In this document: in pieces, positions 1 through 64,000 of the stretch
Numbering within the stretch: position 1 is the stretch's first letter
Layout of the letters: the number at the start of each line of letters is the position of its first letter
Source of the DNA: a virus
Length of the DNA: 64,000 nucleotides
Strand: one strand, 5' to 3'
IMG/VR virus record: IMGVR_UViG_3300009093_000009
The notes under the pieces: model-generated
What the model was told of the DNA's origin: nothing
Databases searched by the model: none
Seen by the model: the letters and a program-made list of their open reading frames with translations, nothing else
Program-made: the position numbers and the translations under genes

Positions 1-1
1 C

Positions 2-307
2 CGTCGCTTAGGCGACGAAGGGCTGCGCGCACTGCTACGCGAAATCGAGAGCGTGGCAGGCCATCGCGGAGAACGGATAACCTGCCATCCCTTACGATCC
101 AACTACGCGACCTATGCCCACTATCAGGCGCAGATGCCGTCTCAGGCCGTGCAGATCACGATGGGACACTCCCGACTAGCGACGACTGAGCAATACTTCC
201 GCAAGCGCCCCAAGGCCGCTATCGACGGCATGAAGGCCATGCCTATTCGGGAGGCAGCACGACCGGAACGGATTGATCTCCGCCGGGTTAGGCAGGGTCG
301 ATCCTGA
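2..307 (+). CDS. int: Tyrosine recombinase/integrase, C-terminal part (5' end lies outside the window)
   Basis: Frame open to the window start. ...ITCHPLRSNYATY...MGHSRLATTEQY matches the HxxR box, the GHS box and the catalytic-Tyr region of tyrosine recombinases. Confidence 0.85.
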   Translation, partial: RRLGDEGLRALLREIESVAGHRGERITCHPLRSNYATYAHYQAQMPSQAVQITMGHSRLATTEQYFRKRPKAAIDGMKAMPIREAARPERIDLRRVRQGRS

Positions 308-632
308 TAACATAAGCAGGCCCAGGCTTCGTGAACATCGCTCGCTTTTGACGCGCTTCATCTTCTTCAAAGTAGGGATGGTGCTCGTCAACAAACTTTA
401 TCGTGAGTACCTGTCCACGCCAAATAACGGCTTCCATCAAGACTGCGTTTGCAAGCCATAGGTTCTCTCGATGAACCGTTACCAACGGAGCCAGGATGTC
501 CCTGCGCTCGACGCGATACGGAACGCCCTTGCTGTCCAGCCTTTGCAGTATCCAGGCCAGCTTCGGGCTTCCGGTATCGTTTAGGAACTCGCACTCGAAG
601 CGTTCTTCCAGCTTCTCTTGAAAGTCACTCAC
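288..632 (-). CDS. Hypothetical protein
   Basis: 114-aa ORF, last gene of the leftward arm. GTG start overlaps the stop of the upstream small ORF. Confidence 0.5.
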   Translation of the reverse strand: MSDFQEKLEERFECEFLNDTGSPKLAWILQRLDSKGVPYRVERRDILAPLVTVHRENLWLANAVLMEAVIWRGQVLTIKFVDEHHPYFEEDEARQKRAMFTKPGPAYVIRIDPA

Positions 633-759
633 TCGATCTTCCTTTCAATTTTCGTACCCAATCGGTAAACCGATCCAGCCCTTCGGTAGCCGCCCATATT
701 CCTATGAGCAGCGTCCCGAAGTAGCATCCAAGGCCGTACAGTATTTCGTCAAAAGTCAT
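625..759 (-). CDS. Small hydrophobic protein (44 aa)
   Basis: Hand translation gives MTFDEILYGLGCYFGTLLIGIWAATEGL... ATGA overlap with the stop of the 759-992 gene. Below the ORF-track size cutoff. Confidence 0.4.
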   Translation of the reverse strand: MTFDEILYGLGCYFGTLLIGIWAATEGLDRFTDWVRKLKGRSSE

Positions 760-992
760 CAGTCTTCAGGCCCGAAGTCTTCAGGCCTCACCACGGGATG
801 CTTGTTTCCCGTCACGATGGTGCGGTTTTTGCCGAACTTGCCATGTATCCGATGGTCGGCTTTGTCCGCCTGCTGCTCCATGGTAGGCGTGGGTTTGTCT
901 GGAGAGCAGGCATCGCACAGCCCGATTTTTGCGATCTTCCCGCGCTCTCTGTCGCTTCCGCCTTCGTTGCCGCACAGTTCGCATACTTTCAT
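759..992 (-). CDS. Small Cys-rich (CxxC...CxxC) protein
   Basis: 77-aa ORF with MKVCELCG...GLCDAC. Translationally coupled to its neighbours. Confidence 0.55.
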   Translation of the reverse strand: MKVCELCGNEGGSDRERGKIAKIGLCDACSPDKPTPTMEQQADKADHRIHGKFGKNRTIVTGNKHPVVRPEDFGPED

Positions 993-1387
993 TGAACGGC
1001 CCCCGCGCTTCTCAGTCCTAGCGGCGATATATACTCAGGAACCTCGATGGCATCCGGGAATATACCCCGATAGAATTTCTGGAACATCCGCCTGATGCTA
1101 TCGCGCTGCTCCGGCCTTGCGATAGTGACCAGCCATCCCGCAGGAACGTAGTAATGCCCTTTCCAGACCGCTACGTGCTCTCCCGCCTTATCCGCCAGCT
1201 TCGCGCCCACCTTCTCGTCCATGAGCATCATCGCGGCCGAGAAGTACAGCAGGCCGCGAGTGTGGTTCACGTAGACCGTTCGCTTATACTCTTCCAGCGT
1301 CTCGATGGCGGCATGTTTCAGATTGCCCGCGCCTATCGTATAGGCAACAACGTGATCCTGCGGTCGTATGATCTCGATGTCTTTCAT
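989..1387 (-). CDS. Hypothetical protein
   Basis: 132-aa ORF with 4-nt overlaps to both neighbours. Confidence 0.6.
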   Translation of the reverse strand: MKDIEIIRPQDHVVAYTIGAGNLKHAAIETLEEYKRTVYVNHTRGLLYFSAAMMLMDEKVGAKLADKAGEHVAVWKGHYYVPAGWLVTIARPEQRDSIRRMFQKFYRGIFPDAIEVPEYISPLGLRSAGAVQ

Positions 1388-1587
1388 AGTCCAGCCTCCG
1401 TTAAGGGAAGTCTCCTAATGACATAGCTTGTGCCATCGTCTAATGTCCAGGCCATATAATTGATGTCGGGGCGATCTGCTAGAAATTTGATAATCCCGTT
1501 CAGCCATGTATCATGGTTCCACATGTCAATTTCGCCTACACGTTGAAAATCGCAGCCCTTGAAGCCTTTGTATAACGCCCACTTCAT
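1384..1587 (-). CDS. Hypothetical protein
   Basis: 67-aa ORF, coupled by 4-nt overlaps. Confidence 0.55.
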   Translation of the reverse strand: MKWALYKGFKGCDFQRVGEIDMWNHDTWLNGIIKFLADRPDINYMAWTLDDGTSYVIRRLPLTEAGL

Positions 1588-1793
1588 CGGTATGCCGGGC
1601 CTTTCAGTAGCGCCTGCACTATCGGCCCTGTGGGTATTTCCGCCATTAATAGGGCTTCGAGAACAAAGAACTGCTCTCCAGGGAACTGCTGCGCCATCCT
1701 GACCGCAACCGTCCGTGCTTCGTCCTTGGTTTCGTATCGCTTTTTGGGCGGCTCAGGATACGCCGGGTTCCAGATGATCCAAAATTTATTCAT
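1584..1793 (-). CDS. Hypothetical protein
   Basis: 69-aa ORF, coupled by 4-nt overlaps. Confidence 0.55.
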   Translation of the reverse strand: MNKFWIIWNPAYPEPPKKRYETKDEARTVAVRMAQQFPGEQFFVLEALLMAEIPTGPIVQALLKGPAYR

Positions 1794-2752
1794 TCCGTTT
1801 CTCCCGTGCCTGCTTCGTACAGGTCTTGCAGTACTTCATTGATGGTCTTCTTGCCGCGCAGGAACGCATCGAATGACTTACCGATGGCGCGGTTCATCTT
1901 AACCTTGTCGGCAGATAGCTTGGAAGCAAGCGCCTTGACTTCCTTCATCGATACCGGGCGGTCCTTATCTTTCGGCGTAAAGGTGGGCTTGGGCTTCGAT
2001 GGGTCGTCGCGCAGGACCGCATCGGGCAGGTTGTTATCGGGTTGTTCTGCTTCTGCCTTGGCCTTTCTCGATAGCTTGCGCAGGTGATCGGTGATGCCCG
2101 CGCCGGTGACTGCGCCCTTATCGTGTAAAACCGCTTCGATGACATCGGCATGGCTGGCTTCGGGTACTTCGTCCGCGAGAATGAGAGCCGCCGCCACGGT
2201 CAACTCTCCACGATGGACCTGTATCTGCGTGGCCCGACTTAGCTTCAGCAGCTTTCGGTTACGGCTGATATGCGTCGTGCTGCATTTGTAGAGCGCCGCG
2301 ATTTCCGCATCGGTCTTGCCGTACATATCTGATAGCTTGCGCCAGTTGTGGATGTCATCGATGATGGAAGTGGCGTTGCGGTCGCGGTTCTCCGCGATGT
2401 TGCGAAGGAAGGCGGCTTCATCGTTGTTATCGACAAGGTTGACCTTTAGCTTGAAGTCTGGAGCCTGGGCGTAAAGCCCTTCTCCTGTATCGAAGCCAGT
2501 CCTGATAAGACGTGCGGCGGCGCATCGGGTGAAGCCCAGGACAAGCACAGGGCGGCTGTCTGTATCGCGCCTGCACTCGACGGGCTGTATCTGCCCGTTC
2601 TGTAACATCGAGAGCGCGAGTTCTTTGATCTGGTCATCGGTCGGCGGGATGACGCGCCCACGGTTGGCTTCATCCACGATGATGTCAAACGGGTTGAGAA
2701 GGAAGGTATCGACGCGGCGAGTTTCATCGCCTGCGGTTAATTTGATCGCCAT
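1790..2752 (-). CDS. ParB/Srx N-terminal-domain protein
   Basis: LLNPFDIIVDEANRGR...LALSMLQNGQIQPVECRR...LVLGFTRCAAA resembles the ParB N-terminal domain. Start moved to MAIKL (GGAGAAAG RBS); the track ORF extends through the palindromic motif. Confidence 0.65.
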   Translation of the reverse strand: MAIKLTAGDETRRVDTFLLNPFDIIVDEANRGRVIPPTDDQIKELALSMLQNGQIQPVECRRDTDSRPVLVLGFTRCAAARLIRTGFDTGEGLYAQAPDFKLKVNLVDNNDEAAFLRNIAENRDRNATSIIDDIHNWRKLSDMYGKTDAEIAALYKCSTTHISRNRKLLKLSRATQIQVHRGELTVAAALILADEVPEASHADVIEAVLHDKGAVTGAGITDHLRKLSRKAKAEAEQPDNNLPDAVLRDDPSKPKPTFTPKDKDRPVSMKEVKALASKLSADKVKMNRAIGKSFDAFLRGKKTINEVLQDLYEAGTGETE

Positions 2753-2790
2753 GCTATTACTTTCTCCGTCTCTGACGGCTGCATTGATAA

Positions 2791-2808
2791 TGCGACCCAC
2801 GGGTCGCA
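2791..2808. repeat. Palindromic motif copy 1 (TGCGACCC AC GGGTCGCA)
   Basis: Read directly. 38 nt upstream of the ParB-like start at 2752. Confidence 0.95.
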
Positions 2809-2863
2809 TTCGGGACACAAGCATCGCTTCTGACTTACTCCAACTACTGAGAAAAACCGGAAG

Positions 2864-3076
2864 CTACACTCCACAGTATCGACAATAGCCGTGCCGGTTA
2901 TGAATGCACGACTTCACGGGAACGGCAGGAGTATGAAAGACGGCCCTGATGGAATTGCTTTGGGACTGGCGGGCCTGGATGGTGCGCCTGCACCCTTCGC
3001 ATCGTTTAGCGATAGGGCCGTGTTTGGTTACGAATTCTGGATCGGGTCTATCCTGCCCACATTCGGCACAGATCAT
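2864..3076 (-). CDS. Small zinc-ribbon-like protein
   Basis: 70-aa ORF with CAEC...CEGC and a C-terminal CRYC. Confidence 0.5.
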   Translation of the reverse strand: MICAECGQDRPDPEFVTKHGPIAKRCEGCRRTIQARQSQSNSIRAVFHTPAVPVKSCIHNRHGYCRYCGV

Positions 3077-3528
3077 ATCGATACTCCTTCGTAGTGGAGC
3101 GCGGCCACAATATCCGATACAACCTTGGCAGGGTCGGATTGCAGCAGTTCGATGGTGTAGGTAAGCACAAGATAACCGTGCAGCAGCAGGGCGTTGCGCT
3201 TCAGGCAGTCCCGATTGCGCATATTGATGTGGCTATGGTTATCGCCATCGATTTCCACGACAAGCCTTGCTTCGGGCCACGCGGCATCGCAGCGCCAGTT
3301 CGGATAGTTACGAAGGCGTTCGTCTTCCCGAACGTGCCACTGGCCTTCAGGATGCTCCTGGCAGCGCGGCAGCGGCACCTGTGGAGCGACCTGCTTCAGT
3401 CGGGTGATAAGTTCGGCTTCGGCGGCATTGGGCTGTGTGCGTGTCTCCTGCCGCACAATGTCGCGCGGCTGCTCGAAGCCCTGCCTCTTCAGGTAGTCTT
3501 GCAGCGCCTTCACGGTCATCCGTGTCAT
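3073..3528 (-). CDS. DUF559/Vsr-like PD-(D/E)xK endonuclease-domain protein
   Basis: C-terminal RCDAAWPEARLVVEIDGDNHSH...RDCLKRNALLLHGYLVLTYT resembles the DUF559 endonuclease core. Confidence 0.65.
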   Translation of the reverse strand: MTRMTVKALQDYLKRQGFEQPRDIVRQETRTQPNAAEAELITRLKQVAPQVPLPRCQEHPEGQWHVREDERLRNYPNWRCDAAWPEARLVVEIDGDNHSHINMRNRDCLKRNALLLHGYLVLTYTIELLQSDPAKVVSDIVAALHYEGVSI

Positions 3529-3710
3529 GATGGATACCCTATAGTCTGTACCGCATAGCGTCCTGCAATGGCAGGGAGAAGCACGCTATCATATTCTTCC
3601 ATCGTGACGGAAGACTTCCCGGTAAAGTAGACCAGCAGCGCACGGTCCGCCAGCATATCAGGAACCCATCGCCCACGCCGCCATACCAGCTTAAGAGTGT
3701 CTTCGCCCAT
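3525..3710 (-). CDS. Hypothetical protein
   Basis: 61-aa ORF with a 4-nt overlap to the downstream gene. Confidence 0.45.
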   Translation of the reverse strand: MGEDTLKLVWRRGRWVPDMLADRALLVYFTGKSSVTMEEYDSVLLPAIAGRYAVQTIGYPS

Positions 3711-3722
3711 CGTCTTCCTTTC

Positions 3723-4274
3723 TCAGTAGTCTCTCATTTCCCAGATCACGGTATTGCGCTTCTTCGTGCTGCCGTGCGTGATCTGGTAGGCCGTGAATTC
3801 GATAATCGCATCGGGATATTCGTCCCACAATTCCTGGAAGTCATCGAGCGTGCCGGGATCACAGTAGGTTTGCAGCAGGGCCAAAGCCATCATTCCGTGA
3901 GCAGATAAAGTCTGCTCACGGAATGCCTGCCGCATTGGCTTCTGAACGTGGCTGTAGGTCATCTCATAGTGCCTGATGGAGCGCATCACTTCGCCCTGTA
4001 GCGTGATGTGATGCTCGACGTTTACGATCTGACCGATACAGAACCCATCTCTGGGCCAGCCTTCTGCTTCCAGCCGCGATAGCTGTGCCTCCAGGTCCAT
4101 CGCATAGATTAAGGGCACGCACGGGCCTCCTGCGCCGTGAGTCCACCTAATACCCACATGCGTCATCGGATGAAGCTGTGCGGCCTCACATGGCGTTATC
4201 AGCGGCCAGTGATTGCCCAACCTGCCACGCCGCAGCAGGTCATACATTTCAGGCTTTGTCGCTATCTTAGCCAT
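3723..4274 (-). CDS. Hypothetical protein
   Basis: 183-aa ORF in the coupled leftward operon. Confidence 0.6.
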   Translation of the reverse strand: MAKIATKPEMYDLLRRGRLGNHWPLITPCEAAQLHPMTHVGIRWTHGAGGPCVPLIYAMDLEAQLSRLEAEGWPRDGFCIGQIVNVEHHITLQGEVMRSIRHYEMTYSHVQKPMRQAFREQTLSAHGMMALALLQTYCDPGTLDDFQELWDEYPDAIIEFTAYQITHGSTKKRNTVIWEMRDY

Positions 4275-4677
4275 TGCCCTGCCACATCCTTGATGGGTTA
4301 ATGGCGAGAAAGACTACCCAACACTTCCATTCACCTACACCCATATCACGCTTCGGATGTGGGTCGTACTCAATTTCCTTTCCGTTCCAGACTACGGCGT
4401 GTTCCCAATCGCCGCGCGGAGACTTGGCAGAGAGCACGGCATAAGTGGATGGAACCCATCCTGCATTCGCGTCAATGATGACGCTCATGAATCCGCGTGG
4501 ATTGAAGAACTCTCGATTGAGCCTTGCTTCATATTCAATCCAGCTATCGCCAGCCGTGCCTTCTTCTTCCGTGCAATGTGGGACATCATCAAGATCGACT
4601 TCAAAGATGCTGGCGATACAAGCTGCATAACAGTTGCCAAGCGGCGGCTTCAGAATGGTCTGCTCTACAGGGATCAT
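4267..4677 (-). CDS. Hypothetical protein, possible Cys/His peptidase-like fold
   Basis: N-terminal GNCYAACIASI and a later WEHAVVW could be a papain-like Cys...His pair. Weak. Confidence 0.5.
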   Translation of the reverse strand: MIPVEQTILKPPLGNCYAACIASIFEVDLDDVPHCTEEEGTAGDSWIEYEARLNREFFNPRGFMSVIIDANAGWVPSTYAVLSAKSPRGDWEHAVVWNGKEIEYDPHPKRDMGVGEWKCWVVFLAINPSRMWQGNG

Positions 4678-4973
4678 CAGTTATCGAAGCCTTTCTGGAT
4701 AACCTGGGCGGCTGTGGGATCGATGGCTGCAATTTCACGATCGTCGGGCCTATGTGTGAAATCCAGATACTCCACGCCTGAGCAGAAGGCTTCCCACACT
4801 TCTTCCAGGAACTTATCCGCGCCATCGCGGGATGTAAACAATTCCATGGCCGTGATATTGGTAGAGCCATCCGCCGAGTGAACGACCATCCATCCTGAAC
4901 CGGGCTGCTCGTTGATTACGAGCAAGGTTCCTCCAGCAAAAGTCACGATGGATGTGCGGGTACGAATAAACAT
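4677..4973 (-). CDS. Hypothetical protein
   Basis: 98-aa ORF abutting the downstream gene. Confidence 0.55.
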   Translation of the reverse strand: MFIRTRTSIVTFAGGTLLVINEQPGSGWMVVHSADGSTNITAMELFTSRDGADKFLEEVWEAFCSGVEYLDFTHRPDDREIAAIDPTAAQVIQKGFDN

Positions 4974-4996
4974 GCTTCTCTCCTATCGGTGCGAAG

Positions 4997-5944
4997 TTAA
5001 AGGTAGTTGGGATCGGGATAAACATTGGTGAGTGTGGAGCGAACTAGCTGATCGAAGTCTCGATACTCTGCACCGGGATTATTGGTACAAAAGGTGCGTA
5101 CCAGGTCATCAAGGTTAAGGTTGCGCTTCCTGCCTACGTAGAGTATCTTTCGGATAGCCTGCCATCGCTGGCCGATGGGCCATCCCGTATATAGCTCTTG
5201 CTCTGTCTTAGGTGGCAGTCCTGTCATGGTATCGCGCTCTGGAGCATACTCCTGCATGGGCGGCAGTGATGGTCCAGGCGGTAAAAGCGCGTCCCACTGG
5301 GCCACACTTATCGGCGCGTCTCCATCGAACCAATCGACCATCCGTACCGGGCAGTTTCTCGATGGCTTATGGTTCCAGGTTCCGGGCACGCGCAGGATGC
5401 GCGGAAGATCGGTCGATACGGGATCGGCAAACGGAGAACCATCCTTGATGGGCTTTAGTGTTCGTCCGTGCCACTCGACGCCGCCAATCGCCACGCACAG
5501 GCGCTTCAGGAGCATCGACATATCTATCTGCTCCGTGACGCAAGTATCGCTTAAGCGCCAGTAGGTGTGAACGCCTCCGCCGCTCGTAACCATCAGGGAA
5601 GGGCTTTTGATGCGCTGCTCCGCGATGGCGGTACAGAGCAATCGCAAGGCTCCATCCATGCCGCCCGACGCTCCATCGATTTCCGCGAACAGCACTCTCG
5701 ATACGGCCACGCTATCCTTGACGCCGTGCGTCTTTGTCCTGGGCAGGACGCCATAGTACACGTCCATCGTGCCCGACCTGTCCTGGGCGCAGCGCGTGGC
5801 GTACATGATCCCAGTATCCGTGATCGGGAACCAGCGAATATCCATTCCTTTCTTTCCGGGCGTCATCATTCTAAGTTCGATCCATCGTTTCTCGGGATTG
5901 GAGTATCCCGAGAAGATGCTGCTGAAGAAGGATGCGGTATCCAC
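4997..5944 (-). CDS. Primase-polymerase (AEP/PrimPol-type) replication protein
   Basis: VYYGVLPR, FAEIDGAS (acidic DxD-like) and SGGGVHTYWRL motifs are typical of bifunctional primase-polymerase N-terminal domains. Confidence 0.7.
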   Translation of the reverse strand: MDTASFFSSIFSGYSNPEKRWIELRMMTPGKKGMDIRWFPITDTGIMYATRCAQDRSGTMDVYYGVLPRTKTHGVKDSVAVSRVLFAEIDGASGGMDGALRLLCTAIAEQRIKSPSLMVTSGGGVHTYWRLSDTCVTEQIDMSMLLKRLCVAIGGVEWHGRTLKPIKDGSPFADPVSTDLPRILRVPGTWNHKPSRNCPVRMVDWFDGDAPISVAQWDALLPPGPSLPPMQEYAPERDTMTGLPPKTEQELYTGWPIGQRWQAIRKILYVGRKRNLNLDDLVRTFCTNNPGAEYRDFDQLVRSTLTNVYPDPNYL

Positions 5945-5947
5945 GGG

Positions 5948-6649
5948 CTAACCTTTCGGTAAGCAACGGAGAACTTCACTTATAGGGATATTCAGGTGTC
6001 TCTCCTTGCCACCTTCATCCCACATCACGATCATTGCCGACATATCGGCGGACATCGCCACCTTTCTAAGCACCAGGCCCGATGGCTTTGCAGGCTCTCT
6101 AGCCTTCGACGCAGGCTTCGTATAATCGGATGGCCTGCTATCGGGGAAGTGCTTCGCCCTGGCCTCCGCCATGATTGGGGCGGTGACTTTGCCAGCATGG
6201 GCCATTGCCTTACCGACATAGACCTTTTCGGAGGCGATCTTGCTGGCCTCCAACGCGCACACCACGATGGCATCTTCCGATAAGTCCGCCACTACGCGGG
6301 CGATGCGCTCCGTCACGGGTGGAAGGCTGTTTTTATCCAGCACGCGATTGACTTCATCGGCCTTGACCATGCGATAGCCCTGCCGTGGCGACCAGTTGAA
6401 CTCCTTCTGGCAGAAAGCGGCCCAGGTGGAGTAGCCTAGCGCCTGATATTCCTTTCTATCGTGGACTTCGGAAATAACATGGTACGCGACGGACAGGTGC
6501 TGCCTGGCAAAGTCAACCTTCCTGCGTACATCTTCGGTGGATGCCGGGACGGAGCCTTCGGCTGGGAATAGATGCTTGTCATCGACAAGAACTAAGTCAT
6601 TGGAAGGCTCCTGGGAGTAGTCTACGCGGCGGGGGCGGGAGGCTGTCAT
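5948..6649 (-). CDS. Hypothetical protein downstream of the Cro-like gene
   Basis: Start taken at MTASRPRR, with an ATGA overlap to the stop of the Cro-like gene. The longer track ORF overlaps the HTH gene out of frame. Confidence 0.6.
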   Translation of the reverse strand: MTASRPRRVDYSQEPSNDLVLVDDKHLFPAEGSVPASTEDVRRKVDFARQHLSVAYHVISEVHDRKEYQALGYSTWAAFCQKEFNWSPRQGYRMVKADEVNRVLDKNSLPPVTERIARVVADLSEDAIVVCALEASKIASEKVYVGKAMAHAGKVTAPIMAEARAKHFPDSRPSDYTKPASKAREPAKPSGLVLRKVAMSADMSAMIVMWDEGGKERHLNIPISEVLRCLPKG

Positions 6650-6876
6650 ACGGCTATCCGTCTCCTTCCGCGATACTGGATCGGAGAAGTGAGCCACTTG
6701 GTATCGGTATTGAATAGCGCCGAGATAGCCCTGACGGTTCGATGCGATTTTCGATGGCCTAATTCTAGCTTGCTGATCAGGCATTTTGTCACGCCTACCC
6801 GATGGGCAAGCTGCTCCTGCGTAAGACCGGCCTCCAGTCTGAGCAGGAAGATATTGTTGCGGACCTTTTGGGGCAT
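6646..6876 (-). CDS. Cro-like XRE-family HTH regulator
   Basis: LRLEAGLTQEQLAHRVGVTKCLISKLELG is a canonical HTH_XRE. Divergent from the CI-like gene. AAGGAGA RBS. Confidence 0.8.
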   Translation of the reverse strand: MPQKVRNNIFLLRLEAGLTQEQLAHRVGVTKCLISKLELGHRKSHRTVRAISALFNTDTKWLTSPIQYRGRRRIAV

Positions 6877-6915
6877 TCGTGCGTCTCCTTGGCGTCTGCG
6901 GATGCATACCGCCTC

Positions 6916-6946
6916 ATTATACCGGAAGATGCGATGAAAGTGTCTA
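6916..6946 (-). promoter_or_regulatory. Candidate leftward early promoter (Cro operon)
   Basis: On the minus strand: TAGACA, 19-nt spacer, TATAAT (perfect -10 at 6916-6921). The -35-like hexamer overlaps a TGTCTA operator-like repeat. The spacer is long. Confidence 0.4.
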
Positions 6947-7000
6947 TTTGTATACAGAAGTGTCTACAAAATGATATTGCACAGGTAGACGGAATTTCAC

Positions 7001-7029
7001 TTGCGATAGCGGGTGTGAGCGGCTATAGT
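7001..7029 (+). promoter_or_regulatory. Candidate rightward promoter for the CI-like repressor
   Basis: TTGCGA, 17-nt spacer, TATAGT, about 70 nt upstream of the TTG start at 7102. GTAGAC-type repeats lie downstream. Confidence 0.5.
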
Positions 7030-7101
7030 GATATAGAATTGTAGCAGACGGTCAACGAGTGTAGACAGCGATCTGTCCCTGGATAGAGAAGGAAGGGATC
7101 A

Positions 7102-7683
7102 TTGGTAAGAGCACAGCGTTTTGGAGCATGGGTCCAGCAATATCGAACCGATCATGATTGGTCGCAGACGGACTGCGCCGATAGGGTGCAGGAGTACCTA
7201 CGTAACAAGAACCCCGATGCAACCTTTACGCGCGGCGGATGGAGCAAGATCGAACTCTCCCCGGATGGCAGGCAGCCTAGGCGCGATAGGGTACTTCATG
7301 TAAGCATCGGGCTGAACCTGCCGCTGCATGTGGTTGAGCAGGCGGCAGGATATGGCCCATCGTCGGTGGACTTGCCATCGTTTAATGCCATGCTTGGCGA
7401 TCAACTGAAGCGGTGCCGCAAGCAGGCAGATATGAGCATCGAGGATGTCGCCGACATTATCGGCGTGGGCGTGACACTGGTGGCCGCGTGGGAGACGGGA
7501 TCGTCTATCCCCGATCTTTATCAGGCGTTTGCCATGAGCAGGCTTTATGGATGCTCTATCGACAGCTTTGTAACCGATGCCACGGAGCAGGCCGTCGTGC
7601 GTATGCGGCCCACTCTGAAGGATGAACTCGCGCAGCTTAGATCGGAACTCTCCGCTATCCGCCAGCTTGTGCAGCGGGAGTAG
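7102..7683 (+). CDS. CI-like repressor with two XRE-type HTH domains
   Basis: Two HTH_XRE-like segments (FGAWVQQYRTDHDWSQTDCADRV; LKRCRKQADMSIEDVADIIGVGVTLVAAWETG). TTG start behind a GAAGGAAGGG RBS. It is the only rightward gene in the early region. Confidence 0.75.
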   Translation: MVRAQRFGAWVQQYRTDHDWSQTDCADRVQEYLRNKNPDATFTRGGWSKIELSPDGRQPRRDRVLHVSIGLNLPLHVVEQAAGYGPSSVDLPSFNAMLGDQLKRCRKQADMSIEDVADIIGVGVTLVAAWETGSSIPDLYQAFAMSRLYGCSIDSFVTDATEQAVVRMRPTLKDELAQLRSELSAIRQLVQRE

Positions 7684-8377
7684 CATCGGGTTCCTTATCC
7701 GATGTCTTCTCGGCAGCGGCCTTGGCCTTGGCGTCCTGAGCCGCTGCATACTGCTGCTTATAATCGGCTATCCAGGCATCGGCATCTGGCTGCGTTGCAG
7801 GGAATACCGGCTTCACATTCAGGCTTCTCTGGTATTTCGCGATGGTCAGGTATTGTTCCGCGGTAGGCTGCGCTGTCGCTGCGTCTGTATGCGGGATACC
7901 AGCGTCTTCCCGATCCTGCCACAGATCGCCTTTATGCCACAGATCGAGCGCCATCCCGAACCGCATCCCCGCATTACGCAGGGCATCGCCGATGCGCTCC
8001 TTCGTGGCGTTCGGCCCGGTCTTGCCCTGCGCATCGCCATAGCCAAGGCGCGTGATACCGCACACGGTTAGCTTAATCCATAGCCCGCCATCCTTATCGA
8101 GCAGCGGCAGACCATCGGCGGTAAGCGCCAGCGGCTCCCAAAACCAGAAGGGATCGACCTGGAGCAGCCTGTCTGTCAAGGCCGCGTGGCCGACATAATC
8201 TAGATGCATCGCGGGCAGCCCGTGATAGCCGCCGCACTCTTTACACTTTCCCTTCTCGGCGTTCGCAGAGAAGGGCTTGGGCAGCTTGCTGATCTCGTTC
8301 TGCCGGAACGGCTCTCGAAGCATTTGCAGCCGTTTGATCTTTTCAATGTCAATCGGTTCGATCTTACCTTCAGCCAT
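7655..8377 (-). CDS. Rad52/Sak-type single-strand annealing protein
   Basis: DYVGHAALTDRLL..DPFWFWEP...GLWIKLTVCGITRLGYGDA...KERIGDALRNAGMRFGMALDLW is the Rad52/22 family core. Start at MAEGK behind a GGAGGAGAAG RBS. Confidence 0.8.
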   Translation of the reverse strand: MAEGKIEPIDIEKIKRLQMLREPFRQNEISKLPKPFSANAEKGKCKECGGYHGLPAMHLDYVGHAALTDRLLQVDPFWFWEPLALTADGLPLLDKDGGLWIKLTVCGITRLGYGDAQGKTGPNATKERIGDALRNAGMRFGMALDLWHKGDLWQDREDAGIPHTDAATAQPTAEQYLTIAKYQRSLNVKPVFPATQPDADAWIADYKQQYAAAQDAKAKAAAEKTSDKEPDATPAAQAGG

Positions 8378-8558
8378 CGATGTCTTCTCCTCCAGAATGC
8401 GACCCACGGGTCACATTATCTTCTTGCTCAATTATCCTCAGCAGTCTTGAACAGGGTGTACAGAGCGGCAGATTAAACATCGTGTCGTAGCGCCCCTGTA
8501 GCTTCCCGCAGGCATGGCAGCGGGTACTCAGCTTCAGACTGATGCCACTGCCATCCAT
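8370..8558 (-). CDS. Small zinc-ribbon protein (62 aa), tentative
   Basis: MDGSGISLKLSTRCHACGK...LCTPCSRLL. The 3' end runs through the palindromic motif. Confidence 0.35.
   Translation of the reverse strand: MDGSGISLKLSTRCHACGKLQGRYDTMFNLPLCTPCSRLLRIIEQEDNVTRGSHSGGEDIDG
8398..8415. repeat. Palindromic motif copy 2
   Basis: TGCGACCCACGGGTCACA, 20 nt upstream of the Rad52-like start at 8377. Confidence 0.95.
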
Positions 8559-8611
8559 ATGCGCAAATCCCTGTCGATCCCTGAGCAGCGGATGCCGCCA
8601 CCGGGCTACTG

Positions 8612-9013
8612 CTACGGGTCGTTCGTATCCGTAGCCCCGCCCATGTACGCCAGCCCGTCCCTGAGAAGCATCTGGCGCTCGCTCTCCGTCATCTGCTCGA
8701 AGTCCGCTCCCTTTGCCGCCGCCATCACCCCGACGATTTCCATCATGCGAAGCATCAGTTCGGGTACGCCTTCGTCCTCGATGATTTTCAGGCTTCGGCT
8801 TGCCCGATCCCGCGATAGCGGGGACTGCGCCATCTCCAGTATTTGCAGAACCGATCCCGTCACCAGCGACCCTGGTAATCCAAGGTTGAGTGTAAGATGC
8901 AGCATCGTTGCAGCCACTATCGATAGGGATTGCCAGTTGGACAGCATCTGCGGGTCGATGCCGCCGAATATCTCCTGCGGAGTTCCTTCCACATGGTCGC
9001 GCCTCAAATTCAT
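8612..9013 (-). CDS. Hypothetical protein
   Basis: Start at MNLRR behind an ACAGGAGA RBS. Sits between the helicase and the small Zn-ribbon ORF. Confidence 0.55.
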   Translation of the reverse strand: MNLRRDHVEGTPQEIFGGIDPQMLSNWQSLSIVAATMLHLTLNLGLPGSLVTGSVLQILEMAQSPLSRDRASRSLKIIEDEGVPELMLRMMEIVGVMAAAKGADFEQMTESERQMLLRDGLAYMGGATDTNDP

Positions 9014-9051
9014 TCTCCTGTTCCATACCAACATCGACAGATGTGTCCAGC

Positions 9052-10671
9052 TTACCAGCGATCTTCATTTCGGAGGCTTGCTCCTTCCCGTATCTGCTGG
9101 AACCGATCCAGCGTGCGGGTACACATGACATATTGCAATGCGCGGTGTTGAGCGATCTCATCGGGAGTGGACCCGCGTACCCCTATTATATCCGCTTCCT
9201 CCACGATGACGTGCGGGAACTCCGATCCTTTTGCCTTATGGCCCGTCATACACTGGACGGCCTTGCCGTGAGCATCGCCATCATCCTTGAAAGTATCTAG
9301 AATGACGCGCCCGAAGGCGTGAGTGGTCCTGCATCCCTTCTCGACGGCTCCCTGATAGAAGCAGAGCAGGCTGCTGGCACGCTCACGCGCTTCCTTGACG
9401 TACTCTTCCGGGTTGTGCGTGTGAACGCGCCGCAGGATGACTTCCTGCTGCTGGACCCACGCCTGAAGGTGCAGCGGCAGTTCATCGAACCGGAACCCAT
9501 CGATGGCGGCAAGCTGCCCGACCAGGGCCAGCATATCGCGGCTGATGTCGGTGCCTTTGACGATGGCCGGGATGCCGTGTCGCAGCAGGAAAAGCGCCCA
9601 ACGAATTGCCTGTACGTTTGTTCTGCATATGATGGCCGATCCTGGACCAACGCTCTCCAGAATGTCCATCATATCCACTACTTCGTTGCAGCCCTGAATA
9701 GCGGAAGGTGCTATCTGAAGATCTGGAACCCACTGCCGCGCCAGAGAGAGCACGGCTTTCGGCAGCCGGAAGGATACGCGCATCGGGCATAGGTCGGCAT
9801 CGAAGTGCTTTACCAGCCTTCCAAACATATCGGGATAGGCTCCCCTGAAGAACATAATGGCCTGTGCGGGGTCGCCTACCAACAGCAGGGAAGCATCTGG
9901 CCCAAGGCATCGCTCCCATACCATCCTTTCGGTCGGCGTACTGTCCTGGACTTCATCGATGGCGATGCCCGTGTTCTTGTAGGCATAGGTCTGCAAGCCG
10001 TCGAAGTTGGCGACGGCCCAGGCCAGATCGGAGAACTCGTACCCGTCGGCGATCCGATACCGGCACCCTTCTTCGCCATCGTGATAGGCTCTGGCTTCGC
10101 TCTCGTTGAAGCCCTTGGCGCACCATCGCATGACCTTGGCAAGCTGCCCCTCCAAGAACGCTGCGTCCGATGGCTCTCTGACGAACCTCCGCGCCGTAAC
10201 CAGCACCTTCCCGATGTCGCGCCAGGGCAGAGAGTGGGACTGCACCAGATCGACTACCTTCAGGAAGTCATCGATGCCTGCGTTCTGCTCCTGCGTGAAC
10301 AGCTTCACGTCATCGACGCCATAGAACTCCCGCGCCGCCCAGGTCACAAAGCGCCTGTGACGCCTCCCGTCCTGATGCTGCCAATTCCCGGCGTTACGAT
10401 GCCACTTACGAGCGAGAAGTTTCCAGCACAAGCTATGCGTCGTGCTGATACCTTCGTAGTCTCCTATCGTGGCCTTCATGCTGTTGGAGTTGTACTTGGA
10501 GAAGCAGAGCATCCGATACTCTTTTGCGTTGGAGCCAAGGCGACCGTAGAGTTCCTTCATCATCGTGGTCTTGCCGCTCCCTGGATACCCGACCCAGGCG
10601 ACGGTGTTGCCATTGCCGACGAGAGAAGCATCGAGCGCGGCTTCCTGCTCACCCGTTAGTATCATCGACAT
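9052..10671 (-). CDS. SF1 (UvrD/RecD-like) DNA helicase
   Basis: Walker A GYPGSGKTT, Walker B IAIDEVQD, LVGDPAQAI, and C-terminal TGHKAKGSEFPHVIV (UvrD_C-like). Confidence 0.85.
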   Translation of the reverse strand: MSMILTGEQEAALDASLVGNGNTVAWVGYPGSGKTTMMKELYGRLGSNAKEYRMLCFSKYNSNSMKATIGDYEGISTTHSLCWKLLARKWHRNAGNWQHQDGRRHRRFVTWAAREFYGVDDVKLFTQEQNAGIDDFLKVVDLVQSHSLPWRDIGKVLVTARRFVREPSDAAFLEGQLAKVMRWCAKGFNESEARAYHDGEEGCRYRIADGYEFSDLAWAVANFDGLQTYAYKNTGIAIDEVQDSTPTERMVWERCLGPDASLLLVGDPAQAIMFFRGAYPDMFGRLVKHFDADLCPMRVSFRLPKAVLSLARQWVPDLQIAPSAIQGCNEVVDMMDILESVGPGSAIICRTNVQAIRWALFLLRHGIPAIVKGTDISRDMLALVGQLAAIDGFRFDELPLHLQAWVQQQEVILRRVHTHNPEEYVKEARERASSLLCFYQGAVEKGCRTTHAFGRVILDTFKDDGDAHGKAVQCMTGHKAKGSEFPHVIVEEADIIGVRGSTPDEIAQHRALQYVMCTRTLDRFQQIREGASLRNEDRW

Positions 10672-11137
10672 CCGTGGCGGCTCCCTTCTCGGCTACCATC
10701 TTATCGTAGAGTGCTTCGGAAAGCGTGATCATTCGCTTTCGTATCGCTTCTTCCTGCCGTAAGAATTCCGCGGCGGCTTCCTTATGACGGTCGTACTCTT
10801 CCTTTTGCATGGCCTGCACTTCGATCAGTTCGGAGTGAGTAGCTTTGTCAGAGATACCGAGTGCATGGAAGTCAGCGGTATCGCCGGTTTCCAGAACGGC
10901 CTGATAGCTTTTCCATCTGGACTTACTCTGCCTCTTACCGACGATCTTGACGACCCATCCATGGTAACGATCAACTGCTTCGATGACAGGCACGACTACG
11001 GCGGCATCGACCTTCTTTCTGATGGCGGCAAGGCTTGTGGCCGTAAGAACTTGTCCCGATACATGGGCCTCAAACTTGCCATTCTCCAGCAGGAATATCT
11101 GCTGGCCTTTATAGTCATCCAGCCTGGTTTTTGTCAT
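10649..11137 (-). CDS. Hypothetical protein
   Basis: Start at MTKTRL behind an AAGGAGAG RBS. Confidence 0.55.
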   Translation of the reverse strand: MTKTRLDDYKGQQIFLLENGKFEAHVSGQVLTATSLAAIRKKVDAAVVVPVIEAVDRYHGWVVKIVGKRQSKSRWKSYQAVLETGDTADFHALGISDKATHSELIEVQAMQKEEYDRHKEAAAEFLRQEEAIRKRMITLSEALYDKMVAEKGAATDVDDTNG

Positions 11138-11393
11138 CGGGTTTCTCTCCTTCTTTCGATGCCTTGCGCTGTTCCTGATCGACACGCAGCTTCATCTTAC
11201 AGGTTATTAGTGTCGCCAGTTCAACGGCGGTATCGACGTTCTTGCCCTGGTCCACGGCCTTCATCGACATATCGATAATCAGGTTCGTGCCGATGGTTTC
11301 CAGGGCCGCTTCGCCCTTCAGGACCATCGAGACGCCTTCTTCGACCAGCTTGTCGATATGCGCCAATACTTCGGCTTTCTCAATATCTGTCAT
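11115..11393 (-). CDS. Hypothetical protein
   Basis: Start at MTDIEK with an ATGA overlap to the upstream gene. Confidence 0.5.
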   Translation of the reverse strand: MTDIEKAEVLAHIDKLVEEGVSMVLKGEAALETIGTNLIIDMSMKAVDQGKNVDTAVELATLITCKMKLRVDQEQRKASKEGEKPDDKNQAG

Positions 11394-11629
11394 TATTCCG
11401 TCCTTTCGATAGACCATGTTTCATGATGCTTCAGTTCTGGTAGGCATCGTGTAAAGCCCAACTGAGCCAGTTCTACGTGCAGACGCTCGACGTTATCGAA
11501 GATACGAACCTGGAACTGCACCTTCATCACACTCTCGGGGGCATCCGTTGGGCCATCGTGCAGGTAGTATCTAGTGGGCATCTGGTTTGCAAGGCGAAGC
11601 ACAATACGCTCAAACCTTGTGATGGTCAT
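11393..11629 (-). CDS. Hypothetical protein
   Basis: 78-aa ORF in the coupled array. Confidence 0.5.
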   Translation of the reverse strand: MTITRFERIVLRLANQMPTRYYLHDGPTDAPESVMKVQFQVRIFDNVERLHVELAQLGFTRCLPELKHHETWSIERTE

Positions 11630-11762
11630 GCTTCTTGACCTTCTTTCTGTGCCTGGGCCGGATAAACTCTCTAGGGTAATGCTCCTTTCGGTTGAGCATC
11701 ATCACGAAGGCGTACCGCTTCTTTAGCTCAGGCAGAGATGGAAGCTTGTGGTGGTGGCTCAT
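11610..11762 (-). CDS. Small basic protein
   Basis: Start at MSHHHK with an ATGA overlap to the upstream stop. Lys/Arg/His-rich. Confidence 0.4.
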   Translation of the reverse strand: MSHHHKLPSLPELKKRYAFVMMLNRKEHYPREFIRPRHRKKVKKHDHHKV

Positions 11763-11956
11763 TTTGCGTTCTCCAGGTAAGTCTCCAACACTTTTTGGAG
11801 AGCATCGATGATTGTGCATCCCTGTTCACGATAGACATGGTAAAGCCCGACACAGCACCGCTTGACCAGCGGTGTGCCATCTGGTAGGTACTGCATCGCT
11901 TCTTCGTCTGTCGTTGGTGTCTTGCCCATTTCCATCAGCTTCATTCGCTGTCCCAC
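11759..11956 (-). CDS. Hypothetical protein
   Basis: 65-aa ORF in the coupled array. Confidence 0.5.
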   Translation of the reverse strand: MGQRMKLMEMGKTPTTDEEAMQYLPDGTPLVKRCCVGLYHVYREQGCTIIDALQKVLETYLENAK

Positions 11957-12219
11957 TCTTCGACAAGGCCAACTATGTCTTCGTAGTTCATCGATATGGC
12001 CTTCAGGGTAGCCTTGGCTTCCTTCTCTCGCTCGACAGCTTCATCCCACAGCCTTTGCATCCGAATGGTTTCGACGTGCTCTCGCACCATATCGGAGAGA
12101 ACCGAAGGCTCCAGGGCATCTAGTTCCCAACTCTCATCGCCGTAAAGCGCGGAGTATCCGGTGAAGCGGCAGTCGGTATCCTTGGCAGGGTTGGGAGGCG
12201 GGCCGTACTCGTTGACCAT
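11941..12219 (-). CDS. C-terminal segment of the Spo11/TopoVI-A-like protein (separate frame)
   Basis: MVNEYGPPPNPAKDTDCRFTGY...SWELDALEP reads as a continuation of the upstream ORF after a +1 shift. No RBS before its ATG. Confidence 0.55.
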   Translation of the reverse strand: MVNEYGPPPNPAKDTDCRFTGYSALYGDESWELDALEPSVLSDMVREHVETIRMQRLWDEAVEREKEAKATLKAISMNYEDIVGLVEEWDSE

Positions 12220-12850
12220 GATCCATCGTGAGCGCCAGACGCTCGACTATCGTGGAGGTATAGAAAGTGCTCAGGCGATCCTGAATATCGCGGGTCATAT
12301 CGATCCCGGATGGATCATGGTCGCCAAAGTGCAGTACCGTCACGCTTTGGTGAGACTTTTCGTACCTGATATGACGCTGCGCTGCCGCCCACATTTCCGA
12401 TTGGCTGGTATAGCCACGGCAGGCGAACCAGGGAACATCCAACTCAGAACAGATGCGCTCGAACACCCCGGCCAAGGCGTCCTTTTCGATCCACACTTCC
12501 ACACGGCGCGGCTGGTCTATCCACTTATCGAACTGGAAGGACGCAGCGCAGGCGTCGATGATCGCTTCAGGACTTCTCCAGTGACTGTTCTGCCGCAGGT
12601 TACGGGTACGGTCGGTGATGGCATCCCAATCGATCAGGCCAGCCAGCCGTGCATCGTTGATAATGGAGCCAAGGCGCTTGTACTCGCTTTGCTTGTTGGC
12701 TATCAGGTCACGGCTCACGAACTGATAGTAAAGCTGCCTGAGCGTCAGGTCGTATCCCTGCCGCGAATATTCGCTGATGATCGCGTTGGCTTTATGGATG
12801 ATTGATACGGAGCCAGCGCCGAACTTCTTTGGCACGTAGCATCGCTTCAT
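12134..12850 (-). CDS. Spo11/TopoVI-A-like protein (winged helix + Toprim), N-terminal and core part
   Basis: LTLRQLYYQFVS matches the WH catalytic-Tyr context. VEVWIEKDAL gives the Toprim Glu and HFGDHDPSGIDM the Toprim DxD. The last ~28 codons are Arg-rich junk overlapping the next ORF. Confidence 0.65.
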   Translation of the reverse strand: MKRCYVPKKFGAGSVSIIHKANAIISEYSRQGYDLTLRQLYYQFVSRDLIANKQSEYKRLGSIINDARLAGLIDWDAITDRTRNLRQNSHWRSPEAIIDACAASFQFDKWIDQPRRVEVWIEKDALAGVFERICSELDVPWFACRGYTSQSEMWAAAQRHIRYEKSHQSVTVLHFGDHDPSGIDMTRDIQDRLSTFYTSTIVERLALTMDHGQRVRPASQPCQGYRLPLHRILRALRR

Positions 12851-13419
12851 TGGCCTTTTCCTGTACCCACATCGACGGATGTGTCTCTCGCAGCAGCCGC
12901 CAGTTCGCGGGCCTGCGCTTCGGCCTGGGCAAGTTCGCGCACTCCTGGCCGATCTTCGGGCCATTCCAGGTGCCAATTACGACACAGCGCGGCAAGGTTA
13001 TCCCGATAAAGCCTGCGAAACATTTCCAGTTTTTCAGGAGCAAGATTATCGGAGGGGAAAGCCTGATCCGCCTTAATGGCCGCGACATCGTGCGCGTTCT
13101 GCGCCTGCATCAAAAACTCGCCATTGCATTGAGAAAACCACTCGATTGCCTCCAGGCAGTAAGTATGCTCGGACGTATCCATAATTGCATTGATATTTCT
13201 GTCACTGATACCAAGTGCCTTAATCTTCTCGACCATAGCCAGAGGCATGTTACGCCCGATACCGCATCGATGGCCTTCCGGCGATAGATACAGGCAGCCT
13301 GGCGTGCCGTTCCTTCTCATGCCATAGGAAGGCGGCTGCCGCTCCAGCAGGTAGCCTTTGTAGTTATCATCCACGATGCTCTGATGCGTGGGCTTCGTGT
13401 TGCTATTCTCCGATGACAT
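12847..13419 (-). CDS. Hypothetical protein
   Basis: 190-aa ORF with an ATGA overlap to the downstream gene. Confidence 0.6.
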   Translation of the reverse strand: MSSENSNTKPTHQSIVDDNYKGYLLERQPPSYGMRRNGTPGCLYLSPEGHRCGIGRNMPLAMVEKIKALGISDRNINAIMDTSEHTYCLEAIEWFSQCNGEFLMQAQNAHDVAAIKADQAFPSDNLAPEKLEMFRRLYRDNLAALCRNWHLEWPEDRPGVRELAQAEAQARELAAAARDTSVDVGTGKGQ

Positions 13420-14047
13420 CGCGCTCTATCCTTTCTCTGCCCTTGTCGGTAATCGCGATAATGTAGCGGCCCGGCTTCTCGATGTCTCCCGTGTCTTTCA
13501 TTTGGCAGAGCCTGGAAGTTAGCCATCGCGACCAATTCATGCAGTCGCCTCGGGAATTCAGCGATAGCTCAAACTCGTTAAAGCTGCCTCTAAACCTCGC
13601 CTTGTATTCACGGTTCACGGCCTCGGAAGTCATCTCTCCTGACTTGCTGTTGTAAAGCAGTTCCAGGATAAATTCCTCGGCCTCTCGCACCGATACCGTG
13701 CTGGAACACTTCCCAGGCTTTGACAACTCCTTAGGTGGCCTGACAGTGATACTGGCTGCGGAATATGCCTCCCGCACAAGCTGCTTCACGGTCTTGTCCA
13801 GCACGGCCTGCGGCTGGCCCTGTACCGGATGTACCTGCTTTCGCCAGTCCTTCAGTATCTGCTCGATCTGCTTGGATGCCGAAGCGGAATATTCCGCGCT
13901 GCGAAACGCCGCCTGCGCGCCTTCCAGGTCATCATCGCGGAAGTGCTGCTGGATGCCCGCCGCGCTCTCTGCCGCAAGCAAGGCGAGCAGGGAAGACAAA
14001 TCGCAGAAGCCATGCACGATGCGCTCTTTGAGTGTTTCACTTTCCAT
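13403..14047 (-). CDS. Hypothetical protein (possible C-terminal winged-helix)
   Basis: 214-aa ORF in the coupled array. Confidence 0.6.
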   Translation of the reverse strand: MESETLKERIVHGFCDLSSLLALLAAESAAGIQQHFRDDDLEGAQAAFRSAEYSASASKQIEQILKDWRKQVHPVQGQPQAVLDKTVKQLVREAYSAASITVRPPKELSKPGKCSSTVSVREAEEFILELLYNSKSGEMTSEAVNREYKARFRGSFNEFELSLNSRGDCMNWSRWLTSRLCQMKDTGDIEKPGRYIIAITDKGRERIERDVIGE

Positions 14048-14408
14048 CGATCTTCTCCGCTTCTTCCAGCGCCTTACGCGCTTCGGCGGCTACCTGCTGA
14101 AGCGTCAGCCCGTCATTTTGATCATTGATACTGATGAGCGAAGGGCCGGTGAACGGTATGCCGAAGTAGGCGCGAACTTCCGGAGGCATGATGGAATATT
14201 CGCTATTAAAGCCTCCCATCCCAAAGGCATATACCGGGTCTGTCTCGTTGGTTAGCCTGTACCATTCGCCATTTCCGGTTTGTTGGCGGTACTGTTCGCA
14301 CAAAGCGCCTTCGATGCAGTAGCAGTTATCTACGCGCAGCCAGGCGACGGCTTTCTGAGTGTCCGATTTCTCGATGGCGGTAAGCGCATCGATCAGGCAT
14401 ACTTTCAT
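14037..14408 (-). CDS. Hypothetical protein
   Basis: Start at MKVCLID directly behind motif + CTGGAGGGAAAC RBS. Confidence 0.6.
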   Translation of the reverse strand: MKVCLIDALTAIEKSDTQKAVAWLRVDNCYCIEGALCEQYRQQTGNGEWYRLTNETDPVYAFGMGGFNSEYSIMPPEVRAYFGIPFTGPSLISINDQNDGLTLQQVAAEARKALEEAEKIDGK

Positions 14409-14422
14409 GTTTCCCTCCAGAA

Positions 14423-14440
14423 TGCGACCCACGGGTCGCA
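14423..14440. repeat. Palindromic motif copy 3
   Basis: TGCGACCCACGGGTCGCA, 14 nt upstream of the start at 14408. Confidence 0.95.
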
Positions 14441-14441
14441 T

Positions 14442-14546
14442 TCATCGACTTAGCACATCGAGCGTGCAGAACCAGTAGATCGTCCCGAAGATTGCGATGC
14501 CGCAGAGGAATATCAGGATCAGATCGGCGATGTCCTTGCGTGTCAT
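14442..14546 (-). CDS. Small membrane peptide (34 aa), tentative
   Basis: MTRKDIADLILIFLCGIAIFGTIYWFCTLDVLSR behind a GGGAGTAAG RBS. TAATG overlap with the HTH ORF. Confidence 0.3.
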   Translation of the reverse strand: MTRKDIADLILIFLCGIAIFGTIYWFCTLDVLSR

Positions 14547-14689
14547 TACCACTTACTCCCTTGGTATGCAATGATATGCTTATCGAAATTAGCAAGCCAT
14601 CTTCGGATTGTAGACTGAGACTTACCTGACTGTTTAGAGATTTTCTTCACAGATACTCCTGCCACGTATAAGTCGCGGGCTGCAATCAT
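14546..14689 (-). CDS. Small HTH protein (47 aa), tentative
   Basis: Hand translation gives MIAARDLYVAGVSVKKISKQSGKSQSTIRRWLANF..., a resolvase/terminase-type HTH. Below the ORF-track cutoff. Confidence 0.4.
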   Translation of the reverse strand: MIAARDLYVAGVSVKKISKQSGKSQSTIRRWLANFDKHIIAYQGSKW

Positions 14690-14702
14690 CGAGCATATCT
14701 TC

Positions 14703-14939
14703 TTAAATGATGTCGTTCGCATCGGGCCGCTCCTTCATCTTATCGATTTTGCCCTGTACTTCCAGGGCTTTCTGCAAGTACAGGGCGCGCTCGTTAAGAG
14801 CCTGGGCCAGCTTGCGTACCTTCTGACTCTCCTGATCGATGGCCTTCCATCGCTGTGCTATTTCAGCGCATACCATGTTCTGAGCAAGGCTATCTGCTAC
14901 CGCTTCATCGAATGCGGCTTTAAGTTGTTCACGGTTCAT
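14703..14939 (-). CDS. Small coiled-coil protein
   Basis: Start at MNREQLKA with an ATGA overlap to the upstream stop. Confidence 0.5.
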   Translation of the reverse strand: MNREQLKAAFDEAVADSLAQNMVCAEIAQRWKAIDQESQKVRKLAQALNERALYLQKALEVQGKIDKMKERPDANDII

Positions 14940-15457
14940 TTCCATCCGAACCTTTCTCGCCTGGCGGCGATGGCTTCCCTGATCTTCAGGATTTCGGGAT
15001 GGGTGTGTTCCGCCCTGGCCGCAGCTATCCAGGCGCGTGCCGTCTCCAGATCGGCTTCCGTCCTTATCCCGATGTCGATAAAGGCTTTCGTGCGCTGGAT
15101 GGCTTCCCAGGTCCACACAGGGCCTTCCTTAGCCCTGGCGGCGATACCGCATAGGCGTTCGCACGCGGCCTTATCCTTCAGGCCGTGAAGACACCCAGGC
15201 AAGGTTCCGTGCGACCAGCCTTCGACCGCCGTGATCACGATGGCGCGTAAACAATTGGCGCGATTTGCCGCGAGGGTATGCGCCCTTATTTGTGCGTAAT
15301 CGCTATTAGTGAAGGGCGTAACCTGCATGGCCCTGGTATGTCGGTAGACTTCGGCATCGATGGGCGGCAGCGACCGTTGCAGCCGATGCGCGATAGATGT
15401 GTCGCCTCCGTTCTCGCTTTCCAGGGCGAAGAAGGAAGGATTGGTTGTTAGTTCCAT
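14936..15457 (-). CDS. Hypothetical protein
   Basis: 173-aa ORF. Confidence 0.6.
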   Translation of the reverse strand: MELTTNPSFFALESENGGDTSIAHRLQRSLPPIDAEVYRHTRAMQVTPFTNSDYAQIRAHTLAANRANCLRAIVITAVEGWSHGTLPGCLHGLKDKAACERLCGIAARAKEGPVWTWEAIQRTKAFIDIGIRTEADLETARAWIAAARAEHTHPEILKIREAIAARRERFGWK

Positions 15458-15459
15458 CG

Positions 15460-15972
15460 CTACTCCTGTGGAAAGAACGTGCCGCCGTTCTCTATCATGC
15501 GGTCGATGATGCTAAGAGCACGCTTAGTAGGGCTTGCTACATGCCTGAATGCGTGTGCGGCTTCACAGCCTTCATCCGTAATCTGCCCGTCCTTATCCTT
15601 GGCGTATACAGAGTTCCCTTCAAAGGCGCATTCGGCATACGTAGCATCGACTCCGAAGACTTTTGTATTGAACTTCCTGATGGCATCGACTTCCGCGAAA
15701 CCGCTAAGGAAGCGGAAGTCGCCTCTATATGCCTTGCTATGAAAAATGCCAGCCACGAACATCACTCCCTGCATACATCCCTGGCAAACAGGCACGTTAT
15801 CACGGATATAATCCGCAAGATGGATTGGATCAATTTTTGAGAAGGCGGTATCGTACAGTTCCTGAATATGAAGCAGCCCAATGCCCCAATCTACCTGCAT
15901 AGCCCTGGCTTCTATGTCCTTCCTGGCGTGCGTCAGTATTGCGACCCGCTGCACGCGATTACGAATTGTCAT
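15460..15972 (-). CDS. Hypothetical protein
   Basis: 170-aa ORF. Confidence 0.6.
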   Translation of the reverse strand: MTIRNRVQRVAILTHARKDIEARAMQVDWGIGLLHIQELYDTAFSKIDPIHLADYIRDNVPVCQGCMQGVMFVAGIFHSKAYRGDFRFLSGFAEVDAIRKFNTKVFGVDATYAECAFEGNSVYAKDKDGQITDEGCEAAHAFRHVASPTKRALSIIDRMIENGGTFFPQE

Positions 15973-15973
15973 T

Positions 15974-16492
15974 TCATGCCCTACCTTTCATCTGCTCGAA
16001 CTCGATGGCTGCATCGGCATCGCGGTCGGCCTGAAGCTCGCTGTACTCCTTCAGTATGTCGCGCCTGTCTTTATCGGGCAGCGCCATGAGAGCGGACTTG
16101 GCAGTCTGGATGTTAAGCTGGCGACGATATTCCGCGTGCCGCGTTTCGTATTCGAGGATAACACCGCTGTTCAGCAGCCACTCGCGGAACACATCATAGA
16201 CATCCTGCCAATCGCCATAGACCTGACGAAACGGGCTGGAATGGTCCCGGATGAATTCAATCTGGCGGCTGATGGTGGAGAACCATTCAGCGTAAAAGCC
16301 ATCGATATTGTAGTGGGCGATGTGACCCATGTACAGGCTCAGGTGGTGATACATGCGCTTAGTGAAGCAGTTGCGCTGACATCCCCGAATTAAGAACCAG
16401 CAGAGCGCGTTTATGAACGCGGCCTTCTCGCTGGCGGGATCGTGTTCCGTATCGATAAATTGTTCTTTGGTGAAAATGGGTGACTTAATCAT
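15974..16492 (-). CDS. Hypothetical protein
   Basis: 172-aa ORF. Confidence 0.6.
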   Translation of the reverse strand: MIKSPIFTKEQFIDTEHDPASEKAAFINALCWFLIRGCQRNCFTKRMYHHLSLYMGHIAHYNIDGFYAEWFSTISRQIEFIRDHSSPFRQVYGDWQDVYDVFREWLLNSGVILEYETRHAEYRRQLNIQTAKSALMALPDKDRRDILKEYSELQADRDADAAIEFEQMKGRA

Positions 16493-16780
16493 CGTCCTGA
16501 ATTCTCCCTGTCTCGCTTTACCGCAAGAGCCTTATCGTATTCTTCGCCATAGATGGCCGTATCTTGCTCCGTCCACTCGATGTCGTCTCTCCAGGTGCCG
16601 GGGTTTTTCGCCCATCCGTAGGCTACATGATCCTATGCCTTATTCGCGATTTCCTGACGACTATATCTCCGTTTTTGCATCATGGGTTTCCATTGGATAG
16701 TTCAGGCGCAAGAGCGATAGATGTGTACCCTTGCGCCTGCCGAGTGTTACTTTATCGGCTTCGTGGGAGGCTGTTACTGC

Positions 16781-17251
16781 TCAGTCGTCCGCGAAAGGAT
16801 CGCTTTCATCGATGTCATCCGATGGAGCGGGAGCCTGTGCGCGTCGCGCTGGCGCGGGATTAGGGCGCGTGCCACTTACGGGAGTTTCCGTATCCGTTGC
16901 CGCCGCCTCCTGGCCTGCGTCATCGGGCTTCTTATCCAGCCCCTGGATGTCATCGGCCACGATTTCATAGACAGTGCGCTTCTGGCCTGTCGCCTGATCG
17001 ACCCAGGACCGTGATTGCAGGCGGCCATCGATAGATACGAGACGGCCCTTCTTCAGATAGTTCGTGGCGAACTCAGCGGTTTTGCGCCATGCCACGATGT
17101 TGAAGAAATCGACTTCGTACTCGCCCTGGTCGTTCTTGCTAAAGCGATTGACCGCGATACCAAGCTGTGCGACGGCGATGCCCTGTGGTGTAAACTTTCC
17201 TTCTGGGTCGCGGGTCAGCCTACCGATCAATGTTATTCTATTGAGTGACAT
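16781..17251 (-). CDS. ssb: Single-stranded DNA-binding protein
   Basis: MSLNRITLIGRLTRDPE...FFNIVAWRKTAEF...GRLQSRSW gives the OB fold. Pro/Ala-rich linker and acidic tail DESDPFADD. GAAGGAGAG RBS. Confidence 0.9.
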   Translation of the reverse strand: MSLNRITLIGRLTRDPEGKFTPQGIAVAQLGIAVNRFSKNDQGEYEVDFFNIVAWRKTAEFATNYLKKGRLVSIDGRLQSRSWVDQATGQKRTVYEIVADDIQGLDKKPDDAGQEAAATDTETPVSGTRPNPAPARRAQAPAPSDDIDESDPFADD

Positions 17252-17342
17252 TTTTCTCTCCTTCAAACGGGTGTCAAACGGGTGTCAGATCCTGAACAGC
17301 CAGCATATACCATCCAGTAGGCATCGGGAAACTCTGCGCTCA

Positions 17343-18401
17343 TTAGTTTCGCTTTGCGTGTGCCATCAGGTTCCCGAAGACGTCGGTCTTCTTCTTCCGC
17401 AAGGCTCCATCGAGCAGGGATGCTGTGCGATAGACGCCGCCGCGAACTGGGAACAGGTCGGGCCTGTGATCCACGGCTTCGACCGCGCTATTGTACGCTT
17501 CCCACGATGAATGATCGCCGGTATGCCCCGAGCCGCTTATCCAGAGTTCCTCCAGGGCTTCCTTGCGCTTCAGGTACCGCGCTACGACGCTATCGGCCAT
17601 CTTCGCCTCCGGCGTCCAGCTATCGTGCTTCGTGGGATCGGGCGCGACCGCATCGACGACAAGGCGCTGGAACAGGTCGGGAGTAAGGTAGGTCTGCCGC
17701 AGCCGCTCGTACGCTTCCGCCAGCAGCGTATACCGCTGGATGACATCGCCCCAAAGCGTCTGAGCCGCATCGAGTAATGCCTGCTCCGCACTCTCCGTGT
17801 GACGGACCATGATCTGATCGGATACGCCAGCGTTCTCAGCCGCGCCTAATGTGTTGGCGCACACGACACGAACCGCTGTCAGGGCGACTAAGATGCCGCG
17901 CCTGCCGTTGTGATTGTTGGCGACGAGAATATACGGGCTGATGCGGTCGGAGTGGCCTTCAAAGGCTTCCTGCACAGCCGAGGGGAACTTGGCGATTTCC
18001 AGCTTAAGCAGCATCCAGGCATCGGCTCCATCGCGCAGAACGCCCGCCGTTTCGATAGCCGCCGTCTCCGCGTCGAGCAGCGGGACCAGGATGCGGAAAG
18101 CATCGGTGTTCTGAACGACGTGGTATCGATGCTCGACTACGCCCAGTTCCTTCTGCGTATCGGGCCTGTAGGTCACGTAGGCTCCGGTAGGGATGTGCTT
18201 CGTCTCGCCGAAGTTTGCCAGCGACGGCACGACCAGATGCGTCTGCCGCTTCTCCACAGTGTAATCTAGCTTCGCCAGGGTCAGCGCCTGCTCGTAGCCC
18301 GGAGCCATCGGGAGCACGATACCCTTCTGATGCCAGGGCGTCTCCCGTACCGAGATCATCGATGCGCCGCCAGTCTCATCCATTTCCAATTCATGTGCCA
18401 T
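17343..18401 (-). CDS. DUF932 (phage/plasmid-like TIGR03299-type) protein
   Basis: MAHELEMDETG...VRETPWHQKG...ALTLAKLDYTVEKR start and overall size are typical of DUF932. Sits behind motif + AGAAGGAGAG RBS. Confidence 0.75.
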   Translation of the reverse strand: MAHELEMDETGGASMISVRETPWHQKGIVLPMAPGYEQALTLAKLDYTVEKRQTHLVVPSLANFGETKHIPTGAYVTYRPDTQKELGVVEHRYHVVQNTDAFRILVPLLDAETAAIETAGVLRDGADAWMLLKLEIAKFPSAVQEAFEGHSDRISPYILVANNHNGRRGILVALTAVRVVCANTLGAAENAGVSDQIMVRHTESAEQALLDAAQTLWGDVIQRYTLLAEAYERLRQTYLTPDLFQRLVVDAVAPDPTKHDSWTPEAKMADSVVARYLKRKEALEELWISGSGHTGDHSSWEAYNSAVEAVDHRPDLFPVRGGVYRTASLLDGALRKKKTDVFGNLMAHAKRN

Positions 18402-18418
18402 GTTTCTCTCCTTCTAAG

Positions 18419-18436
18419 TGTGACCCACGGGTCGCA
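18419..18436. repeat. Palindromic motif copy 4
   Basis: TGTGACCCACGGGTCGCA, 17 nt upstream of the DUF932 start at 18401. Confidence 0.95.
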
Positions 18437-18474
18437 TGGGCCACTGTTGTTGATAGTGCGATAGATGTGTACCG

Positions 18475-18744
18475 CTACGCCTTTAGGGGCTTCATGCCCC
18501 AATACGCCCGATGAAGGTTCTTGATCTCTATCGGGATTTTCCTGGTCCATTTAAGCATGGCCCATTCGCGAATGGCCTCATGGACCGGGATGGTTTTCAG
18601 CTTGTACTGAAGCGGCGATGTGAAATCGCCATCCTTCCCGATGGCGTCATAATCGAGAATGGGCCAGGCCAGTTCGCTGCCCACCCTGCTGATAACAAGG
18701 CCGTCGCGACCATGGACCGCGTATGTGATATGTCTCATCGGCAT
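18475..18744 (-). CDS. Hypothetical protein
   Basis: 89-aa ORF. Confidence 0.5.
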   Translation of the reverse strand: MPMRHITYAVHGRDGLVISRVGSELAWPILDYDAIGKDGDFTSPLQYKLKTIPVHEAIREWAMLKWTRKIPIEIKNLHRAYWGMKPLKA

Positions 18745-19205
18745 TCCTTATCCAGTGCGGGAAGATGATCGAGTATCCACTGATCCTGCCGGTCTAGTTC
18801 GGACTTTGTATATAGGGCAGCCTGGGCCGCAGATGATGCGGCCCAGGCTGCATCTGTCGCCGCATCCTGGCGGTTACATCTAATAACCGCAGGGCTAACA
18901 TCCGGTTCTTCTGACCTTGCTTGCGCGCGCCGTGTACCGTCCACATAAATCTCAACGTTTTCACATGTCACCGCCTCCAGGCAGGACAGAGCAAAGGAGA
19001 CGGAAAGTCCGAATTTATGGCATATCACGGATAGTACACAATCTCGGTAGTATGTATACTTCCTGTGACGTGAGAGACGCAGCGCCCTGGCGACACTCAT
19101 CGACTTCTGACCCTGTGAAAAACGCTCGATGCCCTTCGAGCAGCAGCCTGTAGCCTCGGCGTCCTGCACGGTTAGTCTATGCTGTCTCATGCTTCTATCC
19201 TTCAT
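18735..19205 (-). CDS. Hypothetical protein
   Basis: Start at MKDRSM with an ATGA overlap to the upstream stop at 19202. Confidence 0.5.
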   Translation of the reverse strand: MKDRSMRQHRLTVQDAEATGCCSKGIERFSQGQKSMSVARALRLSRHRKYTYYRDCVLSVICHKFGLSVSFALSCLEAVTCENVEIYVDGTRRAQARSEEPDVSPAVIRCNRQDAATDAAWAASSAAQAALYTKSELDRQDQWILDHLPALDKECR

Positions 19206-19528
19206 AGCATCGCCGCCAGTCTTGCGTGAAGAACTCTTTTGGCTTCGTACCGGCAGGCTTCCGATAGGGATGACGATCTTCCAGATATTGCGTAGTCCTT
19301 CTTCCACTCACGAACGCATCGGGCAAACTCCTTAACCATGCCAAGATGATACTGCCTTTGGGCCACGGGGCCTTGATGATACGTGTACCTAACTATTCTC
19401 CGCAGTATGGCCTGCGGGTTGAACACAGGCCATCCTTGATGGCAAGCGCCGTGCTTTCCGTGGAAGCAACCATCTTCCGAATGCTGCATTATCACTGGCT
19501 TTGTCCTTATGCCGCGATCATCTGGCAC
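19202..19528 (-). CDS. Hypothetical protein (start uncertain)
   Basis: GTG start at 19528, or ATG at 19489. Confidence 0.45.
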   Translation of the reverse strand: MPDDRGIRTKPVIMQHSEDGCFHGKHGACHQGWPVFNPQAILRRIVRYTYHQGPVAQRQYHLGMVKEFARCVREWKKDYAISGRSSSLSEACRYEAKRVLHARLAAML

Positions 19529-19812
19529 AGATGCCGAACATCACGGATGGTCAGTTCCCGGCTCATCACGCGCCGCCTTGCCGGAATGTCGAAGCCATCG
19601 ACTTCTTTGGTGCCGGGATAGATGCGAGTGACTTCGATCCTGATTCCCTGCGGGTTCTCCTTGATGGTATCGAGGAGTGAGCTTGCTAAGTCCCACACGG
19701 TACAGAAGTGTCCACTAGTATACACTCCATCGTACATTTTCAGCACGGTGATTTCGTCGCCTGGAGCGTAATCTTCCAGGTCGTACTCATTGTTTTTGCC
19801 TATCAATTCCAT
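19507..19812 (-). CDS. Hypothetical protein
   Basis: 101-aa ORF with an AAGGAG RBS. Confidence 0.55.
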   Translation of the reverse strand: MELIGKNNEYDLEDYAPGDEITVLKMYDGVYTSGHFCTVWDLASSLLDTIKENPQGIRIEVTRIYPGTKEVDGFDIPARRRVMSRELTIRDVRHLCQMIAA

Positions 19813-19851
19813 TGCAATACTCCTTGCCGCCTATCGGTCGGGCGAAAGAAT

Positions 19852-19874
19852 GGCCCGGTGATAATCACCGGGCC
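19852..19874. terminator. Perfect 10-bp hairpin (GGCCCGGTGA taa TCACCGGGCC)
   Basis: Intergenic position inside the leftward arm. Only weak T-runs on either side. Confidence 0.4.
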
Positions 19875-19996
19875 TGGTTACACTCACATTTGATTTTTCT
19901 ACTTACGCGACTGCCTGCCTTGCTCGTATCCGAGAAACCAGGCGAACAGCAGCACGCCAAACAGTCCGATGACCGCCATCCATTCCGCGCCATGTA

Positions 19997-20536
19997 TCAC
20001 GATCCGCCTACCGTGCGGATGCCGCATCGAGCAAGAAGCTGCTCGGAAGTGAACATGGTGTAGACCGTAGCCAGATGTTCATCGTAAGCCTTCTTATCGA
20101 AGCCATTCGATGCCTGGCTGCGGATTGCATCGTGGATGGCTGCCGTGAACTCAGGCGACCACGTAAGCGCGCGCATGGCTTTGATGATGCCGGTGGCCGC
20201 ATCGGTCAGAATAATCTGAACCAGCGCTCGCTCCGATAATGTCGGCTCCGGATTGGGCATGGCACGCTCGGATTCCGGCACCACCCACCACGTAAACGGC
20301 GCATCGCTCCACTGGATAGACTTACCGAACCGATAGAGCAGGAAGATGATAGTGCCTTCCACAAGCAGCCCGAACTCTGCCTCTCCATGCCGAATGTCGG
20401 AAACTTCCTGTATAGACGGCCTATTCAGGAACATACGCAGTTCGTGTCCACCCCCGCGATAGTTGTAATCTACCGCCTCGGGCCACCGGGTAACATCGCG
20501 ATGGTACAGCTTCCCCACTTCGTTCTCGTACAGCAT
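19997..20536 (-). CDS. Hypothetical protein
   Basis: Start at MLYENE behind a GAGAGGAG RBS. Confidence 0.6.
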   Translation of the reverse strand: MLYENEVGKLYHRDVTRWPEAVDYNYRGGGHELRMFLNRPSIQEVSDIRHGEAEFGLLVEGTIIFLLYRFGKSIQWSDAPFTWWVVPESERAMPNPEPTLSERALVQIILTDAATGIIKAMRALTWSPEFTAAIHDAIRSQASNGFDKKAYDEHLATVYTMFTSEQLLARCGIRTVGGS

Positions 20537-20556
20537 GGCGCTCCTCTCCGATGGTA

Positions 20557-20916
20557 TCAGTAGCCCATCTTCCTCTCTTCGTAACAGTCTCGGCACTCAC
20601 CAGATCGGTAGATACGAAGATGCCTGGACGCCCTCGCGCCGCACACGATGCACTTATGATGCACGAAGGCGGGCTTTGGCGTCGGGGGCTTGGGCAGTAT
20701 CACCGCCGTGGAGTTGCAGGCGGGGCAGGTCAGCGTATCTCCAGCCCTCGCCATGAAGTGCGCTTTCCAGACATCGGGTGAAGCACCTTTCTGGATGGAT
20801 GCATACTCCGCATCGAAGGCAGGGCGCTTCCTGACGCACCGGCAGATGGCGGGCTTATCCAGGTCCATCCACTTCGGCGCGTCATCTCCCATCTTTACCT
20901 GACGCATATCCGGCAT
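20557..20916 (-). CDS. Cys-rich (multiple CxxC) protein
   Basis: 119-aa ORF with CPAC, CIVC and CRDC pairs. Confidence 0.55.
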   Translation of the reverse strand: MPDMRQVKMGDDAPKWMDLDKPAICRCVRKRPAFDAEYASIQKGASPDVWKAHFMARAGDTLTCPACNSTAVILPKPPTPKPAFVHHKCIVCGARASRHLRIYRSGECRDCYEERKMGY

Positions 20917-20949
20917 TGGCTTATCCCTCCATAGTCAAGCATCGATGTT

Positions 20950-21735
20950 CTACCATCGATCGGCATTATCCTCCACGGGAGTTTCTGCCTGTGCGCCTCC
21001 GCCGTCATGCCAGGTTCGATAGGCGTGGAGGTCGTCCACGATAGTCTTGACGTTATCAAGCAGCGACTTCAGGCTCTTTCCCTTCAGGCTAAGAAGGAAA
21101 GCGTCCAGATGCTCGTTGAGCTTGATGTCCGATGGCGCCTCAACAGGCTCGATTTCCAGGCTCTCGATGACCAGGGCCGTATGCGGATACTTGCGCCAGT
21201 TCTTCAGGGCCGCATCGGCCGCCTTGGCCCACTTGTCCACGCCTTCCAAACGCTGCGCGTTGAGTGCGTCCTGCTCCCTGGCGATGCGCTCCTGCTCGTC
21301 ACGGTCCACGCACAGGTCCAGGATGGCCTGATGGGTCGCGTCTATCAGGGTATGGCTGATCGGATTGGATACGCGCCCTCCACGCGCCTTGGCAGCATTC
21401 TGGAATTCCGTATGCCGGGCCTGGTTAGACCCGTAGATAATCCCATCGGAGTTCAGCGTATAGAACGGTTGGCTGCCGGTCAGCAGCTTTCCCTCACGCG
21501 CCCATTGCGCCGACTTCTGGCAGTCCGACAGCGCATTGCGTAGGCGCAGTAGCCTATCGGATGTCCGTATCAGACTGGCCTCGCTTGGCGCAGGGCTTGC
21601 ATCGTGAAGTGGAGCATCGACAGGTTGCTGCGTCACCTGATCGATGATACGATCCTGCGGGTAGGATAGATGCGGATTTGCTCCGGTCAGGCTATCGCGT
21701 GACGTGCCGTTGCGCTCGATGGTATCGTTGCTCAT
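20950..21735 (-). CDS. Hypothetical protein
   Basis: 261-aa ORF. Confidence 0.6.
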   Translation of the reverse strand: MSNDTIERNGTSRDSLTGANPHLSYPQDRIIDQVTQQPVDAPLHDASPAPSEASLIRTSDRLLRLRNALSDCQKSAQWAREGKLLTGSQPFYTLNSDGIIYGSNQARHTEFQNAAKARGGRVSNPISHTLIDATHQAILDLCVDRDEQERIAREQDALNAQRLEGVDKWAKAADAALKNWRKYPHTALVIESLEIEPVEAPSDIKLNEHLDAFLLSLKGKSLKSLLDNVKTIVDDLHAYRTWHDGGGAQAETPVEDNADRW

Positions 21736-21780
21736 TACTTTGCCTTTCGTCCCTTACGGGATAGAGAGTTGAGATGGAAG

Positions 21781-22047
21781 TTAATCGATGTGGAAGTGCG
21801 TCTCCACAATGGTCTTATCGTGGCCGCGAAACTTGATGGTAACAGGCACGCGGACGGCATCTATGTAAGAACCGTCCGCCAGGAGTATCGGCCTGTAAAT
21901 GTCGCTATGCGCCATGCCACACAGATCGCTCATGGCCTGGTTGATGGCCTTCTCCGTGGGCGGCAGCTTAGGATCGGGCCGATAGTCGGCGGGCAGATGC
22001 TCTGTAATCAAACGCCTTACTGCACGCCTTGAAATGCGAGTGCTCAT
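21781..22047 (-). CDS. Hypothetical protein
   Basis: 88-aa ORF behind a hairpin (22073-22097) and a GAAGGAGAA RBS. Confidence 0.55.
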   Translation of the reverse strand: MSTRISRRAVRRLITEHLPADYRPDPKLPPTEKAINQAMSDLCGMAHSDIYRPILLADGSYIDAVRVPVTIKFRGHDKTIVETHFHID

Positions 22048-22128
22048 TGATGCGGTTCTCCTTCTATGTCATGGCCCATCGCTATCCACGATGGGCCTTA
22101 TTGTCCGAACAGATTATCAAGCGCCTTG

Positions 22129-22425
22129 CTACCACGAAACCTTAATCAGATACGAGCCTGCTTCGATCAAACCGGCATTGCACATGTCGGTCATGAGCCA
22201 TCGTGCCAGCCTTGCGCCTTTGCCAGTAGCGACGAAAGCATCGATCTTCTTCTGGTGGTATTCATCGATGCTTTCAGGCTTGATTTTGAATTCGTAACTG
22301 CTGTAGTTATCGGCTTCGTGATCTGCTACGAATTCAAAATCCTGATTGTAAACCTTGGATACAAATGTGTCCAGGTCGTAATAATCTACGATGAACACTG
22401 TTTTCTTCTCGTGCTTTAGTTCCAA
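22129..22425 (-). CDS. Hypothetical protein
   Basis: 98-aa ORF, AT-richer than its neighbours. Confidence 0.55.
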   Translation of the reverse strand: MELKHEKKTVFIVDYYDLDTFVSKVYNQDFEFVADHEADNYSSYEFKIKPESIDEYHQKKIDAFVATGKGARLARWLMTDMCNAGLIEAGSYLIKVSW

Positions 22426-22434
22426 TTTGCCTCC

Positions 22435-22764
22435 CTATGGCCGACGGATGACCTTATCGCTTTGCCAATTCCACGGCTTATCAGTGACTTTGACAAGGCC
22501 ACAGGCCGGATACCTGCGCTGAATAAGCCAGCCGCCGTGAGCCTGACGCTCGACAGCTTCCACGATGTAGTACCGACACAACCCACCATCCCAACACTTC
22601 ATGCCGGGTATCTGTGGGCCTATGCCACGGCATCGACGCTTTGACGCCGCCAGCCGCTCCGCATCGCTCATAACCCTAACCGGATCGGCACGCTCGATGC
22701 GCTGCGTGACTTCATCTTTGATGCGCTGGACGCCATCGCGCCCAAGTAATGCTCCGAGTGTCAT
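22435..22764 (-). CDS. Hypothetical protein
   Basis: 109-aa ORF. Confidence 0.55.
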   Translation of the reverse strand: MTLGALLGRDGVQRIKDEVTQRIERADPVRVMSDAERLAASKRRCRGIGPQIPGMKCWDGGLCRYYIVEAVERQAHGGWLIQRRYPACGLVKVTDKPWNWQSDKVIRRP

Positions 22765-22971
22765 TTCATCAACCTTTCTGCCCTTGCGGACCAGGAAAGC
22801 GAGCCAATTGGCCCATGTGTGATAACTGTGTACCGCAGACGTTAAGCGGAACCATTGCGCTTTGACGCGCTAAGGCGGTTCTGTGACACTTTAGGCGTCT
22901 GCCGTGGCTGACAGACGCCTAAAACCGGAAATGGCCCACAGTGGCACGACGTTAGCCGTACAGGCGCAGGG

Positions 22972-23190
22972 CTATCGACCGCTGATCCACGGCATGTAGC
23001 CAAGGTCGATAGCTTCATCGACAGCGGTCTTATCACCGCTGTCAAGCCGACACGCCAGATCGAGCATACTGAGAGCCAGCCGCATCGGCCCTGCGTCTGT
23101 ACGATGGGCGCAATGGTTCCGTATCGCCATAGCCTCCCATATGGCCGCACGCACCAGAAGGCCATCGATGCACATTCTGATTTCTCCCAT
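22972..23190 (-). CDS. Hypothetical protein
   Basis: 72-aa ORF, followed by about 200 nt of non-coding DNA containing a strong hairpin. Confidence 0.45.
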   Translation of the reverse strand: MGEIRMCIDGLLVRAAIWEAMAIRNHCAHRTDAGPMRLALSMLDLACRLDSGDKTAVDEAIDLGYMPWISGR

Positions 23191-23252
23191 TTGATTTTTC
23201 TCCTCTGCCCTTACGTGCGTACACGCGGGCGCGTTATCGGGTATTGACTAAC

Positions 23253-23957
23253 CTAACTTCTCCGCATGGCAGTAAGGTATCGGCGCTCTACGGCCTTGCC
23301 CTGCGCGGCATCATAGACCAGATCGTAGGCATCGGTCTCGCTATCACGGGCTTTGTTGCGCTGCTTAGTCGCTTTGGCCCTGACATCGGCTGCGACGGCC
23401 TCTGCATCGATCCTTGCTTCTTCTTCAGGCGTAAGATCATACGCCTGATAATCGTCGCTATCCCGAAACGCCCTGATGCATCGCGGGGCATCATTGCCAC
23501 GGCACTTCATGCTGCCGCTATCGGTATTGGCGGCAAACCGATACACTTCCGCAGGCGTGGAAGGGTCTACGGGCATGATCGGAACCATCTTGGAGGTGCG
23601 CCTGATACCCGCCTTGTATGCCTCCGCGATGGATGGGTCCATCATCGATAGCTGCTGCGGGAACCGCTCCGCGCCTTTAGGCAGCTTGCCGTGCTTATTA
23701 CGCTGCGGCGCAAGTATCGCAGCGCGCGGCAGAGACGCCTGAATGCGCGATGTATACTTCCGGCTGCTGCTCGATGTGCGCGCGCCATCCAGCTTGCCCT
23801 GCGATACCATGGACTCCTTGACGCCTTGACGGGCAGACGCCTTGATAGGCTCCGGCTTATCGGGCCTTCCCACGATATGCAGCCCTGCCAACTCCTGCGA
23901 TGACGCCTTGACGTATCCGACGCCTTCCCGATAAATCCATTTGCCGAACGTACCCAT
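23253..23957 (-). CDS. Hypothetical protein
   Basis: Start at MGTFGKW behind an AGGAG RBS. Confidence 0.55.
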   Translation of the reverse strand: MGTFGKWIYREGVGYVKASSQELAGLHIVGRPDKPEPIKASARQGVKESMVSQGKLDGARTSSSSRKYTSRIQASLPRAAILAPQRNKHGKLPKGAERFPQQLSMMDPSIAEAYKAGIRRTSKMVPIMPVDPSTPAEVYRFAANTDSGSMKCRGNDAPRCIRAFRDSDDYQAYDLTPEEEARIDAEAVAADVRAKATKQRNKARDSETDAYDLVYDAAQGKAVERRYLTAMRRS

Positions 23958-24081
23958 GCTCGATACTCCTGCGGGCGGCAGCGCGATGTCGCGCTGCCGC
24001 CCGTCGCCGCCCAATTCCGGGCAGACGTGATGAAGCACCGGGTATCACACGATACCCGGTCAAAGGTGATCCTGCCCGTCC

Positions 24082-24543
24082 CTACGCGCCGCTGACGCGC
24101 CGTTCCGCATCGGCAAGTATTTTAGTCCTGATGCGAGCAGCGTGACGCTCGGCTGCGGCATCGCGTTCCTTCTCGTATCGCCGCGTGAGCATCTCCGCGC
24201 AAGCATACGCGTTTAGCGCGTGGGTCGGCGTGGGCGATAGGTGAGCATTAGAACGCATCGCATCGGCAATTCGCCTCGCTTGCGTTTCGTTGCGAGCCTG
24301 CACGGCGTAATGCTTAGGCATCGCGTAATCCGCGCAAGTCACCACGGTGAATTCCTGCGGGAATGCCAGCCTGTAGGTATCGAGGCTGGCACGTTCCGCA
24401 TCCGCATCCTTGCGCTTCATGGAGCCTGCTAGATTGTTGCGGAGCGTCTTGACTTCCCGGCGCAGACGCGCCGCATCGGCATCAGATAAGAACGTGAGCA
24501 CAAGCTCATATAGAGCGGAAGGGGCAGAGTTTAGCGTGGGCAT
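24082..24543 (-). CDS. Hypothetical protein
   Basis: 153-aa ORF. Its AGGAGC RBS directly follows a 24-bp perfect palindrome. Confidence 0.55.
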   Translation of the reverse strand: MPTLNSAPSALYELVLTFLSDADAARLRREVKTLRNNLAGSMKRKDADAERASLDTYRLAFPQEFTVVTCADYAMPKHYAVQARNETQARRIADAMRSNAHLSPTPTHALNAYACAEMLTRRYEKERDAAAERHAARIRTKILADAERRVSGA

Positions 24544-24556
24544 AGGAAATGCTCCT

Positions 24557-24580
24557 GCCTGCTACCAATTGGTAGCAGGC
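24557..24580. repeat. 24-bp perfect palindrome GCCTGCTACCAATTGGTAGCAGGC
   Basis: Read directly. Intercistronic, immediately 5' of the RBS of the 24082-24543 gene. Confidence 0.9.
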
Positions 24581-24602
24581 ATTAGGCGTGCGTAGTGGGT
24601 GG

Positions 24603-25103
24603 TTAGCGGCAGAAGGACGGAATTTTGTTGAAACCCTTACGGCGAAGTTTGGAGGTCTTGGCATCCGCCAGGTAGCTTGCCAGCAGCAAGGCGGTTTCAA
24701 CGAATACCCTCAGGTGTGGCACACACTCGTTGACGGTATCGAGGCATCCGGCAATAGTGTCTCGTTCGACGGCGGTAAACTCTCGCTTGCCGCCGTCCTC
24801 AGCGATGTAACCCTGGGTGACGAGCAGGCTGAACCGCATGTGAGCGATCATGGCATTATCGATGATCGATTGGATGCGTGCAGCGTTGTACCGTTCGGTC
24901 TTTTCTTCACCGCTATCCGTCTCAAAATCTAGCTCAAACGTGCCCATCGGAGCAGCGATCTTCGCCCACTTCTCCGTTCCGCATCCAGTGCGGTTAAGTA
25001 CATCGCAGATAGCGGTTTCTGCGATGAGCGCATCGTGAGCGATAGCATGTAGGTTATCGCAAAATGCGGCGAATTGATCGATGCGGTTTTCAGTGCGTAG
25101 CAT
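24603..25103 (-). CDS. Hypothetical protein, first gene of the long leftward arm
   Basis: 166-aa ORF preceded by a structured leader of about 235 nt. Confidence 0.55.
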   Translation of the reverse strand: MLRTENRIDQFAAFCDNLHAIAHDALIAETAICDVLNRTGCGTEKWAKIAAPMGTFELDFETDSGEEKTERYNAARIQSIIDNAMIAHMRFSLLVTQGYIAEDGGKREFTAVERDTIAGCLDTVNECVPHLRVFVETALLLASYLADAKTSKLRRKGFNKIPSFCR

Positions 25104-25338
25104 TGGTCGGTCCCTTTCGGTTGTGACTGGTTCGGCAGGCTGCTTGCAACCTGTGCAATGGCATCAGGTGAGCCTGCCGAATTCTGCGGCTATCCGTCGG
25201 TTTCGGCCCGTCCGGGTATGCCGAGCGTCGTCTTGCAGCATTCTCCGACGACGCCCATCTACCGGAGTCATGTCCCTATCGCCGATAGCCAAAAATGAAA
25301 AAAGGCTTTCCCGATAATCCGAAATTGAAAAAGAATAA

Positions 25339-25356
25339 TGTGACCCGTGGGTCGCA
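25339..25356. repeat. Palindromic motif copy 5
   Basis: TGTGACCCGTGGGTCGCA, at the head of the 235-nt leader of the long leftward arm. Confidence 0.95.
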
Positions 25357-25375
25357 TTATTACCCGATGCAGCCT

Positions 25376-25845
25376 CGCGCACGCGCGCGTATAGCTATAA
25401 GCACAGCCCTGATCCTGACGGAGAGCGATACCGGAGAATAAAGAAGAACATCGGACGACAGCACCTCCACGATGCATCTGAGCAGTTAGTACAAATTATC
25501 GAATAGTGGAAAAGCCTTGATGGAAACATCGAAACAAATTTGCTTTTCATGGATTGGATACAACGTGTCTACTAGCAAGCCCAGTAGTAGACCGCATCAA
25601 AGTCTCGATGATCCTGCGATATACTGACGCTCTATCACCAGTTTGTACAAACTCATGGATTTTCATCGTGGAGGTGCTGTCTATGGGCGCTGCACTTACC
25701 CCGATAAGCCTAGAGTAAGCACAAGACTGTATTCTATAGTAAGTATCTCTCGATAACGCGCCTGCGTGCGCGCGTACATGTGTACCTGCGCGTCTACACG
25801 CGTATATCGCGTGTGCGTGCGTACCTATATACGCGCGTGCGCGCG
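25376..25845. repeat. Non-coding segment of about 470 bp bounded by imperfect (CG/TA)-rich inverted repeats, with a nested 18-bp perfect inverted repeat
   Basis: Outer arms: 25376-25394 CGCGCACGCGCGCGTATAG and 25825-25845 CTATATACGCGCGTGCGCGCG. Inner arms: 25457-25474 GACAGCACCTCCACGATG and 25664-25681 (exact reverse complement). Hairpin at 25567-25592. RY tract at 25756-25846. Confidence 0.85.
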
Positions 25846-25927
25846 AGAGCAGACCGCCCATAATCACCGAGAGCACGATGGGAACCTATCGACTAGCGAC
25901 AACTTTGGCGCATAGGGTACAATTCTG

Positions 25928-25957
25928 TTGACAAAATGCCAAAAAGCATCGGATACT
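25928..25957 (+). promoter_or_regulatory. Candidate sigma70-type promoter of the rightward arm
   Basis: TTGACA, 18-nt spacer, GATACT, 35 nt upstream of the ATG at 25993. Confidence 0.55.
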
Positions 25958-25992
25958 GATACCAGACCATCAAACTGTCCGGAGCCATCCCG

Positions 25993-26793
25993 ATGCAAGC
26001 CGCCGTCATTCACGATTTTCAGACCGATGCCAATATCGCCCGCCGCCGCAGCCCGGAAGTTATCGAGCGGCATCTATCCAGTCTGTACCCAGGGGCGCGG
26101 CTGACGCAGGGAACGCTCGATGAAGACCGCGATGGGATCGACTTTTGGGTGGATTGGCGTCTTGGCCGGTTTTCCATCGATGTGAAGTACCGGGAGCGCG
26201 ATTGTCGTAATTTCGGCCTCGATGATGCGTGCCTCGAACTGGATGGTGGAAACGGCCCAGGATGGACGCTGGACCCATCCAAGAAGACGGAAGTGGTAGT
26301 TTGGGCATGGATGGACACTGGAAGGGCCTACAGCGCCCTTTACGCGCCATTACGGGACACTTTTATCGCTTATGCTAATGAATGGTCGCGCAGGTTCGGT
26401 ATCAAGGAGCAGGTCAACCGTAACGCAGGAAGCCAATATGTGACCCAATGGGTCGCAGTTCCCATCGATGTGCTGGAAACCGCGATGGCTCCCTACCTGC
26501 AAATGCGCGGCGGCATCCAGCTTTACGAAGATGCGGCCTTTTGCAGAGTTCCCGACTGCTGCCAGAGCGCCTTCTATCCCTGCGATGAAGCTGCTTACTG
26601 CGGACAGCACTACGAAAAGCTGCGTGATTGGCGCGAAAGCGATCTGATGAAGCATCGAAGGCTGCAATTGGAAGCTGCGGCATCGGCGGCAAGCAGTGCT
26701 AAGTACGATGCTATCAGCGAGAAGACCGAAGCCAGGCGCAATAAGCGCAAAAACAATGACGATTTCGCCTCCATTATGACAAAAAAGGGATAA
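25993..26793 (+). CDS. PD-(D/E)xK-like nuclease-fold protein with C-terminal Cys-rich region
   Basis: EDRDGIDFWVD...FSIDVKYRE fits a D...(D/E)xK pattern. C-terminal CRVPDCC...C...CGQH. GGAG RBS. Contains one variant copy of the palindrome. Confidence 0.5.
   Translation: MQAAVIHDFQTDANIARRRSPEVIERHLSSLYPGARLTQGTLDEDRDGIDFWVDWRLGRFSIDVKYRERDCRNFGLDDACLELDGGNGPGWTLDPSKKTEVVVWAWMDTGRAYSALYAPLRDTFIAYANEWSRRFGIKEQVNRNAGSQYVTQWVAVPIDVLETAMAPYLQMRGGIQLYEDAAFCRVPDCCQSAFYPCDEAAYCGQHYEKLRDWRESDLMKHRRLQLEAAASAASSAKYDAISEKTEARRNKRKNNDDFASIMTKKG
26439..26457. repeat. Palindromic motif variant (3-nt centre) inside a CDS
   Basis: TGTGACCC AAT GGGTCGCA within the 25993-26793 gene. Confidence 0.8.
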
Positions 26794-26798
26794 AAACC

Positions 26799-27194
26799 TT
26801 GAGAATTAACGCAAAAGACCCTGGCGCACATATGTTCATGCCTTTCGTCAACTGCATACGGATACCGCTATGCTTTGAAGTCGATACGGATGCCGGGATC
26901 GCTATTGTTGACCCTGAAGTTATCGAAATCGATGCGCGACTTAAGGAATTTGTCTTCAGTAAGCCCTTTGAGATTTCGGGGCGCAATATACGGCTAGTTT
27001 TGAAGGGCGAGATCGAAATTCGCAAGGAAGACGATAACGGAGACTGGACCATCGTGGTGACGGAAGACGAATTCCATAATTTATGTGTGCTTACCGAAGG
27101 TAATAAGTATCCTACGCGCGTTATTCGCGGCCTAAAAACTCCAACTGTCACCATTCACGGGACTTATCGCGGAGGGAATATCGACATTGGGTAG
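26799..27194 (+). CDS. Hypothetical protein (AT-richer segment)
   Basis: TTG start behind an AAGGGA RBS. An alternative ATG at 26832 lacks an RBS. Confidence 0.5.
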   Translation: MRINAKDPGAHMFMPFVNCIRIPLCFEVDTDAGIAIVDPEVIEIDARLKEFVFSKPFEISGRNIRLVLKGEIEIRKEDDNGDWTIVVTEDEFHNLCVLTEGNKYPTRVIRGLKTPTVTIHGTYRGGNIDIG

Positions 27195-28581
27195 AGGCGA
27201 AAAAGAACAGCTTGCCGATGTCATTGGTCATCGACAGAAGGGTTTTCCTGCGGCTATCCCTTCTTTCGATGGCCTGCCAGCCGAATTTCGCGATGGCGGC
27301 GTTGAAATGGTGCCGATCAGCGATATTTCTGCTCATCCCGGCAATTGGCAGATACATCCCGCGCAGCAGGGCGATGCGCTGCGCCAATCGCTCGATGAAT
27401 TCGGAGTGGTCCAGCCCTGCACGTTCAACCGGCAGACAGGGCACCTGCTCGATGGTCATCTACGGCTTGATATTGCCATCGAGCGCGGTCAGGACGCTCT
27501 TTTCTGTCGCGTAGTCGATTGGGATGCCCACAAGGAAGAACGCTTCCTGCTGGCGTGCGACAAGATCGGCAAGATGGCAGGCCAGGACGATGCGAAGCTG
27601 ATCGCACTGTTCGATACGCACAAGAACGATGACTTCGGACCGCCGCCAGGGTGGACCCTGGACGAAATCGAGAGCCTTGGCCCCATGGAGAAGCAGATCG
27701 ATGAGAAGCCGCAGATGGAGACGCCGGATGCACCGGACACTGATGAAGTACCTTCTCGCGCCGCTTTTGGCGATGTGTGGCAGGCCGGAGAGCACATCAT
27801 CGTGGTCGGCGATAGCAGCAAGACATCGACCGTACGGCAGGCAATGGCGGCGATGCGGGTTCAAAAAGTAGCGCAGGTCTTCACCGATCCGCCTTACGAT
27901 GGCATCAATGCATCGACGTTCGGAGGAGAGCGCCGTCCTGGTTGGGATGGCATCGAAGACGCGGGAATAGGACACTTCAGTCCTAATGACTGGTTTCTTC
28001 CCTCGATGCGCATCTGGTTCGGATGGTCGGATCGCGGGGCCGGGCCGTTCTCGCTGTTCTGCTTCTGCAACGATAGCCTGCTGCTCGATTATATGCAGTG
28101 GTGCAGGCAGCGCGGCGGAACCTGGGCAACGCTCACCTGTTACAAGACCTATCAGGTCATGCCCGTCAGCAGCCATCACTGGCCCGATTGCGAGTACCTG
28201 CTGTGGATGAAGCGCCAGGCGCATTGGAACGACAAGGAAGCGGCTCCGGATGCCAGGCGAGGCAAGGCGCTGCCGTGGGATAAGTCCGATGTATCCGACA
28301 CGCAGCGCGAAAGCGGACATCCGACACCAAAGCCCTTGGAACTGATCGCCAATCAACTGCTGCTGACCACGATGCCGCTTGATGTCATCGCGGACCCTTT
28401 CGGCGGCAGCGGGGCCGTGCTGATCGCCTGTGAAAAGCTGAACCGCAGGTGCCTCTACATCGACCGCGATCAGAAGTGGGCCGACGCTGCCTTAATGTGG
28501 TGGGAACTGATGACGGGCCATAAGGCCGAACTGATTTACTCGCTGGATGCAACCGATGACACAATCGACCGCGATAGCTGA
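27187..28581 (+). CDS. ParB-domain / DNA N6-adenine or N4-cytosine methyltransferase fusion
   Basis: N-terminal ParB-like segment (VPISDISAHPGN...LLDGHLRLDIAIERG). Methyltransferase motifs: motif IV FTDPPY, HPTPKPLEL, and motif I DPFGGSGAVLIACEKL. TTG start behind GGAGGG. Confidence 0.85.
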   Translation: MGRGEKEQLADVIGHRQKGFPAAIPSFDGLPAEFRDGGVEMVPISDISAHPGNWQIHPAQQGDALRQSLDEFGVVQPCTFNRQTGHLLDGHLRLDIAIERGQDALFCRVVDWDAHKEERFLLACDKIGKMAGQDDAKLIALFDTHKNDDFGPPPGWTLDEIESLGPMEKQIDEKPQMETPDAPDTDEVPSRAAFGDVWQAGEHIIVVGDSSKTSTVRQAMAAMRVQKVAQVFTDPPYDGINASTFGGERRPGWDGIEDAGIGHFSPNDWFLPSMRIWFGWSDRGAGPFSLFCFCNDSLLLDYMQWCRQRGGTWATLTCYKTYQVMPVSSHHWPDCEYLLWMKRQAHWNDKEAAPDARRGKALPWDKSDVSDTQRESGHPTPKPLELIANQLLLTTMPLDVIADPFGGSGAVLIACEKLNRRCLYIDRDQKWADAALMWWELMTGHKAELIYSLDATDDTIDRDS

Positions 28582-29107
28582 ACTGCCAAAAGCCAGAGAC
28601 TACGATGCCATCCCTGACACGTTCCGCGTGCTCACGGAAGAGAAGCGCAAGCTGATACTCTGGCACCTTCAGGAAGGCGAGACACGCGCTACTGCCTGTG
28701 CTCTGGCACGCATCAGGGTAGGCACGCTGTCACGCTCCATTGAAGTAGGCGAACGCGACCTGGAAGACTTTGAACTCTACGGCTGCCCGATGACGGCGCA
28801 GGCTCAGTTCGTTCAGGATATTCACTACGCCGAAGCCCTGGATAGGAAGAAGTACCGGGCCAAGCTATCCAAGATCGCTACCGATGATCCGCGCCAATGG
28901 ACGGCTGAGTTTGCAGAGCGAGAGCGTCAGAAGCCGATGGACTATGGCCGCAGGAGCACTGTATCGGTACAGCAGGAAACCGCCGTCAAGGTCGTCTTTG
29001 AGGAGCGCGGTGGCAATGCGTGGCAGGGCGTCAAGGAGCAGGCCACTATCGGATTTCTGCAATCGGGTGACATCATCGAAACGGAACTCTCTGATGAAGA
29101 TGGTTAG
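28547..29107 (+). CDS. Putative small terminase subunit
   Basis: HTH-like N-terminal region, position just upstream of the large terminase, and size. Confidence 0.45.
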   Translation: MQPMTQSTAIAELPKARDYDAIPDTFRVLTEEKRKLILWHLQEGETRATACALARIRVGTLSRSIEVGERDLEDFELYGCPMTAQAQFVQDIHYAEALDRKKYRAKLSKIATDDPRQWTAEFAERERQKPMDYGRRSTVSVQQETAVKVVFEERGGNAWQGVKEQATIGFLQSGDIIETELSDEDG

Positions 29108-29456
29108 AAAAACACTGAATGATGCCGCGCTATACATCGTGGATCATCTTTCGGAAAACGATGCCGCGACCATCATAGGGAGCCACGAAGCCATCGGCAA
29201 GTTTGAAGATGCCATCAAAAGCTGCTTTGACGTACCCGTTGGGATATTCCCTGGCGATGGCAGAAATATGCTTCCAGGCTTCCCGCGTGTTATGTTTCGA
29301 CCGATGGACGAAGATCACTGTCACGGCATTGCCAGCAAGGTAGTTATCCTTCTTGATGCTGTCACTGATGACTTCATTAACGCAGTCGTGCGACCGATAG
29401 TCGCTAAGTGGGAGAAGACCTATAACTGTAAAGGTCGGATAATCATGGTGCGCTAG
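29094..29456 (+). CDS. Hypothetical protein
   Basis: Start at MKMVRK. Lies between the terminase subunits. Confidence 0.5.
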   Translation: MKMVRKTLNDAALYIVDHLSENDAATIIGSHEAIGKFEDAIKSCFDVPVGIFPGDGRNMLPGFPRVMFRPMDEDHCHGIASKVVILLDAVTDDFINAVVRPIVAKWEKTYNCKGRIIMVR

Positions 29457-31045
29457 TGGCGACTAAGTATAAGCCAAAAGGCGGCGAAGAGTTTGTTGTC
29501 GGCATCCCCTCGATGCATCCGGGGCAGCAGCTTGTTCACAACGAAGCGGAAGCTATACTGAAGGCCACGGGAGGCTCGCTGGAAGCCTATGTGTGCGCTC
29601 ATCGTGGATGGTGGAAGTCCAGCTTCGTGCTGCGGCGTCTGCTGCTGCATCTACGGACCGGAATGCCTGCGGCGTGGTATGCGCCTACGATGAAACCCAT
29701 CGTGGATACCATCGAGAACCTGTTCAAGAAGGCCATCGGGAATGAGAACTGGGACTTATTTTACAATGAGACTAAGAAAATCCTTCGCTTACCTGATTGC
29801 GGCCCTCTGCACTTCTACAGTCTGCTGGAAGATGACGCAGGCCGTGGGCCAACCTTTCCGTTCATGGTGGGCGATGAGTGGGGCGCTCTTCCTGATGGCG
29901 TACATCAGTCTATTGTTAGACCTATACTTCGGAAAGCCAAATTAGCTTATGGTGGGAAAGCCGAAGGATGGTTCGTTGGAACCCCAAACGCAAAAGGTAA
30001 CCCGAAGAACCACTTCTACAAGAACCTGATGTTCGGCAAGAGCCGCAAGAAACTGGACATGATGGGATGGCTCATCCCGTTCTCCGCGCAGCTTGACCCG
30101 ATGACGGATACGATTGTGGGCCATCACAATCCCTACGCCAATAATGGCTACCTTCTACAAGACTTGATCGATGACTACGAGACAGCCGACCGCAAGGCTT
30201 CCGTACTGATCGAATGGCTCTGCTACTTCATATCCGATGAAGGCTCGCAGTTCGATAGAGACGCCGTGGAAGCGCAATGCTCGCTGCCGTGGGAGCAGAT
30301 CGAGACGCCGATAAAGGATACATCCTTCAGGCCGCTTCCGATGGACCCGAAGCTGGCGGGGCAGAAATTCCTATCGTATCGTTTGAGAGGCCATAAGCCT
30401 GCCGAAACTGCTTGGGTACAGATAGGCATCGACCTTGGCGTCAATAACGACAAGGTTTCGATACACGTCCTGGACCGCATGAAGATGCGGCATGTCTACT
30501 GTCATCACTTCCTGCCGTCCGGTCGCGATAAATGGTTTATGATCTACGAAGCCATCGCCCTGGTCGCCAGGATGTACCCAGGCGCTCGTATTATCGTGGA
30601 CGATAACGGCATCGGGCTGTCCATCACGGAAACCATGCGGCGGACCTACGGTATCCGGATGGAAGGTCTGAAATTTTCCGGTAAGAACAAGGAGCCTATC
30701 CTAAATCATGCCTCCTCGATGATCGAGAAGGCGAATGTGTGGCTGCTCAATTTGCAGTTCATCAAGGACGAGCTGAATGCCGTGCAGCGCCGCGCGCGTC
30801 CAGGCGGAACCGGCTTCGACATCAGAGCCTTCGGCAAGGACGCCAGGGACGACGCGCCCATGGCAATTGCCTTGATGCTGCACGAAGTCTTCCCATCCGT
30901 GATGGACGACGGTGAAGACGGCGACTTCCGCGTGCCTCGGTATACATCGGAAAGCATGGTGGCCGAAAGCATCATATCGGTTATCAATTCTCACCCTGAC
31001 GTAGCGTCGGAAAGCAATAGCTGGCATGACTTCCTTTCCACTTAG
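29456..31045 (+). CDS. terL: Terminase large subunit
   Basis: 529 aa. Walker-A-like AHRGWWKS, Walker-B-like FMVGDEWG, C-terminal nuclease-like IGIDLG...D. Immediately precedes the portal gene. Confidence 0.75.
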   Translation: MATKYKPKGGEEFVVGIPSMHPGQQLVHNEAEAILKATGGSLEAYVCAHRGWWKSSFVLRRLLLHLRTGMPAAWYAPTMKPIVDTIENLFKKAIGNENWDLFYNETKKILRLPDCGPLHFYSLLEDDAGRGPTFPFMVGDEWGALPDGVHQSIVRPILRKAKLAYGGKAEGWFVGTPNAKGNPKNHFYKNLMFGKSRKKLDMMGWLIPFSAQLDPMTDTIVGHHNPYANNGYLLQDLIDDYETADRKASVLIEWLCYFISDEGSQFDRDAVEAQCSLPWEQIETPIKDTSFRPLPMDPKLAGQKFLSYRLRGHKPAETAWVQIGIDLGVNNDKVSIHVLDRMKMRHVYCHHFLPSGRDKWFMIYEAIALVARMYPGARIIVDDNGIGLSITETMRRTYGIRMEGLKFSGKNKEPILNHASSMIEKANVWLLNLQFIKDELNAVQRRARPGGTGFDIRAFGKDARDDAPMAIALMLHEVFPSVMDDGEDGDFRVPRYTSESMVAESIISVINSHPDVASESNSWHDFLST

Positions 31046-32588
31046 CCCCGCCAATCCCTCGAATATCATCCCGATCCTGGATAGGAATGGGAGGCCGTAC
31101 GACCGTGGATCGGATGAAACCGGCACGCTCCTCGATACGCCCAACAGGGATCGCATTCTGTCGGGCGATCCATTCGGGCTGCTGCAATGGGCGCACGCCA
31201 TGCCAGGGTTCTCGCACGATGCTTTAATCTCTCATCGCGGGTGGGAAGTGGCCGATAATATGTTCATCAATTCGGCATACCAGGCTCTCTCCAGCGTCAA
31301 GGAGAATTCGATCATCTACAAGCCGTGGGCGGTCAATAGCCGCATCCAGAGCAAGGAGAAGGATACCGAAGGGCTATATCAGCTTGCCATCGAAGCGGCG
31401 GACTTCTGCCGCCACCTGATGGAGAATATCGCGGTAGCCGACACGAAGCAGGCCACGGACCCGCGCGAGATCATCATGGGCATGATAAAGGCCATGCACT
31501 ACGGCGCGTCCATGCAGGAAATAAATACCAAATGGTTCAAGGGCGGCAAGTACGATGGTCTATGCGGCATCAGCGATCTCGCCTTCAAGCAGGCCAAAAA
31601 CGTCGGATACTGGCTGCATCGTAAAACCAACCGCATCCTATCGGTGAATATCTTTAACGGCGGCAAATTCGAGAGCCAGGACGATGTGGCAGAAAATGGT
31701 CAGGTGGCCGATGGACCGTGGGATTGGGACTTGCCTCTGGAGAAGTTTCTATACTACTGCTACCGTAAGAAAGACGGCCTGCCCTATGGCTGGGGAGATT
31801 TCAGGCCCGCGCATCCGCATACGGTCGTCCTAGACCTTCTAATGAAGCTATGGGTCATCCTGGTGGAGAAATTCGCGGGAGGCTTCCTGAAGGGCTTTTA
31901 CAGCAATCCCGCTGACGCCAGACTACTTCTCGACGCGATGGACAAGCTGCGGCGCGGGGCAGCCGTGGCGCTTCCAGAGGGACTGGATATCACCCTTGAA
32001 CAGTTATCGGGCAATGGCATCGAAAGCGTCTCCACCTGTATCACCTACAACAAGCTGCAACTGGCGGAACTGCTTCTGGGCCAGAGCCTTACCACATCGC
32101 AGGGCGACCGTGGCAGCTACGCCCACGCGCATGTCCATCAGGACACCCAGGAGTTCTTCCTGGCCTACGTGCGCCGCGACATCGAGTTCCAGTGGGAGCA
32201 GCAGATATTCAGGCGCTTCCTGAACTTCAACTATGGCGACAAGTACGATGCCGTCATCCCGCGCCTATCCCTTGGCGTCTGGAACTGGCAGGAGATCAAC
32301 CTGATCGGAGACGCCGTTAAGAAGTTTGTCGATATGGGCGCGGTGGGCGCGAAGGCTCCCTTCGTGCGCGAACTGCCAGGCTTCCCGGCCTACGATAAGG
32401 ACGTGGAAGGAGATCTGACCATTGAGCCTGATCGCGAGCGCGTTACCATCGACAAAAGCGATCCAGGCAGCACGGGTCCATCGAAGCAGCGCCCAGGCAC
32501 GTCAGCGGCCCGCCCGATGAAGCTATCGGACGTACACCCGGATGATCGCATCCTGGTCATTTCCGACCCCGATATGCTCGACGCCTAA
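31026..32588 (+). CDS. Portal protein
   Basis: 520 aa, follows terL with a short overlap, precedes the prohead protease. Central region resembles Mu gp29/DUF935-type portals. Confidence 0.7.
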   Translation: MTSFPLSPANPSNIIPILDRNGRPYDRGSDETGTLLDTPNRDRILSGDPFGLLQWAHAMPGFSHDALISHRGWEVADNMFINSAYQALSSVKENSIIYKPWAVNSRIQSKEKDTEGLYQLAIEAADFCRHLMENIAVADTKQATDPREIIMGMIKAMHYGASMQEINTKWFKGGKYDGLCGISDLAFKQAKNVGYWLHRKTNRILSVNIFNGGKFESQDDVAENGQVADGPWDWDLPLEKFLYYCYRKKDGLPYGWGDFRPAHPHTVVLDLLMKLWVILVEKFAGGFLKGFYSNPADARLLLDAMDKLRRGAAVALPEGLDITLEQLSGNGIESVSTCITYNKLQLAELLLGQSLTTSQGDRGSYAHAHVHQDTQEFFLAYVRRDIEFQWEQQIFRRFLNFNYGDKYDAVIPRLSLGVWNWQEINLIGDAVKKFVDMGAVGAKAPFVRELPGFPAYDKDVEGDLTIEPDRERVTIDKSDPGSTGPSKQRPGTSAARPMKLSDVHPDDRILVISDPDMLDA

Positions 32589-32633
32589 AAACTAGTAGAA
32601 ATCATTCTACATTTTTATATCATCGGGGGTACC

Positions 32634-32882
32634 ATGGATAGAGAGGGCAGAACTTGTGATAAATGTGGCGGCGCTGCCCCCGACAGGCGCTCCAATAAGC
32701 GATCCTCCCAACCTATGCCAGCAATTCATAATATAACAATACACGGAAATAACTTTACAATTCGCCGCGAAAGCGTGAATAACGATGGTACAGTAAATCA
32801 CTTCGATCTCTGTCGAAAGTGTGCCGAAAACTTCCTACTAGAGTTAGTAGATGACCTTGGGATGAAAGCCAAGCCAACATGA
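32634..32882 (+). CDS. Small zinc-ribbon protein (AT-rich island)
   Basis: CDKCGG...CRKC pairs in an 82-aa ORF. Confidence 0.5.
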   Translation: MDREGRTCDKCGGAAPDRRSNKRSSQPMPAIHNITIHGNNFTIRRESVNNDGTVNHFDLCRKCAENFLLELVDDLGMKAKPT

Positions 32883-33085
32883 AAAGCGCCGCGCAGATCA
32901 ATGAAGCATTAGATATTCTAGAGCAGAGGCTTTCCAGTATCGAGAACTTACTTTCCGACATACAGCGATACCACCATGCCCAAATCGTGGCTCAGGCCAA
33001 GGCCCAGACCGCATCCATCGAGCATCAGTCGTGCCTGAAGCGGTACACGGATGTAGCCGCAAGTCGATCAAAATCATCCCGATAG
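32879..33085 (+). CDS. Small coiled-coil protein
   Basis: 68-aa ORF with a 4-nt overlap to the upstream gene. Confidence 0.45.
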   Translation: MKSAAQINEALDILEQRLSSIENLLSDIQRYHHAQIVAQAKAQTASIEHQSCLKRYTDVAASRSKSSR

Positions 33086-33115
33086 TTGACAAACGTATAA
33101 TTATGCGATTATACT
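33086..33115 (+). promoter_or_regulatory. Strong sigma70-type promoter
   Basis: TTGACA (33086-33091), 18-nt spacer, TATACT (33110-33115). Confidence 0.6.
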
Positions 33116-33283
33116 GAATTCGGCACTACCTCCAAGCCCTTTCGCGGCGTCTGCTGTTTCTCTTCCGGCAGACGCCGCGATAAATCATAATTTCATAGCT
33201 GTCGATGGGTTTTCCCATATGTCGCGGATACGCGGCTGGTCTGTCGGAAAATCCATCGACTAAGAAGCCAAATCGAGCATCAT

Positions 33284-33345
33284 GCCGGTTTCGTTTGAAA
33301 GTGTGACCCGTGGGTCGCATTTTAGCGAAACCGGCTTTTTCTTTT
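33284..33345 (+). terminator. Intrinsic-terminator-like nested hairpin containing the palindromic motif
   Basis: GCCGGTTTCG ... (TGTGACCCGTGGGTCGCA) ... CGAAACCGGC followed by TTTTTCTTTT. Confidence 0.6.
33302..33319. repeat. Palindromic motif copy 6
   Basis: TGTGACCCGTGGGTCGCA, nested in the terminator-like hairpin, 41 nt upstream of the protease start. Confidence 0.95.
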
Positions 33346-33360
33346 GACCTGGAGCCATCG

Positions 33361-34725
33361 ATGATCCCATTCCTGGGAGCATGGGCCTGCGATCAACAGC
33401 GCACCGACATACTAACCGCTAGTATCTCCCTGCTCTCCGCAACGGAAATACTGGCGATACAGGCGTCCTGGCTCGATGACGACAAAGAGCCTGACTACGC
33501 TGTCGATGCTGGCGTGGCGACCATCGCTCTCAAAGGCCCGCTTACCAAGGACGGCGGCTGGTGGACGCGCTACATGGGAGGCACATCGAGCACATCCTTC
33601 GCGGAAGCCATCGATGCAGCCAGCAGCGATCCATCGGTCAAGGCCATCCTGATAGACTGTGACTGCCCTGGCGGGGAAGTGCTCGGAACTCCCGCAGCCG
33701 CCGAAGCCGTGGCTCGATGTCAGAAGCCTGTCCTGGCCTACGTATCCGGGATGTGCTGCTCAGGCGCGTACTGGATATGCTCGCAGGCCGATGGCATCTA
33801 CGGCAGGCCCGAAAGCCAGTCGGGAAACATCGGATGCTACACCTACCTGACCGATACCAGCGAAATGTATAAGCGCATCGGGATCAAGGTTGAAGTCTTC
33901 CGCAGCGGCGACCACAAAGCCGTAGGAATAGCCGGTACTAAAATCACCGATGCACAGCGCACCGAAATCCAGAAGCGCATCGATGGGATTGCCGATCTTT
34001 TTCGCGCAGCCGTGGCATCGGGCCGTAGGATGAAGCCTGAGAAAGTGTCAGCAGTCAGCGATGGCCGCTCCTTTCTTGGCGCACAAGCAGTTTCGGAAGG
34101 GCTTCTCGATGGCGTCGCGGGACACGATGCCGTCATGTGCGCCCTTCAGAACCATGTCCCAGGATCGAAGAACAAGATACGGGTTGAAGCACGGCAAGAC
34201 CCGGAAGGAACATCCATGCGAAAGCCAAATGAAATTTGGGACGAATTGTCGGCATCGATGAAGGGATTCCTCGGCGGCGCTCAGGCTGCAACCGATACCA
34301 GAACCGCTCCATCAGGCGGCTCCAGTGTTACCAGCGATCCTGAGAAAGCACAGCTAGAAGCCAACCTTCAGCGCATCACGAAGGAGCGGGACGAAGCGAT
34401 GGCGTCTGTCGCTGCCCACGATGCCGCCCTCCAGTCTGCACGCGCCACGGAGAACCGCAACGCGGTCATGGCGCTTGTCACTGCTGGCAAGGTCAAGCCT
34501 GGCGAAGTCGATGCGGAGTGCGCTCTTCGCGCCAAGTCTCCAGAAGTCTACGATGCGACCATGAGCCGAGCGGTCGCCAGTGTTCTCACGCCTACTACCG
34601 ATAAGATCAGCGGCGAAGAAGCCAGCGATAAGGCAGCCGCTGCAAATGCTACCGCCGAGCAGAAGTTCCTCGATGCCGCTGCCGCGCACGTCAAGGCCAC
34701 CTATGGCCTACAGGAGACGAAATAA
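33361..34725 (+). CDS. S49 (SppA/ClpP-fold) prohead protease with C-terminal scaffold-like region
   Basis: KAILIDCDCPGGEV, MCCSGAYWICSQAD and GDHKAVG match S49 peptidase blocks. Ala/Glu-rich helical C-terminus. Start at MIPFLG downstream of the motif. Confidence 0.85.
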   Translation: MIPFLGAWACDQQRTDILTASISLLSATEILAIQASWLDDDKEPDYAVDAGVATIALKGPLTKDGGWWTRYMGGTSSTSFAEAIDAASSDPSVKAILIDCDCPGGEVLGTPAAAEAVARCQKPVLAYVSGMCCSGAYWICSQADGIYGRPESQSGNIGCYTYLTDTSEMYKRIGIKVEVFRSGDHKAVGIAGTKITDAQRTEIQKRIDGIADLFRAAVASGRRMKPEKVSAVSDGRSFLGAQAVSEGLLDGVAGHDAVMCALQNHVPGSKNKIRVEARQDPEGTSMRKPNEIWDELSASMKGFLGGAQAATDTRTAPSGGSSVTSDPEKAQLEANLQRITKERDEAMASVAAHDAALQSARATENRNAVMALVTAGKVKPGEVDAECALRAKSPEVYDATMSRAVASVLTPTTDKISGEEASDKAAAANATAEQKFLDAAAAHVKATYGLQETK

Positions 34726-35450
34726 TGAGCCAGGGCGGATATGGGCAGAACAGCCCGATCCTGGGATTTCCAGGCAATCTAGGCCGTACGGTAGGCGTCA
34801 TCGCATCGGGCGTGCCGCACTATAAGATGGGCGCGGTTACAATCGATTGGTCCACGGTGGGCCAGCAGCTTGCGGATACGACTATCGCGCAGGAAGGCCG
34901 CACCATCCTCGCGGGACAGAAATATATCCGGTACGGAACGGTGCTCTGCCGCATCACGGCGAGCAAGAAGTTCGGACCCTTCACCGACGCCATGCCCGCC
35001 GATACCAATAACGGCGCTATCGCGGCTGGTGCCGTCAGCTTCCTACTGACCACGGGATCGCTTTTCATCAACCCAGGCGACGTGCTCCACATCGCTGCGG
35101 GCGGCGGCACGGCGGAAGACATCGTGGTGGGCAGCTACAACAGCGGCACTAAGCGCGTCACCCTGCTTGCAGGGACCGCATTTGCTTTCCTGCACGGCGA
35201 TGTCACGGCGGTTACGAAGGCCAACGATGGCAGACAGACGCTCTCTCCGGGCGGCTGTATCATCGTGAGCCATACCATCGTGAAGGGACAAGACCTGGGC
35301 AGCGACTATGCTTCCAATGCCTTCGATGGCGGCGTTTGCAGTGTCTATGCCCCGCGCATTGCCTCCGATATTGCGGGCGGCGTGCCGGGTAATCCGACGC
35401 TGGCGCAGCTTAAGACGGCTTTCCCGTCGATCATCTTCGAGACTGACTAG
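34725..35450 (+). CDS. Head protein in the decoration-protein (lambda D) position
   Basis: Sits between the protease and the major capsid gene, as in lambda C-D-E order. No motif recognised. Confidence 0.45.
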   Translation: MSQGGYGQNSPILGFPGNLGRTVGVIASGVPHYKMGAVTIDWSTVGQQLADTTIAQEGRTILAGQKYIRYGTVLCRITASKKFGPFTDAMPADTNNGAIAAGAVSFLLTTGSLFINPGDVLHIAAGGGTAEDIVVGSYNSGTKRVTLLAGTAFAFLHGDVTAVTKANDGRQTLSPGGCIIVSHTIVKGQDLGSDYASNAFDGGVCSVYAPRIASDIAGGVPGNPTLAQLKTAFPSIIFETD

Positions 35451-35495
35451 GCGACATATCTGTCGCTTATGCGACAGTTTAGGAGAAAATGAAAC

Positions 35496-36695
35496 GTGGG
35501 ACAGCTACAGCTTCTCAGCAATGTACACCTGAAAAGGATTTGGCCCGACCTGTATTTTCCACTTCTTCAGAAGATGGATTTTCGATGGTCGAACCCGCAG
35601 GGCGGTCGCATCCCGACCGTACCGGCGTCTTGGGGCGAAATTCAGGCCCGTGGCAATAGCCGCATCCAGATAGCGCCTATCATCGGTCGCGGCCAGAGCG
35701 CGCCGATCAAGACGCCCAATGATGTTCTGCGCCTGGAGCAGAGCACGATCCCCAAGATCAAGCATGGCGTGCTGCTCGATGAAACGACGCTTCGCGATCT
35801 GGAAGCCGTCTCCGATGCTTTTGGCGGCGTTCCCTCGATGGACAACGAACTCGTCCAGAACTTCGTGAACTACGAAAGCAGCAAGCTGAAGGAACTGGCC
35901 CTGGGATGTACCGCTCGGCGCGAGCATATGACCATCGGGATGCTGCTCGATACCTATACCTATGCCAATGAGCACGGGATGCAGTTCTCGATGACCTGGG
36001 GAGCGCCCTCGGACAGCAAGCTGACGGTAGGCACGGCCTGGGGCGATGGAACCATCGGAATGTCGCACGCGGCAACCGGGGCGAAAGTCATCGATGACAT
36101 CCAGACGTTCCTGACCAACCTTTCGGTGACTTACGGCAAGGACTATGACCGCGCATCGATGTCTCGGCAGACCGCGCTCTACATGATCGGCACCGATCAG
36201 TTCCGCGCCATGGCCCCGATCTTCTGGAGCCAGGCGGGACTTGCTCCCACGGTCACGCAACTTCCTTTCAATAACTTCTCCGCGATGGTTCCCATCCTGG
36301 AGAAAATCCTGGGACTGTCCATCGAAATCGATGACCGGCAGGTTCAGCAGGAGCAGATCGATATGAGCCTGTGGAACGCGCCTCCGAATGCGCCCGCCGC
36401 TGGACAGTACATCCGGTACCAGCCCGCCAATGTAGTCATCTTCACGAACAGCCAGGATGACGGCAGCGCAATGGCATGGGATGTCGCCAATCTCCCGGTC
36501 GCGGAGAGCTATCCGGGCCGCGTACCCGGCATGATCGGCGGACAGCCCACGGCAGGCGGCTCGCGCGGTCCGTTCCAGTATGCCTCCGCGCTCTCGTTAT
36601 CGGGCGATCCGGTCGGCACCGTGCTGTTCTCCGTCGAGGAGAGCCTGCCCCGCAAGGTCGATCTGCTCTGCGCCGCCTCGATGACCGTATGGTAA
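35496..36695 (+). CDS. Major capsid protein (lambda gpE-like)
   Basis: 399 aa, GTG start behind AGGAGAAA. Synteny after the S49 protease, followed by a strong hairpin. General resemblance to the Phage_cap_E family. Confidence 0.7.
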   Translation: MGQLQLLSNVHLKRIWPDLYFPLLQKMDFRWSNPQGGRIPTVPASWGEIQARGNSRIQIAPIIGRGQSAPIKTPNDVLRLEQSTIPKIKHGVLLDETTLRDLEAVSDAFGGVPSMDNELVQNFVNYESSKLKELALGCTARREHMTIGMLLDTYTYANEHGMQFSMTWGAPSDSKLTVGTAWGDGTIGMSHAATGAKVIDDIQTFLTNLSVTYGKDYDRASMSRQTALYMIGTDQFRAMAPIFWSQAGLAPTVTQLPFNNFSAMVPILEKILGLSIEIDDRQVQQEQIDMSLWNAPPNAPAAGQYIRYQPANVVIFTNSQDDGSAMAWDVANLPVAESYPGRVPGMIGGQPTAGGSRGPFQYASALSLSGDPVGTVLFSVEESLPRKVDLLCAASMTVW

Positions 36696-36698
36696 ATC

Positions 36699-36726
36699 GC
36701 TAAGGGTACGGAAATGTACCCTTAGC
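36699..36726 (+). terminator. 11-bp hairpin after the capsid gene
   Basis: GCTAAGGGTAC ggaaat GTACCCTTAGC starts 4 nt after the stop codon. No T-tract, so it may be a stabiliser or a partial terminator. Confidence 0.45.
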
Positions 36727-36747
36727 TCCAGATAAGGAGCACTTGGA

Positions 36748-37200
36748 ATGGGACAGTACAAAAACGGAAAACTAACGCGCGAAGGCATGAAGGCCGTCAT
36801 CGATGGCGGTGGCGTGGTGATGCACGAAGGCAATATCCTTCGCCATCACCACGAACTTCCGCTGCCGGAGAGCATGACGGATAGCAAAGTGGAACGCGCG
36901 CGGGTAAAGGCGGAACTGCTGGCGGAGCACGATGCCCTTATAAAGCGGATCACCGATATTAGCGGCGATGCGGAAGCAGAGGAAAGCGCCGAGGATAACT
37001 CCGATACCGAAGGAGGCCAGGCGGACGCGGATGGCGATGGCAGCATCGACCTGGACGAAGACGGCGATCCCAAGAAGTACCAGGTTCTTAAATCGCTGGC
37101 CGTGGAAAAGGGCTATAACCAGGGAGGCCATCCCTCCCGCATCGATCTGAAGGCATACCTGAAGCAGCAGAAAGACATGGGCCAAAAGGTAATCGCCTAA
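36748..37200 (+). CDS. Hypothetical protein with acidic central region
   Basis: 150-aa ORF. Confidence 0.55.
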   Translation: MGQYKNGKLTREGMKAVIDGGGVVMHEGNILRHHHELPLPESMTDSKVERARVKAELLAEHDALIKRITDISGDAEAEESAEDNSDTEGGQADADGDGSIDLDEDGDPKKYQVLKSLAVEKGYNQGGHPSRIDLKAYLKQQKDMGQKVIA

Positions 37201-37220
37201 ACGCTGAAAGGCAATGAACG

Positions 37221-37730
37221 ATGACTGCATCCGGATGTGCTGTTCGTCGCTCAGACAGGACGATACCTATGTTCAATCTCGCTCCTGCCCAGATCGTCGC
37301 CGTTATTGTGTGTGTTTGTGGGGCTATCGGCGCGGGGGTGGGAGCCTGGATAACCGCCCGGTACTCCCTGCTCTCGAAGCTGATGGAAACCATGAAGGGC
37401 TTCGCGGATACCCAGGCATCGGACGCGCACTACCTTCGCGATAAGGTCATCGGCATAGAAGCGGTCCAGCACACGCTTCAGACAGAACTCAATGCGGTTA
37501 ACGTTAAGCTGGTGGAGACGCAGATACAGCTTATCGACACAAAGAATAAGCTGACCATCGTGGAAGCCGAAAACGCACAGCTTCGCTTGCAGAATGGCAT
37601 CCAGGCCGATGAAATCGAAGCCCTGAAGAAAGAGAATAGGCGGCTCTCTTCGGAGCACACGGAAATGAAAACGGCCATGAGCCGCCTTCAGTCGGTCGAT
37701 GGAATCGACAAAAACGGGCTGATCGTGTGA
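37221..37730 (+). CDS. N-terminally membrane-anchored coiled-coil protein (Rz/i-spanin-like architecture)
   Basis: TM segment IVAVIVCVCGAIGAGVGAWI followed by about 120 aa of heptad-like sequence. The start may be the ATG at 37269. Confidence 0.5.
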   Translation: MTASGCAVRRSDRTIPMFNLAPAQIVAVIVCVCGAIGAGVGAWITARYSLLSKLMETMKGFADTQASDAHYLRDKVIGIEAVQHTLQTELNAVNVKLVETQIQLIDTKNKLTIVEAENAQLRLQNGIQADEIEALKKENRRLSSEHTEMKTAMSRLQSVDGIDKNGLIV

Positions 37731-37743
37731 CCCATGGGTCACA
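37726..37743. repeat. Palindromic motif copy 7
   Basis: TGTGACCCATGGGTCACA (perfect). Overlaps the stop of the 37221-37730 gene, 14 nt upstream of the start at 37758. Confidence 0.95.
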
Positions 37744-37757
37744 GTGGAGAAATTGAA

Positions 37758-37976
37758 ATGAAGCCACTCTTCGTGCTTATTGCATGGGCTGTTAAATTTC
37801 GCGCTTTTGGATTTACCTTTGGAAGCTATAGCGATCACAAAGTCGTTGCGCTTCCAGCCATATTCCAGGTTGCGTCCGCGCTTACCAACGCGCATATGGC
37901 TTATAGCTATAACGACCATGGCGTGATCGTATCCGTATCGCTTACCGATGATCCTACCGCCGCCGTGACTGTCTAG
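37758..37976 (+). CDS. Small protein with hydrophobic N-terminus
   Basis: Start at MKPLFVLIAW behind motif + GGAGAAA RBS. Confidence 0.45.
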   Translation: MKPLFVLIAWAVKFRAFGFTFGSYSDHKVVALPAIFQVASALTNAHMAYSYNDHGVIVSVSLTDDPTAAVTV

Positions 37977-37985
37977 GAGAGCCTG

Positions 37986-38561
37986 ATGGCACGCTGGATA
38001 CAGATCGTCAATCTGAAGTTCGATCCTTTGGCCTTCAGGGCATACGCGAAGTCTCTGAGCGTGGAGAAAAGCGCCTGGAAGCCAAAGGGCATCGTGCTGC
38101 ATAATACCGCCGATCCCGATCTTGCGGCCTGGGCGAAGCACTCCTGGCAGGACAATCTGGAAATTCTGGTGGAGTACTATCGCGACACGATGAAATGGCA
38201 CGCGGGACCGCATCTGTTCGTGGCCCCGGAAGGCATCTGCTGCTTCACTCCGATAGCCACTCCCGGCGTTCACAGCCCATCGTTTAATAACACGCATCTT
38301 GGCGTGGAAATGGTCGGCAACTACGTCCTGCCTAAAGCCTCCGATGACTTCCAGAACGGCAAAGGCGGCATCGTGCATCTGAATGCGATCAGCGCGGTCG
38401 CCACGCTCTGCGAAGTCTTCCATCTTGACAGCGCATCGTTAAAGCTGCATCGCGAAGACCCAAAGACGACCCACGACTGCCCAGGACACCAGGTTGACAA
38501 GACAGCATTCATCCAGGCGGTTCATAACGAACTCTTGAAACGGAAGCCAGTAGTCGCATGA
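37986..38561 (+). CDS. N-acetylmuramoyl-L-alanine amidase (Amidase_2/PGRP-type endolysin)
   Basis: GIVLHNTA..., GPHLFV..., THLGVEMVGNY and HREDPKTTHDCPG are typical of T7-lysozyme-type amidases. Confidence 0.85.
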   Translation: MARWIQIVNLKFDPLAFRAYAKSLSVEKSAWKPKGIVLHNTADPDLAAWAKHSWQDNLEILVEYYRDTMKWHAGPHLFVAPEGICCFTPIATPGVHSPSFNNTHLGVEMVGNYVLPKASDDFQNGKGGIVHLNAISAVATLCEVFHLDSASLKLHREDPKTTHDCPGHQVDKTAFIQAVHNELLKRKPVVA

Positions 38562-38869
38562 GCCAGAACACCATCGCTCAGATATTCGCCAGCCGCGCCA
38601 TACGCATGCTGCTATCCTCGATAGTGGCGGGAGCCTTGGCGGGCTTCATAGCCCAGGATGGCGGCGCGAATATCCACGCGGCCTTGACGGTGGCGGCGAT
38701 TACGTCCCTGAAGGATATTCACGCCTACCTGAGCACAAGCCCATTCCAGCCAATCGATAAGCCTAAAGATGCTGAGAAGGCTGCTGTAGCGCCAGCAATC
38801 GCCATCGTGGATGCAGCAGACAAGGATGTACCCGATGTCACGGATAACGCCCGCCCACGCGCAAATTGA
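38558..38869 (+). CDS. Holin-like membrane protein
   Basis: ATGA overlap with the amidase gene. Hydrophobic segments RMLLSSIVAGALAGFIA and AALTVAAITSL. Charged C-terminus. Confidence 0.45.
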   Translation: MSQNTIAQIFASRAIRMLLSSIVAGALAGFIAQDGGANIHAALTVAAITSLKDIHAYLSTSPFQPIDKPKDAEKAAVAPAIAIVDAADKDVPDVTDNARPRAN

Positions 38870-39278
38870 AACCCTGCGGCTGCAATACAGCTACCCAGCG
38901 CATGAGCCACGGGAAGAAGACCCGCATTACCATGTTTTCAACGAGACGCGGCGCAGGATGGAGAAATCTGGCCTGCTGAAGTGCTGGATAGGCAATGCCG
39001 ACTGCTGCGGCAATGTCGAACTCCATCACGATAAGGTGGAGTTCTCCCTGGCTAACATCGTGGATGTGGATCACTTCAGGAAATTATTCCCTGAATTCGG
39101 CATCGACGACGATCAGGAATTTCAGGACTGGATCGAAGGCGAGGGCAATCTTCTGGCTCTCTGTGAAATGCACCATCGCGGCCTTCTTGGCATCCATTCC
39201 ATTCACATGCCCGCATGGTGCATTCAGCGATATATGAAGGCAGGCGTCTCGCCGCCCGAGCGCGTGATAAGGATTTAG
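38826..39278 (+). CDS. HNH endonuclease
   Basis: CCGNVELHHDKVEFSLAN...LLALCEMHHRG fits the HNH pattern. Confidence 0.7.
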   Translation: MYPMSRITPAHAQIETLRLQYSYPAHEPREEDPHYHVFNETRRRMEKSGLLKCWIGNADCCGNVELHHDKVEFSLANIVDVDHFRKLFPEFGIDDDQEFQDWIEGEGNLLALCEMHHRGLLGIHSIHMPAWCIQRYMKAGVSPPERVIRI

Positions 39279-39354
39279 CGTGAATATCACACAGTTCTAT
39301 CGCAGCAAGTTTGGCTTCCCGAATCAGGATAAGCCCCTATGGGCGATCAGACTG

Positions 39355-40977
39355 ATGCTTCGATGGTTTGGCCTTATAGCCGCCATCGTGCTTCTTGGCT
39401 CGTCAGGAACGGCGCAGCACGCCAGGACCGGCATCGCGGGCGCTACTCACCTGCGCCCTGGCCTTCCGGATGGCTCCGTGCATATCCGCAGCATGACCGC
39501 CGCCATTCCCTCGGGCGCAACTTACTATATCGCCACGACGGGAAATGACAGCACGGGAACCGGGTCGTCCGTAAGTCCCTGGGCCACGCCTAACCATGCT
39601 TACGCCTCCATGGCTGCTGGCGATACCCTGATTATCAAAAATGGAACGTACCATCAGACCAACCTGTGTACGCGCTTCGATGGGCAGCGGCCTCCAGCGG
39701 GAACGTCTGTCGCCTATACCACCGTGCAGGCGGAAACCGATGGCAGCGTCATCTTCGATGGAGACAACACCACTTCCGACCTGTCCGTCGATAACACTCC
39801 CGCGTCGGCTCTAAACTACATTACTTTTCGCGGCATCGTCTTTCTGCACCAGACAGGCGGCGTGGGCCTCTATGCCTGCGACCATATCAAGTTCTTGAAG
39901 TGCGGCATTGAAGGTAATGGGTCGGGAAACACGGCATCTTTCTCGCTATCCACCGGATGCACCTACTGTCTTTTTGAGGATTGCTATGCCTGGGGCGCGG
40001 ATCGCTACAAATTCCTGATCTATCATTCCGATCATGATATTCTAAGGCGCTGCATCGTACGTCACGACCGTGCTTTTATCGGCGTGGGCGGCAATCCCAC
40101 TGCATCGTTTACCTGCTATTCCAGCGATCATGTCTGGTTTCAGAATTGCATTGGCGTCGATATGTCGCCGGTCGTTTTCTTCAATGGAGCGAATGAATAC
40201 TCCGGCGAATTTTATGCCCCCACTCCCTCGGGATGGGTCAGCAGCTTCTATATGGATAGCTGTATTTCCCTGCACTCCACGATGCAGTTTTGCAGCCTTG
40301 GCAACGATCAAGGCAATCCCACGCCAGACATCAATATTCGGAACTGCGTAGGATGGGACATCCTGGAAGGCATGTGGATCAGGACCAACTGCTCCATCGA
40401 TAAATGCACCTTCGGGGCGTTCCGTGGCCCCGCGCTGCAAACCGTCGATGAAGGGCTGGAGTATGAAACCGGCACGAACAATATCCCGCCGACGATTACA
40501 AATTCCATCGTGCGCGATATTCCAAGCCCAGGTATCGCGCTTTCGAACTTCCTGACGGAAGACTACAACGATCTATTTAACAACGCGACAGTCCGATCCG
40601 GCACGCCGACCGGAGCGCACACCATATCCACAAATCCATCGCTCACCTATATCGCCAGGATCGAGGCAGGCAATGCCACGCTTCACGCCGCTGGCAGCAG
40701 CGGCAGCGACATCGGCGCGAATATTATCAACCAGTTCGGTACTTCCGGAACGGTTTGGGGCGATGCGGGATATAACACGCAGACGGCCTCCCTGCTCTGG
40801 CCGCTGCCATCCGAGGCTAAAGCCGCCTATTGGATGAACACCTACAGCTACACGGGTACGGAGGGAACGATTACTGGCAATCGAGGCTTTGCCTCTTCCG
40901 CAAGTATCGCGGCCCATGCATCGAACCCTCTGACCTACTACATCTGGAATTATCTTGGCAACGGAAGCCCGTACTGA
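39355..40977 (+). CDS. Secreted right-handed beta-helix (pectate-lyase-fold) protein
   Basis: Sec-type signal MLRWFGLIAAIVLLGSSGTAQHA. YYIATTGNDSTGTGSSVSPWATPNHAYASMAAGDTLIIKNGTY is the typical beta-helix/DUF1565 N-terminal cap. Confidence 0.7.
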   Translation: MLRWFGLIAAIVLLGSSGTAQHARTGIAGATHLRPGLPDGSVHIRSMTAAIPSGATYYIATTGNDSTGTGSSVSPWATPNHAYASMAAGDTLIIKNGTYHQTNLCTRFDGQRPPAGTSVAYTTVQAETDGSVIFDGDNTTSDLSVDNTPASALNYITFRGIVFLHQTGGVGLYACDHIKFLKCGIEGNGSGNTASFSLSTGCTYCLFEDCYAWGADRYKFLIYHSDHDILRRCIVRHDRAFIGVGGNPTASFTCYSSDHVWFQNCIGVDMSPVVFFNGANEYSGEFYAPTPSGWVSSFYMDSCISLHSTMQFCSLGNDQGNPTPDINIRNCVGWDILEGMWIRTNCSIDKCTFGAFRGPALQTVDEGLEYETGTNNIPPTITNSIVRDIPSPGIALSNFLTEDYNDLFNNATVRSGTPTGAHTISTNPSLTYIARIEAGNATLHAAGSSGSDIGANIINQFGTSGTVWGDAGYNTQTASLLWPLPSEAKAAYWMNTYSYTGTEGTITGNRGFASSASIAAHASNPLTYYIWNYLGNGSPY

Positions 40978-40987
40978 GGAACCATCG

Positions 40988-43513
40988 ATGAAGCGATTTT
41001 TAAGATTGTGGCTGCTGGTTGTAGCTTCCATCGTGATGAGCCTGGGCAGCGCCCCCGGCCTTGCCGCCATTACGCTCGTAACGCACGCCAATGCTACCGG
41101 AAATATAAATACAGTCACCAGCGCATCGGCCAATACCACGGGCGCTAACCTGATTGTAATAAGCATTTCCTGGTATATCGGCGGCACGGCCCCTGTTCTT
41201 ACCGATAATAAATCGAACACCTGGACGGCCCTTACTGAGCACGATGCCAACATTATATCGTCGGTCCGCATGTACTACTGCGTCGGAGGCACGGTAGGGA
41301 CTGGGCACACCTTTACCGCAACGGGAACCGGGAGCGCGCCCGCTCTCTGCATGACCTGCTATAGCGGCGCAGCCAGTTCCCCGCTCGATACTCAGAATGG
41401 CGCGGGTACATCGGCATCAGGCGCAACTCTCAATACTGGCAGCGTCACTCCCGCAGCCAATGGCTCCTTAATTGTCTCCGGTTTATGTTGGGATACATCG
41501 GGCCAGACAGCGGCTAATAGCCTGGGTTGGTCTATCTCCGATCAGAGCGATGGCGTCAGCGGTGTAAGCATGGGCGCATCGATGGCCTACCTGATCCAGA
41601 CGACTGCCTCCGCGGTTAATCTGCAATGGTCCCTTACCACGGGCGGGAACTTGGCCGCGAACGTGGCGGTGTTTAAGGCCGCCACTACAGGATGGGTGCT
41701 CGCTTACGATAGCGGCGATATGTCGCTGCTAACCAGCGGCGATCCGCTTCCTACCTATGGCGGACTTTCTCTCACCGAAACGCTCAATACACTGGCTCCT
41801 ACCAAACAGTACGTCATCAACGATGCGGGGGACGGTCTTGGCGTGGGCTTGCGGCGCACTGCCGATGGCGGGCAGATGGAGGCGAACCGCCTGGTGCTCG
41901 ATGTGGGCGGAACGGCGCACCGGCAGGCCAAGATCGAAATTACCTGGAAGGCATCCGCGCTCTCATCCACGGCCACTCTTCCCAACTGGACGGCGGTTTG
42001 GGGCATATCCAATAGCGGCGCTTTTGGCTCCGGTCATATGTATCAGGGCGGCTATGTCGCATCGTCCACAGGCCCTCTATCGCAGGCGGAGTGGGGCGCT
42101 TTTGCCGATACGGCTGCCGGGACCACGGGCAGCGGAGCCGAAAGCTATACCTTAAACGCCTCCGCGCAGACTGATTTCCAGATCAATAACAGCGGCGCGT
42201 TTGGGATGACCACCACCTTCAATGGCAATCCCCACGCCGATACCATCTCGGATGGCCTGGTGCCGACTACGGGCCATGGCGCTATCTTGATTACGGGATC
42301 ATCGGGGGCGTCGCTTAGCCATCTGGTGATAACCCGGCTGAAAATATCCTATGATGACTACATAGACACGACGCTTCGATTAACGGCGGCTGCGGGCTAC
42401 CCCACCGTGACCGGCACGCATATCGCCGTGGCTGGACCCACGAAGACCGGAGGCGTGGGCGCGAGCGTATCCTATGCCTGGTACTATACGACCACCTACA
42501 ACGGCACTGGAACGGCGATCAGCGGCCAGAGCGGGACGATCACCAACGCGGCGACGGCGGTTCCAGACCTGGCCTGGGATGTCCCCAGTGGGCAGCAGAA
42601 CATCCCGCTCTGGCTCTACTGCACGCTCTCCGATGGAACGACCACCTACGATGCGATAGGCCCGTGGGATACCACGCACTTTGCAATCGGCGATACCGGA
42701 AGCTACATTCCCGCCGCCGCGCCCGTGCCTGCCGTGCCTGACAATACCGCCCTGGGGGCGCTCTTCGACTGGAGCAAGGTGCCATCAGGCAAGAAGGTGA
42801 TCTTCGCGCAGATTGGCGACAGTATCACCTTTAATTCGGCATCGGCCTTCACTTCCGACTTTGCCGCGCTCGATGGCGCTAGCAAGCATCTGGCAATCGA
42901 TGCGGGCCATAGCAGCAGCTTTATCGCCGACTGGCTCCCGACTGCGGCAGCGACAGGGACAGGGCAGAGCATCCTTTCGGGAGAGAGCACTCGCAACAAC
43001 TATAACGGCCTGAAGCACTACATCGATGCAAATAAATCCACGGGCGATAAGATCGTGATCTCGATCATGCTTGGCACCAACAATGGCGGCAACAGCACGG
43101 CGGAAATGGCGGACTTCGACACACTCATCGCCGCGCTGCAAAGCGATTACGCCGACTACAACGGAGTGGGCACAGGCTCGCCGCCGATAGTCATCCACGA
43201 TCAGATATATCGCTGGCAGACGGTAAACAGCAATCAGCTAAACCAGTTCCAGCATGAGACGCACTACCATGGCATCGTGGATGCCTCCTCCAGCGATAAA
43301 CTGATCCCTGGCAGCAGGCTCACGCGCCTGTTCTTCATGGCGCACGCGGAACTCTCCGACCTGTTCCTGCATCCCTCCATTTCCACGGGCGCGGATGACT
43401 GGGCGCGGTTCGTGATGGCGCAGCAGCTACAGGCGGCAGTAAGCCTTTATATCACCACCGTGCAGCGCAGGCATACGAGAAGCCCCCGCACCGGAACGCG
43501 CACGTCTAACTAG
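40988..43513 (+). CDS. Large secreted protein with C-terminal SGNH/GDSL hydrolase domain
   Basis: Signal peptide MKRFLRLWLLVVASIVMSLGSAPGLA. SGNH blocks IFAQIGDSITFN (I), IMLGTNNG (III), DLFLHPS (V). Confidence 0.7.
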   Translation: MKRFLRLWLLVVASIVMSLGSAPGLAAITLVTHANATGNINTVTSASANTTGANLIVISISWYIGGTAPVLTDNKSNTWTALTEHDANIISSVRMYYCVGGTVGTGHTFTATGTGSAPALCMTCYSGAASSPLDTQNGAGTSASGATLNTGSVTPAANGSLIVSGLCWDTSGQTAANSLGWSISDQSDGVSGVSMGASMAYLIQTTASAVNLQWSLTTGGNLAANVAVFKAATTGWVLAYDSGDMSLLTSGDPLPTYGGLSLTETLNTLAPTKQYVINDAGDGLGVGLRRTADGGQMEANRLVLDVGGTAHRQAKIEITWKASALSSTATLPNWTAVWGISNSGAFGSGHMYQGGYVASSTGPLSQAEWGAFADTAAGTTGSGAESYTLNASAQTDFQINNSGAFGMTTTFNGNPHADTISDGLVPTTGHGAILITGSSGASLSHLVITRLKISYDDYIDTTLRLTAAAGYPTVTGTHIAVAGPTKTGGVGASVSYAWYYTTTYNGTGTAISGQSGTITNAATAVPDLAWDVPSGQQNIPLWLYCTLSDGTTTYDAIGPWDTTHFAIGDTGSYIPAAAPVPAVPDNTALGALFDWSKVPSGKKVIFAQIGDSITFNSASAFTSDFAALDGASKHLAIDAGHSSSFIADWLPTAAATGTGQSILSGESTRNNYNGLKHYIDANKSTGDKIVISIMLGTNNGGNSTAEMADFDTLIAALQSDYADYNGVGTGSPPIVIHDQIYRWQTVNSNQLNQFQHETHYHGIVDASSSDKLIPGSRLTRLFFMAHAELSDLFLHPSISTGADDWARFVMAQQLQAAVSLYITTVQRRHTRSPRTGTRTSN

Positions 43514-43528
43514 GAGCACACCCCCACG

Positions 43529-44818
43529 ATGAAAAGACTTTTGATATTTTTCGCGCTTCTGGCGATGGCGGTCACATCCCAGGCGCAGGTTACTCTAAAG
43601 CAGAGCGCAACCGCTCGAAAGCTGGTCTTCCTGATGATCGACAGCGCCGATCACATCAGTGGGAAGACCGGACTTACCGTCACGGTAACGCTTTCCAAGA
43701 ATGGCGCGGCCTTTGCCTCCCCGGCGGGAACCGTATCTGAAATCGGGAGCGGCTGGTACGCCCTGACCGCTACCTCGGCGGATACCGGGACGCTTGGAAG
43801 CCTGGTGCTCCATGCCACCGCGACGGGAGCCGATGTCTCCGACCACGAATACAACGTCGTCGCGCCCGATCCCGATAGCGCGACGGTGCTTCTCAACGGC
43901 AATGGAGACGCGCTGCTTGCGTCCCTGGCCGTCGAGTACGGCACGGCCCAGGCAGGGACATCCACGACCCTCCAGCTTCGCGCGGGCGCTCCTTCCTACG
44001 ACCTCTCAGGCCAGTACATCTTCCTGCAATCGGGAACGGGAGCCAAGGCCAGCGTCGCCACTCTGATAACGGCCTACAATACCACCACGAAGACCGCTAC
44101 CGTAGCCGCGTGGCCCAATGGCACGCCCGACAGCACAACGGTCTATCAGATCAGGCCGCAGATGGCCTTCCTGGTGCAAGAGCATACCGAGAACGCCGCC
44201 GATGTGATGGATGCGCTGAATGCCACGAACACCCTCTCTCCCTCGATAGGCAGCATCTTCACCCTGCTTTCCGGCGTTGCAGCGCCGTGGTCCAGCCTGA
44301 CATCCAGCTACACCACGGCGGGAACCTTCGGCAAGCTGCTTAACGATAATCTGAACGCGACCATCAGCAGCCGCATGGCGACATTTACTCTTCCCACCAA
44401 CTTCTCTGCCCTGGCGATCACCAGTGGTGGCGCGGTAACGGCATCGGGCATTACCGGCATCCGGCCTTACATGGTCTACATCGATAACCAGCCTGCGGTC
44501 AAGGCCAGCCTGACGTTCCAGGCAAACGATGTGGGCGTGGTAGTTCAGGAGACGCTTCGCTATCCGAATGGCACTCCCATCGACCTGACAGGCAAGACCG
44601 TAAACTTCCAGCTTGTGCCGATAACAGGCGGCTCTCCGGTAGTGAACTCCGCAGCCACCATTGCATTTGCGACGGGCGGCGTGGCATACTATACACTGAC
44701 AGGTACGGATTTGGCGACAGTGGGAACCTACTATCGCCGGTGGAAAGTAACCGATGGGTCAGGAAATATCGTGACCTATCCGAACACGAACAGCCTGACT
44801 GTCGTGATCCACAACTAA
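43529..44818 (+). CDS. Secreted protein with Ig-like/fibre-like domains
   Basis: Signal peptide MKRLLIFFALLAMAVTSQA. N-terminal ...SGKTGLTVTVTLSKNGAAF...GWYALTATSADT... and a C-terminal beta-rich domain resemble phage fibre modules. Confidence 0.6.
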   Translation: MKRLLIFFALLAMAVTSQAQVTLKQSATARKLVFLMIDSADHISGKTGLTVTVTLSKNGAAFASPAGTVSEIGSGWYALTATSADTGTLGSLVLHATATGADVSDHEYNVVAPDPDSATVLLNGNGDALLASLAVEYGTAQAGTSTTLQLRAGAPSYDLSGQYIFLQSGTGAKASVATLITAYNTTTKTATVAAWPNGTPDSTTVYQIRPQMAFLVQEHTENAADVMDALNATNTLSPSIGSIFTLLSGVAAPWSSLTSSYTTAGTFGKLLNDNLNATISSRMATFTLPTNFSALAITSGGAVTASGITGIRPYMVYIDNQPAVKASLTFQANDVGVVVQETLRYPNGTPIDLTGKTVNFQLVPITGGSPVVNSAATIAFATGGVAYYTLTGTDLATVGTYYRRWKVTDGSGNIVTYPNTNSLTVVIHN

Positions 44819-44827
44819 TCGGCGGAA

Positions 44828-44845
44828 TGCGACCCAAGGGTCACA
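44828..44845. repeat. Palindromic motif copy 8
   Basis: TGCGACCCAAGGGTCACA, 18 nt upstream of the start at 44864. Confidence 0.9.
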
Positions 44846-44863
44846 CTTTTTATCGGAGAAGCA

Positions 44864-45310
44864 ATGAGCACGTTCGATGATCTCTCGACGGACGGTGGAA
44901 AACTCCGCTGGTTCTTAAACGACCGGGATAGCGAAGCTCCTTTCTTCTCCGATCCCGATCTGGAAGGGCTTCGCTTTGAAGCGAACTCTTTTGTAGTTCC
45001 ACTTACCGATCTTCCAGCCGCCGCGCTTTACTACGCGGCGCACATCGGATGGCTTATCAAGGCGGGACTTCGTGCCGATGAAAGCAAGAAGCAGAAGATC
45101 GTCGTTCTGATGAAGGACACGCACGTCACCTATCTCGATGCCGTGGCCCAGGCGCACCAATACTTGATGCTGTCCAAGAGAGCATCCGCAAGCAGTCTGG
45201 ATGGCGGTATCGGCGTGGCCGTACCCACGCTCGATACGCATACGCCAAGGCTCGATACCGACTGCAACCCGTTTATTCGACATCGTGACCTTCTGGAAGA
45301 AATCTTCTGA
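44864..45310 (+). CDS. Putative head-tail joining protein
   Basis: 148-aa ORF behind motif + GGAGAAG RBS. First of the genes preceding the tail module. Confidence 0.5.
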   Translation: MSTFDDLSTDGGKLRWFLNDRDSEAPFFSDPDLEGLRFEANSFVVPLTDLPAAALYYAAHIGWLIKAGLRADESKKQKIVVLMKDTHVTYLDAVAQAHQYLMLSKRASASSLDGGIGVAVPTLDTHTPRLDTDCNPFIRHRDLLEEIF

Positions 45311-45705
45311 TGGCGAAGAGCAACGATGGCGCGGAGGCCAGGAAAGACTTTAATGCGGCCCTGGCCGAAGATGGTCAGACTATCGTGCGCGTGCGCCGTG
45401 GCCGAACCGATAGTAAGGGCAACCGTCATCCAGAAGAGCGCATCCCGCAGCGGGTCTTGATAGATACGGTCAGGCTGCAATCCGCCACGACCATATCGGA
45501 CCAGGGAGCAAGCAACGCCGCCAACAGCGGGATGAACATCATCTATATGTCTCCCGATGATGGAGAGCCATCGGAGCAGGACGTTATCGAGCGCGGACTG
45601 TTTCGGTACGGCCTCTCCGATCTCGACTTCCTGCCGGTGAATGACATCGTGGTGTATTGGTTTGCAACGATGGTTCGCACCGAAGACATCGAGGCCGATA
45701 CGTAA
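45310..45705 (+). CDS. Putative head-tail joining protein
   Basis: 131-aa ORF abutting its neighbours. Confidence 0.5.
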   Translation: MAKSNDGAEARKDFNAALAEDGQTIVRVRRGRTDSKGNRHPEERIPQRVLIDTVRLQSATTISDQGASNAANSGMNIIYMSPDDGEPSEQDVIERGLFRYGLSDLDFLPVNDIVVYWFATMVRTEDIEADT

Positions 45706-47334
45706 ATGGACATCGAAGACATCATACGGCAAACGCTCGATCCACGCGGGAAGCTGACGGCGGAAGACTACCAGGACCGCTACCAGGACTTCTTCCTCCA
45801 TACGATGCAGCGCGATGAATTTCATAAGTCGCTGGCGGCGCAAGGTCTGGAACTGCATAAGATGCAGAAGTGGCCTACCGCCAAGACCAGGGCCGCGATA
45901 GAGCCGTTCGCGGTACAGTGGGCCAAGTCAAATCCGGTCAAATATGGCGATGAAGAAGCGCGGGATAATCATTCTGTATCCAGTGTAGTCGAGAAAAGCG
46001 CAAGGCCGAAATCAGGCATTTCCATCAACGGCGTCAGCCTAAGCGACATCGATCCGCGCCTGATGCTCGACAAAGACAGCAAGCAGCTTCTTATCATGAT
46101 GCAGCAGGGAAAACTCCCTGAGAGGCACATGGAAGATGCGAAGAAGCTGATTACGATTTCCATGACGAAGGCGGCGGAAGCGATCAAGGAAGCCAGGGAC
46201 ATCAAGGCGATCCTGCCTGACAAGCTGACTTCCAACTTCGCTAGGAAGCTATCGGACGAAGAAGTCGGTCAGGTGCTCGATGCGGAAAGCGGATACGGGA
46301 TAGACCAGCGCAACAGCGAAGATCGGGAGAGCCGCAAGGAGCGGGAAAAGCGCATCGAAGCTGCTGGCGGAAGGAGCACGCTCGAAGGCTACCTGATCGC
46401 CATGAACCAGGAACGCCTCTTCAATACCGTGGGCATCGGTGGCGACGGCAATATCGATGACGTGTACACAAAAGGCTCCAGGCTCGAAGGTCTTGCCCTG
46501 CATCCCGATGATGTCGATGAAGACACGGGCGAAGACGCCTACTACAAACGGTTCCCTGGCGATACCGCTGAATTCAATCGGGAAGTCGCCATCGATGCCG
46601 TGTATCAGGCCACGAAGGATAGCTTCTATACCATCGATGAAGGCAAGCGCATTGCGTGGCTTACCGAACAGTTTAATCGTAGAAGCCAGTATGGGCCGCA
46701 GAACGAGTATCAGTCTCCAGAGCAATTCGAGTGGTCAGGTCTTACGGCCTTTCAGAGAAGCGATGGGCAGCATCAGCTTTTCATTAGCGGCAAGGGTATC
46801 GAGCAGCGGTTCGGTATGGTGCTGTCCGATGAAAACCTGAAACAGCTATCGGATGCGATGCGGGAAGATATTCTCACGGCTTACGACAATGCGGTCCATA
46901 GCCAGCCCACAAGAAGGCTACGCATGTGCTTAGAGCACGGCACGATGAAAGCCCAATACGGTGCATCGCAGGGTAACAGGAGCGATGTAACTCTACGGTT
47001 CGCACCCGATTGGGAAGCTGGCGGCGAAGCTGGTATCTTGCAGGGCAAAGGCGAGACGACCTACACCCGTACCACAACGCCAGCCCGATACGGTCCCTTG
47101 GTATTCGGCGGCAGGGCATCGGTCGTGAGCGAACGGGCCATGCGCTTTAAGGTCAACGGCAAGTGGGTAAGCACGCATCACATTAACGCGTCTCAGCCGA
47201 TAGGACCGAAGGTATTTGGGTCGGGAACCATCGCCAGCGACAGCCGCTTCGCGTCCATCATCGGGAAGGCGTTTGCGAGGCAGGTCATCGCGGCCATCTT
47301 GCAGGGATCGGGAGAAGCGAATGTGGCGGCCTGA
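45706..47334 (+). CDS. Large structural-module protein of unknown function
   Basis: 542-aa ORF. No motif recognised. Confidence 0.6.
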   Translation: MDIEDIIRQTLDPRGKLTAEDYQDRYQDFFLHTMQRDEFHKSLAAQGLELHKMQKWPTAKTRAAIEPFAVQWAKSNPVKYGDEEARDNHSVSSVVEKSARPKSGISINGVSLSDIDPRLMLDKDSKQLLIMMQQGKLPERHMEDAKKLITISMTKAAEAIKEARDIKAILPDKLTSNFARKLSDEEVGQVLDAESGYGIDQRNSEDRESRKEREKRIEAAGGRSTLEGYLIAMNQERLFNTVGIGGDGNIDDVYTKGSRLEGLALHPDDVDEDTGEDAYYKRFPGDTAEFNREVAIDAVYQATKDSFYTIDEGKRIAWLTEQFNRRSQYGPQNEYQSPEQFEWSGLTAFQRSDGQHQLFISGKGIEQRFGMVLSDENLKQLSDAMREDILTAYDNAVHSQPTRRLRMCLEHGTMKAQYGASQGNRSDVTLRFAPDWEAGGEAGILQGKGETTYTRTTTPARYGPLVFGGRASVVSERAMRFKVNGKWVSTHHINASQPIGPKVFGSGTIASDSRFASIIGKAFARQVIAAILQGSGEANVAA

Positions 47335-47989
47335 TAAACCTAACGCCGGCCTTGGCAGGATATACGCCCTGGAGAGCATTATAAAGCAGGCGATACCTGA
47401 TCTGAACCTTGCCTTTCAGAACGCGCCGCTCTATGCTCCCGAAGTATTCTATCTGAGCCAGGAGTACGGAGCCATCGTTCCCGATACCTGCGTGAAGAAA
47501 GGCGATCTGGAGAAACTTCCCGATATGGGTAAGTATGGATGGCTGCATATTAGGATCGTTACCGGCATGGCGCAGCGCGAAGGCATGGACGTACAGAGCA
47601 GCCGCGTCTATATCCAGGGAAACACTCGGGATGAGTTCTTCACAGCCGTCTATGCGTACCTGCATCCCGATGCGTTCCTGTCCGATGCGGAAGACTACCA
47701 GCAGACGACGCGCCTGATCGCGCAGGAAATCATCAGCGATTGGCTCAGGGCCAGGGTGCTGAACTTCGTCGGCGTCCTGCCCGATAACAGCGGCTTCGTG
47801 GATTATCGAACCCTGACATTGCCATCCAGGGAGCGCGTGGCAGACCTGGATGGCAATGGAAATCCGCAGTGGGATCAACTCTCCGACTGCAAGGCCATCT
47901 TCGGCAATAAGGGCTACTTCACCAAGGACTTCGGAGACGAAGTAGCCTACGGCATCATGTTCGTGCATAGCGGCCTGCTTCAAGGCTAA
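47321..47989 (+). CDS. Structural-module protein of unknown function
   Basis: Start at MWRPDK, 14-nt overlap with the upstream gene. Confidence 0.55.
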   Translation: MWRPDKPNAGLGRIYALESIIKQAIPDLNLAFQNAPLYAPEVFYLSQEYGAIVPDTCVKKGDLEKLPDMGKYGWLHIRIVTGMAQREGMDVQSSRVYIQGNTRDEFFTAVYAYLHPDAFLSDAEDYQQTTRLIAQEIISDWLRARVLNFVGVLPDNSGFVDYRTLTLPSRERVADLDGNGNPQWDQLSDCKAIFGNKGYFTKDFGDEVAYGIMFVHSGLLQG

Positions 47990-48011
47990 CTTGAAAATAA
48001 GGAGAAGCATC

Positions 48012-48314
48012 GTGGCAGAAGAAGTTAAGGATCAGTCATCGGCGGCGCAGGCCCCAAAAGTCGAGCAGTCGGCTCAGAATGTACCGCTAGGCGGGCAGCC
48101 CATCCATCCGGTAGTTCCCCCGGTCCGCGCCATTGTGGACAGCAACACCGACGCCAAACTAGCGGCTACCCTATGGGACGGGATCATCGCGAAGCTGGAG
48201 GAAGGGCTTGCGACCGTAGGCAGGGACAGCAGAACGGTTCCCGCTTCCCAGGTACGAAATCACTTTAGCGTGTGGCTCTCGGAAGCCAGGGATGCCCGCA
48301 ACAGCCTGAGCTAG
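48012..48314 (+). CDS. Hypothetical protein
   Basis: GTG start behind an AAGGAG RBS. Confidence 0.5.
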   Translation: MAEEVKDQSSAAQAPKVEQSAQNVPLGGQPIHPVVPPVRAIVDSNTDAKLAATLWDGIIAKLEEGLATVGRDSRTVPASQVRNHFSVWLSEARDARNSLS

Positions 48315-48375
48315 ATAATCGAATACTCCCGGCATCGGTTGGTACTCCAATCCTGCTGGATGATGCTAAATCGTG

Positions 48376-48434
48376 AAGCGGTTTCGCAGAGTGTGACCCA
48401 CGGGTCGCATTTTAGCGAAACCGCTTTTCTTTTT
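48376..48434 (+). terminator. Second copy of the nested terminator-like hairpin containing the palindromic motif
   Basis: AAGCGGTTTCGC ... (TGTGACCCACGGGTCGCA) ... GCGAAACCGCTT followed by TTCTTTTT. The 3' half GGGTCGCATTTTAGCGAAACCG is identical to the 33.3-kb copy. Confidence 0.6.
48392..48409. repeat. Palindromic motif copy 9
   Basis: TGTGACCCACGGGTCGCA, nested in the terminator-like hairpin, 42 nt upstream of the major tail gene. Confidence 0.95.
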
Positions 48435-48451
48435 GGAAGGATAACCAACCG

Positions 48452-49375
48452 ATGACTTCCCTAGTCAGCCATCCTTATGCGTATCCCGTGCCGTTCATGA
48501 AGCGCGGCGGCGCGGGACCGTACACGGTGTCGGTTCAAAGGAACCTGCTCCTTACCGATGGAGCGCCTGAGAACCCGGACAATAACCAGTACTTACCGAC
48601 AATCAACTCCAGTACGTACCCGTCCATCGTGGTCGCGGGCAAGAAAGCGCCCCGCTTCTCCCTGCATACCTGTATCAAGCCTCGCAACGGCGCGGCGGGA
48701 TGGAGTAACGCCGACCTGTTCAATTCGCTCCTGGGCGTCGATACGACCAATAACACGGACCGCTTCGCGTTCGCCTTTCTCGATGACTTCGAGACGCGGG
48801 TATACGACTGGTGCCGGTGCGAGCGTATCGATCTGGCATCCCATGCCGAGGGTGGTCCGTGCGCCGTCATGATGGGCTTTAAGAGCCGTTGGGCGGAAGA
48901 CTTCGCGGGATATGGCACTACGCTTCTCTCCGGGGAAGTCATCGAAGCCGCGCCTGCCTTCACCTATACGGCGCAGGTTCCCGATGCGGGCCAGCTTACG
49001 CCAGCAGCCGCAATCGAAGTGACAGGGCTGGATGGCGTCAAGGGCTTCCAGCTTACCTTCCTGCGCGGCCAGGGCGCTCGTTACTACTACAATGGAGATA
49101 ACCATCCCGCCGACATCGCAAGCACGATGTTCTCCGGCGTGGCTACCTTCGATCAGGAGCCTGGAGCGCCCACGCAGATCGCGGATACCGGATCGGTCAT
49201 CGTCAAGATCAGCACCGACATGGCTATCGGCACGGGCCGCTTCAAGTTCACGCTGGCGCTAAAGCGTGATAACCGCTTCAAGCCAATCACGACCGCCCTT
49301 GGCAATGTAAGCACGACGTTTTCGATTATCGATACTTCCGCTGGCGGGAACCCGGCAGTCGTGGTTGCCTATTAG
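48452..49375 (+). CDS. Putative major tail protein
   Basis: 307 aa, directly upstream of the chaperone pair and tape measure. Bracketed by terminator-like hairpins, consistent with a highly expressed gene. Confidence 0.6.
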   Translation: MTSLVSHPYAYPVPFMKRGGAGPYTVSVQRNLLLTDGAPENPDNNQYLPTINSSTYPSIVVAGKKAPRFSLHTCIKPRNGAAGWSNADLFNSLLGVDTTNNTDRFAFAFLDDFETRVYDWCRCERIDLASHAEGGPCAVMMGFKSRWAEDFAGYGTTLLSGEVIEAAPAFTYTAQVPDAGQLTPAAAIEVTGLDGVKGFQLTFLRGQGARYYYNGDNHPADIASTMFSGVATFDQEPGAPTQIADTGSVIVKISTDMAIGTGRFKFTLALKRDNRFKPITTALGNVSTTFSIIDTSAGGNPAVVVAY

Positions 49376-49428
49376 GATACACATGTGGACACTTTGGTAT
49401 AACAGTGTCATAATAGGAACAGGCTTTT

Positions 49429-49463
49429 GCCGATGGGAACCCACATCCCATCGGCTTCTTTAT
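49429..49463 (+). terminator. Rho-independent terminator after the major tail gene
   Basis: GCCGATGGGA acccaca TCCCATCGGC followed by TTCTTTAT. Confidence 0.65.
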
Positions 49464-49474
49464 AAGGAGAGAAC

Positions 49475-49957
49475 GTGGACATCGAATACTATCAGGTCAA
49501 GGTTGAAGGCAGGCGGCGGGCTTTTCATCGTGACACTCTCGCATCGTTTCGCGTGAACGCGCGGAAGATCATTAGGGAAGAAGACGGATCAGAGCGCGAA
49601 GAACTGGTGCAGACCACGCTAGATACGGACGATAAGATCGAGCAGGCGATGCCTGGCGGCGAGTGGATCAAAGTCAAGTTCCGCGAGAATGTTACGGGCG
49701 CTGACATCGACAAGGCCCGATCCCTGCAATGGAAGAACGATGGAACCGGCAACATGGTTGAGCATCCCTCGATGTATCCGAAGTCATGGGTACTTACGCT
49801 TTTAGAAGATTGGACCTACGATAAGGATGACTACTCTTTGGATGCACGTGGTCTATCGAAGCTGCCCGACGAAGCGGTCTACATTCTGGAGAACCGCCTG
49901 ATCGAATGGAAGGACAGCCTAAACCCTTTGGCCCTGAAGACCTTGACGCTGCCGTAA
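49475..49957 (+). CDS. Tail assembly chaperone (lambda G-like)
   Basis: GTG start behind AAGGAGAG. Sits between the major tail and tape measure genes. Its 3' end overlaps a -1 frame ORF. Confidence 0.65.
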   Translation: MDIEYYQVKVEGRRRAFHRDTLASFRVNARKIIREEDGSEREELVQTTLDTDDKIEQAMPGGEWIKVKFRENVTGADIDKARSLQWKNDGTGNMVEHPSMYPKSWVLTLLEDWTYDKDDYSLDARGLSKLPDEAVYILENRLIEWKDSLNPLALKTLTLP

Positions 49958-50214
49958 TGCAAATTGTGTCAGGGTCGAAGGTTCAGGCTCCGAAGCATCC
50001 TGGGATGTTGGAGTGGCTTAGAGCACGTCGTGGAGAGCCGCTGGTTCATGGCTCTCCTGGCAATATGCCTCTAGCAGTCGCGGAAGTCTATCTGTACCTG
50101 ATGGGCAAGTACGGATACTTGAAACTAACTCCAGACCGCAGCCAGCATAATCGCATGGTCGATATGGAGTGGGGCCGCATACAGGAGTTCAATGAGCGGT
50201 CAGGGCTGAAGTAG
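49475..50214 (+). CDS. Tail assembly chaperone frameshift product (GT-like), join 49475..49930 and 49930..50214
   Basis: In-frame slippery heptamer C_CCT_TTG at 49924-49930. The -1 frame stays open to 50214. Confidence 0.5.
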
Positions 50215-50237
50215 CGGAAGGTCTTCATCGTGTGGCA

Positions 50238-50453
50238 CTAGTGTCGATGGTCTGGCTCTGCCATACATGACCACACTAGTGCAATAACCCATCCCACGAA
50301 GGTCCAGCCGAGGAACACGGTCAGCATCAATATGGCGATGGCATTTCTTTTACCACGGATGGCACCTACGAAGGCAGGCAAAAAGTAAATAAACACACAT
50401 AGAATGATCCATCCAAGACCCGCCGTTAGTTGTGATTGGTCCTGCGGGTTCAT
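50238..50453 (-). CDS. Superinfection immunity protein (Imm_superinfect family)
   Basis: IYFLPAFVGAIRGKRNAIAILMLTVFLGWTFVGWVIALVWS matches the YF.P...A.R...N..AI....FLGWT..GW..AL.W signature. Confidence 0.8.
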   Translation of the reverse strand: MNPQDQSQLTAGLGWIILCVFIYFLPAFVGAIRGKRNAIAILMLTVFLGWTFVGWVIALVWSCMAEPDHRH

Positions 50454-50465
50454 GACTGTGTCTCT

Positions 50466-50738
50466 TTACTTGTTCGGCTGGCTATCGGTTGGCGGAGTGA
50501 TGGGAGCACCCATTCGTGTGTTGCTAGGAGCAGATACCGTCCTTGCCTCGGCAGCGTCGTGGGCAGACCCAGGCTCCATCACATAATGACTTTCCGTAGT
50601 CGTGCTCGATGCTGGCTGCTTATTGCTAAGTCCGTTCTTCATGGCGAGCAACCCACCAAACAAAACCATGAAAGTAGCAATCGCAAATATTGTCAGGCCT
50701 GCGGCAACTCCGATAGCAATTTTAATGATGGTTTTCAT
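50466..50738 (-). CDS. Small membrane protein co-transcribed with the immunity gene
   Basis: Start at MKTIIKIAIGVAAGLTIFAIATFMVLFGGLL, 6 nt after a TATAAT box, so likely leaderless. Confidence 0.5.
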   Translation of the reverse strand: MKTIIKIAIGVAAGLTIFAIATFMVLFGGLLAMKNGLSNKQPASSTTTESHYVMEPGSAHDAAEARTVSAPSNTRMGAPITPPTDSQPNK

Positions 50739-50744
50739 ACATCG

Positions 50745-50774
50745 ATTATAACGCTGCTGATACCATTGATACAA
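50745..50774 (-). promoter_or_regulatory. Sigma70-type promoter of the antisense moron
   Basis: Minus strand: TTGTAT (50774-50769), 18-nt spacer, TATAAT (50750-50745). The ATG lies 6 nt downstream. Preceded by GTCTAC. Confidence 0.6.
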
Positions 50775-50791
50775 GTAGACGGGAGACTACT

Positions 50792-53700
50792 ATGCCCGAT
50801 GCAGTAATAACCTCTGAAATTGATCTAAAGGCCGAAGCAGCTTTCGGTATTTTATCATCGCTTCAGAAACGCTCTGATGATCTTCGGCGCAGCCTATCAA
50901 ATATCAATGTCGGGCTAGAGACAAACCATAGCGCGGGGTCTACCGGTCCTGGAACTGGCTCTCCTTCTGCCGCAGGCGTGGCATCGCTTTCCACATCGTC
51001 TCCTGCGCGTCGTGGCGGCGCTCCCACAAATCCCGGCGTTATGCCGCAGATCACCCACCGGGCCACGGGCGCGGCGGTCGCAGGCGTGTCTTCCGCCTCC
51101 GATGTTCGTATTCCCACGCCTCCCGTCAGCAATGCCACGGCAGGCTCTCCTAGTACATCGCAGCGCGTATCCGGTGCAGCGGAAACTATGGTAGGATCAG
51201 AAGGAATGGCCTACAGCACACTTCCTGAAACTCCTTCTTCGATACCTCGCTATCGTATTCGTACAGATAGGACCGATTTTCCATCATTCGTGCCTCCCTC
51301 TGCTGGAGCGGGTTCAAGAGTTTTCAGAGGAATAGGCGGCGGCGGATCATCTGGCGGAGGAGGAGGCGGCGGCGGAAGCGACAGCGGCGATGACGAAGAC
51401 GATGATGGAGAAGGCCAGCCTTTTAAAGAGCGCAAGATGCGAAGAGGCTCCTGGGCATCGCTTCGGCATACGCGCAAGGTCAGGACGCTTCAGGCGCATA
51501 ATGTTGATGTAGACGAAGGCATGGGCCGCAAGGCCGTCTATTCCACGGAAACCGATTACGTAGTCGGCAAGGCATCGCAGTCGGAAGCCATCAGAAATGT
51601 CAGGAACAGCGCCCGTGCTGACCGCCTGAACATCCGTACAGGTAATGCCGTCGATCCCGATGACCCTATTGCTCTTGCTACTGCGGAGCAGTCTTATCAG
51701 ACGATGCAGGTAGGCCGCTCTACGATGCGCGCTGGCTATCGCACGGCGCGGCGTGTGGCTAATGTCAACAACGCCACAGCCTCGACACTTCCTTCCGAAG
51801 TAGATGAAAGCGACTTGCTACAGGCCGAAGCAGATGTGCGCGATAACTCTATCCGTATCAACCGTCTTGGCAGAAGGGCGCGTCAGGATGCCAAGCGATC
51901 CCACGCGCCATCGTACAACCTGAATACCGGCAAGATCGAAAATGCTCCCGATGGCATGGCCGACGATTATAACGACTGGCAGCAGGCAATGGACGATGGG
52001 ATCGACCCTGGTGATATTGACAGCTTCGCCAATCAGCCTATGCGCCGCCTTAGAAGATTTTCAAAGACGCCTGGCGGCAGATACGCTTACTCAGCAGGCC
52101 GTGGTGCCATGTATGCAATCGGGCAATCAGCTGCTGAGTATCTACACGTACAGGCTCAGGAACAGATTACAGGCCGTCGGGATGATATGGCGATGGCTGG
52201 CGTCGGCGGTCAGCTAGTAGGAGGCGTGTTAGGAGCCTCGATTGGCGGTCTATTTGGTCCGTTTTCTGGTCTGATCGGAGCATCGGTAGGCTCTCAGGTA
52301 GGTTCGATGGCGGTAGAAGCCAGTTTGGCAGGGCAGTACGGGCGCTCTCAGCGATTGATGGGAAATGCAGGGCTGACTGCGCTTGGATACAGCGGAGCCG
52401 AACTGGAGCGGCAGTCTGCCACGGCGGGCAATGCATGGCATCCTGAGTATCAGAACAATTTCGGCGGTCAGGTAGGTGGATCACTCTACAACGTGACCCA
52501 GGCTATCCCGATGCTTGGCCCTATGGTCAAGGCGTGGCTTCAGCAGGGCGATCCCACAGGCTCCCTGATGCCCGACCAGGCGGCTATCGAGAAGTACCGC
52601 AATCAGTTGGTTAGTCTATCGATGCAGGCTGGTGACAAACCGACGATGGGTGAACTGAGCCGGACCTTCGCGCCAGGGAGAACTTCCATCGACATCGAGC
52701 GCACGATGGGATCGTATCGCCGAGCCGCCCTTGGCCCATCGACTGATTACAATGAAGCCGAAAAGTTCCTGACGATGGGACCGGGCGACTACCTTCAGTC
52801 CTTTGCGCCTGGAGAAATCAGCGACAGCCAGCAGCAGGCATGGCTCGATAACTACAAGATGCTGATGCAAGGCGGTCATCGGTCGAAGCAGCGGTCTACG
52901 ATGTCCACGGTCTATCAGTCTCGCGCTAATCGAGCGCTGCTAAATGGCGGCAGGGCATCGGATGCAGAGAGCGCCTTGAGCGATCTTGACAGCACGATGA
53001 TGACCCGCGTTGGCGACATATCCGATGAAATGAGAGCGATCGCCAACATGCCAGGTGGCACGACTTCGCAGCAGTATGCCGATCTTCTCGCGGAGAAGGA
53101 GAGCGTCTATACCGGCCAGCTTCAGGCCCGTCGCTATAAAACAGAAGCCTACAATGCCGATGCCCGTGCGGAAGTGGGATACGGGTATGCTACCAGCGGC
53201 AGGCGTATGGCAGGAGTAATGCTCACCGGAAATAGCGCGGCACTGCGTGGCATTACATCCACGGTCGTGTCGGCCATGGATGCAGACATCAGCGCCCAGG
53301 CGGAAAACATTCGCAGGATGCGGGAAGGTGGCTACTCACAGGCAGAAATCAGGGCGGCTGAGAACTCTCAGGTCGATGCGGAAACAAAGCGTATGCAGAT
53401 GCCCTACCAGATCGCGGATCAGGCGCTTGGGCGCTATCAGCACGAACGCGCTACAGGAATGGGCGCGCTAGAAACCGGAGCCTATCGCGCCACGCAGTAC
53501 GGATCGATGGGAGATATATCGTCTGCGTTCTCTGCCATGAGAAGCGCCAGGATGGGAACGGCGGCTGGCCTGATAGCGCAGCGTGGCGGCGTCTCCTACG
53601 AGCAGAAGCTAGGCATCGATGACGCGATCAATACGATAAACCGTCAGGACATTGCAGAGCAGATTAGCCTGCGCGACATCGGCCTTGGCCGCGCTTCCGA

Positions 53701-54823
53701 TACGGCGGGTCTGGCCGAAGGCGCGGCTGGCCTTGGCCTTAGCAGGGCGGCGCGTCGTGGCGGCATTTCCAGCTATCGCGCAGCGTCACAGGCTCTCACA
53801 TCTTCTCTCCACGATGAAGACTCTGGCTTGGCCGCAGAGCAGGCGAAAGGTGGGCTAACCTACGATCAGGAGCAGCGTATCAAGCGTCGTAGGATTGCTA
53901 TCGAGAGCGAGACGGATGCGACCCAATGGGACGCACTTGAAACCGGCATTAACATGCGCTACAAGAACGCCGGTAATCAGGTGCGTGGCTCCGGCATGGC
54001 GATGCTTGGCGCGGTAGGGCAGGCGGCGCGGGAATATGCCGATGCGGGCGTGGAAGCCGACAGCCCAATTTGGGGTGATCTGAATACGAAGCGCAGAGCG
54101 GCGCAGGCAGCCGCCTATTCGCAGTACGACATCACGCGCTATAACATCCCGATGATGGGTCTGGAGCACGCGGAGAAGATGGCGCAGAGCCTTCCCTTCT
54201 CTCCCGGCTCCGGCATGGCGCGGGCGGCTGGCAGGCTCTCGATGCGCGGCGGCTATTTGCAGGAGCGCATCGGGCGCTATCGATCGCTCATGGCGGCGGG
54301 CGATCTATCGGAAGAAGAGCAGCAGCAGCAAGTCGCGCAGATATACGGGCTGGAAGAGCAGCAGGCAAGCGACCTGGGGCAGTTTGCGCGGGGCGGCGTC
54401 AATCGCATCGTGGGCAGCAGCGCCGGGATGCCTTCTTTCCGTGGCAGATATGACAGCATGGCGATGACAAGGCTATTCCTATCCAGGTCAGGTAATCCAC
54501 GGATGGACCTTGGCTACGCTTCGGGCGCGCATCGCAACTCCGCGCACAACTGGTTCGATCAGTTTGCGGGTCCAGGCTTCGATCCAGGCACGGCGATGAA
54601 CGCCTATGGTCATGGCTCCGCGATGGGTAATGCCTTATCGGGCCATAGCGATGCTAACGCTGGATTAGTGCAGGCTCTCAATGCGCTTACCCGCGCTCTA
54701 TCTGCGAATGGCGGAGGGAACCCAGGCTCAGGGCCGCTTATCCATGAGCAGCGCGGAAGGCTCGATGCAGGCTTGCAGTACAACCGGCTCGATAATCGCG
54801 CGGGGCATGGAGTAACGGGCTGA
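50792..54823 (+). CDS. Tape measure protein
   Basis: 1343 aa, largest ORF, downstream of the chaperone pair. Helical Ala/Gln/Arg-rich sequence with a Gly-rich insert. Confidence 0.8.
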   Translation: MPDAVITSEIDLKAEAAFGILSSLQKRSDDLRRSLSNINVGLETNHSAGSTGPGTGSPSAAGVASLSTSSPARRGGAPTNPGVMPQITHRATGAAVAGVSSASDVRIPTPPVSNATAGSPSTSQRVSGAAETMVGSEGMAYSTLPETPSSIPRYRIRTDRTDFPSFVPPSAGAGSRVFRGIGGGGSSGGGGGGGGSDSGDDEDDDGEGQPFKERKMRRGSWASLRHTRKVRTLQAHNVDVDEGMGRKAVYSTETDYVVGKASQSEAIRNVRNSARADRLNIRTGNAVDPDDPIALATAEQSYQTMQVGRSTMRAGYRTARRVANVNNATASTLPSEVDESDLLQAEADVRDNSIRINRLGRRARQDAKRSHAPSYNLNTGKIENAPDGMADDYNDWQQAMDDGIDPGDIDSFANQPMRRLRRFSKTPGGRYAYSAGRGAMYAIGQSAAEYLHVQAQEQITGRRDDMAMAGVGGQLVGGVLGASIGGLFGPFSGLIGASVGSQVGSMAVEASLAGQYGRSQRLMGNAGLTALGYSGAELERQSATAGNAWHPEYQNNFGGQVGGSLYNVTQAIPMLGPMVKAWLQQGDPTGSLMPDQAAIEKYRNQLVSLSMQAGDKPTMGELSRTFAPGRTSIDIERTMGSYRRAALGPSTDYNEAEKFLTMGPGDYLQSFAPGEISDSQQQAWLDNYKMLMQGGHRSKQRSTMSTVYQSRANRALLNGGRASDAESALSDLDSTMMTRVGDISDEMRAIANMPGGTTSQQYADLLAEKESVYTGQLQARRYKTEAYNADARAEVGYGYATSGRRMAGVMLTGNSAALRGITSTVVSAMDADISAQAENIRRMREGGYSQAEIRAAENSQVDAETKRMQMPYQIADQALGRYQHERATGMGALETGAYRATQYGSMGDISSAFSAMRSARMGTAAGLIAQRGGVSYEQKLGIDDAINTINRQDIAEQISLRDIGLGRASDTAGLAEGAAGLGLSRAARRGGISSYRAASQALTSSLHDEDSGLAAEQAKGGLTYDQEQRIKRRRIAIESETDATQWDALETGINMRYKNAGNQVRGSGMAMLGAVGQAAREYADAGVEADSPIWGDLNTKRRAAQAAAYSQYDITRYNIPMMGLEHAEKMAQSLPFSPGSGMARAAGRLSMRGGYLQERIGRYRSLMAAGDLSEEEQQQQVAQIYGLEEQQASDLGQFARGGVNRIVGSSAGMPSFRGRYDSMAMTRLFLSRSGNPRMDLGYASGAHRNSAHNWFDQFAGPGFDPGTAMNAYGHGSAMGNALSGHSDANAGLVQALNALTRALSANGGGNPGSGPLIHEQRGRLDAGLQYNRLDNRAGHGVTG

Positions 54824-57132
54824 TGCCAGGAGAACTCGTAGGACACGCCACAGCCGCTCTCCAGGGACCGGCGATACGCTATAGCTATCTAAATAAGCCA
54901 CCGCTAGTGCTCACCACGCTTGCCCAGGACGTGCAGTACAAGAGCGGACCGACGCTTGGCTCAGGACGCTATAGCCCGACAGCAGGCATGATCTTTGCGC
55001 CGGAGCAGTTCCTTGGAACGGGAACTTACCTGCATGATAATCCGGCTTCTGGGAGGCACTTCACAAAATCATCGGGCACGGCAGACGACAACTATCGGAT
55101 GCCTATCTACGATGTACCCGCTATCTTCTGCAACGATGGCTCGGCGGGCGGCGGCTACGATCTTCTGGCCGATGACAGCTTCGATACCGGCATCGAGACG
55201 GCCACTATCGCGCTCATGGCAGGCCCCTGCCCTCCGGCTGTCATCGCGACATCCGACAACTGTTACAAGCGCATCGAACTGGCGGCGGGGCAGGCACGCA
55301 ATATCGAGATACTCTTTGCCTTCGCGCAGCCCGTGCGCGTGCGCTTTACCGAAGATAGCGGCGCAACCTGGAAAAACGTCGAGCAGGAGAAGGGCGCAAC
55401 GCCCGCAGACCTGCACTTCGCCAAGTCCGATGTCGTGGCGGTCTACATCAAGCCGATTAAGACGAAGGGCCTCTGTATCATCGAGACGAGTGAAGGCCAT
55501 CAGTTTCGGGTGCAGCCTTCCGATACCTGGACACAGAATAACCCGCAGGGTACCTGGCTGCCCTCCACGGGCCGCATACGGCTGCATGGGCAGAATGGAT
55601 GGGCCAGCTTCGCCTACATGCCCACGCGAGGCGGTAGCATCGAAGTCGAGCGCGTCCATAAGATCGGATACGACCATCCGCAGGCCGCAGCCGCGTGGGT
55701 TAGCCCCGGCCTTATGAGTCATCAGGATGGTCAGACCTACTCCCATACCGTAACGCCCGCCGATGGTAATATCGGCTGGACTTCCCAGGGATCGCTCGAT
55801 GACGCGGGGGAAGGGCTTGGCAGCTTCGAGCCTTTCCGATGGGCCGCGTCTCAGCTTATCGTTCCCCCCGACTTTACCGATGGCGTTACCGATGGCCTGA
55901 ACTCCATCACGACCGTCTTCCTGCGGCTCTCGGGCGTCACGGTAGAGCATCAGCTTGACGATAATCGGCGCATGTTCGGCAGCGTCTTAACGGACATCGT
56001 GGCAAACAACGACGGCAACCAGTACATCGGAGCGGCGGGGAACCTGGCCTGCGTCGTAAGTACCAGCAACGATGGTGGCGCAACCCTGATAAAGCATGGC
56101 GAATACATCGTGGGCATAGGAGAAGATGGCTTCTGCTATGAGAACCCCTCCGCCGGCATCAACGATCTAAAGGCCATGGGAGTCGATAGGATGGTCTTCC
56201 TGGGCGGCTCCTCGGAAGAACCCGTCATCAGCGGCATCGAAGTCGTTCAGGATGGGTGGGCCGCGTTCTCCGGCATCCGGTACTGGGCGCATCGCGGCGG
56301 CATCCACGACCGATACCTGGGGCTTCTGCCCGATGCCCAATCCACCGATGGCATCTACGTGCCTCCCGGCGCTCCCGGCACGAACGCTCCCTACGGCAAG
56401 GCGGGAGACGACTATGCGGGCCACTGGCCCATCCTGCCCGAAGGAACCGGCGATCAGCCGATAACCGTGTGGCCCGCCACCACCAGCCCGATAAGCGCCC
56501 TGCAATCCATCGTGCAGGACTTGGCCGAAGTGGTCTACGACTTCGGAACTCCGGTCCGTCTCGCGCCCTACTATATGGGCTTCGATGCGGACAGCAACCT
56601 TATCATTGAACCCTTCGATCCCGATAGCCAACAGCCCGTCTACGGCTTCACCGACCGCAACAGCTTTGACGCGCAGGATGCTTACCCGGAAGTCGCCTGG
56701 ATCACGATCCCCTCGAACCTGCGCGTGACCAACTCCATCACCAACCTGCGCGGAGAATTGACCGCCGCTGGACAGGACTGGATCACCAACGAACTGCTGA
56801 TCGAGCATCGGGATAACGGGCCGTCCGTCAAGGAAGCCATCGGATATAATCGCTCCTGCTACATCCAGTCGGAGCGGTGGGGCGATCAGGGATACCTGTC
56901 CGGCGTGGCCGACGGCATCCAGGTCTTGACTTCCCTTCCCACGCAGATCGCAAGCGCGACGCTGCCGCATCTGCCTCAGCTTCGGATGGGCCAGTCCGTG
57001 CTGATATGGCACGCCTATACCGGCCTCATACCCGCTAAATTCTACATCACCAGGGCGCGGCATCGCGCATACGATGGAGCCAGCCCTATTCTCGATACCT
57101 ACTTCGTGGCCCGACGACAGACAGGAGCATAA
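54823..57132 (+). CDS. Tail tip / distal tail protein
   Basis: 769 aa. ATGA overlap with the tape measure stop. Confidence 0.6.
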   Translation: MPGELVGHATAALQGPAIRYSYLNKPPLVLTTLAQDVQYKSGPTLGSGRYSPTAGMIFAPEQFLGTGTYLHDNPASGRHFTKSSGTADDNYRMPIYDVPAIFCNDGSAGGGYDLLADDSFDTGIETATIALMAGPCPPAVIATSDNCYKRIELAAGQARNIEILFAFAQPVRVRFTEDSGATWKNVEQEKGATPADLHFAKSDVVAVYIKPIKTKGLCIIETSEGHQFRVQPSDTWTQNNPQGTWLPSTGRIRLHGQNGWASFAYMPTRGGSIEVERVHKIGYDHPQAAAAWVSPGLMSHQDGQTYSHTVTPADGNIGWTSQGSLDDAGEGLGSFEPFRWAASQLIVPPDFTDGVTDGLNSITTVFLRLSGVTVEHQLDDNRRMFGSVLTDIVANNDGNQYIGAAGNLACVVSTSNDGGATLIKHGEYIVGIGEDGFCYENPSAGINDLKAMGVDRMVFLGGSSEEPVISGIEVVQDGWAAFSGIRYWAHRGGIHDRYLGLLPDAQSTDGIYVPPGAPGTNAPYGKAGDDYAGHWPILPEGTGDQPITVWPATTSPISALQSIVQDLAEVVYDFGTPVRLAPYYMGFDADSNLIIEPFDPDSQQPVYGFTDRNSFDAQDAYPEVAWITIPSNLRVTNSITNLRGELTAAGQDWITNELLIEHRDNGPSVKEAIGYNRSCYIQSERWGDQGYLSGVADGIQVLTSLPTQIASATLPHLPQLRMGQSVLIWHAYTGLIPAKFYITRARHRAYDGASPILDTYFVARRQTGA

Positions 57133-57133
57133 A

Positions 57134-57892
57134 GTGCGAACCTATACACAAAGAGAAATGAACGCCTTTCTTAAAAGCCGTAAGATGCTGCACGGCGTCT
57201 TCACGGCGAAGCACTACCGGCACGATCCCGTGACGGGAGAGCGGGAGGCAAAGCCTTACAAGGTTTTCACGGGCGAGAACAGCATCGTCAATGGCGGCGG
57301 ACTTGCCTGGCTGAACCTGCTGATAGGCGCGGGAGGCACGCCCTTCGATAACACCCACAGCTACTTCGGAGTGGGAGACGACAACACGGCCACCGCCGCC
57401 ACGATGACCGACCTGCAAGGCGCGCTCGCCGCCACGGTGAATATCGCATCGAGTACCAACGCCAGCCCGATAGTGCTGACCACATCGGCGGCGCATGGCT
57501 ATACCGCAGGCGATACCATCACCGTTGACGGCCACCTGGTAAATACATCGGCGAATGGAACCTGGGTGATAACCGTGCCAACCGGAACGACCATCGGACT
57601 TGTCGGATCGGTGGGCGTTGGCGTGGGGGCAGGAACCGGAACGACCGCCAAGGGCAACCGCTTCCGCGTGCCGGTTTCGGCCACCTTCCCCTCCATCACA
57701 GGGCAGGTCTGCAAGTGGGAGGCGGTCTTCGGTCCTGGGCAGGCGGAGTGGGCCACGGGCATCAAGGAAGGCGCGGTGTTCAACGGTTTCGTGGCGAGCG
57801 CAAGCACGATGCTTGCCCGTACCATACAGAACCTGGGAGTAAAAGCGCCGGGTACGTCCATCACCCTCGACTATAGCGTGCATTGCCCATAA
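57134..57892 (+). CDS. Tail tip-associated protein
   Basis: GTG start behind an AGGAG RBS. The longer track ORF overlaps the upstream gene. Confidence 0.5.
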   Translation: MRTYTQREMNAFLKSRKMLHGVFTAKHYRHDPVTGEREAKPYKVFTGENSIVNGGGLAWLNLLIGAGGTPFDNTHSYFGVGDDNTATAATMTDLQGALAATVNIASSTNASPIVLTTSAAHGYTAGDTITVDGHLVNTSANGTWVITVPTGTTIGLVGSVGVGVGAGTGTTAKGNRFRVPVSATFPSITGQVCKWEAVFGPGQAEWATGIKEGAVFNGFVASASTMLARTIQNLGVKAPGTSITLDYSVHCP

Positions 57893-57895
57893 TCG

Positions 57896-60895
57896 ATGTC
57901 TAACGTCTTCACGGAAGATTTTGATGGCGTAACCGCGCCCACGCTCCCTTCCACCATCACGGCGGCGGGAACCTACCAGACATCGGCCACGCACGCTCAG
58001 ACAAGTCCCAACAGCGTCGTGGCTGCTGTCACGGGTGGCCTGAATGCCGCCGTCTGCTACTTCAATGGCGCGGACGATGGCAATGGCGGAAACAGCGTGG
58101 CGCGGCTCTACGTGGGCGCGGAGGCGCTGGTAGGCGGCGTTGCGGCGGCAATGGCCTACAACCGCATGACCACGCCCACCATCAGCAATGGCACGCTGGT
58201 AGGTTATCGTCTCTATATCGACTTCGTTCTTGGCCGTCTCCAGATGGACGAGATAAGCCTGGGGGCTGGCCTGGGCCTGGGTCATGTCGATAGCACGGAT
58301 TTCTTTACCGTTCCCGAACACTACATCCTGGAACTGGAAACCAATCTTCACCTGATAACGGGCCGCGTTCAGAGACAGTCCGATGGGCATTGGCTCGACA
58401 ATTCAGGCGCGTGGCAGAGCAGTATCCAGGACTGCATCGTGGCGACAGACTATACCGTCACCGGCGCGGGCTACGCGGGATTTGCCATCGCTATCTCAAG
58501 CATGTCGAACGTGCTGTGGGTCGATGACCTGTCCCTGGATACCGTCGTCGCGCCCATCCAGATATTCATCGATGGCTCGCCCTCGGACGGCCCGCTCTAT
58601 CTTTCCAGGGCGGAAGTCGCCGATCCCTCCACGGCGGCTGATGGCAGCCTGATCCTATCGAGAGCAGAGATACCCGACAGCTTCCTGCCTTCCGTGGAAG
58701 CCCTGTCGATGCAGCCCTTCTTCTCTCTCTTCGATGACGCCCGCATCGGCGTGGATTACATCGGGGTAGCAGGCGGAGCCTTCTCCTTCGATCCCGATGG
58801 CCCTGCCGATGCATCGAGCGATACTATCGCCATCACGAACTACCACCTCTCGATAGAGGATCAGGGATCGGCTGCCGTCGATGGGTTTGCCGTCGCGCCT
58901 TACTATATCCTGAATGAGCCTGATCCCGTGGCGGGCGATCTTGCCATGGCCGCAAAGTACGATGCTTCCGCCTGCGCAGCCTCCAAGTACCATAGCGGCA
59001 TCGCGCAGAACTGGAGTATATCGGGCAAGCTGCGTAACATTACGCACATGGCACCGAGCGGTCCAGACTTCTTTCACAATAATCTGACCGGCATTCCGCT
59101 AACCGCTTTCTGGTTCTCCTACTCCGACCCTTTTGTCGTCAAGATATGCGGCGGCGCGGGAGTTCCCGGAGGCGTCGATGAGTGCGTCTATCAGACTACA
59201 TCCCTATCGCACGCCACCACCGATAAGAATGGAGCCTTCTCATTCACAAATACAGGCATGAACATGGATGCCTGCCAAATACTGATAGGCACCTATATCA
59301 AAAACCCGATCTACGATCCCATCAACTGCGGAACGTTCGATGCGTGGGGCAATAGTTCTCTACAGGAGTACATTCTTGATAGGTCCGACTTTGAGTGGCG
59401 CTGGTATGCAGGACTGTCCATCAAGCAGCGCTTTACGCCCAACGCCTCCTCGCTCTCTGCCTTTAACGCCCTGATGCCGACCTACGCCGTGCTTCTTCTC
59501 GGACCTGACAGTCCTGGAGAAGTATTCTATGGCACCAGCAGTAACCGGCCTGGCGATAGCACGTCCTGGATCGTGGACGCCTGGGTCGATAATAACAGAC
59601 CGCTATCTATCTACGGCTTTGCCAATGGCGCTATCCACGATGTCACTCCCTATTATGCCAACGCAGGGCAGGGCAGGGTGCGCATCACGGACGGCTACGG
59701 CAGGAGCGGTATCTGCTATCCGATCTATCCCACGGGCAACCTGGGGCTGATGGCGCTTGCCATTTCCGATGGCGTGGAGTGGTGGTATGTCACGAAGGTC
59801 GAACTCCTCGATTATACGCCTACCTTCGCGGAAATCATGGCATCGCCCATCAAGAGCCATCGGCCTGACGGGCCGCAATCCGATTATTTTCTCGACTATG
59901 GAGTGAAGGTCAATCCTCCCGATACTAACTTTTCCGATACCAGAAGCCAGATCGGGAACCGTATCATGGGACCGGGAGAGTTTTATGCCTTAACCGGCAT
60001 GGCTGTCGATCCCGCGCTTCGTAACCGAAGCGTAAGCAGCTTCAAGGATACCGTGGTCTTCGCCTGGATCAACGATGCGGGCGCGCTAAAGGTAGCCCGC
60101 CATCGCAGCATAAAAGGCCATATCGGGCATCCGACCGATGGCTGGCTTGCCACGCAAACCCTGATGACGGCGAACGCCGCGCACGTCGCCGTGACATTTA
60201 TCCACACATCCCGATGCTACATCGCGGCCCTGGACACGTCCACGGGATCGGGAAAGCTGTGGGTATCGGATGACAATGGCGATACCTGGACGCCCACGAC
60301 GGAGGGAGCAGCTTTCGAGAGCAGCGACTTTGGGCAGGGCTTGACCGCAGCCTGCTATGTGAATGCAAGCGGAGGCGATAGCGCTCCCTTCTTCGCGCAG
60401 CTTCGGGATAACAAGGGCGCGTCATGGGTCACGGAGACGGTCATCGGCAGTGGTGGGGAGCCTACGGAACTCTTTGCGGGAATCGCGTTCCTGAAGTCGG
60501 GATGGGCGATGGCCTGGAACTTCGGCAGTGAAGTGCATACGGCCTTCACTACAGGTTATCCGGCATCTACCGTCACGGCTGGCCTTGTGGTCAATAATAC
60601 GGTGCTGACGAGCGTGACGACTCTATCGGGTAAGTGCGTGGGAATGGTGCGCGGAGGCGCGGGAAGCCTTATCATGCTGCTCTACGATACGACCGCCAGA
60701 ACTTCCCGGCTGGCCTGGAGCGGCGACCGTGGGAAGACCTGGCGGCAGATGGCATCGGCCATGACCTTAGTGCCTACCATGATGCAGGCTCCCGCAATTG
60801 TGGCGCTGGAAGGCGGATACGCAGCAGTTTGCTGGCAGGAAAGTGATGTGCCGAAATTCCGACTAACACTGGATACCGGCAGGACGGTGCAGTAA
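57896..60895 (+). CDS. Tail fibre / receptor-binding protein with C-terminal BNR (Asp-box) beta-propeller
   Basis: 999 aa, last late gene. Asp-box-like repeats SDDNGDTW and SGDRGKTW, with a weaker DNKGASW. Confidence 0.65.
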   Translation: MSNVFTEDFDGVTAPTLPSTITAAGTYQTSATHAQTSPNSVVAAVTGGLNAAVCYFNGADDGNGGNSVARLYVGAEALVGGVAAAMAYNRMTTPTISNGTLVGYRLYIDFVLGRLQMDEISLGAGLGLGHVDSTDFFTVPEHYILELETNLHLITGRVQRQSDGHWLDNSGAWQSSIQDCIVATDYTVTGAGYAGFAIAISSMSNVLWVDDLSLDTVVAPIQIFIDGSPSDGPLYLSRAEVADPSTAADGSLILSRAEIPDSFLPSVEALSMQPFFSLFDDARIGVDYIGVAGGAFSFDPDGPADASSDTIAITNYHLSIEDQGSAAVDGFAVAPYYILNEPDPVAGDLAMAAKYDASACAASKYHSGIAQNWSISGKLRNITHMAPSGPDFFHNNLTGIPLTAFWFSYSDPFVVKICGGAGVPGGVDECVYQTTSLSHATTDKNGAFSFTNTGMNMDACQILIGTYIKNPIYDPINCGTFDAWGNSSLQEYILDRSDFEWRWYAGLSIKQRFTPNASSLSAFNALMPTYAVLLLGPDSPGEVFYGTSSNRPGDSTSWIVDAWVDNNRPLSIYGFANGAIHDVTPYYANAGQGRVRITDGYGRSGICYPIYPTGNLGLMALAISDGVEWWYVTKVELLDYTPTFAEIMASPIKSHRPDGPQSDYFLDYGVKVNPPDTNFSDTRSQIGNRIMGPGEFYALTGMAVDPALRNRSVSSFKDTVVFAWINDAGALKVARHRSIKGHIGHPTDGWLATQTLMTANAAHVAVTFIHTSRCYIAALDTSTGSGKLWVSDDNGDTWTPTTEGAAFESSDFGQGLTAACYVNASGGDSAPFFAQLRDNKGASWVTETVIGSGGEPTELFAGIAFLKSGWAMAWNFGSEVHTAFTTGYPASTVTAGLVVNNTVLTSVTTLSGKCVGMVRGGAGSLIMLLYDTTARTSRLAWSGDRGKTWRQMASAMTLVPTMMQAPAIVALEGGYAAVCWQESDVPKFRLTLDTGRTVQ

Positions 60896-61283
60896 GGTCG
60901 AGCGGTTCTTCCTGGCACAGTGACAGCAGAAACGCCTCCAAATGTGGGCAGGCAGGTAATGTACTATGCCAGGAGTTCCCATCGTGTGACGCCTGGTAGA
61001 TCAGGTCGTTCAGAGTGTTCTCGGTGAATGCTAGGACAAAATCAGGTCCATTGCCTTCCTGCTTACTGAACTTCGGAAACTCGATGATCCAGAAGCAGCC
61101 ATACGGATCACACTCGTAGCATCGATACTCCGTTAGGCACGTTTTTATCTTATAGATGCCATAGGCTGTGTCGAAGTATCGAGAGCAGAGCACCTGCTTC
61201 TGTGCGTGCATGACACGATGGCGTTCGAAGTCTGTGAGCATCTTTTCTTCGACAGAAGCAGATCGATATTCTTTACGCGTCAT
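60774..61283 (-). CDS. Hypothetical cargo protein
   Basis: 169-aa ORF in AT-richer DNA. The last ~40 codons overlap the convergent fibre gene and look non-protein-like. Confidence 0.45.
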   Translation of the reverse strand: MTRKEYRSASVEEKMLTDFERHRVMHAQKQVLCSRYFDTAYGIYKIKTCLTEYRCYECDPYGCFWIIEFPKFSKQEGNGPDFVLAFTENTLNDLIYQASHDGNSWHSTLPACPHLEAFLLSLCQEEPLDLTAPSCRYPVLVGISAHHFPASKLLRIRLPAPQLREPASW

Positions 61284-61584
61284 TCTTCATTAACTCCGCG
61301 TCATGCATCGGTCGCGTTTCTTTTGGGATATATGTAAACGAAGCCACAAGGTTTCCTTGACGATTTACGACAATCCTGTTCCGATTGTCTTGAATGTATC
61401 CATACTCCTCCATTTTAATGATGCTCTTATGAAGATCATCTGGATGTAAGGAAAGTGTCAGTATCGTTGCTGGCATTCCGATGGTATTGGTAACTGTCGT
61501 GTAGTTGAACTCCAGGGCTATGCCATCGAGAAATGCGTCCAGGTCTTCCGGCACGCTTTCGAGCAGGGTTTCTCTTAGTGTCAT
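61273..61584 (-). CDS. Hypothetical cargo protein
   Basis: 103-aa ORF coupled to its neighbours. Confidence 0.5.
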   Translation of the reverse strand: MTLRETLLESVPEDLDAFLDGIALEFNYTTVTNTIGMPATILTLSLHPDDLHKSIIKMEEYGYIQDNRNRIVVNRQGNLVASFTYIPKETRPMHDAELMKNDA

Positions 61585-61808
61585 GGCTTTTCCACCTGCA
61601 TTATCTTTGATAGCTTGTCTTCCCAGGCTGCCAATTCCGAGATCACGCGACGATAGTCCGACATCTCTTCTTCGGTAAGTTCCGCGAACTCGAATTCTCT
61701 TCTGGGCCAGGGATTATCTTTAACATAGTGCGCGCTTTCAGGATCATCGTATGGGTTTTTACCTTCTACCCACATCCCATCTTCGCCCACATGAAAGTAT
61801 ATTTTCAT
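61581..61808 (-). CDS. Hypothetical cargo protein
   Basis: 75-aa ORF behind motif + AAGGAGAGAGA RBS. Confidence 0.5.
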   Translation of the reverse strand: MKIYFHVGEDGMWVEGKNPYDDPESAHYVKDNPWPRREFEFAELTEEEMSDYRRVISELAAWEDKLSKIMQVEKP

Positions 61809-61824
61809 TCTCTCTCCTTAAAAA

Positions 61825-61842
61825 TGCGACCCACGGGTCACA
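61825..61842. repeat. Palindromic motif copy 10
   Basis: TGCGACCCACGGGTCACA, 16 nt upstream of the start at 61808 and abutting the stop of the peptidase gene. Confidence 0.95.
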
Positions 61843-62667
61843 CTATCCGCTGATCGATGTAGCCGTCCAGGCGTCGAAGACCATCAGCGGATGCTTCATT
61901 ATGGCGTAGGGTATCAGTACGTCTCCCTTGATATAGCCCCAATTCGGACCTTTGCAGTTCCTGCACAAGAACTGCTGCTTCACCCGATCATATCCAATGG
62001 CGCAGAGCGCGTGACTATCATAGATGAAGCCTAGCTTATCGGCGGGTGGCATCGGTAGCACGCCGTTCCGATCCGTGTGCATATTGTCGTAGTAGATGAT
62101 ACCGAAGACGAAGCTGTGGCCCGAAGCGATGCAGGCTTCCATGTCTTCGATCACGTAAGAATTGCCATCGGGCGCTCGCTTCACGGTAAGGCAGGACGCT
62201 TCTATGACCTTGTGCTTTGCGGCTTCCGCCAGGGCAGATTTGTCGGGCGTCGAGTACCAGTGAGCCTTCGTGTAGCCGTAGTACACTTCGGAGCACAGCC
62301 CTATTTGCTGCGCCGAAGTGATTGCGTCTGCCACAGCTACACCAGAATTCTGCTTCGTCCTGGCTGTGCCGCCTCCACGAAGTCGAGCATCATACCAAGA
62401 CAGCATCCGTGATGGCAGCGAACGGTTGGCAGGATTATCGACTGGAAGGCCTAGCCTGTGTCGCAGGTGATCGAGATGGATGGATAGCTGGTTTGCCACA
62501 CAGTTGTTCGATGGTCCCTGGTCAACTGGTTTACCGATATAGTTATCGAACTCTGCCTTCAGGCTGAATACTGGTAGTATATCCCGTGTAATCTTAGGCT
62601 GAAATATCGGGAACTTGCTTTCATCGTCAGGCCTAATTGCGCCTGGACCTACTCTTTTATCGGACAT
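61843..62667 (-). CDS. Papain-family (C1) cysteine peptidase
   Basis: PVDQGPSNNCVANQ (Gln/Cys box), HALCAIGYD (His box), RNCKGPNWGYIKG (Asn-x-W-G box). Start at MSDKRVG behind GGGAGAAAGAG. No signal peptide. Confidence 0.7.
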   Translation of the reverse strand: MSDKRVGPGAIRPDDESKFPIFQPKITRDILPVFSLKAEFDNYIGKPVDQGPSNNCVANQLSIHLDHLRHRLGLPVDNPANRSLPSRMLSWYDARLRGGGTARTKQNSGVAVADAITSAQQIGLCSEVYYGYTKAHWYSTPDKSALAEAAKHKVIEASCLTVKRAPDGNSYVIEDMEACIASGHSFVFGIIYYDNMHTDRNGVLPMPPADKLGFIYDSHALCAIGYDRVKQQFLCRNCKGPNWGYIKGDVLIPYAIMKHPLMVFDAWTATSISG

Positions 62668-62872
62668 TGCTCTTTCTCCCTGGATACACCTGTAGCTTGG
62701 ATGGAGGTATGGACATTCGGGATACGCCATGCCCTACTTCTACCCATTCGTATCCTTCTGCGTCGAACCATGTTCTTTCGACCATCGCGTATACGAATGG
62801 CATAAAGAAGCCTGGCTTTGCCTCGACGCATACGCCGTTAAGAAAGGTAGGAACTTTTTCCATTAACCACAT
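62657..62872 (-). CDS. Hypothetical protein upstream of the peptidase
   Basis: 71-aa ORF overlapping the peptidase start by 11 nt. Confidence 0.45.
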   Translation of the reverse strand: MWLMEKVPTFLNGVCVEAKPGFFMPFVYAMVERTWFDAEGYEWVEVGHGVSRMSIPPSKLQVYPGRKSNVR

Positions 62873-62898
62873 CCTTTCTCCATGGTATAAGTGTCTAC

Positions 62899-62927
62899 TT
62901 GTACCGGCAGGAGTTTTGTATTATACT
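62899..62927 (+). promoter_or_regulatory. Sigma70-type promoter facing the tRNA fragment
   Basis: TTGTAC (62899-62904), 17-nt spacer, TATACT (62922-62927). Preceded by GTCTAC. About 50 nt upstream of the tRNA-like 5' end. Confidence 0.55.
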
Positions 62928-62976
62928 CTTTCCATCACCCGGCTTGAGTTCAGGAGCAATGGTATCGGCGTCGTTT

Positions 62977-63018
62977 GGGCGGTTGGCTCAGTGGTAGAGC
63001 ACTTCGTTCACACCGAAA
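62977..63018 (+). tRNA. 5' portion only of a tRNA-Val(CAC)-like sequence (acceptor 5' strand, D arm, anticodon arm); candidate attP core
   Basis: GGGCGGT TG GCTC AGTGGTA GAGC A CTTCG TTCACAC CGAAA. No T arm and no ACCGCCC 3' acceptor strand downstream. Adjacent to the integrase. Confidence 0.6.
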
Positions 63019-63120
63019 ATCGGTGGAATGGATAGCCGTTTTCATACTGCTTGAACCTGTTCACACCTTCCATCGATGCCCCAAAATGCCTCTCCTGCGC
63101 TCTCTGCCGGGTGTAAGTAC

Positions 63121-63330
63121 CTATTTCGGCTGAACCATTTTCTTCAAGGCTTTTTCGCACCGCTTACATTTATCGACATTGAAAAAGTCGGGCGACCATA
63201 CGCTTCTCCTAATACCGCAGGCTGATTTGCTGATGTGTTTGAAGACTGCGTGCAATGGTTTCCCGGCAACCTGATACCAACTGTATCCCGGTGTGTTGAC
63301 CCATTCAAAGTCGATGCCTTCGGTCGGCAT
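63121..63330 (-). CDS. Small Cys-containing protein divergent from the integrase (possible directionality factor)
   Basis: 69-aa ORF between the att-like site and int. C...CKRC. No excisionase motif recognised. Confidence 0.4.
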   Translation of the reverse strand: MPTEGIDFEWVNTPGYSWYQVAGKPLHAVFKHISKSACGIRRSVWSPDFFNVDKCKRCEKALKKMVQPK

Positions 63331-63356
63331 AGGAAATCCTTTCTAGGAGAGAAATA

Positions 63357-64000
63357 TGCCTGCACCATCCAATTCCCTCACTCACCTGCTCACCCGATAT
63401 GTGGAAGCCATGTCGAGCGTCGAAGGTAAATCCAAGACCACTATCAAGAGCTACCAGAACCGGCTCCGCATCTTCGTTCGATGGGCTGGCGATGGAGCCA
63501 CGCTCGATGCTGTCACGGAGAGCACGCTGTACGACTTTCTCGACTACCTGAACGCCCGTAAGACCGATGACGGCAGGCCCATCTGCAAGACGACCGTGAA
63601 CACCTTCTTTAATGCGCTCAGAGCGTTTGGCGCATGGCTGGTAGTCCGTCGTTATTGGCAGGAAAACATCGTGGCAGCAGTGAAGATACCGGATCGCTCC
63701 GAACCCGACCGCCGCTATGTCGAAGATCAGACCGTGACCGATCTTCTCTCTGCCTGCAACAAAATCTATCCACTACGACGGTCCCTGATGGCAACCTTAG
63801 TCATCAGGCTTCTCTGCTACAGCGGCATCAGGCGAAGCGAACTGCTCAACATGCACCTGGATCATATCAATATCAGGGCCAACGAAATCACGATCCATCA
63901 TGGTAAGGGAGATAAGACGCGCGTGCTTGGACTGCATCCTGAAATCCGATCCGCCTATCTTGCGTGGAGAACCGCTCGTGGAGAGTGCCATAATCCCAAT
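63357..64000 (+). CDS. int: Tyrosine recombinase/integrase, N-terminal two-thirds (3' end outside the window)
   Basis: Hand translation gives MPAPSNSLTHLLTRYVEAM...KTTIKSYQNRLRIFVRW (SAM-like N domain), CYSGIRRSELLNM (catalytic Arg box), HHGKGDKTRV (Lys beta-hairpin). AGGAGAG RBS. Open to the window end. Confidence 0.85.

Follow-up and report, generated by a model that had tools for sequence, protein, structure and literature searches.

What reads a short, perfect palindrome that recurs between the genes of this phage, and to what effect? Within the window, i.e., the whole 64-kb stretch of DNA that was analysed, a pattern search with TGYGACCC-NN-GGGTCRCA returned exactly 10 exact copies of an 18-bp dyad (8+2+8), compared with 0.00 copies expected from dinucleotide shuffles, and these were the ten intergenic copies located previously in a reading of the sequence alone (the sequence-only reading; Table 1). 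When three mismatches were allowed across the whole window no extra copies appeared, the sole degenerate form being a 19-nt variant inside a coding sequence that the same reading had also placed correctly. All 10 copies fell outside called genes, against a non-coding fraction of 11.5% (P ~4e-10). Solitary half-sites occurred in the window at chance level only, which indicates that the dyad is the functional unit; a DUS-like signal made of a single half-site was dropped for the same reason. As proposed before, nine of the ten copies stood 14-42 nt before a start codon (14, 14, 16, 17, 18, 20, 41 and 42 nt for eight copies and 38 nt for the copy at 2791, with the start of the ParB-like gene corrected to 2752), and the Shine-Dalgarno (SD) sequence lay outside the motif. 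The tenth, copy 5, precedes no gene; it is the longest palindrome of the array and sits in the divergent control region. The gene identities given earlier were confirmed for the ParB-like protein, the single-strand annealing protein, DUF932, the S49 head protease and the amidase in the lysis block. An AATG...CATT extension noted around the core was complete in four copies, and the flank ttctGGAGG was indeed common to copies 8398 and 14423. The flanks of the copies were otherwise not conserved, with no conserved handle beside the hairpin; a conserved sigma-70 promoter adjoining the copies was searched for and not found, and Rfam and tRNA scans gave no match.

Table 1. Coordinates of the palindrome copies and associated features in the window.
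Feature	Position	Strand	Description
Copy 1	2791..2808	.	TGCGACCCACGGGTCGCA; leftward ParB-like gene starts 38 nt downstream
Copy 2	8398..8415	.	Leftward single-strand-annealing protein gene 7655-8377 starts 20 nt downstream
Copy 3	14423..14440	.	14 nt upstream of the leftward 123-aa gene 14037-14408
Copy 4	18419..18436	.	Leftward DUF932 gene 17343-18401 starts 17 nt downstream
Copy 5	25334..25361 (core 25339-25356)	.	13-nt arms AATAATGTGACCC/GGGTCGCATTATT; in the 890-bp divergent region between two gene arms
Copy 6	33284..33345 (core 33302-33319)	+	Apex of a ~24 bp hairpin, then TTTTTCTTTT; near-consensus promoter 186 nt before it, S49 protease gene 41 nt after it
Sigma-70-like promoter	33086..33115	+	TTGACA-18-TATACT, 11/12 matches; reads into the terminator-like hairpin with copy 6
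Copy 7	37726..37743	.	5-nt overlap with the stop codon of 37269-37730; first gene of the lysis block starts 14 nt downstream
Copy 8	44828..44845	.	Centre AA, the sole centre that is not purine-pyrimidine; 9 nt past a stop codon; 18 nt before gene 44864-45310
Copy 9	48376..48436 (core 48392-48409)	+	Apex of a ~25 bp hairpin with T-run; putative major tail gene starts 42 nt downstream
Copy 10	61825..61842	.	Directly next to the stop codon of 61843-62667; gene 61581-61808 starts 16 nt downstream
19-nt variant TGTGACCCAATGGGTCGCA	26439..26457	.	3-nt centre; inside CDS 25993-26793
ParB-like candidate binder	1790..2752	-	Orphan ParB/Noc/KorB-family protein, 320 aa; N-terminal ParB domain and HTH DNA-binding domain

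The variation among the copies was then considered. At arm position 3, C or T was found independently in each arm (CC at 2 sites, TT at 1, mixed at 7), which points to two independently read half-sites rather than to a base pair, while the outer TG/CA pair was invariant. The cores showed zero compensatory variation; what is conserved is the sequence, not the pairing. The centre dinucleotide was purine-pyrimidine in 9 of the 10 copies (P = 3-4e-5), and it was GT in six of the seven asymmetric copies when read in the sense orientation, in line with the six GT centres counted earlier. On the sense strand of the copies there was no excess of G·U over A·C. In addition, the copies were spaced by ~6.4 kb, more evenly than chance would give (CV 0.42; P = 0.0005 and 0.007 under two nulls). 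Together, the perfect Watson-Crick arms, the independent position 3, the purine-pyrimidine centre, the lack of a G·U excess and the even spacing suggest that double-stranded DNA is recognised by a symmetric protein. The same features bear on the serious rival to this reading, namely that the palindrome acts in RNA as an intercistronic hairpin of 7-9 bp between the stop codon and the next SD on long polycistronic transcripts, where it would act in processing or RNA stability, serve as an attenuator or offer a binding target to a sequence-specific RNA-binding protein that regulates translation or termination; we regard such a role as possible, though doubtful. A hairpin under selection in RNA does not sit well with the lack of preference for G·U over A·C, with a C·A mismatch at position 3 in 2-3 copies when the outer TG/CA is nevertheless invariant, or with cores devoid of compensatory variation. 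An SD or translation-coupled hairpin, tested by the G·U versus A·C asymmetry, gave no signal and was dropped.

The sequence-only reading had found no link between the motif and a known regulator. Such a link can now be drawn, to the SopB sites of N15 and F (PMC7205306, PMC3177203, PMC2910045). The F sopC site, TGGGACC-AC-GGTCCCA, needs a purine-pyrimidine centre, and its arm position 3 is the most variable and the least required (PMC3177203); it is one base off the half-site of the window, and the tolerant position 3 and the purine-pyrimidine centre are found in both. The four dispersed SopB sites of N15 (IR1-4) have the form GTGCGACC-NN-GGTCGCAC (PMC7205306, PMC2910045), and the sites that we located in the N15 genome record carried GCGACC and agreed with the published IR1-4 (PMC7205306). 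Their half-site is the TGCGACC(+C) of the window minus one C; the class formed by sopC and the N15 IR sites can be written TG-S-GACC. The N15 sites are dispersed over a phage genome, mostly between genes, although one lies within a CDS and another bears the annotation of a terminator stem-loop. N15, F and the window each encode a ParB-family protein of their own. The N15 and F sites are, however, 16 bp long (7+2+7), whereas those of the window are 18 bp long, each arm having one more C:G pair at its centre-facing end, and a SopB-like dimer, if rigid, would need to be adjusted to fit them; moreover, N15 has 4 sites and the window 10 evenly spaced ones, and the window is without SopA/ParA and protelomerase. 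The candidate binder is encoded directly downstream of copy 1. This protein (1790-2752) matched the ParB-like PHROG and Pfam HTH_ParB and, by sequence, Noc and ParB entries of the PDB, and its AlphaFold model (pLDDT 84) matched the structures of Noc, ParB-CTP and KorB. Noc, chromosomal ParB and KorB were nearer to it than SopB was, and its similarity to N15 SopB was not significant by BLASTP or hhalign, with nothing beyond the superfamily level. A search of the 64-kb window for a ParA/SopA Walker ATPase found none, the sole Walker A gene being that of a UvrD-like helicase, nor was a protelomerase found there; the absence of ParA from the window indicates that this is not a canonical partition system.

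Judged by its close sequence match to the SopB sites of F and N15, the array is most likely a set of docking sites for a ParB-like protein of the phage and not a translation signal. Our favoured, if tentative, reading is that the ten palindromes form a dispersed parS/sopC-like loading-site array for the candidate ParB-like protein of the phage. At each site an HTH protein of the ParB family, encoded by the phage, would bind or load, with the orphan ParB/Noc/KorB-fold protein 1790-2752 as the best candidate, and the half-site TG-Y-GACC(C) would be read by one HTH of a dimer, across the purine-pyrimidine centre. The sites may be kept in intercistronic gaps because these are nearly the sole places in a compact genome where an invariant 18-mer is free. 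Given the even spacing of ~6.4 kb, spreading or sliding of the protein from each site could cover the whole genome, and the effect may be genome-wide silencing or regulation of the KorB or Noc kind, or plasmid-type maintenance of the N15 kind; both the binding and its effect we infer. A transcribed palindrome would fold to a hairpin, and some copies have apparently gained a second use as parts of hairpins for termination or stabilisation. Among the roles put forward in the sequence-only reading, an operator set for a dimeric regulator is thus the best supported, with a half-site that matches the N15 and F SopB sites and a ParB-fold gene beside copy 1. The ParB reading is weakened by the lack of significant similarity to N15 SopB together with a degenerate GERR (arginine) box, GFTR in this protein, and also by the finding that contigs encoding 55-56% identical ParB homologues had no repeated palindrome within 5-13 kb.

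In layout the window is also like the KorB OB sites of RK2 and the Noc sites of Bacillus, where many dispersed short palindromes on one replicon are read by a ParB-family protein, and the model of the window protein superposes on both KorB and Noc. RK2 carries 12 OB sites, and Noc is not known to have a ParA partner. The OB sites differ from those of the window in sequence and are placed relative to promoters, whereas the window copies lie in stop-to-SD gaps; in addition, the arginine box of the window protein is degenerate, and no KorA-like partner was identified in the window. From such dispersed palindromes a ParB-family protein acts at a distance, as a CTP-dependent sliding clamp or regulator (PMC11790492). 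Among phages, Cluster O mycobacteriophages carry more than 30 invariant 17-bp dyads, TGTTCGG-NNN-CCGAACA, across a siphovirus genome, with a centre that varies, in both orientations, mostly between genes and with about one third in coding regions; their authors predicted a dimeric DNA-binding protein as the binder, and those phages also encode ParB-domain proteins (PMC4351075). The Cluster O dyads differ from the window motif in sequence, host phylum and geometry (7+3+7), and even spacing is not reported for them. The N15 IR1-4 sites and these 17-bp dyad repeats are the closest published phage analogues. The comparison made earlier with the start-associated sequences (SAS) of Cluster K and the stoperators of Cluster A holds as analogy only. 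Both consist of short repeats that recur throughout a genome in the narrow gaps between the genes of long operons, and stoperators are sites of the immunity repressor that silence transcription (PMC4351075); they are, however, asymmetric and oriented with transcription, in contrast to the perfect dyad of the window, and the SAS, which stands directly before start codons, includes the ribosome-binding site, which the window motif excludes. The stoperator class was thus rejected on the perfect dyad and on the different repeats of the CI/Cro-like region, and the SAS class on the SD outside the motif and on copies in related phages that often lie at a stop codon or in genes. Repeated phage dyads such as those of Cluster O have so far had no explanation, and phage ParB-family genes are common and without an assigned role; the present array links the two in a testable way. 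It joins the half-site, tolerant position and centre rule of experimentally defined SopB sites with an orphan ParB-fold neighbour and spacing even enough to tile a genome.

We next turned to relatives with a 40-58% identical capsid protein. Each carried a different palindrome at the same intercistronic positions, only partly syntenic, and in one of them 22 copies were found in ~59 kb. Copies in the relatives were stop-associated as often as start-associated, with many abutting the upstream stop codon and some inside genes, and 'intercistronic' thus fits better than 'start-associated'. The tight association with the start of the first gene of a module holds in the window only. The motifs of the relatives were A/T-rich and were all perfect Watson-Crick palindromes, and any odd centre was A or T, whichever way it faced relative to transcription, indicating a single A:T base-pair state that parallels the odd centre of the KorB operator, limited to one base-pair type (S). 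A 27-kb stretch of one relative showed a spacing CV of 0.23 (P ~1e-4), with an in-CDS copy filling an otherwise double-length gap. No decayed copies were seen in any of seven phages. The 22-copy relative encodes a ParB_N protein with a GRRR motif, and one motif copy lies inside that gene. In relative L167, 11 kb contained a repeated promoter-like element and no family of palindromes.

The RNA hairpin draws its support from what surrounds the cores. The gaps that contain the window copies are transcribed and co-directional, with six copies 0-9 nt away from the SD, and in many other gaps of this phage an unrelated hairpin directly precedes the SD. Flank complementarity of arbitrary sequence extends the stem past the conserved core at 14 sites versus 6.1 expected (1/5000 permutations). 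Copies 33302 and 48392 form hairpins of 24-25 bp followed by U-runs, with a compensatory change at the stem base, and the strong promoter ahead of copy 33302 gives it the look of a regulated leader. In two relatives the after-capsid copies form the apex of longer hairpins with U-runs, and a promoter-like TACAAT precedes this after-capsid copy, which lies within a terminator-like fold; in one relative the centre length varies, with 3, 4 or 5 nt between the half-sites. The flank complementarity, the hairpin-apex copies with U-runs and the centre-length variants favour a hairpin, in RNA or in single-stranded DNA, and argue against the ParB reading; the GT centre of six of the seven sense-oriented asymmetric copies also agrees with an RNA role. 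Against it stand the centres of the relatives, which are only A or T and occur in both orientations, the perfect copies with extended stems inside genes of relatives, the even spacing with its gap-filling in-CDS copy, for which there is no obvious RNA rationale, and the lack of U-runs at most copies in the relatives and of any Rfam match. The form of an intrinsic terminator (a G+C-rich hairpin with a U-run) was clear at 33284-33345 and 48376-48436, partial at 61825 and 44828, and absent at the remaining window copies and at the A/T-rich motifs of the relatives. The translational or processing signal suggested in the sequence-only reading stays a rival, without the G·U preference, position 3 covariation or single centre orientation that would speak for it. 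If the RNA reading is true, the phage would provide a natural collection of intercistronic insulator hairpins defined by their sequence, which would also be useful.

Recognition at the DNA level could also belong to another dimeric regulator, such as the 58-aa HTH protein encoded at 14546-14722 or the 233-aa HTH-like protein at 5948-6649, for which the array would be a stoperator-like operator set that blocks or tunes operon transcription. We consider this unlikely. It shares all the DNA-level evidence for the ParB array, it corresponds to the interpretation given to the Cluster O dyads (PMC4351075), the longest palindrome does lie in the divergent control region, and in the 22-copy relative a protein related to 5948-6649 is preceded by a motif copy; the SopB half-site match, the tolerant position and the centre rule, however, point to a ParB-type reader, and no conserved sigma-70 promoter accompanies the copies. 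The CI/Cro-like proteins are themselves unlikely binders, as their intergenic region carries other repeats (GTGTCTAC/GTAGAC) and they evidently use different operators (GTGTCTAC). Activator sites of the P2 Ogr type (TGT-N12-ACA) were rejected because the copies are too close to the start codons.

Other explanations depend on the palindrome as a structure or as a mobile sequence. A hairpin or cruciform signal in single-stranded DNA, for spaced priming of a lagging or displaced strand or as N4-like hairpin promoters read by a phage enzyme, appears quite improbable. It would account for perfect Watson-Crick palindromes without G·U, stems extended by their flanks, tolerated changes of loop length, even spacing on the kilobase scale and the equivalence of strands, in a phage that encodes its own SSB, SF1 helicase and annealing protein and has no recognisable polymerase; but position 3 is mismatched in 7 of the 10 DNA hairpins, no primase, HUH or RNA polymerase gene was recognised among the phage genes, a palindromic promoter would fire both ways and such an array has no precedent. 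That the palindrome is selfish or recombinational, i.e., a REP- or MITE-like element spread to intergenic sites or hairpin apices or a short homology for module exchange, is very unlikely. Such an origin would agree with a wholly different palindrome in each related phage at partly syntenic positions, with copies at the apex of otherwise unrelated hairpins and inside genes, and with the annealing protein. It is opposed by the lack of decayed copies in the seven phages and by even spacing, which argues for selection. An in-CDS copy in a protease linker did not look like a simple insertion when the protease was aligned with that of a close relative; neither a transposase nor a RAYT-like gene was encountered, and the motifs differ between the related phages, with none in common that could mediate exchange. 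The module-boundary recombination site suggested earlier found no support. The least probable explanation is a mimic of the host, which could be a REP-type repeat copied from it or a Racr-like CRISPR-repeat hairpin-only decoy that titrates a host RNA-binding protein. The motifs are phage-specific hairpins, hence possibly host-specific, and some copies lie downstream of promoter-like sequences, as solitary repeat units do (PMC10651486). An exact-motif scan of genome contigs, however, gave at least 120 matches, and those listed were single copies in 120 unrelated genomes, about the number expected by chance, with no arrays, no multi-copy genome and none related to the window; the 26 loci from IMG/VR were likewise chance singletons unrelated to the window. 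No conserved handle adjoins the hairpin, and 10 to 22 copies at gene boundaries are unlike known Racrs. No match was found by megablast of 20 kb or tblastn of the capsid protein against INPHARED, or by capsid-based scans of genome and metagenome contigs.

Extending the ParB reading to all of these phages, one may picture an orphan ParB-type protein, perhaps a CTP-gated clamp, that loads on an evenly spaced, genome-tiling array and coats the entire phage chromosome for silencing, insulation or protection, with site and specificity diversifying fast into a private code for each phage and the palindromes doubling as RNA hairpins that punctuate operons. This fuller picture is speculative and rather unlikely; if true, it would be an architectural and regulatory system not described for tailed phages. 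The trait itself followed the structural-gene clade, a point against the ParB reading, in a comparison that covered the early regions of a minority of the relatives. With at least seven natural 'specificity variants', this clade is unusually well suited to studying how a DNA-binding protein and all its sites change together.

The results showed that the palindrome array proposed by the sequence-only reading is real and that it extends from the window to a phage clade (six of seven relatives). The dyad TGYGACCCNNGGGTCRCA was found exactly 10 times in the window, at the claimed positions listed in the table (0.00 copies expected), and permitting up to three mismatches added no further copy, so that the motif family has no decayed members except for a 19-nt variant with a 3-nt centre in the ORF 25993-26793. 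Solitary half-sites occurred at chance rate only; the dyad is thus the unit. All ten copies are non-coding, which bears out the claimed intergenic location (P about 4e-10). The proposed association with gene starts holds only within the window, where nine copies lie in co-directional gaps, 14-42 nt 5′ of the next start codon, whereas copies in the relatives are next to the preceding stop codon as often as to the following Shine-Dalgarno sequence (SD) and several are located inside genes; "intercistronic" therefore fits the element better than "start-associated". The remaining window copy, whose arms extend to 13 nt, is located in the divergent control region. Spacing in the window was more even than chance, with a CV of 0.42 (P = 0.0005 versus random choice of gaps and 0.007 versus uniform placement). 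Among the matches listed from IMG/VR and genome contigs, the exact window motif appeared only as unrelated singletons in about chance number, with no repeat found.

The relatives are partial or near-complete genomes reached through capsid homologues 40-58% identical to the window capsid (L028, L165 and L166 coming from contigs SRR29078157_148267, SRR21686419_202684 and SRR33230254_108298, respectively). In six of the seven, a repeated perfect palindrome occupied the same kind of position; the palindrome array is a trait of the phage clade and its sequence is private to each phage. Some positions are syntenic, namely directly 3′ of the capsid gene and 5′ of the protease gene. In a 27-kb stretch of the relative with 22 copies, the spacing CV was 0.23 (P about 1e-4) and a copy inside a coding sequence occupies an otherwise double-length interval, while two more stretches showed even spacing at P = 0.02 and P = 0.012. 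No palindrome family was found in the 11 kb of L167, the seventh relative. A promoter-like element is present three times in L167; 17 nt upstream of one copy is a consensus TTGACA, and one copy lies directly 3′ of the capsid gene.

Several features bear on whether the palindromes act as DNA or as RNA. Every motif consensus is a perfect Watson-Crick palindrome without G·U. In the window, the third base of each arm is C or T regardless of the base in the other arm (2 CC, 1 TT, 7 mixed), the outer TG/CA pair is invariant, and the centre is purine-pyrimidine in nine of ten copies (P = 3-4e-5). Where a relative's motif has an odd centre, this is invariably A or T and is found in either orientation with respect to transcription, which would correspond to a single A:T base-pair state. 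On the sense strand G·U pairs are not in excess (10 versus 13 A·C). Taken with the spacing, these data are evidence for double-stranded DNA read by a putative symmetric reader, and we judge DNA-level protein binding of some kind at the 18-mers to be somewhat probable. The main rival, a role as an RNA hairpin, we consider unlikely, even with several observations on its side. Complementarity extends into the flanks outside the conserved core, whose sequence is arbitrary, at 14 sites versus 6.1 expected (1/5000 permutations). Copies 33302 and 48392 top 24-25 bp hairpins followed by U-runs and share a common ~60-nt unit in which the base of the stem shows a compensatory change; the first of the two hairpins has a near-consensus promoter 186 nt upstream. 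In both L028 and L030 the copy after the capsid gene sits within a terminator-like fold with a TACAAT box ahead, half-site spacings in L028 are 3, 4 and 5 nt, and many other window gaps contain unrelated hairpins. We read these features as a putative secondary use of the unavoidable transcript hairpin.

Most other co-directional gaps have their own unrelated stable hairpin, often directly 5′ of the SD, which makes "stop - hairpin - SD - start" a general layout in this phage. The layout at 33086-33345, promoter and then terminator, resembles the lambda PR'-tR' leader and by this analogy suggests possible late-gene control by antitermination.

The best-supported mechanism for the 18-mers, which we put forward tentatively, is a dispersed, evenly spaced parS/sopC-like array for an orphan phage ParB-family protein, which would bind the ten sites spread evenly over the genome. 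The SopB site of F, sopC, is TGGGACC-AC-GGTCCCA; in SopB sites the centre is purine-pyrimidine, and the third base of the arm is the most variable and is not required (PMC3177203). The tolerant position and the centre rule are common to SopB sites and the window 18-mer, and the class also takes in the L028 core TGGACC-AT-GGTCCA, whereas the geometry differs (16 bp versus 18 bp in the window). The N15 genome contained four dispersed GTGCGACC-NN-GGTCGCAC copies (0.07 expected), which are its published centromere sites IR1-4 (PMC7205306); compared with F, each half-site has a single base changed (PMC2910045). With one C added, the N15 half-site becomes that of the window, TGYGACC(C). Three of the N15 sites are intergenic, one of them annotated as a terminator stem-loop, and the fourth is inside repA, a mix of locations equal to that seen here.

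The candidate reader is encoded 38 nt downstream of copy 1. This ParB-like protein matches PHROG and Pfam families and, by sequence, Noc and ParB in the PDB, and its confident AlphaFold model (pLDDT 84) can be superposed on Noc, CTP-bound ParB, Spo0J and KorB in the N-terminal as well as the HTH domain. A ParB_N protein, with a GRRR box, is also encoded by the 22-copy relative, and one motif copy lies within the gene for it. Against the ParB-like protein as reader, no ParA was found in the window, similarity of the ParB-like protein to SopB was not significant, its arginine box is degenerate, and no repeat array was found on contigs with 55-56% identical ParB homologues. This kind of array has precedents in the N15 IR sites, KorB operators and Cluster O repeats; what is new here is that the sites are 18 bp long, tile the genome evenly in ten copies, lie in stop-to-SD gaps, come without a ParA and change in sequence from one related phage to the next. 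The CI/Cro-like pair is an unlikely binder of the 18-mers, as it apparently uses other operators; the boxes between the two genes are likely immunity operators.

Features of the window (unless another genome is named) and palindromes of its relatives
Feature	Position	Sequence or content	Count
18-mer core starts	2791, 8398, 14423, 18419, 25339, 33302, 37726, 44828, 48392, 61825
L028 palindrome		TGTGGACCATGGTCCACA	8 in 12.9 kb
L029 palindrome		CTAACCAAWTTGGTTAG	4 in 10 kb
L030 palindrome		TGTACC-WWW-GGTACA	3 in 6.5 kb
L165 palindrome		GGAAGCAWTGCTTCC	12 in 21 kb
L166 palindrome		GGTGAACTATAGTTCACC	4 in 21 kb
IMGVR_UViG_3300048819_000038 palindrome		AGTAACCAAWTTGGTTACT	22 in about 59 kb
L167 promoter-like element	1415, 8958, 9463 (L167)	GAYATAATAGTCC	3
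ParB-like gene	1790-2752 (-)
Boxes between Cro-like (6646-6876, -) and CI-like (7102-7683, +) genes	6877-7101	GTGTCTAC / GTAGAC, repeated, unlike 18-mer
Gaps with unrelated hairpins, examples	19813-19898, 22048-22128, 24544-24602, 35451-35495, 36696-36747, 49376-49474
Promoter-terminator layout	33086-33345	TTGACA-18-TATACT; strong terminator-like hairpin 186 nt on; then protease/scaffold/capsid genes
Second palindrome, examples	2356, 8375, 18357, 26463, 33356, 36089, 46590, 63071	CATCGATG	30 (0.9 expected)
Alternating purine-pyrimidine tracts	25376, 25757, 25832	CGCGCACGCGCGCG-like
Perfect 18-nt inverted repeat	25457-25474 / 25664-25681	arms 189 nt apart
Promoter, divergent region	25928-25957
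First rightward gene	25993-26793	PD-(D/E)xK-like motif by eye (DGIDFWV...IDVKYRE); C-terminal Cys cluster
Next gene	27187-28581	ParB_N-like/methyltransferase fusion
Two large proteins	40988-44818	841 and 429 aa; signal-peptide-like N-termini; mid structural region

The second palindrome, CATCGATG, is by far the most over-represented 8-mer palindrome in the window; for ATCGAT the count is 80 versus 11.6 expected. Its codon phase is xxC-ATC-GAT-Gxx, on either strand, in 20 of the 25 copies inside called genes; the remaining five lie between genes or at gene edges. Several copies overlap a start codon, four lie <=65 nt from an 18-mer copy, and one is 5 nt 3′ of the 19-nt variant. Enrichment was not found in related phages. 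This palindrome may be the target of a phage methyltransferase or another DNA-level signal. No convincing gene was found in the 890-bp divergent region 25103-25993, which also contains GTCTAC/GTAGAC boxes; candidate roles for it are origin, control region or structured RNA.

The window is nearly the entire metagenomic phage contig (Logan SRR6056503_32970, 64,039 bp). INPHARED gave neither a nucleotide nor a capsid-protein match, and no close relative was found in IMG/VR. In our gene map, a leftward arm runs from ~25.1 kb down to position 1 and on at 64.0-61.3 kb, and a rightward arm from 26.0 to 60.9 kb. Functions recognised were the ParB-like protein, an annealing protein, DUF932 and an S49 head protease; further genes encode a UvrD-like helicase, DUF559 endonuclease, SSB, a small HTH protein, the CI/Cro-like HTH pair, a methyltransferase, terminase, Mu-type portal and amidase. 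No family match was found for most early proteins or for the 25993-26793 product, and no integrase was recognised in the window. The 841- and 429-aa proteins come after a pectate-lyase-like beta-helix protein, between lysis and neck genes, which is an unusual place. Within the set L169-L173, L169 and L170 have one GTTCCGCGCGGAAC-like palindrome each. P0019, a homologue of the ParB-like protein at 56% identity, is assigned in its NCBI name to a Bryobacteraceae MAG, a weak hint that the host may be an acidobacterium.

Follow-up and report, generated by a model that had tools for sequence, protein, structure and literature searches.

In the Ceduovirus (c2-type lactococcal) phages, the replication origin is a non-coding region without ORFs, located between the divergent early and late gene clusters (PMC7150918). 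It is associated with an early promoter, and replication depends on a short early transcript that is non-coding; the c2-type origins, which were defined experimentally by plasmid replication, are very variable in sequence between ori types (PMC7150918). The element described here also lies in a non-coding gap between divergent early and late blocks. However, it has no sequence similarity to the c2-type origins, and the host type differs (56% GC here). In addition, c2-type origins have not been described with alternating CG tracts or with a perfect 18-bp inverted pair. A second kind of origin, the pri-rep-ori type of the SaPI/PICI islands and Sfi21-type phages, is found by primase/SF3-helicase genes, as are the comparable loci of Acidithiobacillus phage AcaML1 and of 39 IMG/VR contigs. 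The SaPI origins have an AT-rich centre, which is not known to be CG-alternating. Meanwhile, the telRL sites of N15- and phiKO2-type linear plasmid prophages contain an alternating TATA(CG)nTATA core inside larger inverted repeats, and in lambda, nutL and nutR place the same sequence on both divergent transcripts.

The window, by which we mean the whole stretch of 64,000 nt analyzed, is an essentially complete phage-like genome of ~64 kb. It was compared over 11,365 nt with a differently permuted metagenome contig of 64,161 bp from ENA, without a single mismatch, and the break points of both assemblies fall outside the gap, near window position 27357; therefore, the assembly is circular. The leftward block, on the minus strand, comprises the genes up to 25103, among them genes for a ParB-like protein (1790-2824), a PrimPol-like protein (4997-5944), an SSAP, a UvrD-like helicase (9052-10671), a topoisomerase-like protein, SSB (16781-17266) and a DUF932 protein, together with numerous small orphans. 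Early orphans of this block lie at 24603-25103, 24082-24543 and 23253-24038. A CI-like HTH_3 gene (7102-7683) lies on the strand opposite to this block and adjoins a GTCTAC-rich operator region; the gene and its own operators span 6907-7683, 18 kb from the element. The rightward block starts at 25993 and encodes an orphan with a PD-(D/E)XK-looking (nuclease-like) motif, a ParB-methylase, TerS, TerL, the portal and structural proteins, and its terminase genes begin 2.7 kb right of the element. Between the two blocks lies a gene-free gap of 889 bp (25104-25992), the only long gene-free stretch at the junction of the diverging genes. The gene caller of the source assembly predicted no gene between 25103 and 25993, and no other repeat-rich non-coding candidate region was found in the window. 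GC and AT skew switch at the element; since gene orientation flips at the same point, the skew has no independent meaning.

The genes flanking the gap are orphans. Their structure predictions reached pLDDT values of 40 and 65.5, the fold search gave no meaningful match, and a PDB sequence search was empty. The flanking protein of 266 aa had no match in a search of 5.8 billion proteins, while tblastx revealed weak homologues in two genomes, L097 and L099. No relatives were detected in IMG/VR through the two flanking proteins or through TerL, and the nearest TerL relatives are at most 56% identical. The gap itself has no DNA similarity in the phage or plasmid collections, and searches with proteins, TerL, DNA and metagenomes found no relative carrying the element. 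The phage has almost no relatives, and its early genes are mostly orphans. In distant relatives the same junction also contains a large non-coding gap, which measures at least 1038 nt in L097 and 1188 nt in L100. The gaps at the equivalent junction of the TerL relatives have no alignable similarity to the element; a segment at 25189-25235, beside the 11-bp stem in the left leader, shows a 45-nt similarity to the L100 gap (z 4.4).

The element occupies 25374-25847 and consists of three symmetric modules, namely alternating CG/CA tracts, a perfect 18-mer and a box of 12-14 bp, arranged around a centre of 40% GC (Table 1). All the sequence features that had been listed in the sequence-only reading were found where it placed them, and they exceed chance. 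The outer imperfect inverted repeat that it described, CGCGCACGCGCGCGTATAG at 25376-25394 and CTATATACGCGCGTGCGCGCG at 25825-25845, extends in fact to 31 nt (25374-25404 and 25817-25847, 77% complementary). The outermost right tract reads CTCGCGCGCACGCGCGTATATAG on the minus strand, and the TATA ends of both outer tracts, read directly, point at the centre.

Table 1. Positions of the features of the element and of its surroundings in the gene-free gap
Feature	Position	Strand	Remark
Perfect 11-bp stem TTCGGCAGGCT / AGCCTGCCGAA, 29-nt loop	25131-25181		Inverted repeat in the leader of the leftward genes, not part of the element
Hairpin AATAATGTGACCC-GT-GGGTCGCATTATT	25334-25361		13-nt arms, 92% complementary; just left of the element
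Left alternating CG/CA tract CTCGCGCACGCGCGCGTATAG	25374-25394	+	TATAG end toward the centre
18-codon ORF MFFFILRYRSPSGSGLCL, ATG 25451 to TAG 25395	25395-25451	-	GGAGG 12 nt upstream; behind the left 18-mer
Left 18-mer copy, reading CATCGTGGAGGTGCTGTC outward	25457-25474	-	Contains GGAGG; repeat search
Operator-like box AGTTAGTACAAATT	25484-25497		12/14 match to the right palindrome; 9 nt inside the left 18-mer
Candidate -10 GATAAT	25500-25495	-	Weak outward promoter in the centre
Inverted repeat GTGTCTACTA-N10-TAGTAGACCG	25565-25594		Contains the hairpin 25567-25592; near the symmetry centre
Candidate -10 TATACT	25620-25625	+	Weak outward promoter in the centre
Perfect 14-bp palindrome AGTTTGTACAAACT	25640-25653		10 nt inside the right 18-mer
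Right 18-mer copy CATCGTGGAGGTGCTGTC	25664-25681	+	Repeat search
11-codon ORF MGAALTPISLE, ATG 25683 to TAA 25718	25683-25718	+	GGAGG 8 nt upstream
Alternating tracts of the right end, a tandemly duplicated 51-nt unit (25753-25792, 25804-25843)	25753-25847	-	Repeat search
Sigma-70-like promoter TTGACA-18-GATACT of the rightward block	25928-25957	+	10/12 matches; right of the element, outside

The inner inverted repeat is, as had been claimed, a perfect 18-mer whose two copies are separated by 189 nt. At up to three mismatches the 18-mer matches only these two places in the 64 kb, against 0.08 expected, and none of 100 shuffles reached two. Inverted repeats of at least 16 nt within 1 kb number only five in the whole window, and two of the five belong to the element. 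Four of the five longest alternating runs of the window (18, 23, 17 and 20 nt) are also found there. The purine-pyrimidine alternation of the right end holds as well: 0.89 of the steps alternate in the 90 nt from 25753, ~7 sd above the window mean of 0.514 (sd 0.053), and such a sequence suggests a Z-DNA-prone character. The centre (25475-25663) has 40.2% GC compared with ~56% in the window and is the third least stable stretch of 190 bp with respect to duplex stability. It does contain the reported hairpin, GTCTACTA-N10-TAGTAGAC at 25567-25592 (8-bp stem, 10-nt loop), and the reported palindrome, the length of which had to be corrected to 14 bp. The larger repeat around the hairpin is built of the words GTGTCTAC / GTAGAC, which are common to the immunity region 6940-7066; the window holds 25 GTCTAC words, three of them in the element and three in the immunity region. 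With an interval of 189 nt, the 18-mer pair is unlikely to extrude as a cruciform on kinetic grounds. When the two halves were compared, symmetry was confined to the tract, the 18-mer and the TTTGTAC(A/T)AACT box. The idea that the halves are diverged inverted duplicates was therefore rejected, because the symmetric modules are only three and discrete. DnaA-box and duplex-stability scans were not discriminating.

Located where the gene blocks diverge, the perfect pair of 18-bp inverted repeats around a short AT-rich segment could belong to an invertible DNA switch (inverton), in which a site-specific recombinase would flip the 189-bp segment and thereby exchange the promoters facing the two blocks; in addition, identity falls sharply beyond the repeats, a pattern produced by recombination sites. 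However, a scan of ~40 window ORFs detected neither a serine nor a tyrosine recombinase, and the independently assembled contig carries the segment in the same orientation with no mismatch over the 11,365 nt; a flipped form was not seen. The additional symmetric modules outside the repeats would also be unexpected in an inverton, which we regard as improbable here.

The outer repeats invite comparison with a MITE-like non-autonomous mobile element inserted in the gap. Its terminal inverted repeats would be the imperfect 31-nt arms (77%), and GCAG, present at both borders one base from each end, would be a possible 4-bp target duplication. The size of ~470 bp, the strong fold-back and the absence of the element from the distant relatives L097 and L100 would agree with such an origin. 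On the other hand, searches of the window, IMG/VR, the JGI metagenomes, phages and plasmids gave no second copy, the tract matches in other genomes are single, unpaired and otherwise unlike the element, and a border match of 4 bp is estimated to arise by chance with a frequency of a few per cent. An insertion of this kind is very improbable. The 18-mer probe likewise gave 3 matches in IMG/VR and 113 in the JGI metagenomes; these are read as chance matches because all are single and without extension, and neither extended similarity around them nor a second pair of 18-mers was found in IMG/VR or the metagenomes.

A structured RNA locus had also been offered as an explanation, and the fold predicted for the region is indeed very stable (z -7.2). 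However, the z value is about -7.2 on both strands alike, as inverted repeats at the DNA level give, and for this reason the strong fold is not evidence for RNA. The Rfam scan returned no match at the gathering threshold in the whole window. Only low-complexity miRNA models were matched, the best of them, mir-466, with 28.7 bits against a threshold of 85, which is a low-complexity artefact. A structured non-coding RNA gene is accordingly very improbable.

The alternating tract recurs in other mobile elements. Exact copies of the 19-mer CGCGCACGCGCGCGTATAG are present in 10 IMG/VR contigs, which belong to five unrelated lineages and range from 32 to 57% in GC content, and in 20 species-representative genome contigs, which include a Nautiliaceae bin of 28% GC and a Desulfurococcales bin of 27% GC. 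A calculation from base composition indicates that a CG-rich 19-mer in bins of 27-28% GC cannot be chance. Three other lineages have the identical 21-mer of the left tract. No neighbouring proteins are common to the lineages with the identical 19-mer, and the tract matches in other genomes have nothing else in common with the element. In a degenerate scan, in which A or G was allowed at four positions of the tract word, CGCRCRCRCRCGCGTATAG was found in 70 IMG/VR contigs, where 12 of the 16 possible CG/CA permutations are present at similar frequencies. Therefore, the identity of the 19-mer reflects the small sequence space of CG/CA tracts and not a specific word, and the idea of an exactly conserved 19-mer as a specific recognition site was rejected. 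The consensus of the tract class is biased, because the search pattern fixed ...CGCGTATAG at one end. The tract class ranges from contigs of 27% GC (Desulfurococcales archaeon and Nautiliaceae bins) to Actinobacteria of 76% GC, and in 12 aligned homologous sites the CG/CA units vary while the alternation is kept.

The loci with such tracts resemble one another in their surroundings. A primase/SF3-helicase homologue (D5_N, DUF5906, VapE, Toprim or phrog 'DNA primase') is present in 39 of the 70 loci and lies within 300 nt of the tract in 31, typically with its 3' end toward the tract, counts that are not fully corrected for the relatedness of the loci; about 30 of the 70 have no helicase nearby. 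At least three inverted 8-mers are common to both flanks in 34% of 87 sites, compared with 1.8% of 1515 control positions. At other sites, the tract has AT-rich DNA on one side, followed by 3-5 direct iterons, and across the loci the TATAG end has a weak tendency to face the AT-rich side (p 0.05-0.12). In AcaML1, the site comes directly after the primase gene gp17, between gp17 and gp18, in the order CTGACGG x2, TACGCGCGCGCGCGTGTAC, CCGTCAG x3. Judged from their sequences, these contexts resemble the arrangement of replication origins at which a helicase-type initiator acts. The likeness to the pri-rep-ori-type loci consists in a CG/CA tract of 18-36 nt, in several cases with TATA on both ends and up to an identical 19-21-mer, among inverted repeats and beside AT-rich DNA. 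In these loci, however, iteron arrays flank the tract, which follows the helicase gene at a distance of 50-300 nt, whereas the window has neither iterons nor an SF3 helicase at the element, and two inverted tract blocks bracket a core of 360 bp. The tract with a TATA end as a feature of origin cores was defined from these 70 + 20 loci, not from the literature, and the window possesses it; the literature searched yielded no paper with the tract sequence or with such tracts at origins. We propose, as a possibility that we hold with considerable reserve, that a Z-DNA-prone CG/CA tract, 18-36 bp long and ending in TATA, may be a widespread component of the origin cores of mobile elements, conserved in its alternation and mostly associated with primase/SF3-helicase initiators; the window would then represent a new layout, in which two inverted tracts bracket an AT-rich core and a perfect 18-bp inverted pair.

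Some tract sites elsewhere, e.g. in L047, are near-perfect palindromes of 100 bp of the telRL kind. In contrast, the tracts of the window are not palindromic sites, their arms are 412 nt apart, and no protelomerase-like gene was found, so a telomere-resolution site, which was also considered, is without support; the same lack of support applies to the inverton, the MITE and a packaging site. The packaging (cos/pac) site, or else a partition (centromere) site, would be bound by terminase or by a ParB-like protein, respectively. The ParB-like protein of the leftward block and the absence of an integrase suggest a possible plasmid-like prophage, and the 14-bp palindrome has what we take to be a loose resemblance to parS half-sites; however, only two copies of the palindrome exist and no ParA was found. 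With regard to packaging, the terminase genes are near, and the contigs of L097, L098 and L099 terminate within the corresponding gap. Against this, relatives have a portal and a terminase of the Mu-like/headful type, and in headful-type phages pac is usually in or near terS. The two assemblies of the circular genome, moreover, break not in the gap but near 27357. A partition or packaging function is decidedly improbable.

According to these comparisons, the element is most likely the cis-acting core of the phage replication origin combined with an early control region, although we hold this reading, which rests on analogy, only tentatively and at well below even probability; origin-like sites with the CG-alternating stretch are found in many unrelated phages and plasmids. 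Origin plus early control is ranked first because the position, the absence of ORFs, the AT-rich core and a possible short leftward transcript resemble the c2 origin. The low stability of the AT-rich centre, the significance of the symmetric modules and the inward direction of both TATA ends also speak for it. The replication origin suggested by the sequence-only reading thus receives indirect support, from the tract that marks origin-like sites elsewhere and from the c2-like position, but not from iteron arrays, an adjacent initiator or DnaA boxes. The enriched words in 25104-25992 are those of the tracts themselves, and no iteron arrays flank the tracts; no SF3 helicase or other recognizable initiator adjoins the element; no DnaA boxes were found near it; and the nearest replication genes lie 8-20 kb away (SSB, with the PrimPol-like and UvrD-like genes at 15-20 kb). 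Because the window tracts are without iterons and without an adjacent SF3 helicase, the origin reading is an analogy and not a proof.

For an origin combined with early control, we infer the functional steps, including which protein binds and where replication starts, as follows. The 189-bp AT-rich centre would be the stretch that opens; it is a candidate for an unwinding region, for a pair of weak outward promoters, or for both. The identical 18-mers and the neighbouring 14-bp palindromic boxes would be paired sites at which a protein of the phage or of the host binds, in inverted orientation and ~15 helical turns apart, and the central GTCTAC inverted repeat may tie the region to the repressor system of the phage. 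The CG/CA tracts, with their TATA ends inward, would bracket the unit and, being structure-prone, respond to negative supercoiling, presumably the role that they also play at origin-like sites in other mobile elements. Opening might be helped by weak transcription outward from the centre, as at the phage c2 origin, and leftward transcripts would end at the 25334-25361 hairpin. This hairpin resembles a terminator of transcripts that run leftward out of the element, because CTTTTTCAATTT, a T-run, comes next on the minus strand where it was read directly; a stricter terminator scan did not list it.

Transcription in the gap suggests a second explanation, which is compatible with the origin reading. 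About seven sigma-70-like sites with at least 10/12 matches exist in the whole window, the promoter of the rightward block among them, and none serves the leftward block in 25104-25400; therefore, the promoter of the leftward block may be in the AT-rich centre. The region could then be purely transcriptional, an explanation that we consider almost as likely as origin plus early control, and hence likewise well below even probability. Two weak outward promoters in the centre would give short divergent transcripts that share an 18-nt leader with a strong ribosome-binding site, and repressor-type proteins on the 14-bp palindromes and the GTCTAC repeat would loop the 156-bp interval. Since the 25334-25361 terminator stands between the start of a leftward transcript and the early block, and would have to be read through, control might be lambda-like, by antitermination or attenuation. 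In favour of such control, GGAGG precedes an ATG on both outward strands, the same 18-mer would be carried by both divergent transcripts as nutL and nutR are, two operator-like palindromes lie 156 bp apart from centre to centre, and the minus strand has the terminator-like hairpin with its T-run. In addition, GTCTAC words occur in both the element and the immunity region, and GTCT[AG]C words are modestly enriched also in the equivalent gaps of L097 and L100.

Several observations argue against a purely transcriptional region. A second operator and divergent-promoter region had been suggested from the sequence, and the concentration of GTCTAC words here and in the immunity region, together with the two palindromes, is consistent with this, but no sigma-70-like promoter of at least 9/12 matches is found inside the element, and the terminator scan gave no convincing site within it. 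The best candidates in the centre have only 7-8/12 matches, and their placement is asymmetric relative to the symmetric modules. The likeness to lambda OL/OR and nutL/nutR extends to an identical sequence on two divergent transcripts, operator-like palindromes and a terminator downstream of the putative leftward start; it differs from lambda in that the CI-like gene, which already has operators of its own at 6907-7683, is 18 kb away, consensus promoters are absent, and the 18-mer has no boxB-like hairpin. The tiny ORFs reported behind the SD-like GGAGG are present, 18 codons leftward and 11 rightward. Nevertheless, they differ in length and sequence, and we doubt that they are genes, because the segments that hold them, between 18-mer and tract, are dissimilar on the two sides (z 0.5); the 18-codon leftward ORF is probably not a gene. 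Finally, transcriptional control would leave the alternating tracts, and their link to origin-like sites, unexplained.

It is seldom possible to recognize a phage replication origin by its sequence. Should the alternating tract prove to be a genuine hallmark of origins, it would be a simple origin marker for many uncultured phages, plasmids and islands, and it would raise the mechanistic question of what role a structure-prone CG tract plays amid an initiator-binding site. In this phage, the element is the best entry point to the origin and the early switch by experiment.

An alternating CG/CA tract marks a site type that recurs among loci from IMG/VR and GTDB (L006-L095), its carriers being phages, plasmids and MAG contigs that are unrelated to one another. 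The contigs carrying it range from 27 to 76 % in GC content, and their bins are bacterial as well as archaeal. The tract is 18-36 nt long with TATA at its end, and is surrounded either by inverted iteron arrays on both sides or by AT-rich DNA with direct iterons adjoining, the site usually lying just after a primase or SF3-helicase gene. No description of this site type was found in the literature searched.

Acidithiobacillus phage AcaML1 (JX507079) carries such a site at 3470-3570, in the intergenic interval between the primase gene gp17 and gp18, where TACGCGCGCGCGCGTGTAC is flanked by two copies of CTGACGG and three of CCGTCAG. The record holds no annotation there. The phage is a cultured one, and we regard the site as a candidate origin. 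In the Clostridia MAG contig CANQEW010000001.1, the 19-mer of the left tract of the window element occurs twice (L018:1731 and L023:7368). About 25 nt past each copy, the two loci become nearly identical for about 50 nt (GTACTATTCYTTATACTGTTT...TATAAGGGTCTATTAGA), and a VapE-like helicase gene adjoins one of the copies. These two sites could be copies of a duplicated origin module, or else mark element boundaries.

The contigs of the nearest relatives of the window phage all terminate within the equivalent non-coding gap (L097:1-1038, L098:1-940 and L099:1-258). In L097, TTGTCTGCTTGC words are repeated in the gap, and a 57-nt tandem AT-rich repeat (881-976) lies between the promoter and the first gene. 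It may be that repeats, or the physical ends of the genome, lie in the gap in this group of phages. In the window, the gene that opens the rightward block (25993-26793) encodes, as judged by eye, a D...(D/E)xK-like motif, GIDFWVDW...SIDVKYRE, which suggests a PD-(D/E)XK nuclease. A word-indexed protein search returned no homologue of this protein; by tblastx, L097 (42 %) and L099 (35 %) have homologues at the corresponding position.

Further repeats of the window are listed with example tract sites in the table. The GTGACCC-N2/3-GGGTCGCA palindrome has six matches with up to three mismatches, versus about two expected. The TCAAACGGGTG repeat overlaps a sigma-70-like leftward promoter (TTGACA-16-AAAAAT, 10/12), possibly a regulated middle promoter.

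Repeats, regulatory gene and example tract sites
Feature	Position	Strand	Context
HTH_3 (CI/Cro-like) gene	window 7102-7683	plus	inside minus-strand block
Direct repeat TCAAACGGGTG x2.3	window 17263-17287		between DUF932 and SSB
Palindrome GTGACCC-N2/3-GGGTCGCA	window 25340-25356		in terminator-like hairpin left of element
Same palindrome, second occurrence	window 26440-26457		within first rightward gene
Palindrome variant GCGACCCAATGGGACGCA	window 53918-53935		53.9 kb
Tract site	L036:7150-7290
Tract site	L047:6170-6290
Tract site	L012:4100-4360
Tract site	L026:100-330

Region 6907-7130 contains GTGTCTA(C)/GTAGAC repeats that precede the HTH_3 gene, one of which is overlapped by a leftward promoter (9/12), also before the gene; this region and the gene together are an immunity-type region. 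A scan of about 40 window ORFs turned up no gene for an integrase, a recombinase or a protelomerase. A ParB-like protein (1790-2824) and the CI-like gene are encoded in the window. The phage may be a prophage of the plasmid-like kind, or it may be lytic and carry regulators.

Follow-up and report, generated by a model that had tools for sequence, protein, structure and literature searches.

Here we examine a locus which raises the question of where, and on what, three large proteins of an uncultured tailed phage (IMGVR_UViG_3300009093_000009) act, when all three begin with a predicted Sec-type signal sequence and their genes lie outside the tail module, between the capsid gene and the neck genes. 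The window is the whole stretch of 64,000 nucleotides that was analysed, and the block of interest (37221-44845) contains eight genes, seven of which are found between two copies of a palindrome (Table 1). The ORFs are at the positions given in the initial annotation, which had counted nine genes between the palindromes. The three proteins (p565, p841 and p429) share a motif-delimited unit with an amidase endolysin and a holin-like ORF, in agreement with the earlier view that the set is attached to the lysis cassette. The tail module of the window has large distal proteins of its own (769 and 999 aa), and no paralogues of p565, p841 and p429 were found elsewhere in the 64-kb window. The reading that we favour, and to which we would give about an even chance of being right, is that of a late-expressed, Sec-exported set acting on envelope glycans.

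Table 1. Features of the block and the two palindrome copies that delimit the unit
Feature	Position	Strand	Description
Rz-like i-spanin candidate	37221..37730	+	Belongs to the capsid-gene unit, ahead of the first palindrome; phrog_739, E=4e-6
Palindrome copy GTGACCCATGGGTCAC	37727..37742	.	16 nt; shares bases with the stop codon of the Rz-like gene; 3 nt before GGAGA, then ATG 37758
72-aa ORF	37758..37976	+	Opens the unit; also annotated in the public record
Endolysin candidate, N-acetylmuramoyl-L-alanine amidase	37986..38561	+	PF01510 Amidase_2, E=3.5e-7
Holin-like 103-aa ORF, candidate	38558..38869	+	One strong hydrophobic segment, residues 14-32; directly after the endolysin
HNH endonuclease	38835..39278	+	phrog_8048, E=1.2e-12; 147 aa in the public gene call
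p565	39280..40977	+	Hydrophobic segment, ~30-aa linker, Pel9A-like right-handed beta-helix from residue 80
p841	40988..43513	+	Predicted signal peptide 1-26; beta-sandwich 27-232; 236-460 not modelled; beta domain 464-556; candidate SGNH esterase 586-825
p429	43529..44818	+	Predicted signal peptide 1-19; Ig-like 21-111 and 136-209; helical region with AGTFGKLL...ISSR; BppU_N-like C-terminus
Palindrome copy GCGACCCAAGGGTCAC	44829..44844	.	Followed by ACTTTTTATC, GGAGA and ATG 44864 of the first neck-region gene

The palindromes do bracket the block, as had been noticed, but they are not specific to it, the motif (aat-GYGACCCRYGGGTCRC-att) being present in 10 copies across the window against 0.11 expected. 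Every copy with a visible downstream gene start stands upstream of a Shine-Dalgarno sequence and a start codon, at a distance of no more than about 10 nt for most copies; for the two copies nested inside larger terminator-like hairpins it is about 30-45 nt. The palindrome marks expression units genome-wide and not this block specifically; that the copies are mobile-element ends or an insertion scar was ruled out, given their number throughout the genome and their place upstream of ribosome-binding sites. We infer that the seven genes between the motif copies would be co-transcribed late, as one expression unit. The defence-system reading of the block was dropped, no PADLOC model having matched at E<=0.01 among the 10 proteins searched.

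At the head of the block, the Rz-like, membrane-anchored coiled-coil protein is borne out by its match to the 'Rz-like spanin' family and by a single TM segment at residues 25-43, ahead of a coiled coil (in the public record the gene is called from ATG 37269, with 153 aa); no o-spanin partner with a lipobox was found among the ORFs in 36700-39400. The NCBIfam model 'phage_LysB', which describes the P2 LysB spanin and not the mycobacteriophage esterase, matched this protein only (E=0.096). The assignment of the endolysin to Amidase_2 also holds (31.1 bits, above the 26-bit cut-off), with weak matches to PHROG endolysin and amidase families, as does that of the HNH nuclease; the amidase itself has no signal peptide. 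The holin-like protein retains its strong hydrophobic segment but finds no match in Pfam, PHROG or NCBIfam, and the description of the 72-aa ORF as a small hydrophobic protein had to be given up, this ORF having no segment of TM length and no family match in Pfam or PHROG profiles.

The right-handed beta-helix attributed to the first large protein was confirmed by a precomputed match on an identical protein to PF22842 (Pel9A-like_beta_helix), and the activity of p565 may be that of a lyase or a hydrolase. Its homologues (30-55% identity) span residues 80-565, and the 17 that were aligned over at least 80% of the query share the N-terminal motif ATYY...TG.DS...GDT. Most homologues are cellular and have a Sec signal peptide cut directly before ATYY, with a few phage copies carrying no signal. 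The 14 Cys of p565 fit extracytoplasmic folding. As for the second protein, said to end in an SGNH esterase, we identified SGNH blocks I (GDSITFNS), III (LGTNNGG) and V (SDLFLHPS) in p841, the latter with a D-x3-H spacing versus the canonical D-x2-H; five relatives of its C-terminal part (P0195-P0199) have GDS/GTN/DGxHP motifs, block V being SD(G/R)xHP. Foldseek searches with the alpha/beta C-terminus recovered the CE2 esterase 4xvh (E=6e-4, prob 0.97) and the SGNH domains of PatB (7tlv) and OafA (6se1), and residues 603-739 aligned with the GDSL protein P0050 in BLAST (E=4e-4), but no Pfam SGNH model matched p841 at E<=0.1. The C-terminus of p841 is hence presented as a candidate SGNH-type esterase on the strength of its motifs and of a medium-confidence AlphaFold model (mean pLDDT of 10-residue blocks between 40 and 81 over residues 586-825). 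A XepA-like fold for p841 was dropped, with Foldseek probabilities of 0.09-0.25 to XepA 6i56. The third protein is Ig/fibre-like as proposed: the structure prediction of p429 contains two confident Ig-like sandwiches and a fibre-like tail with a BppU_N-like match at its C-terminus, and no enzymatic domain. PDB sequence searches with p565, p841 and p429 gave marginal matches only.

Signal peptides were called using a crude home-made heuristic of n-, h- and c-regions, the Sec/SPase I criteria being a positive n-region, about 10-15 hydrophobic residues close to the start of the protein as h-region, and small side chains at -3 and -1. The heuristic flagged 3 of the 84 non-overlapping ORFs of the window, exactly the adjacent genes of p565, p841 and p429, and the N-termini quoted in the initial annotation as signal peptides are present. 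In p841 the predicted cleavage separates ...APGLA from A, and in p429 ...TSQA from Q. The start of p565 is more likely GTG 39280, with AAGGA 7 nt upstream; from this codon the hydrophobic segment (MLRWFGLIAAIVLLGSSGTAQHA) occupies residues 26-48 behind an n-region of 25-28 aa, and the heuristic is satisfied (cleavage between ...SGTA and QHA) only from an internal Met. Because 25 residues precede the hydrophobic segment and the -3 residue at the cleavage site proposed earlier is poor, p565 may have a signal anchor, or else a signal peptide with a long n-region. No Cys, as a lipobox (L-[AS]-[GA]-C) would require at the end of the h-region, was found near the cleavage regions of the three proteins. 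A lipobox-like stretch, LMAC, was seen by eye in a homologue on contig L006.

Comparison with homologues indicates that these signal peptides are discrete additions, because the same conserved domains of p841 and p429 begin at residue 2-5 in proteins with no signal peptide, the gap between the hydrophobic segment and the domain start of the homologues being nil in p841 and p429 and about 30 aa in p565. Homologues of the p841 N-domain mostly have no signal peptide, and most begin with 'MAIALVAH...'. The p429 N-domain starts at residue 3-5 in about 90% of its homologues and is found without signal peptide in 78 of the 87 locus ORFs and 17 of the 19 genomic copies, even when these are read back to the upstream stop codon. 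Judging from the sequences, the signal peptides predicted in p841 and p429 are add-ons to domains with which phage fibre-like proteins, lacking a signal, usually begin. This, together with the secretion of the cellular relatives of p565, is in line with the initial impression that the set looks exported, unlike the usual virion depolymerases. A signal peptide is found in about 10% of p429-like genes. In a distance tree of their domains the window falls in a signal-bearing clade, and there are at least five other signal-bearing lineages; the scatter of these lineages and the Fitch count (7 gain or loss changes over 179 domains) point to repeated switching, the predicted signal peptide having been gained or lost at least five times. 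Moreover, same-strand neighbours carry a signal in 13 of 91 cases near signal-bearing p429-like genes versus 5 of 582 near signal-less ones (odds ratio 19, p=1.1e-8). It is the cluster as a whole that has signal peptides, and their presence on the neighbouring enzymes too points to a common place of action outside the cytoplasm.

On at least seven other phage-like contigs there are signal-bearing clusters drawn from the same domain families, an esterase or a beta-helix protein often being among their products. Signal-bearing copies adjoin head or neck genes in five contigs, and in three of those five they lie in the capsid-neck interval. In L028, a major head protein (phrog_267) is followed by a signal-bearing CBM4_9/CE2_N/GDSL esterase, a signal-bearing 477-aa protein, a signal-bearing p429-like protein and then small unannotated genes at the neck position. 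The order is Phage_cap_E, signal-bearing p429-like, Minor_tail_Z in L029, and two signal-bearing neighbours, signal-bearing p429-like, head-tail connector in L038. Amid the Mu-type head genes of L027 there are a signal-bearing p429-like protein and a signal-bearing DUF5123 protein, a domain that accompanies pectate-lyase-type beta-helix proteins. L003 has a holin, a probable CHAP-type endolysin (from motifs only), an SGNH protein (with an N-terminal segment hydrophobic by eye that the heuristic did not flag), a signal-bearing p429-like protein, a Pel9A protein and a p841N-like protein; L005 and L006 provide further signal-bearing examples. Only in the window, L003 and L006 is the set next to lysis genes, and signal-less copies are located in tail modules or at the end of the late genes nearest the terminase (L030, L031, L012 and L019). 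A full-text literature search, not exhaustive, found no published description of signal-bearing fibre or depolymerase clusters. The arrangement thus appears undescribed, as had been claimed, but it is not a one-off.

The origin of the block and the host were approached from several sides. Megablast of 12 kb against GenBank phages found no relatives, scans of IMG/VR and JGI metagenomes with the capsid protein found no close relatives of the phage, and tblastn of p841 and of the p429 N-domain against 50,697 GenBank phage records gave no match. A scan with the palindrome motif returned 11 unrelated stretches, none with proteins in common with the window. GC and GC3 of the block match the rest of the genome, and its tetranucleotide distance from the genome ranks second among 39 windows of the same length; base composition does not clearly point to a recent arrival. 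Nothing in these results shows that the block was inserted, as had been proposed. No tRNA genes were found in the window. The only clue to the host is that Planctomycetota, which are likely among the hosts of such clusters, account for 11 of the 19 copies of the p429 N-domain found in genomes.

Placing the set among known systems requires considering first the virion tailspike and fibre depolymerases, for which we take the P22 tailspike and the O-antigen deacetylase gp63.1 of phage G7C as examples. These resemble p565, p841 and p429 in catalytic folds and in modular build (a conserved N-module with a variable enzymatic or binding part), and Foldseek with p841 also recovers the cyanopodophage Pan3 tailspike (9vyh). 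Unlike them, the proteins described here have a Sec-type signal each and are encoded outside the tail module, in one unit with an endolysin; they do not fit the description of virion receptor-binding proteins as signal-less products of tail-module genes. The Sec-exported or SAR endolysins, such as Lys44 of Oenococcus phage fOg44 and Lyz of phage P1, are likewise late phage proteins, brought to the envelope by the Sec machinery of the host no later than the moment of lysis, as predicted here. They are, however, peptidoglycan hydrolases, whereas here the amidase has no signal and the signal-bearing proteins are glycan lyase-/esterase-like and Ig-like. The analogy drawn earlier with mycobacteriophage LysB survives at the level of function, LysB being an accessory esterase of the lysis cassette directed against an outer envelope layer, a role analogous to that proposed for p841. 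It does not extend to the protein itself: LysB is a cutinase-like alpha/beta-hydrolase with GxSxG and without signal peptide, specific to mycolata, its substrate being the mycolyl-arabinogalactan ester, whereas p841 has an SGNH-type GDS motif and a candidate SGNH fold as well as a predicted signal peptide. Soluble non-virion depolymerases include PghP of Bacillus phage PhiNIT1 and Dpo of Erwinia phage PhiEa1h, whose gene is beside those of holin and lysozyme. Both are free enzymes that degrade a host exopolymer, and the PhiEa1h gene is lysis-linked as is the set here, but they are released by lysis and are not known to carry a Sec signal, and we know of no multi-gene signal-bearing set among soluble phage depolymerases. 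Finally, XepA, which is not a lysin, is encoded together with a holin and an amidase in the lytic cassette of the prophage PBSX; it is exported and extracytoplasmic in location (PMC6834076), and is listed as non-classically secreted (PMC1266369). XepA has neither a classical signal peptide nor an enzyme domain, unlike the signal-bearing enzyme set of the window.

Taking these results together, p565, p841 and p429 are built from the usual tail-fibre and tailspike modules (Ig-like N-domain, CBM-like beta-sandwich, beta-helix lyase or hydrolase and candidate SGNH esterase), each having acquired a predicted Sec-type signal peptide. We infer that, with these signals, they would be translocated by the host Sec system late in infection and cleaved, instead of entering virion assembly in the cytoplasm. 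Acting from the periplasm or the cell surface, they would bind an envelope glycan and either cleave it or remove its ester groups; the glycan could be a capsule, an EPS, an LPS-like polymer or an O-acetylated wall polymer. Their most likely purpose would be to strip, from the dying cell and its debris, a polymer that hinders the escape of the progeny or serves as phage receptor, a receptor-destroying or release function alongside the holin-endolysin pathway.

The alternative that survives best, albeit rather unlikely in our view, is that the three proteins are virion appendages (head or neck fibres, or side spikes), whose N-termini are not used for export or which mature in the periplasm and bind the particle after the envelope is breached. 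Proteins with homologous signal-less N-domains are indeed encoded inside tail modules (L001 and L030) or, in L031, where the late genes end and tail-fibre genes are usually found; there the Ig-like N-domain and Pel9A are fused in one signal-less protein. The N-domain fold of p841 (AlphaFold/Foldseek) matches Mycobacterium phage proteins annotated as 'minor tail protein', the Foldseek matches of p429, with its BppU_N-like C-terminus, include the TP901-1 baseplate (4v96), and the place beside head and neck genes in five contigs is typical of head/neck appendage genes as well. Virion attachment would also be allowed by the fact that cleavage would restore in p841 and p429 the N-terminus of their signal-less relatives, some of which belong to tail modules. 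Sec export is nonetheless incompatible with cytoplasmic assembly, we know of no precedent for attachment to virions after lysis, and the signals on the neighbouring enzymes point to a common site outside the cytoplasm. In addition, the p841 N-domain is found elsewhere as tandem arrays of 2-4 copies and as a fusion partner of many CAZyme domains (fucosidase, cellulase, SASA), which resembles the behaviour of a carbohydrate-binding module more than that of a virion anchor.

It is unlikely that the proteins are factors of lysogenic conversion or superinfection exclusion, exported by a prophage and altering or hiding the surface receptor (through de-O-acetylation or glycan trimming, for example) so that related phages are blocked. 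Several signal-bearing clusters are on integrase-carrying contigs, at the late-operon end where morons usually sit (L003 and L005), the p429-like family is found on large genome contigs and complete chromosomes, mostly of Planctomycetota and presumably borne by prophages, and the best structural matches of p841 include SGNH domains structurally close to enzymes that modify acetyl groups of O-antigen or peptidoglycan. The genes of the window, in contrast, are inside the late structural region and in one unit with the endolysin, with no sigma-70-like promoter found directly upstream of the genes of p565, p841 and p429 and no integrase among the ten largest early-strand ORFs.

A more speculative proposal, which we hold to be decidedly unlikely, is that signal-bearing fibre-derived proteins constitute recurrent, convergent phage 'exo-appendages', folded in the periplasm (where disulfides are possible), which would join the particle after the breach of the envelope or be exported as receptor-destroying proteins in the manner of influenza neuraminidase. 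In such a scenario, joining after the breach would amount to an extracytoplasmic step of virion assembly, and the proteins would be associated with the head or neck, which would account for the conserved place of their genes beside head and neck genes.

It is highly improbable that these are auxiliary metabolic genes for secreted polysaccharide-degrading enzymes that feed the host during infection: although the full-length proteins most closely related to p565 are secreted and are encoded on contigs of cellular MAGs (Elusimicrobiota, Syntrophaceae and Verrucomicrobia) and the p841 N-domain is elsewhere fused to the CAZyme domains named above, p429 has no enzymatic domain, the set is coupled with lysis genes, and the p429 N-domain (and that of p841, in the few contexts checked) occurs in phage- or prophage-like neighbourhoods. 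There is likewise very little chance that the signal peptides are false positives due to chance hydrophobic N-termini or wrong start codons, since, for all that the heuristic is home-made and the p565 start ambiguous, chance is very unlikely to flag three adjacent genes when the background is about 1%, GAGGAA precedes the ATG start of p841 and AGGAG that of p429, and independent homologues have similar signal peptides at the same place.

Returning to the late-expressed, Sec-exported set acting on envelope glycans, what is new here is that the signals are add-ons, that the signal-bearing minority of p429-like genes has arisen through repeated gain or loss, and that signals cluster among neighbouring genes. 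Phage depolymerases and fibres are treated as virion parts assembled in the cytoplasm, and free enzyme is thought to be a surplus released at lysis. If our reading is correct, the secretion of envelope-glycan-active proteins directed by the phage before or at lysis would be a separate strategy, and the signal peptide would distinguish soluble from virion-bound depolymerases in annotation and mining. It would also bear on how phages avoid being trapped on debris and on how their progeny escape from thick or sticky envelopes, including those of Planctomycetota, whose phage biology is hardly known.

A heuristic for Sec-type signal peptides (positively charged n-region; mean Kyte-Doolittle hydropathy >= 2.3 over 10 residues beginning within 12 residues; small residues at -3/-1) was run on the 84 non-overlapping ORFs of the window and flagged only p565, p841 and p429, exactly the three large proteins to which the initial annotation had attributed such signals. 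No lipobox was found in their N-termini. The ATG codons of p841 and p429 are preceded by the Shine-Dalgarno-like GAGGAA and AGGAG, respectively. For p565 the more plausible start is the GTG at 39280, which has AAGGA 7 nt upstream and is also the start in the public gene call; it leaves 25 residues ahead of the hydrophobic segment, which may therefore be a signal anchor.

Judged from their relatives, p565, p841 and p429 are built of fibre and spike modules, each protein with an added predicted export signal. p565 carries PF22842 (Pel9A-like beta-helix), and its homologues, with 30-55% identity across residues 80-565, are found chiefly on cellular MAG contigs (Elusimicrobiota, Syntrophaceae, Verrucomicrobia), where a classic signal peptide ends immediately before a conserved ATYY...TG.DS motif; the homologues P0052, P0054 and P0073 are signal-less and have the N-terminus MATYY. 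Numerous relatives exist for just one part of p841, residues 27-232, a beta-sandwich modelled confidently (pLDDT > 90). This N-domain begins at residue 2 (MAIALVAH...) in most homologues, is often present in 2-4 tandem copies, is fused to SGNH, fucosidase, cellulase, SASA or beta-helix domains, and matches in fold many uncharacterised phage proteins as well as Mycobacterium phage proteins annotated as 'minor tail protein'. For the remainder of p841, a set of 1.84 billion representative proteins yielded only five relatives, all five with SGNH motifs and none with a signal; structural matches of its modelled alpha/beta C-terminus are CE2 esterase and the PatB and OafA SGNH domains. In p429, two confidently modelled Ig-like sandwiches are accompanied by a helical segment and a C-terminus resembling BppU_N. 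Hundreds of proteins have an N-terminus 50-76% identical to its residues 23-121, and in about 90% of them the domain starts at residue 3-5; of 19 genomic copies, 11 are in Planctomycetota and 17 are signal-less even with the frame extended to the preceding stop codon. Residues 262-305 of p429 (window about 44312-44443) hold a motif, AGTFGKLL...LNATISSR..., with 67-85% identity over 33-45 residues to the p429-like proteins of the comparison loci L028 and L029, which are far less similar to p429 elsewhere outside the N-domain; the motif is a candidate for a conserved element of the fibre shaft or of oligomerisation.

Signal-less p429-like copies are located within tail modules or else at the terminase-proximal end of the late gene block: one inside a myovirus tail module (L030), and others just upstream of a probable terminase gene, assigned from N-terminal sequence only, in L012 and L019. 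A signal-less protein with a p841-like N-domain is likewise encoded in a podovirus-like tail module (L001). The signal-less P0118 (L031, 10001-11887), encoded by the last late gene, fuses a p429-type Ig-like N-domain to a Pel9A-like beta-helix, a build as expected of a tailspike; it is the single-chain tailspike counterpart of modules that the window encodes as two proteins, p429 and p565. Signal-bearing genes occur in other fetched loci. In L028, a scaffold gene and a major head protein gene (phrog_267, E=4e-65 for the latter) are followed by three of them, encoding a 787-aa CBM4_9/CE2_N/GDSL esterase, a 477-aa protein and a p429-like protein, and then by small genes at the neck position; in L029 a signal-bearing p429-like gene stands between a lambda-type capsid gene and Minor_tail_Z; in L027 signal-bearing DUF5123 and p429-like proteins are encoded amid Mu-type head genes, DUF5123 being a companion of pectate-lyase-type beta-helix proteins; and in L038 two signal-bearing neighbours and a giant signal-bearing p429-like gene precede a head-tail connector. 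Where the late operon ends, L005 and L006 each carry a run of two or three signal-bearing genes. The order in L003 is holin, probable CHAP-type endolysin (Cys/His motifs by eye), an SGNH protein whose hydrophobic N-terminal segment was seen by eye and was not flagged by the heuristic, a signal-bearing p429-like protein, a signal-less Pel9A protein 55% identical to p565, and a protein with a p841-like N-domain.

Two further observations concern these loci. The public call of P0077 (L006, 9932-11926) begins at an internal Met, and the extended ORF has the N-terminus MRTIRSIIVCLFLTLMACGSQAQ, which resembles a lipoprotein signal and includes an LMAC lipobox; database gene calls therefore underestimate signal-peptide frequency in its family. 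The 999-aa distal tail protein of the window (N-terminus MSNVFTEDFDGVTAP...) is homologous to an 881-aa protein of L005 (7347-9992), in which a signal peptide precedes a motif common to both (…AWGQTTITTQNFDGVTAP), and their N-module is a further fibre-type module known in signal-bearing and in signal-less form.

In all fetched loci, 9 of 87 p429-like ORFs are signal-bearing. Among same-strand ORFs >= 100 aa within 6 kb of a p429-like gene, signal peptides were present in 13 of 91 near signal-bearing copies versus 5 of 582 near signal-less ones (Fisher odds ratio 19, p=1.1e-8), some signal-bearing loci having been picked for the focal gene's signal peptide, with the state of the neighbours not a selection criterion. 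A distance tree of 179 distinct p429-type N-domains placed the window inside a signal-bearing clade with P0084, L005, P0096, P0109, P0115 and L006. Outside this clade the tree shows five or more independent lineages with signals, and the Fitch count requires at least 7 changes.

The window is approximately an entire 64-kb phage-like metagenomic contig (a protein identical to p841 is encoded on a 64,161-bp ENA contig), with late genes on the + strand from about 25 kb and, farther along them, a long tail module containing a 1343-aa tape-measure-like protein. The capsid-to-neck interval encodes the very acidic 150-aa protein, for which a family search gave no match, the Rz-like protein, a 72-aa ORF, the Amidase_2 protein, the 103-aa ORF, the HNH nuclease and the three large proteins.

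Features of the window and their coordinates
Feature	Position	Strand	Remarks
ParB-like N-terminal domain fused to DNA methyltransferase	27187-28581	+	phrog_498, E=1.5e-57; just upstream of terminase region
Terminase	29456-31045	+	late genes
Mu-type portal	31026-32588	+	late genes
S49 protease	33361-34725	+	late genes
Decoration-like protein		+	late genes
Major capsid protein	35496-36695	+	phrog_29
Acidic protein, 150 aa	36748-37200	+	directly 3' of capsid gene; D/E-rich centre
Rz-like protein	37221/37269-37730	+	alternative starts
Amidase_2 protein		+	family match; after 72-aa ORF
Holin-like ORF, 103 aa		+	single strong hydrophobic segment; before HNH nuclease
HNH endonuclease	38835-39278	+	phrog_8048
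p565	39280-40977	+	
p841	40988-43513	+	
p429	43529-44818	+	
Head-closure	45310-45705	+	weak match
Two-TM protein, 71 aa	50238-50453	-	precomputed Imm_superinfect (PF14373) match
Distal tail protein, 999 aa	57896-60895	+	
Palindrome copies	2792, 8399, 14424, 18420, 25340, 33303, 37727, 44829, 48393, 61826		

The HNH nuclease, between the holin-like ORF and the first putative exported enzyme and distant from the terminase genes, may be either a homing nuclease or an accessory to packaging, and defence-system models (PADLOC) matched no gene between 37221 and 44845. The 71-aa protein, whose gene runs on the opposite strand amid the tail genes, immediately before the tape-measure gene, had no PADLOC match and is a candidate moron-like superinfection-immunity protein. 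A relative of the ParB-like/methyltransferase fusion is encoded by the planctomycete locus L009.

The 16-nt palindrome GYGACCCRYGGGTCRC, usually flanked by aat...att, has 10 copies in the window where 0.11 would be expected, all of them intergenic. Wherever the start of the next gene can be seen, the palindrome precedes its Shine-Dalgarno sequence and start codon, on either strand according to the gene, and the gap to the Shine-Dalgarno is about 10 nt or less at most copies. The copies at 33303 and 48393 each form the tip of a larger, terminator-like hairpin with a T-run behind it, and stand about 30-45 nt from the Shine-Dalgarno. By this position it marks expression units genome-wide, and it is likely to serve the phage throughout its genome as an operator, a processing site or a 5'-leader hairpin or element; with copies throughout the genome, there is no sign that they are ends of an inserted element. 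GC and GC3 of the block resemble those of the remaining genome, although by tetranucleotide distance to the whole genome it stands 2nd among 39 windows of equal length. The arrangement reported in the initial annotation is real but needs correction: besides the start of p565, its nine genes between 37221 and 44845 are eight, and the palindrome said to bracket them is genome-wide, with two consecutive copies delimiting a unit (37758-44818) that runs from the 72-aa ORF to p429 and leaves the Rz-like gene in the preceding one.

That the signal state is recurrent, repeatedly evolved and cluster-wide argues for a shared extracytoplasmic site of action for p565, p841 and p429 over three accidental hydrophobic N-termini, and late Sec-dependent export would be the most economical mechanism. 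Late in infection, Sec would export a glycan-binding protein, a beta-helix lyase or hydrolase and an acetyl- or acyl-esterase, and the set would act on an envelope polymer alongside, or just ahead of, holin-endolysin lysis. Such activity could serve progeny release, receptor destruction on debris, competitor exclusion or the de-O-acetylation of wall polymers. In the chief competing reading the three proteins are appendages still ending up on particles, since cleavage would restore a mature N-terminus identical to that of the signal-less homologues and five signal-bearing copies adjoin head or neck genes (three of them between capsid and neck genes). The tail module of the window encodes its own large distal proteins and no paralogues of the three were found elsewhere in the window, so that a need for them as receptor-binding proteins is not obvious.

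The reading as exported enzymes is partly supported, by the added signals and the recurrent clusters, but the likeness to LysB is one of location: LysB has a fold unlike the putative SGNH domain of p841 and lacks a signal peptide, and the window set falls outside its family. PBSX XepA is likewise similar in location, and membership of its family was rejected (fold match probability <= 0.25). Use of the host Sec system is common to Sec-exported or SAR endolysins and, as predicted, to the three proteins, which would work in the manner of soluble depolymerase/esterase sets. A non-exhaustive literature search found no description of signal-bearing fibre or depolymerase clusters. Of greater value than this one locus are the signal peptides of fibre-derived genes, recurrent, clustered and acquired convergently, and open to direct testing.
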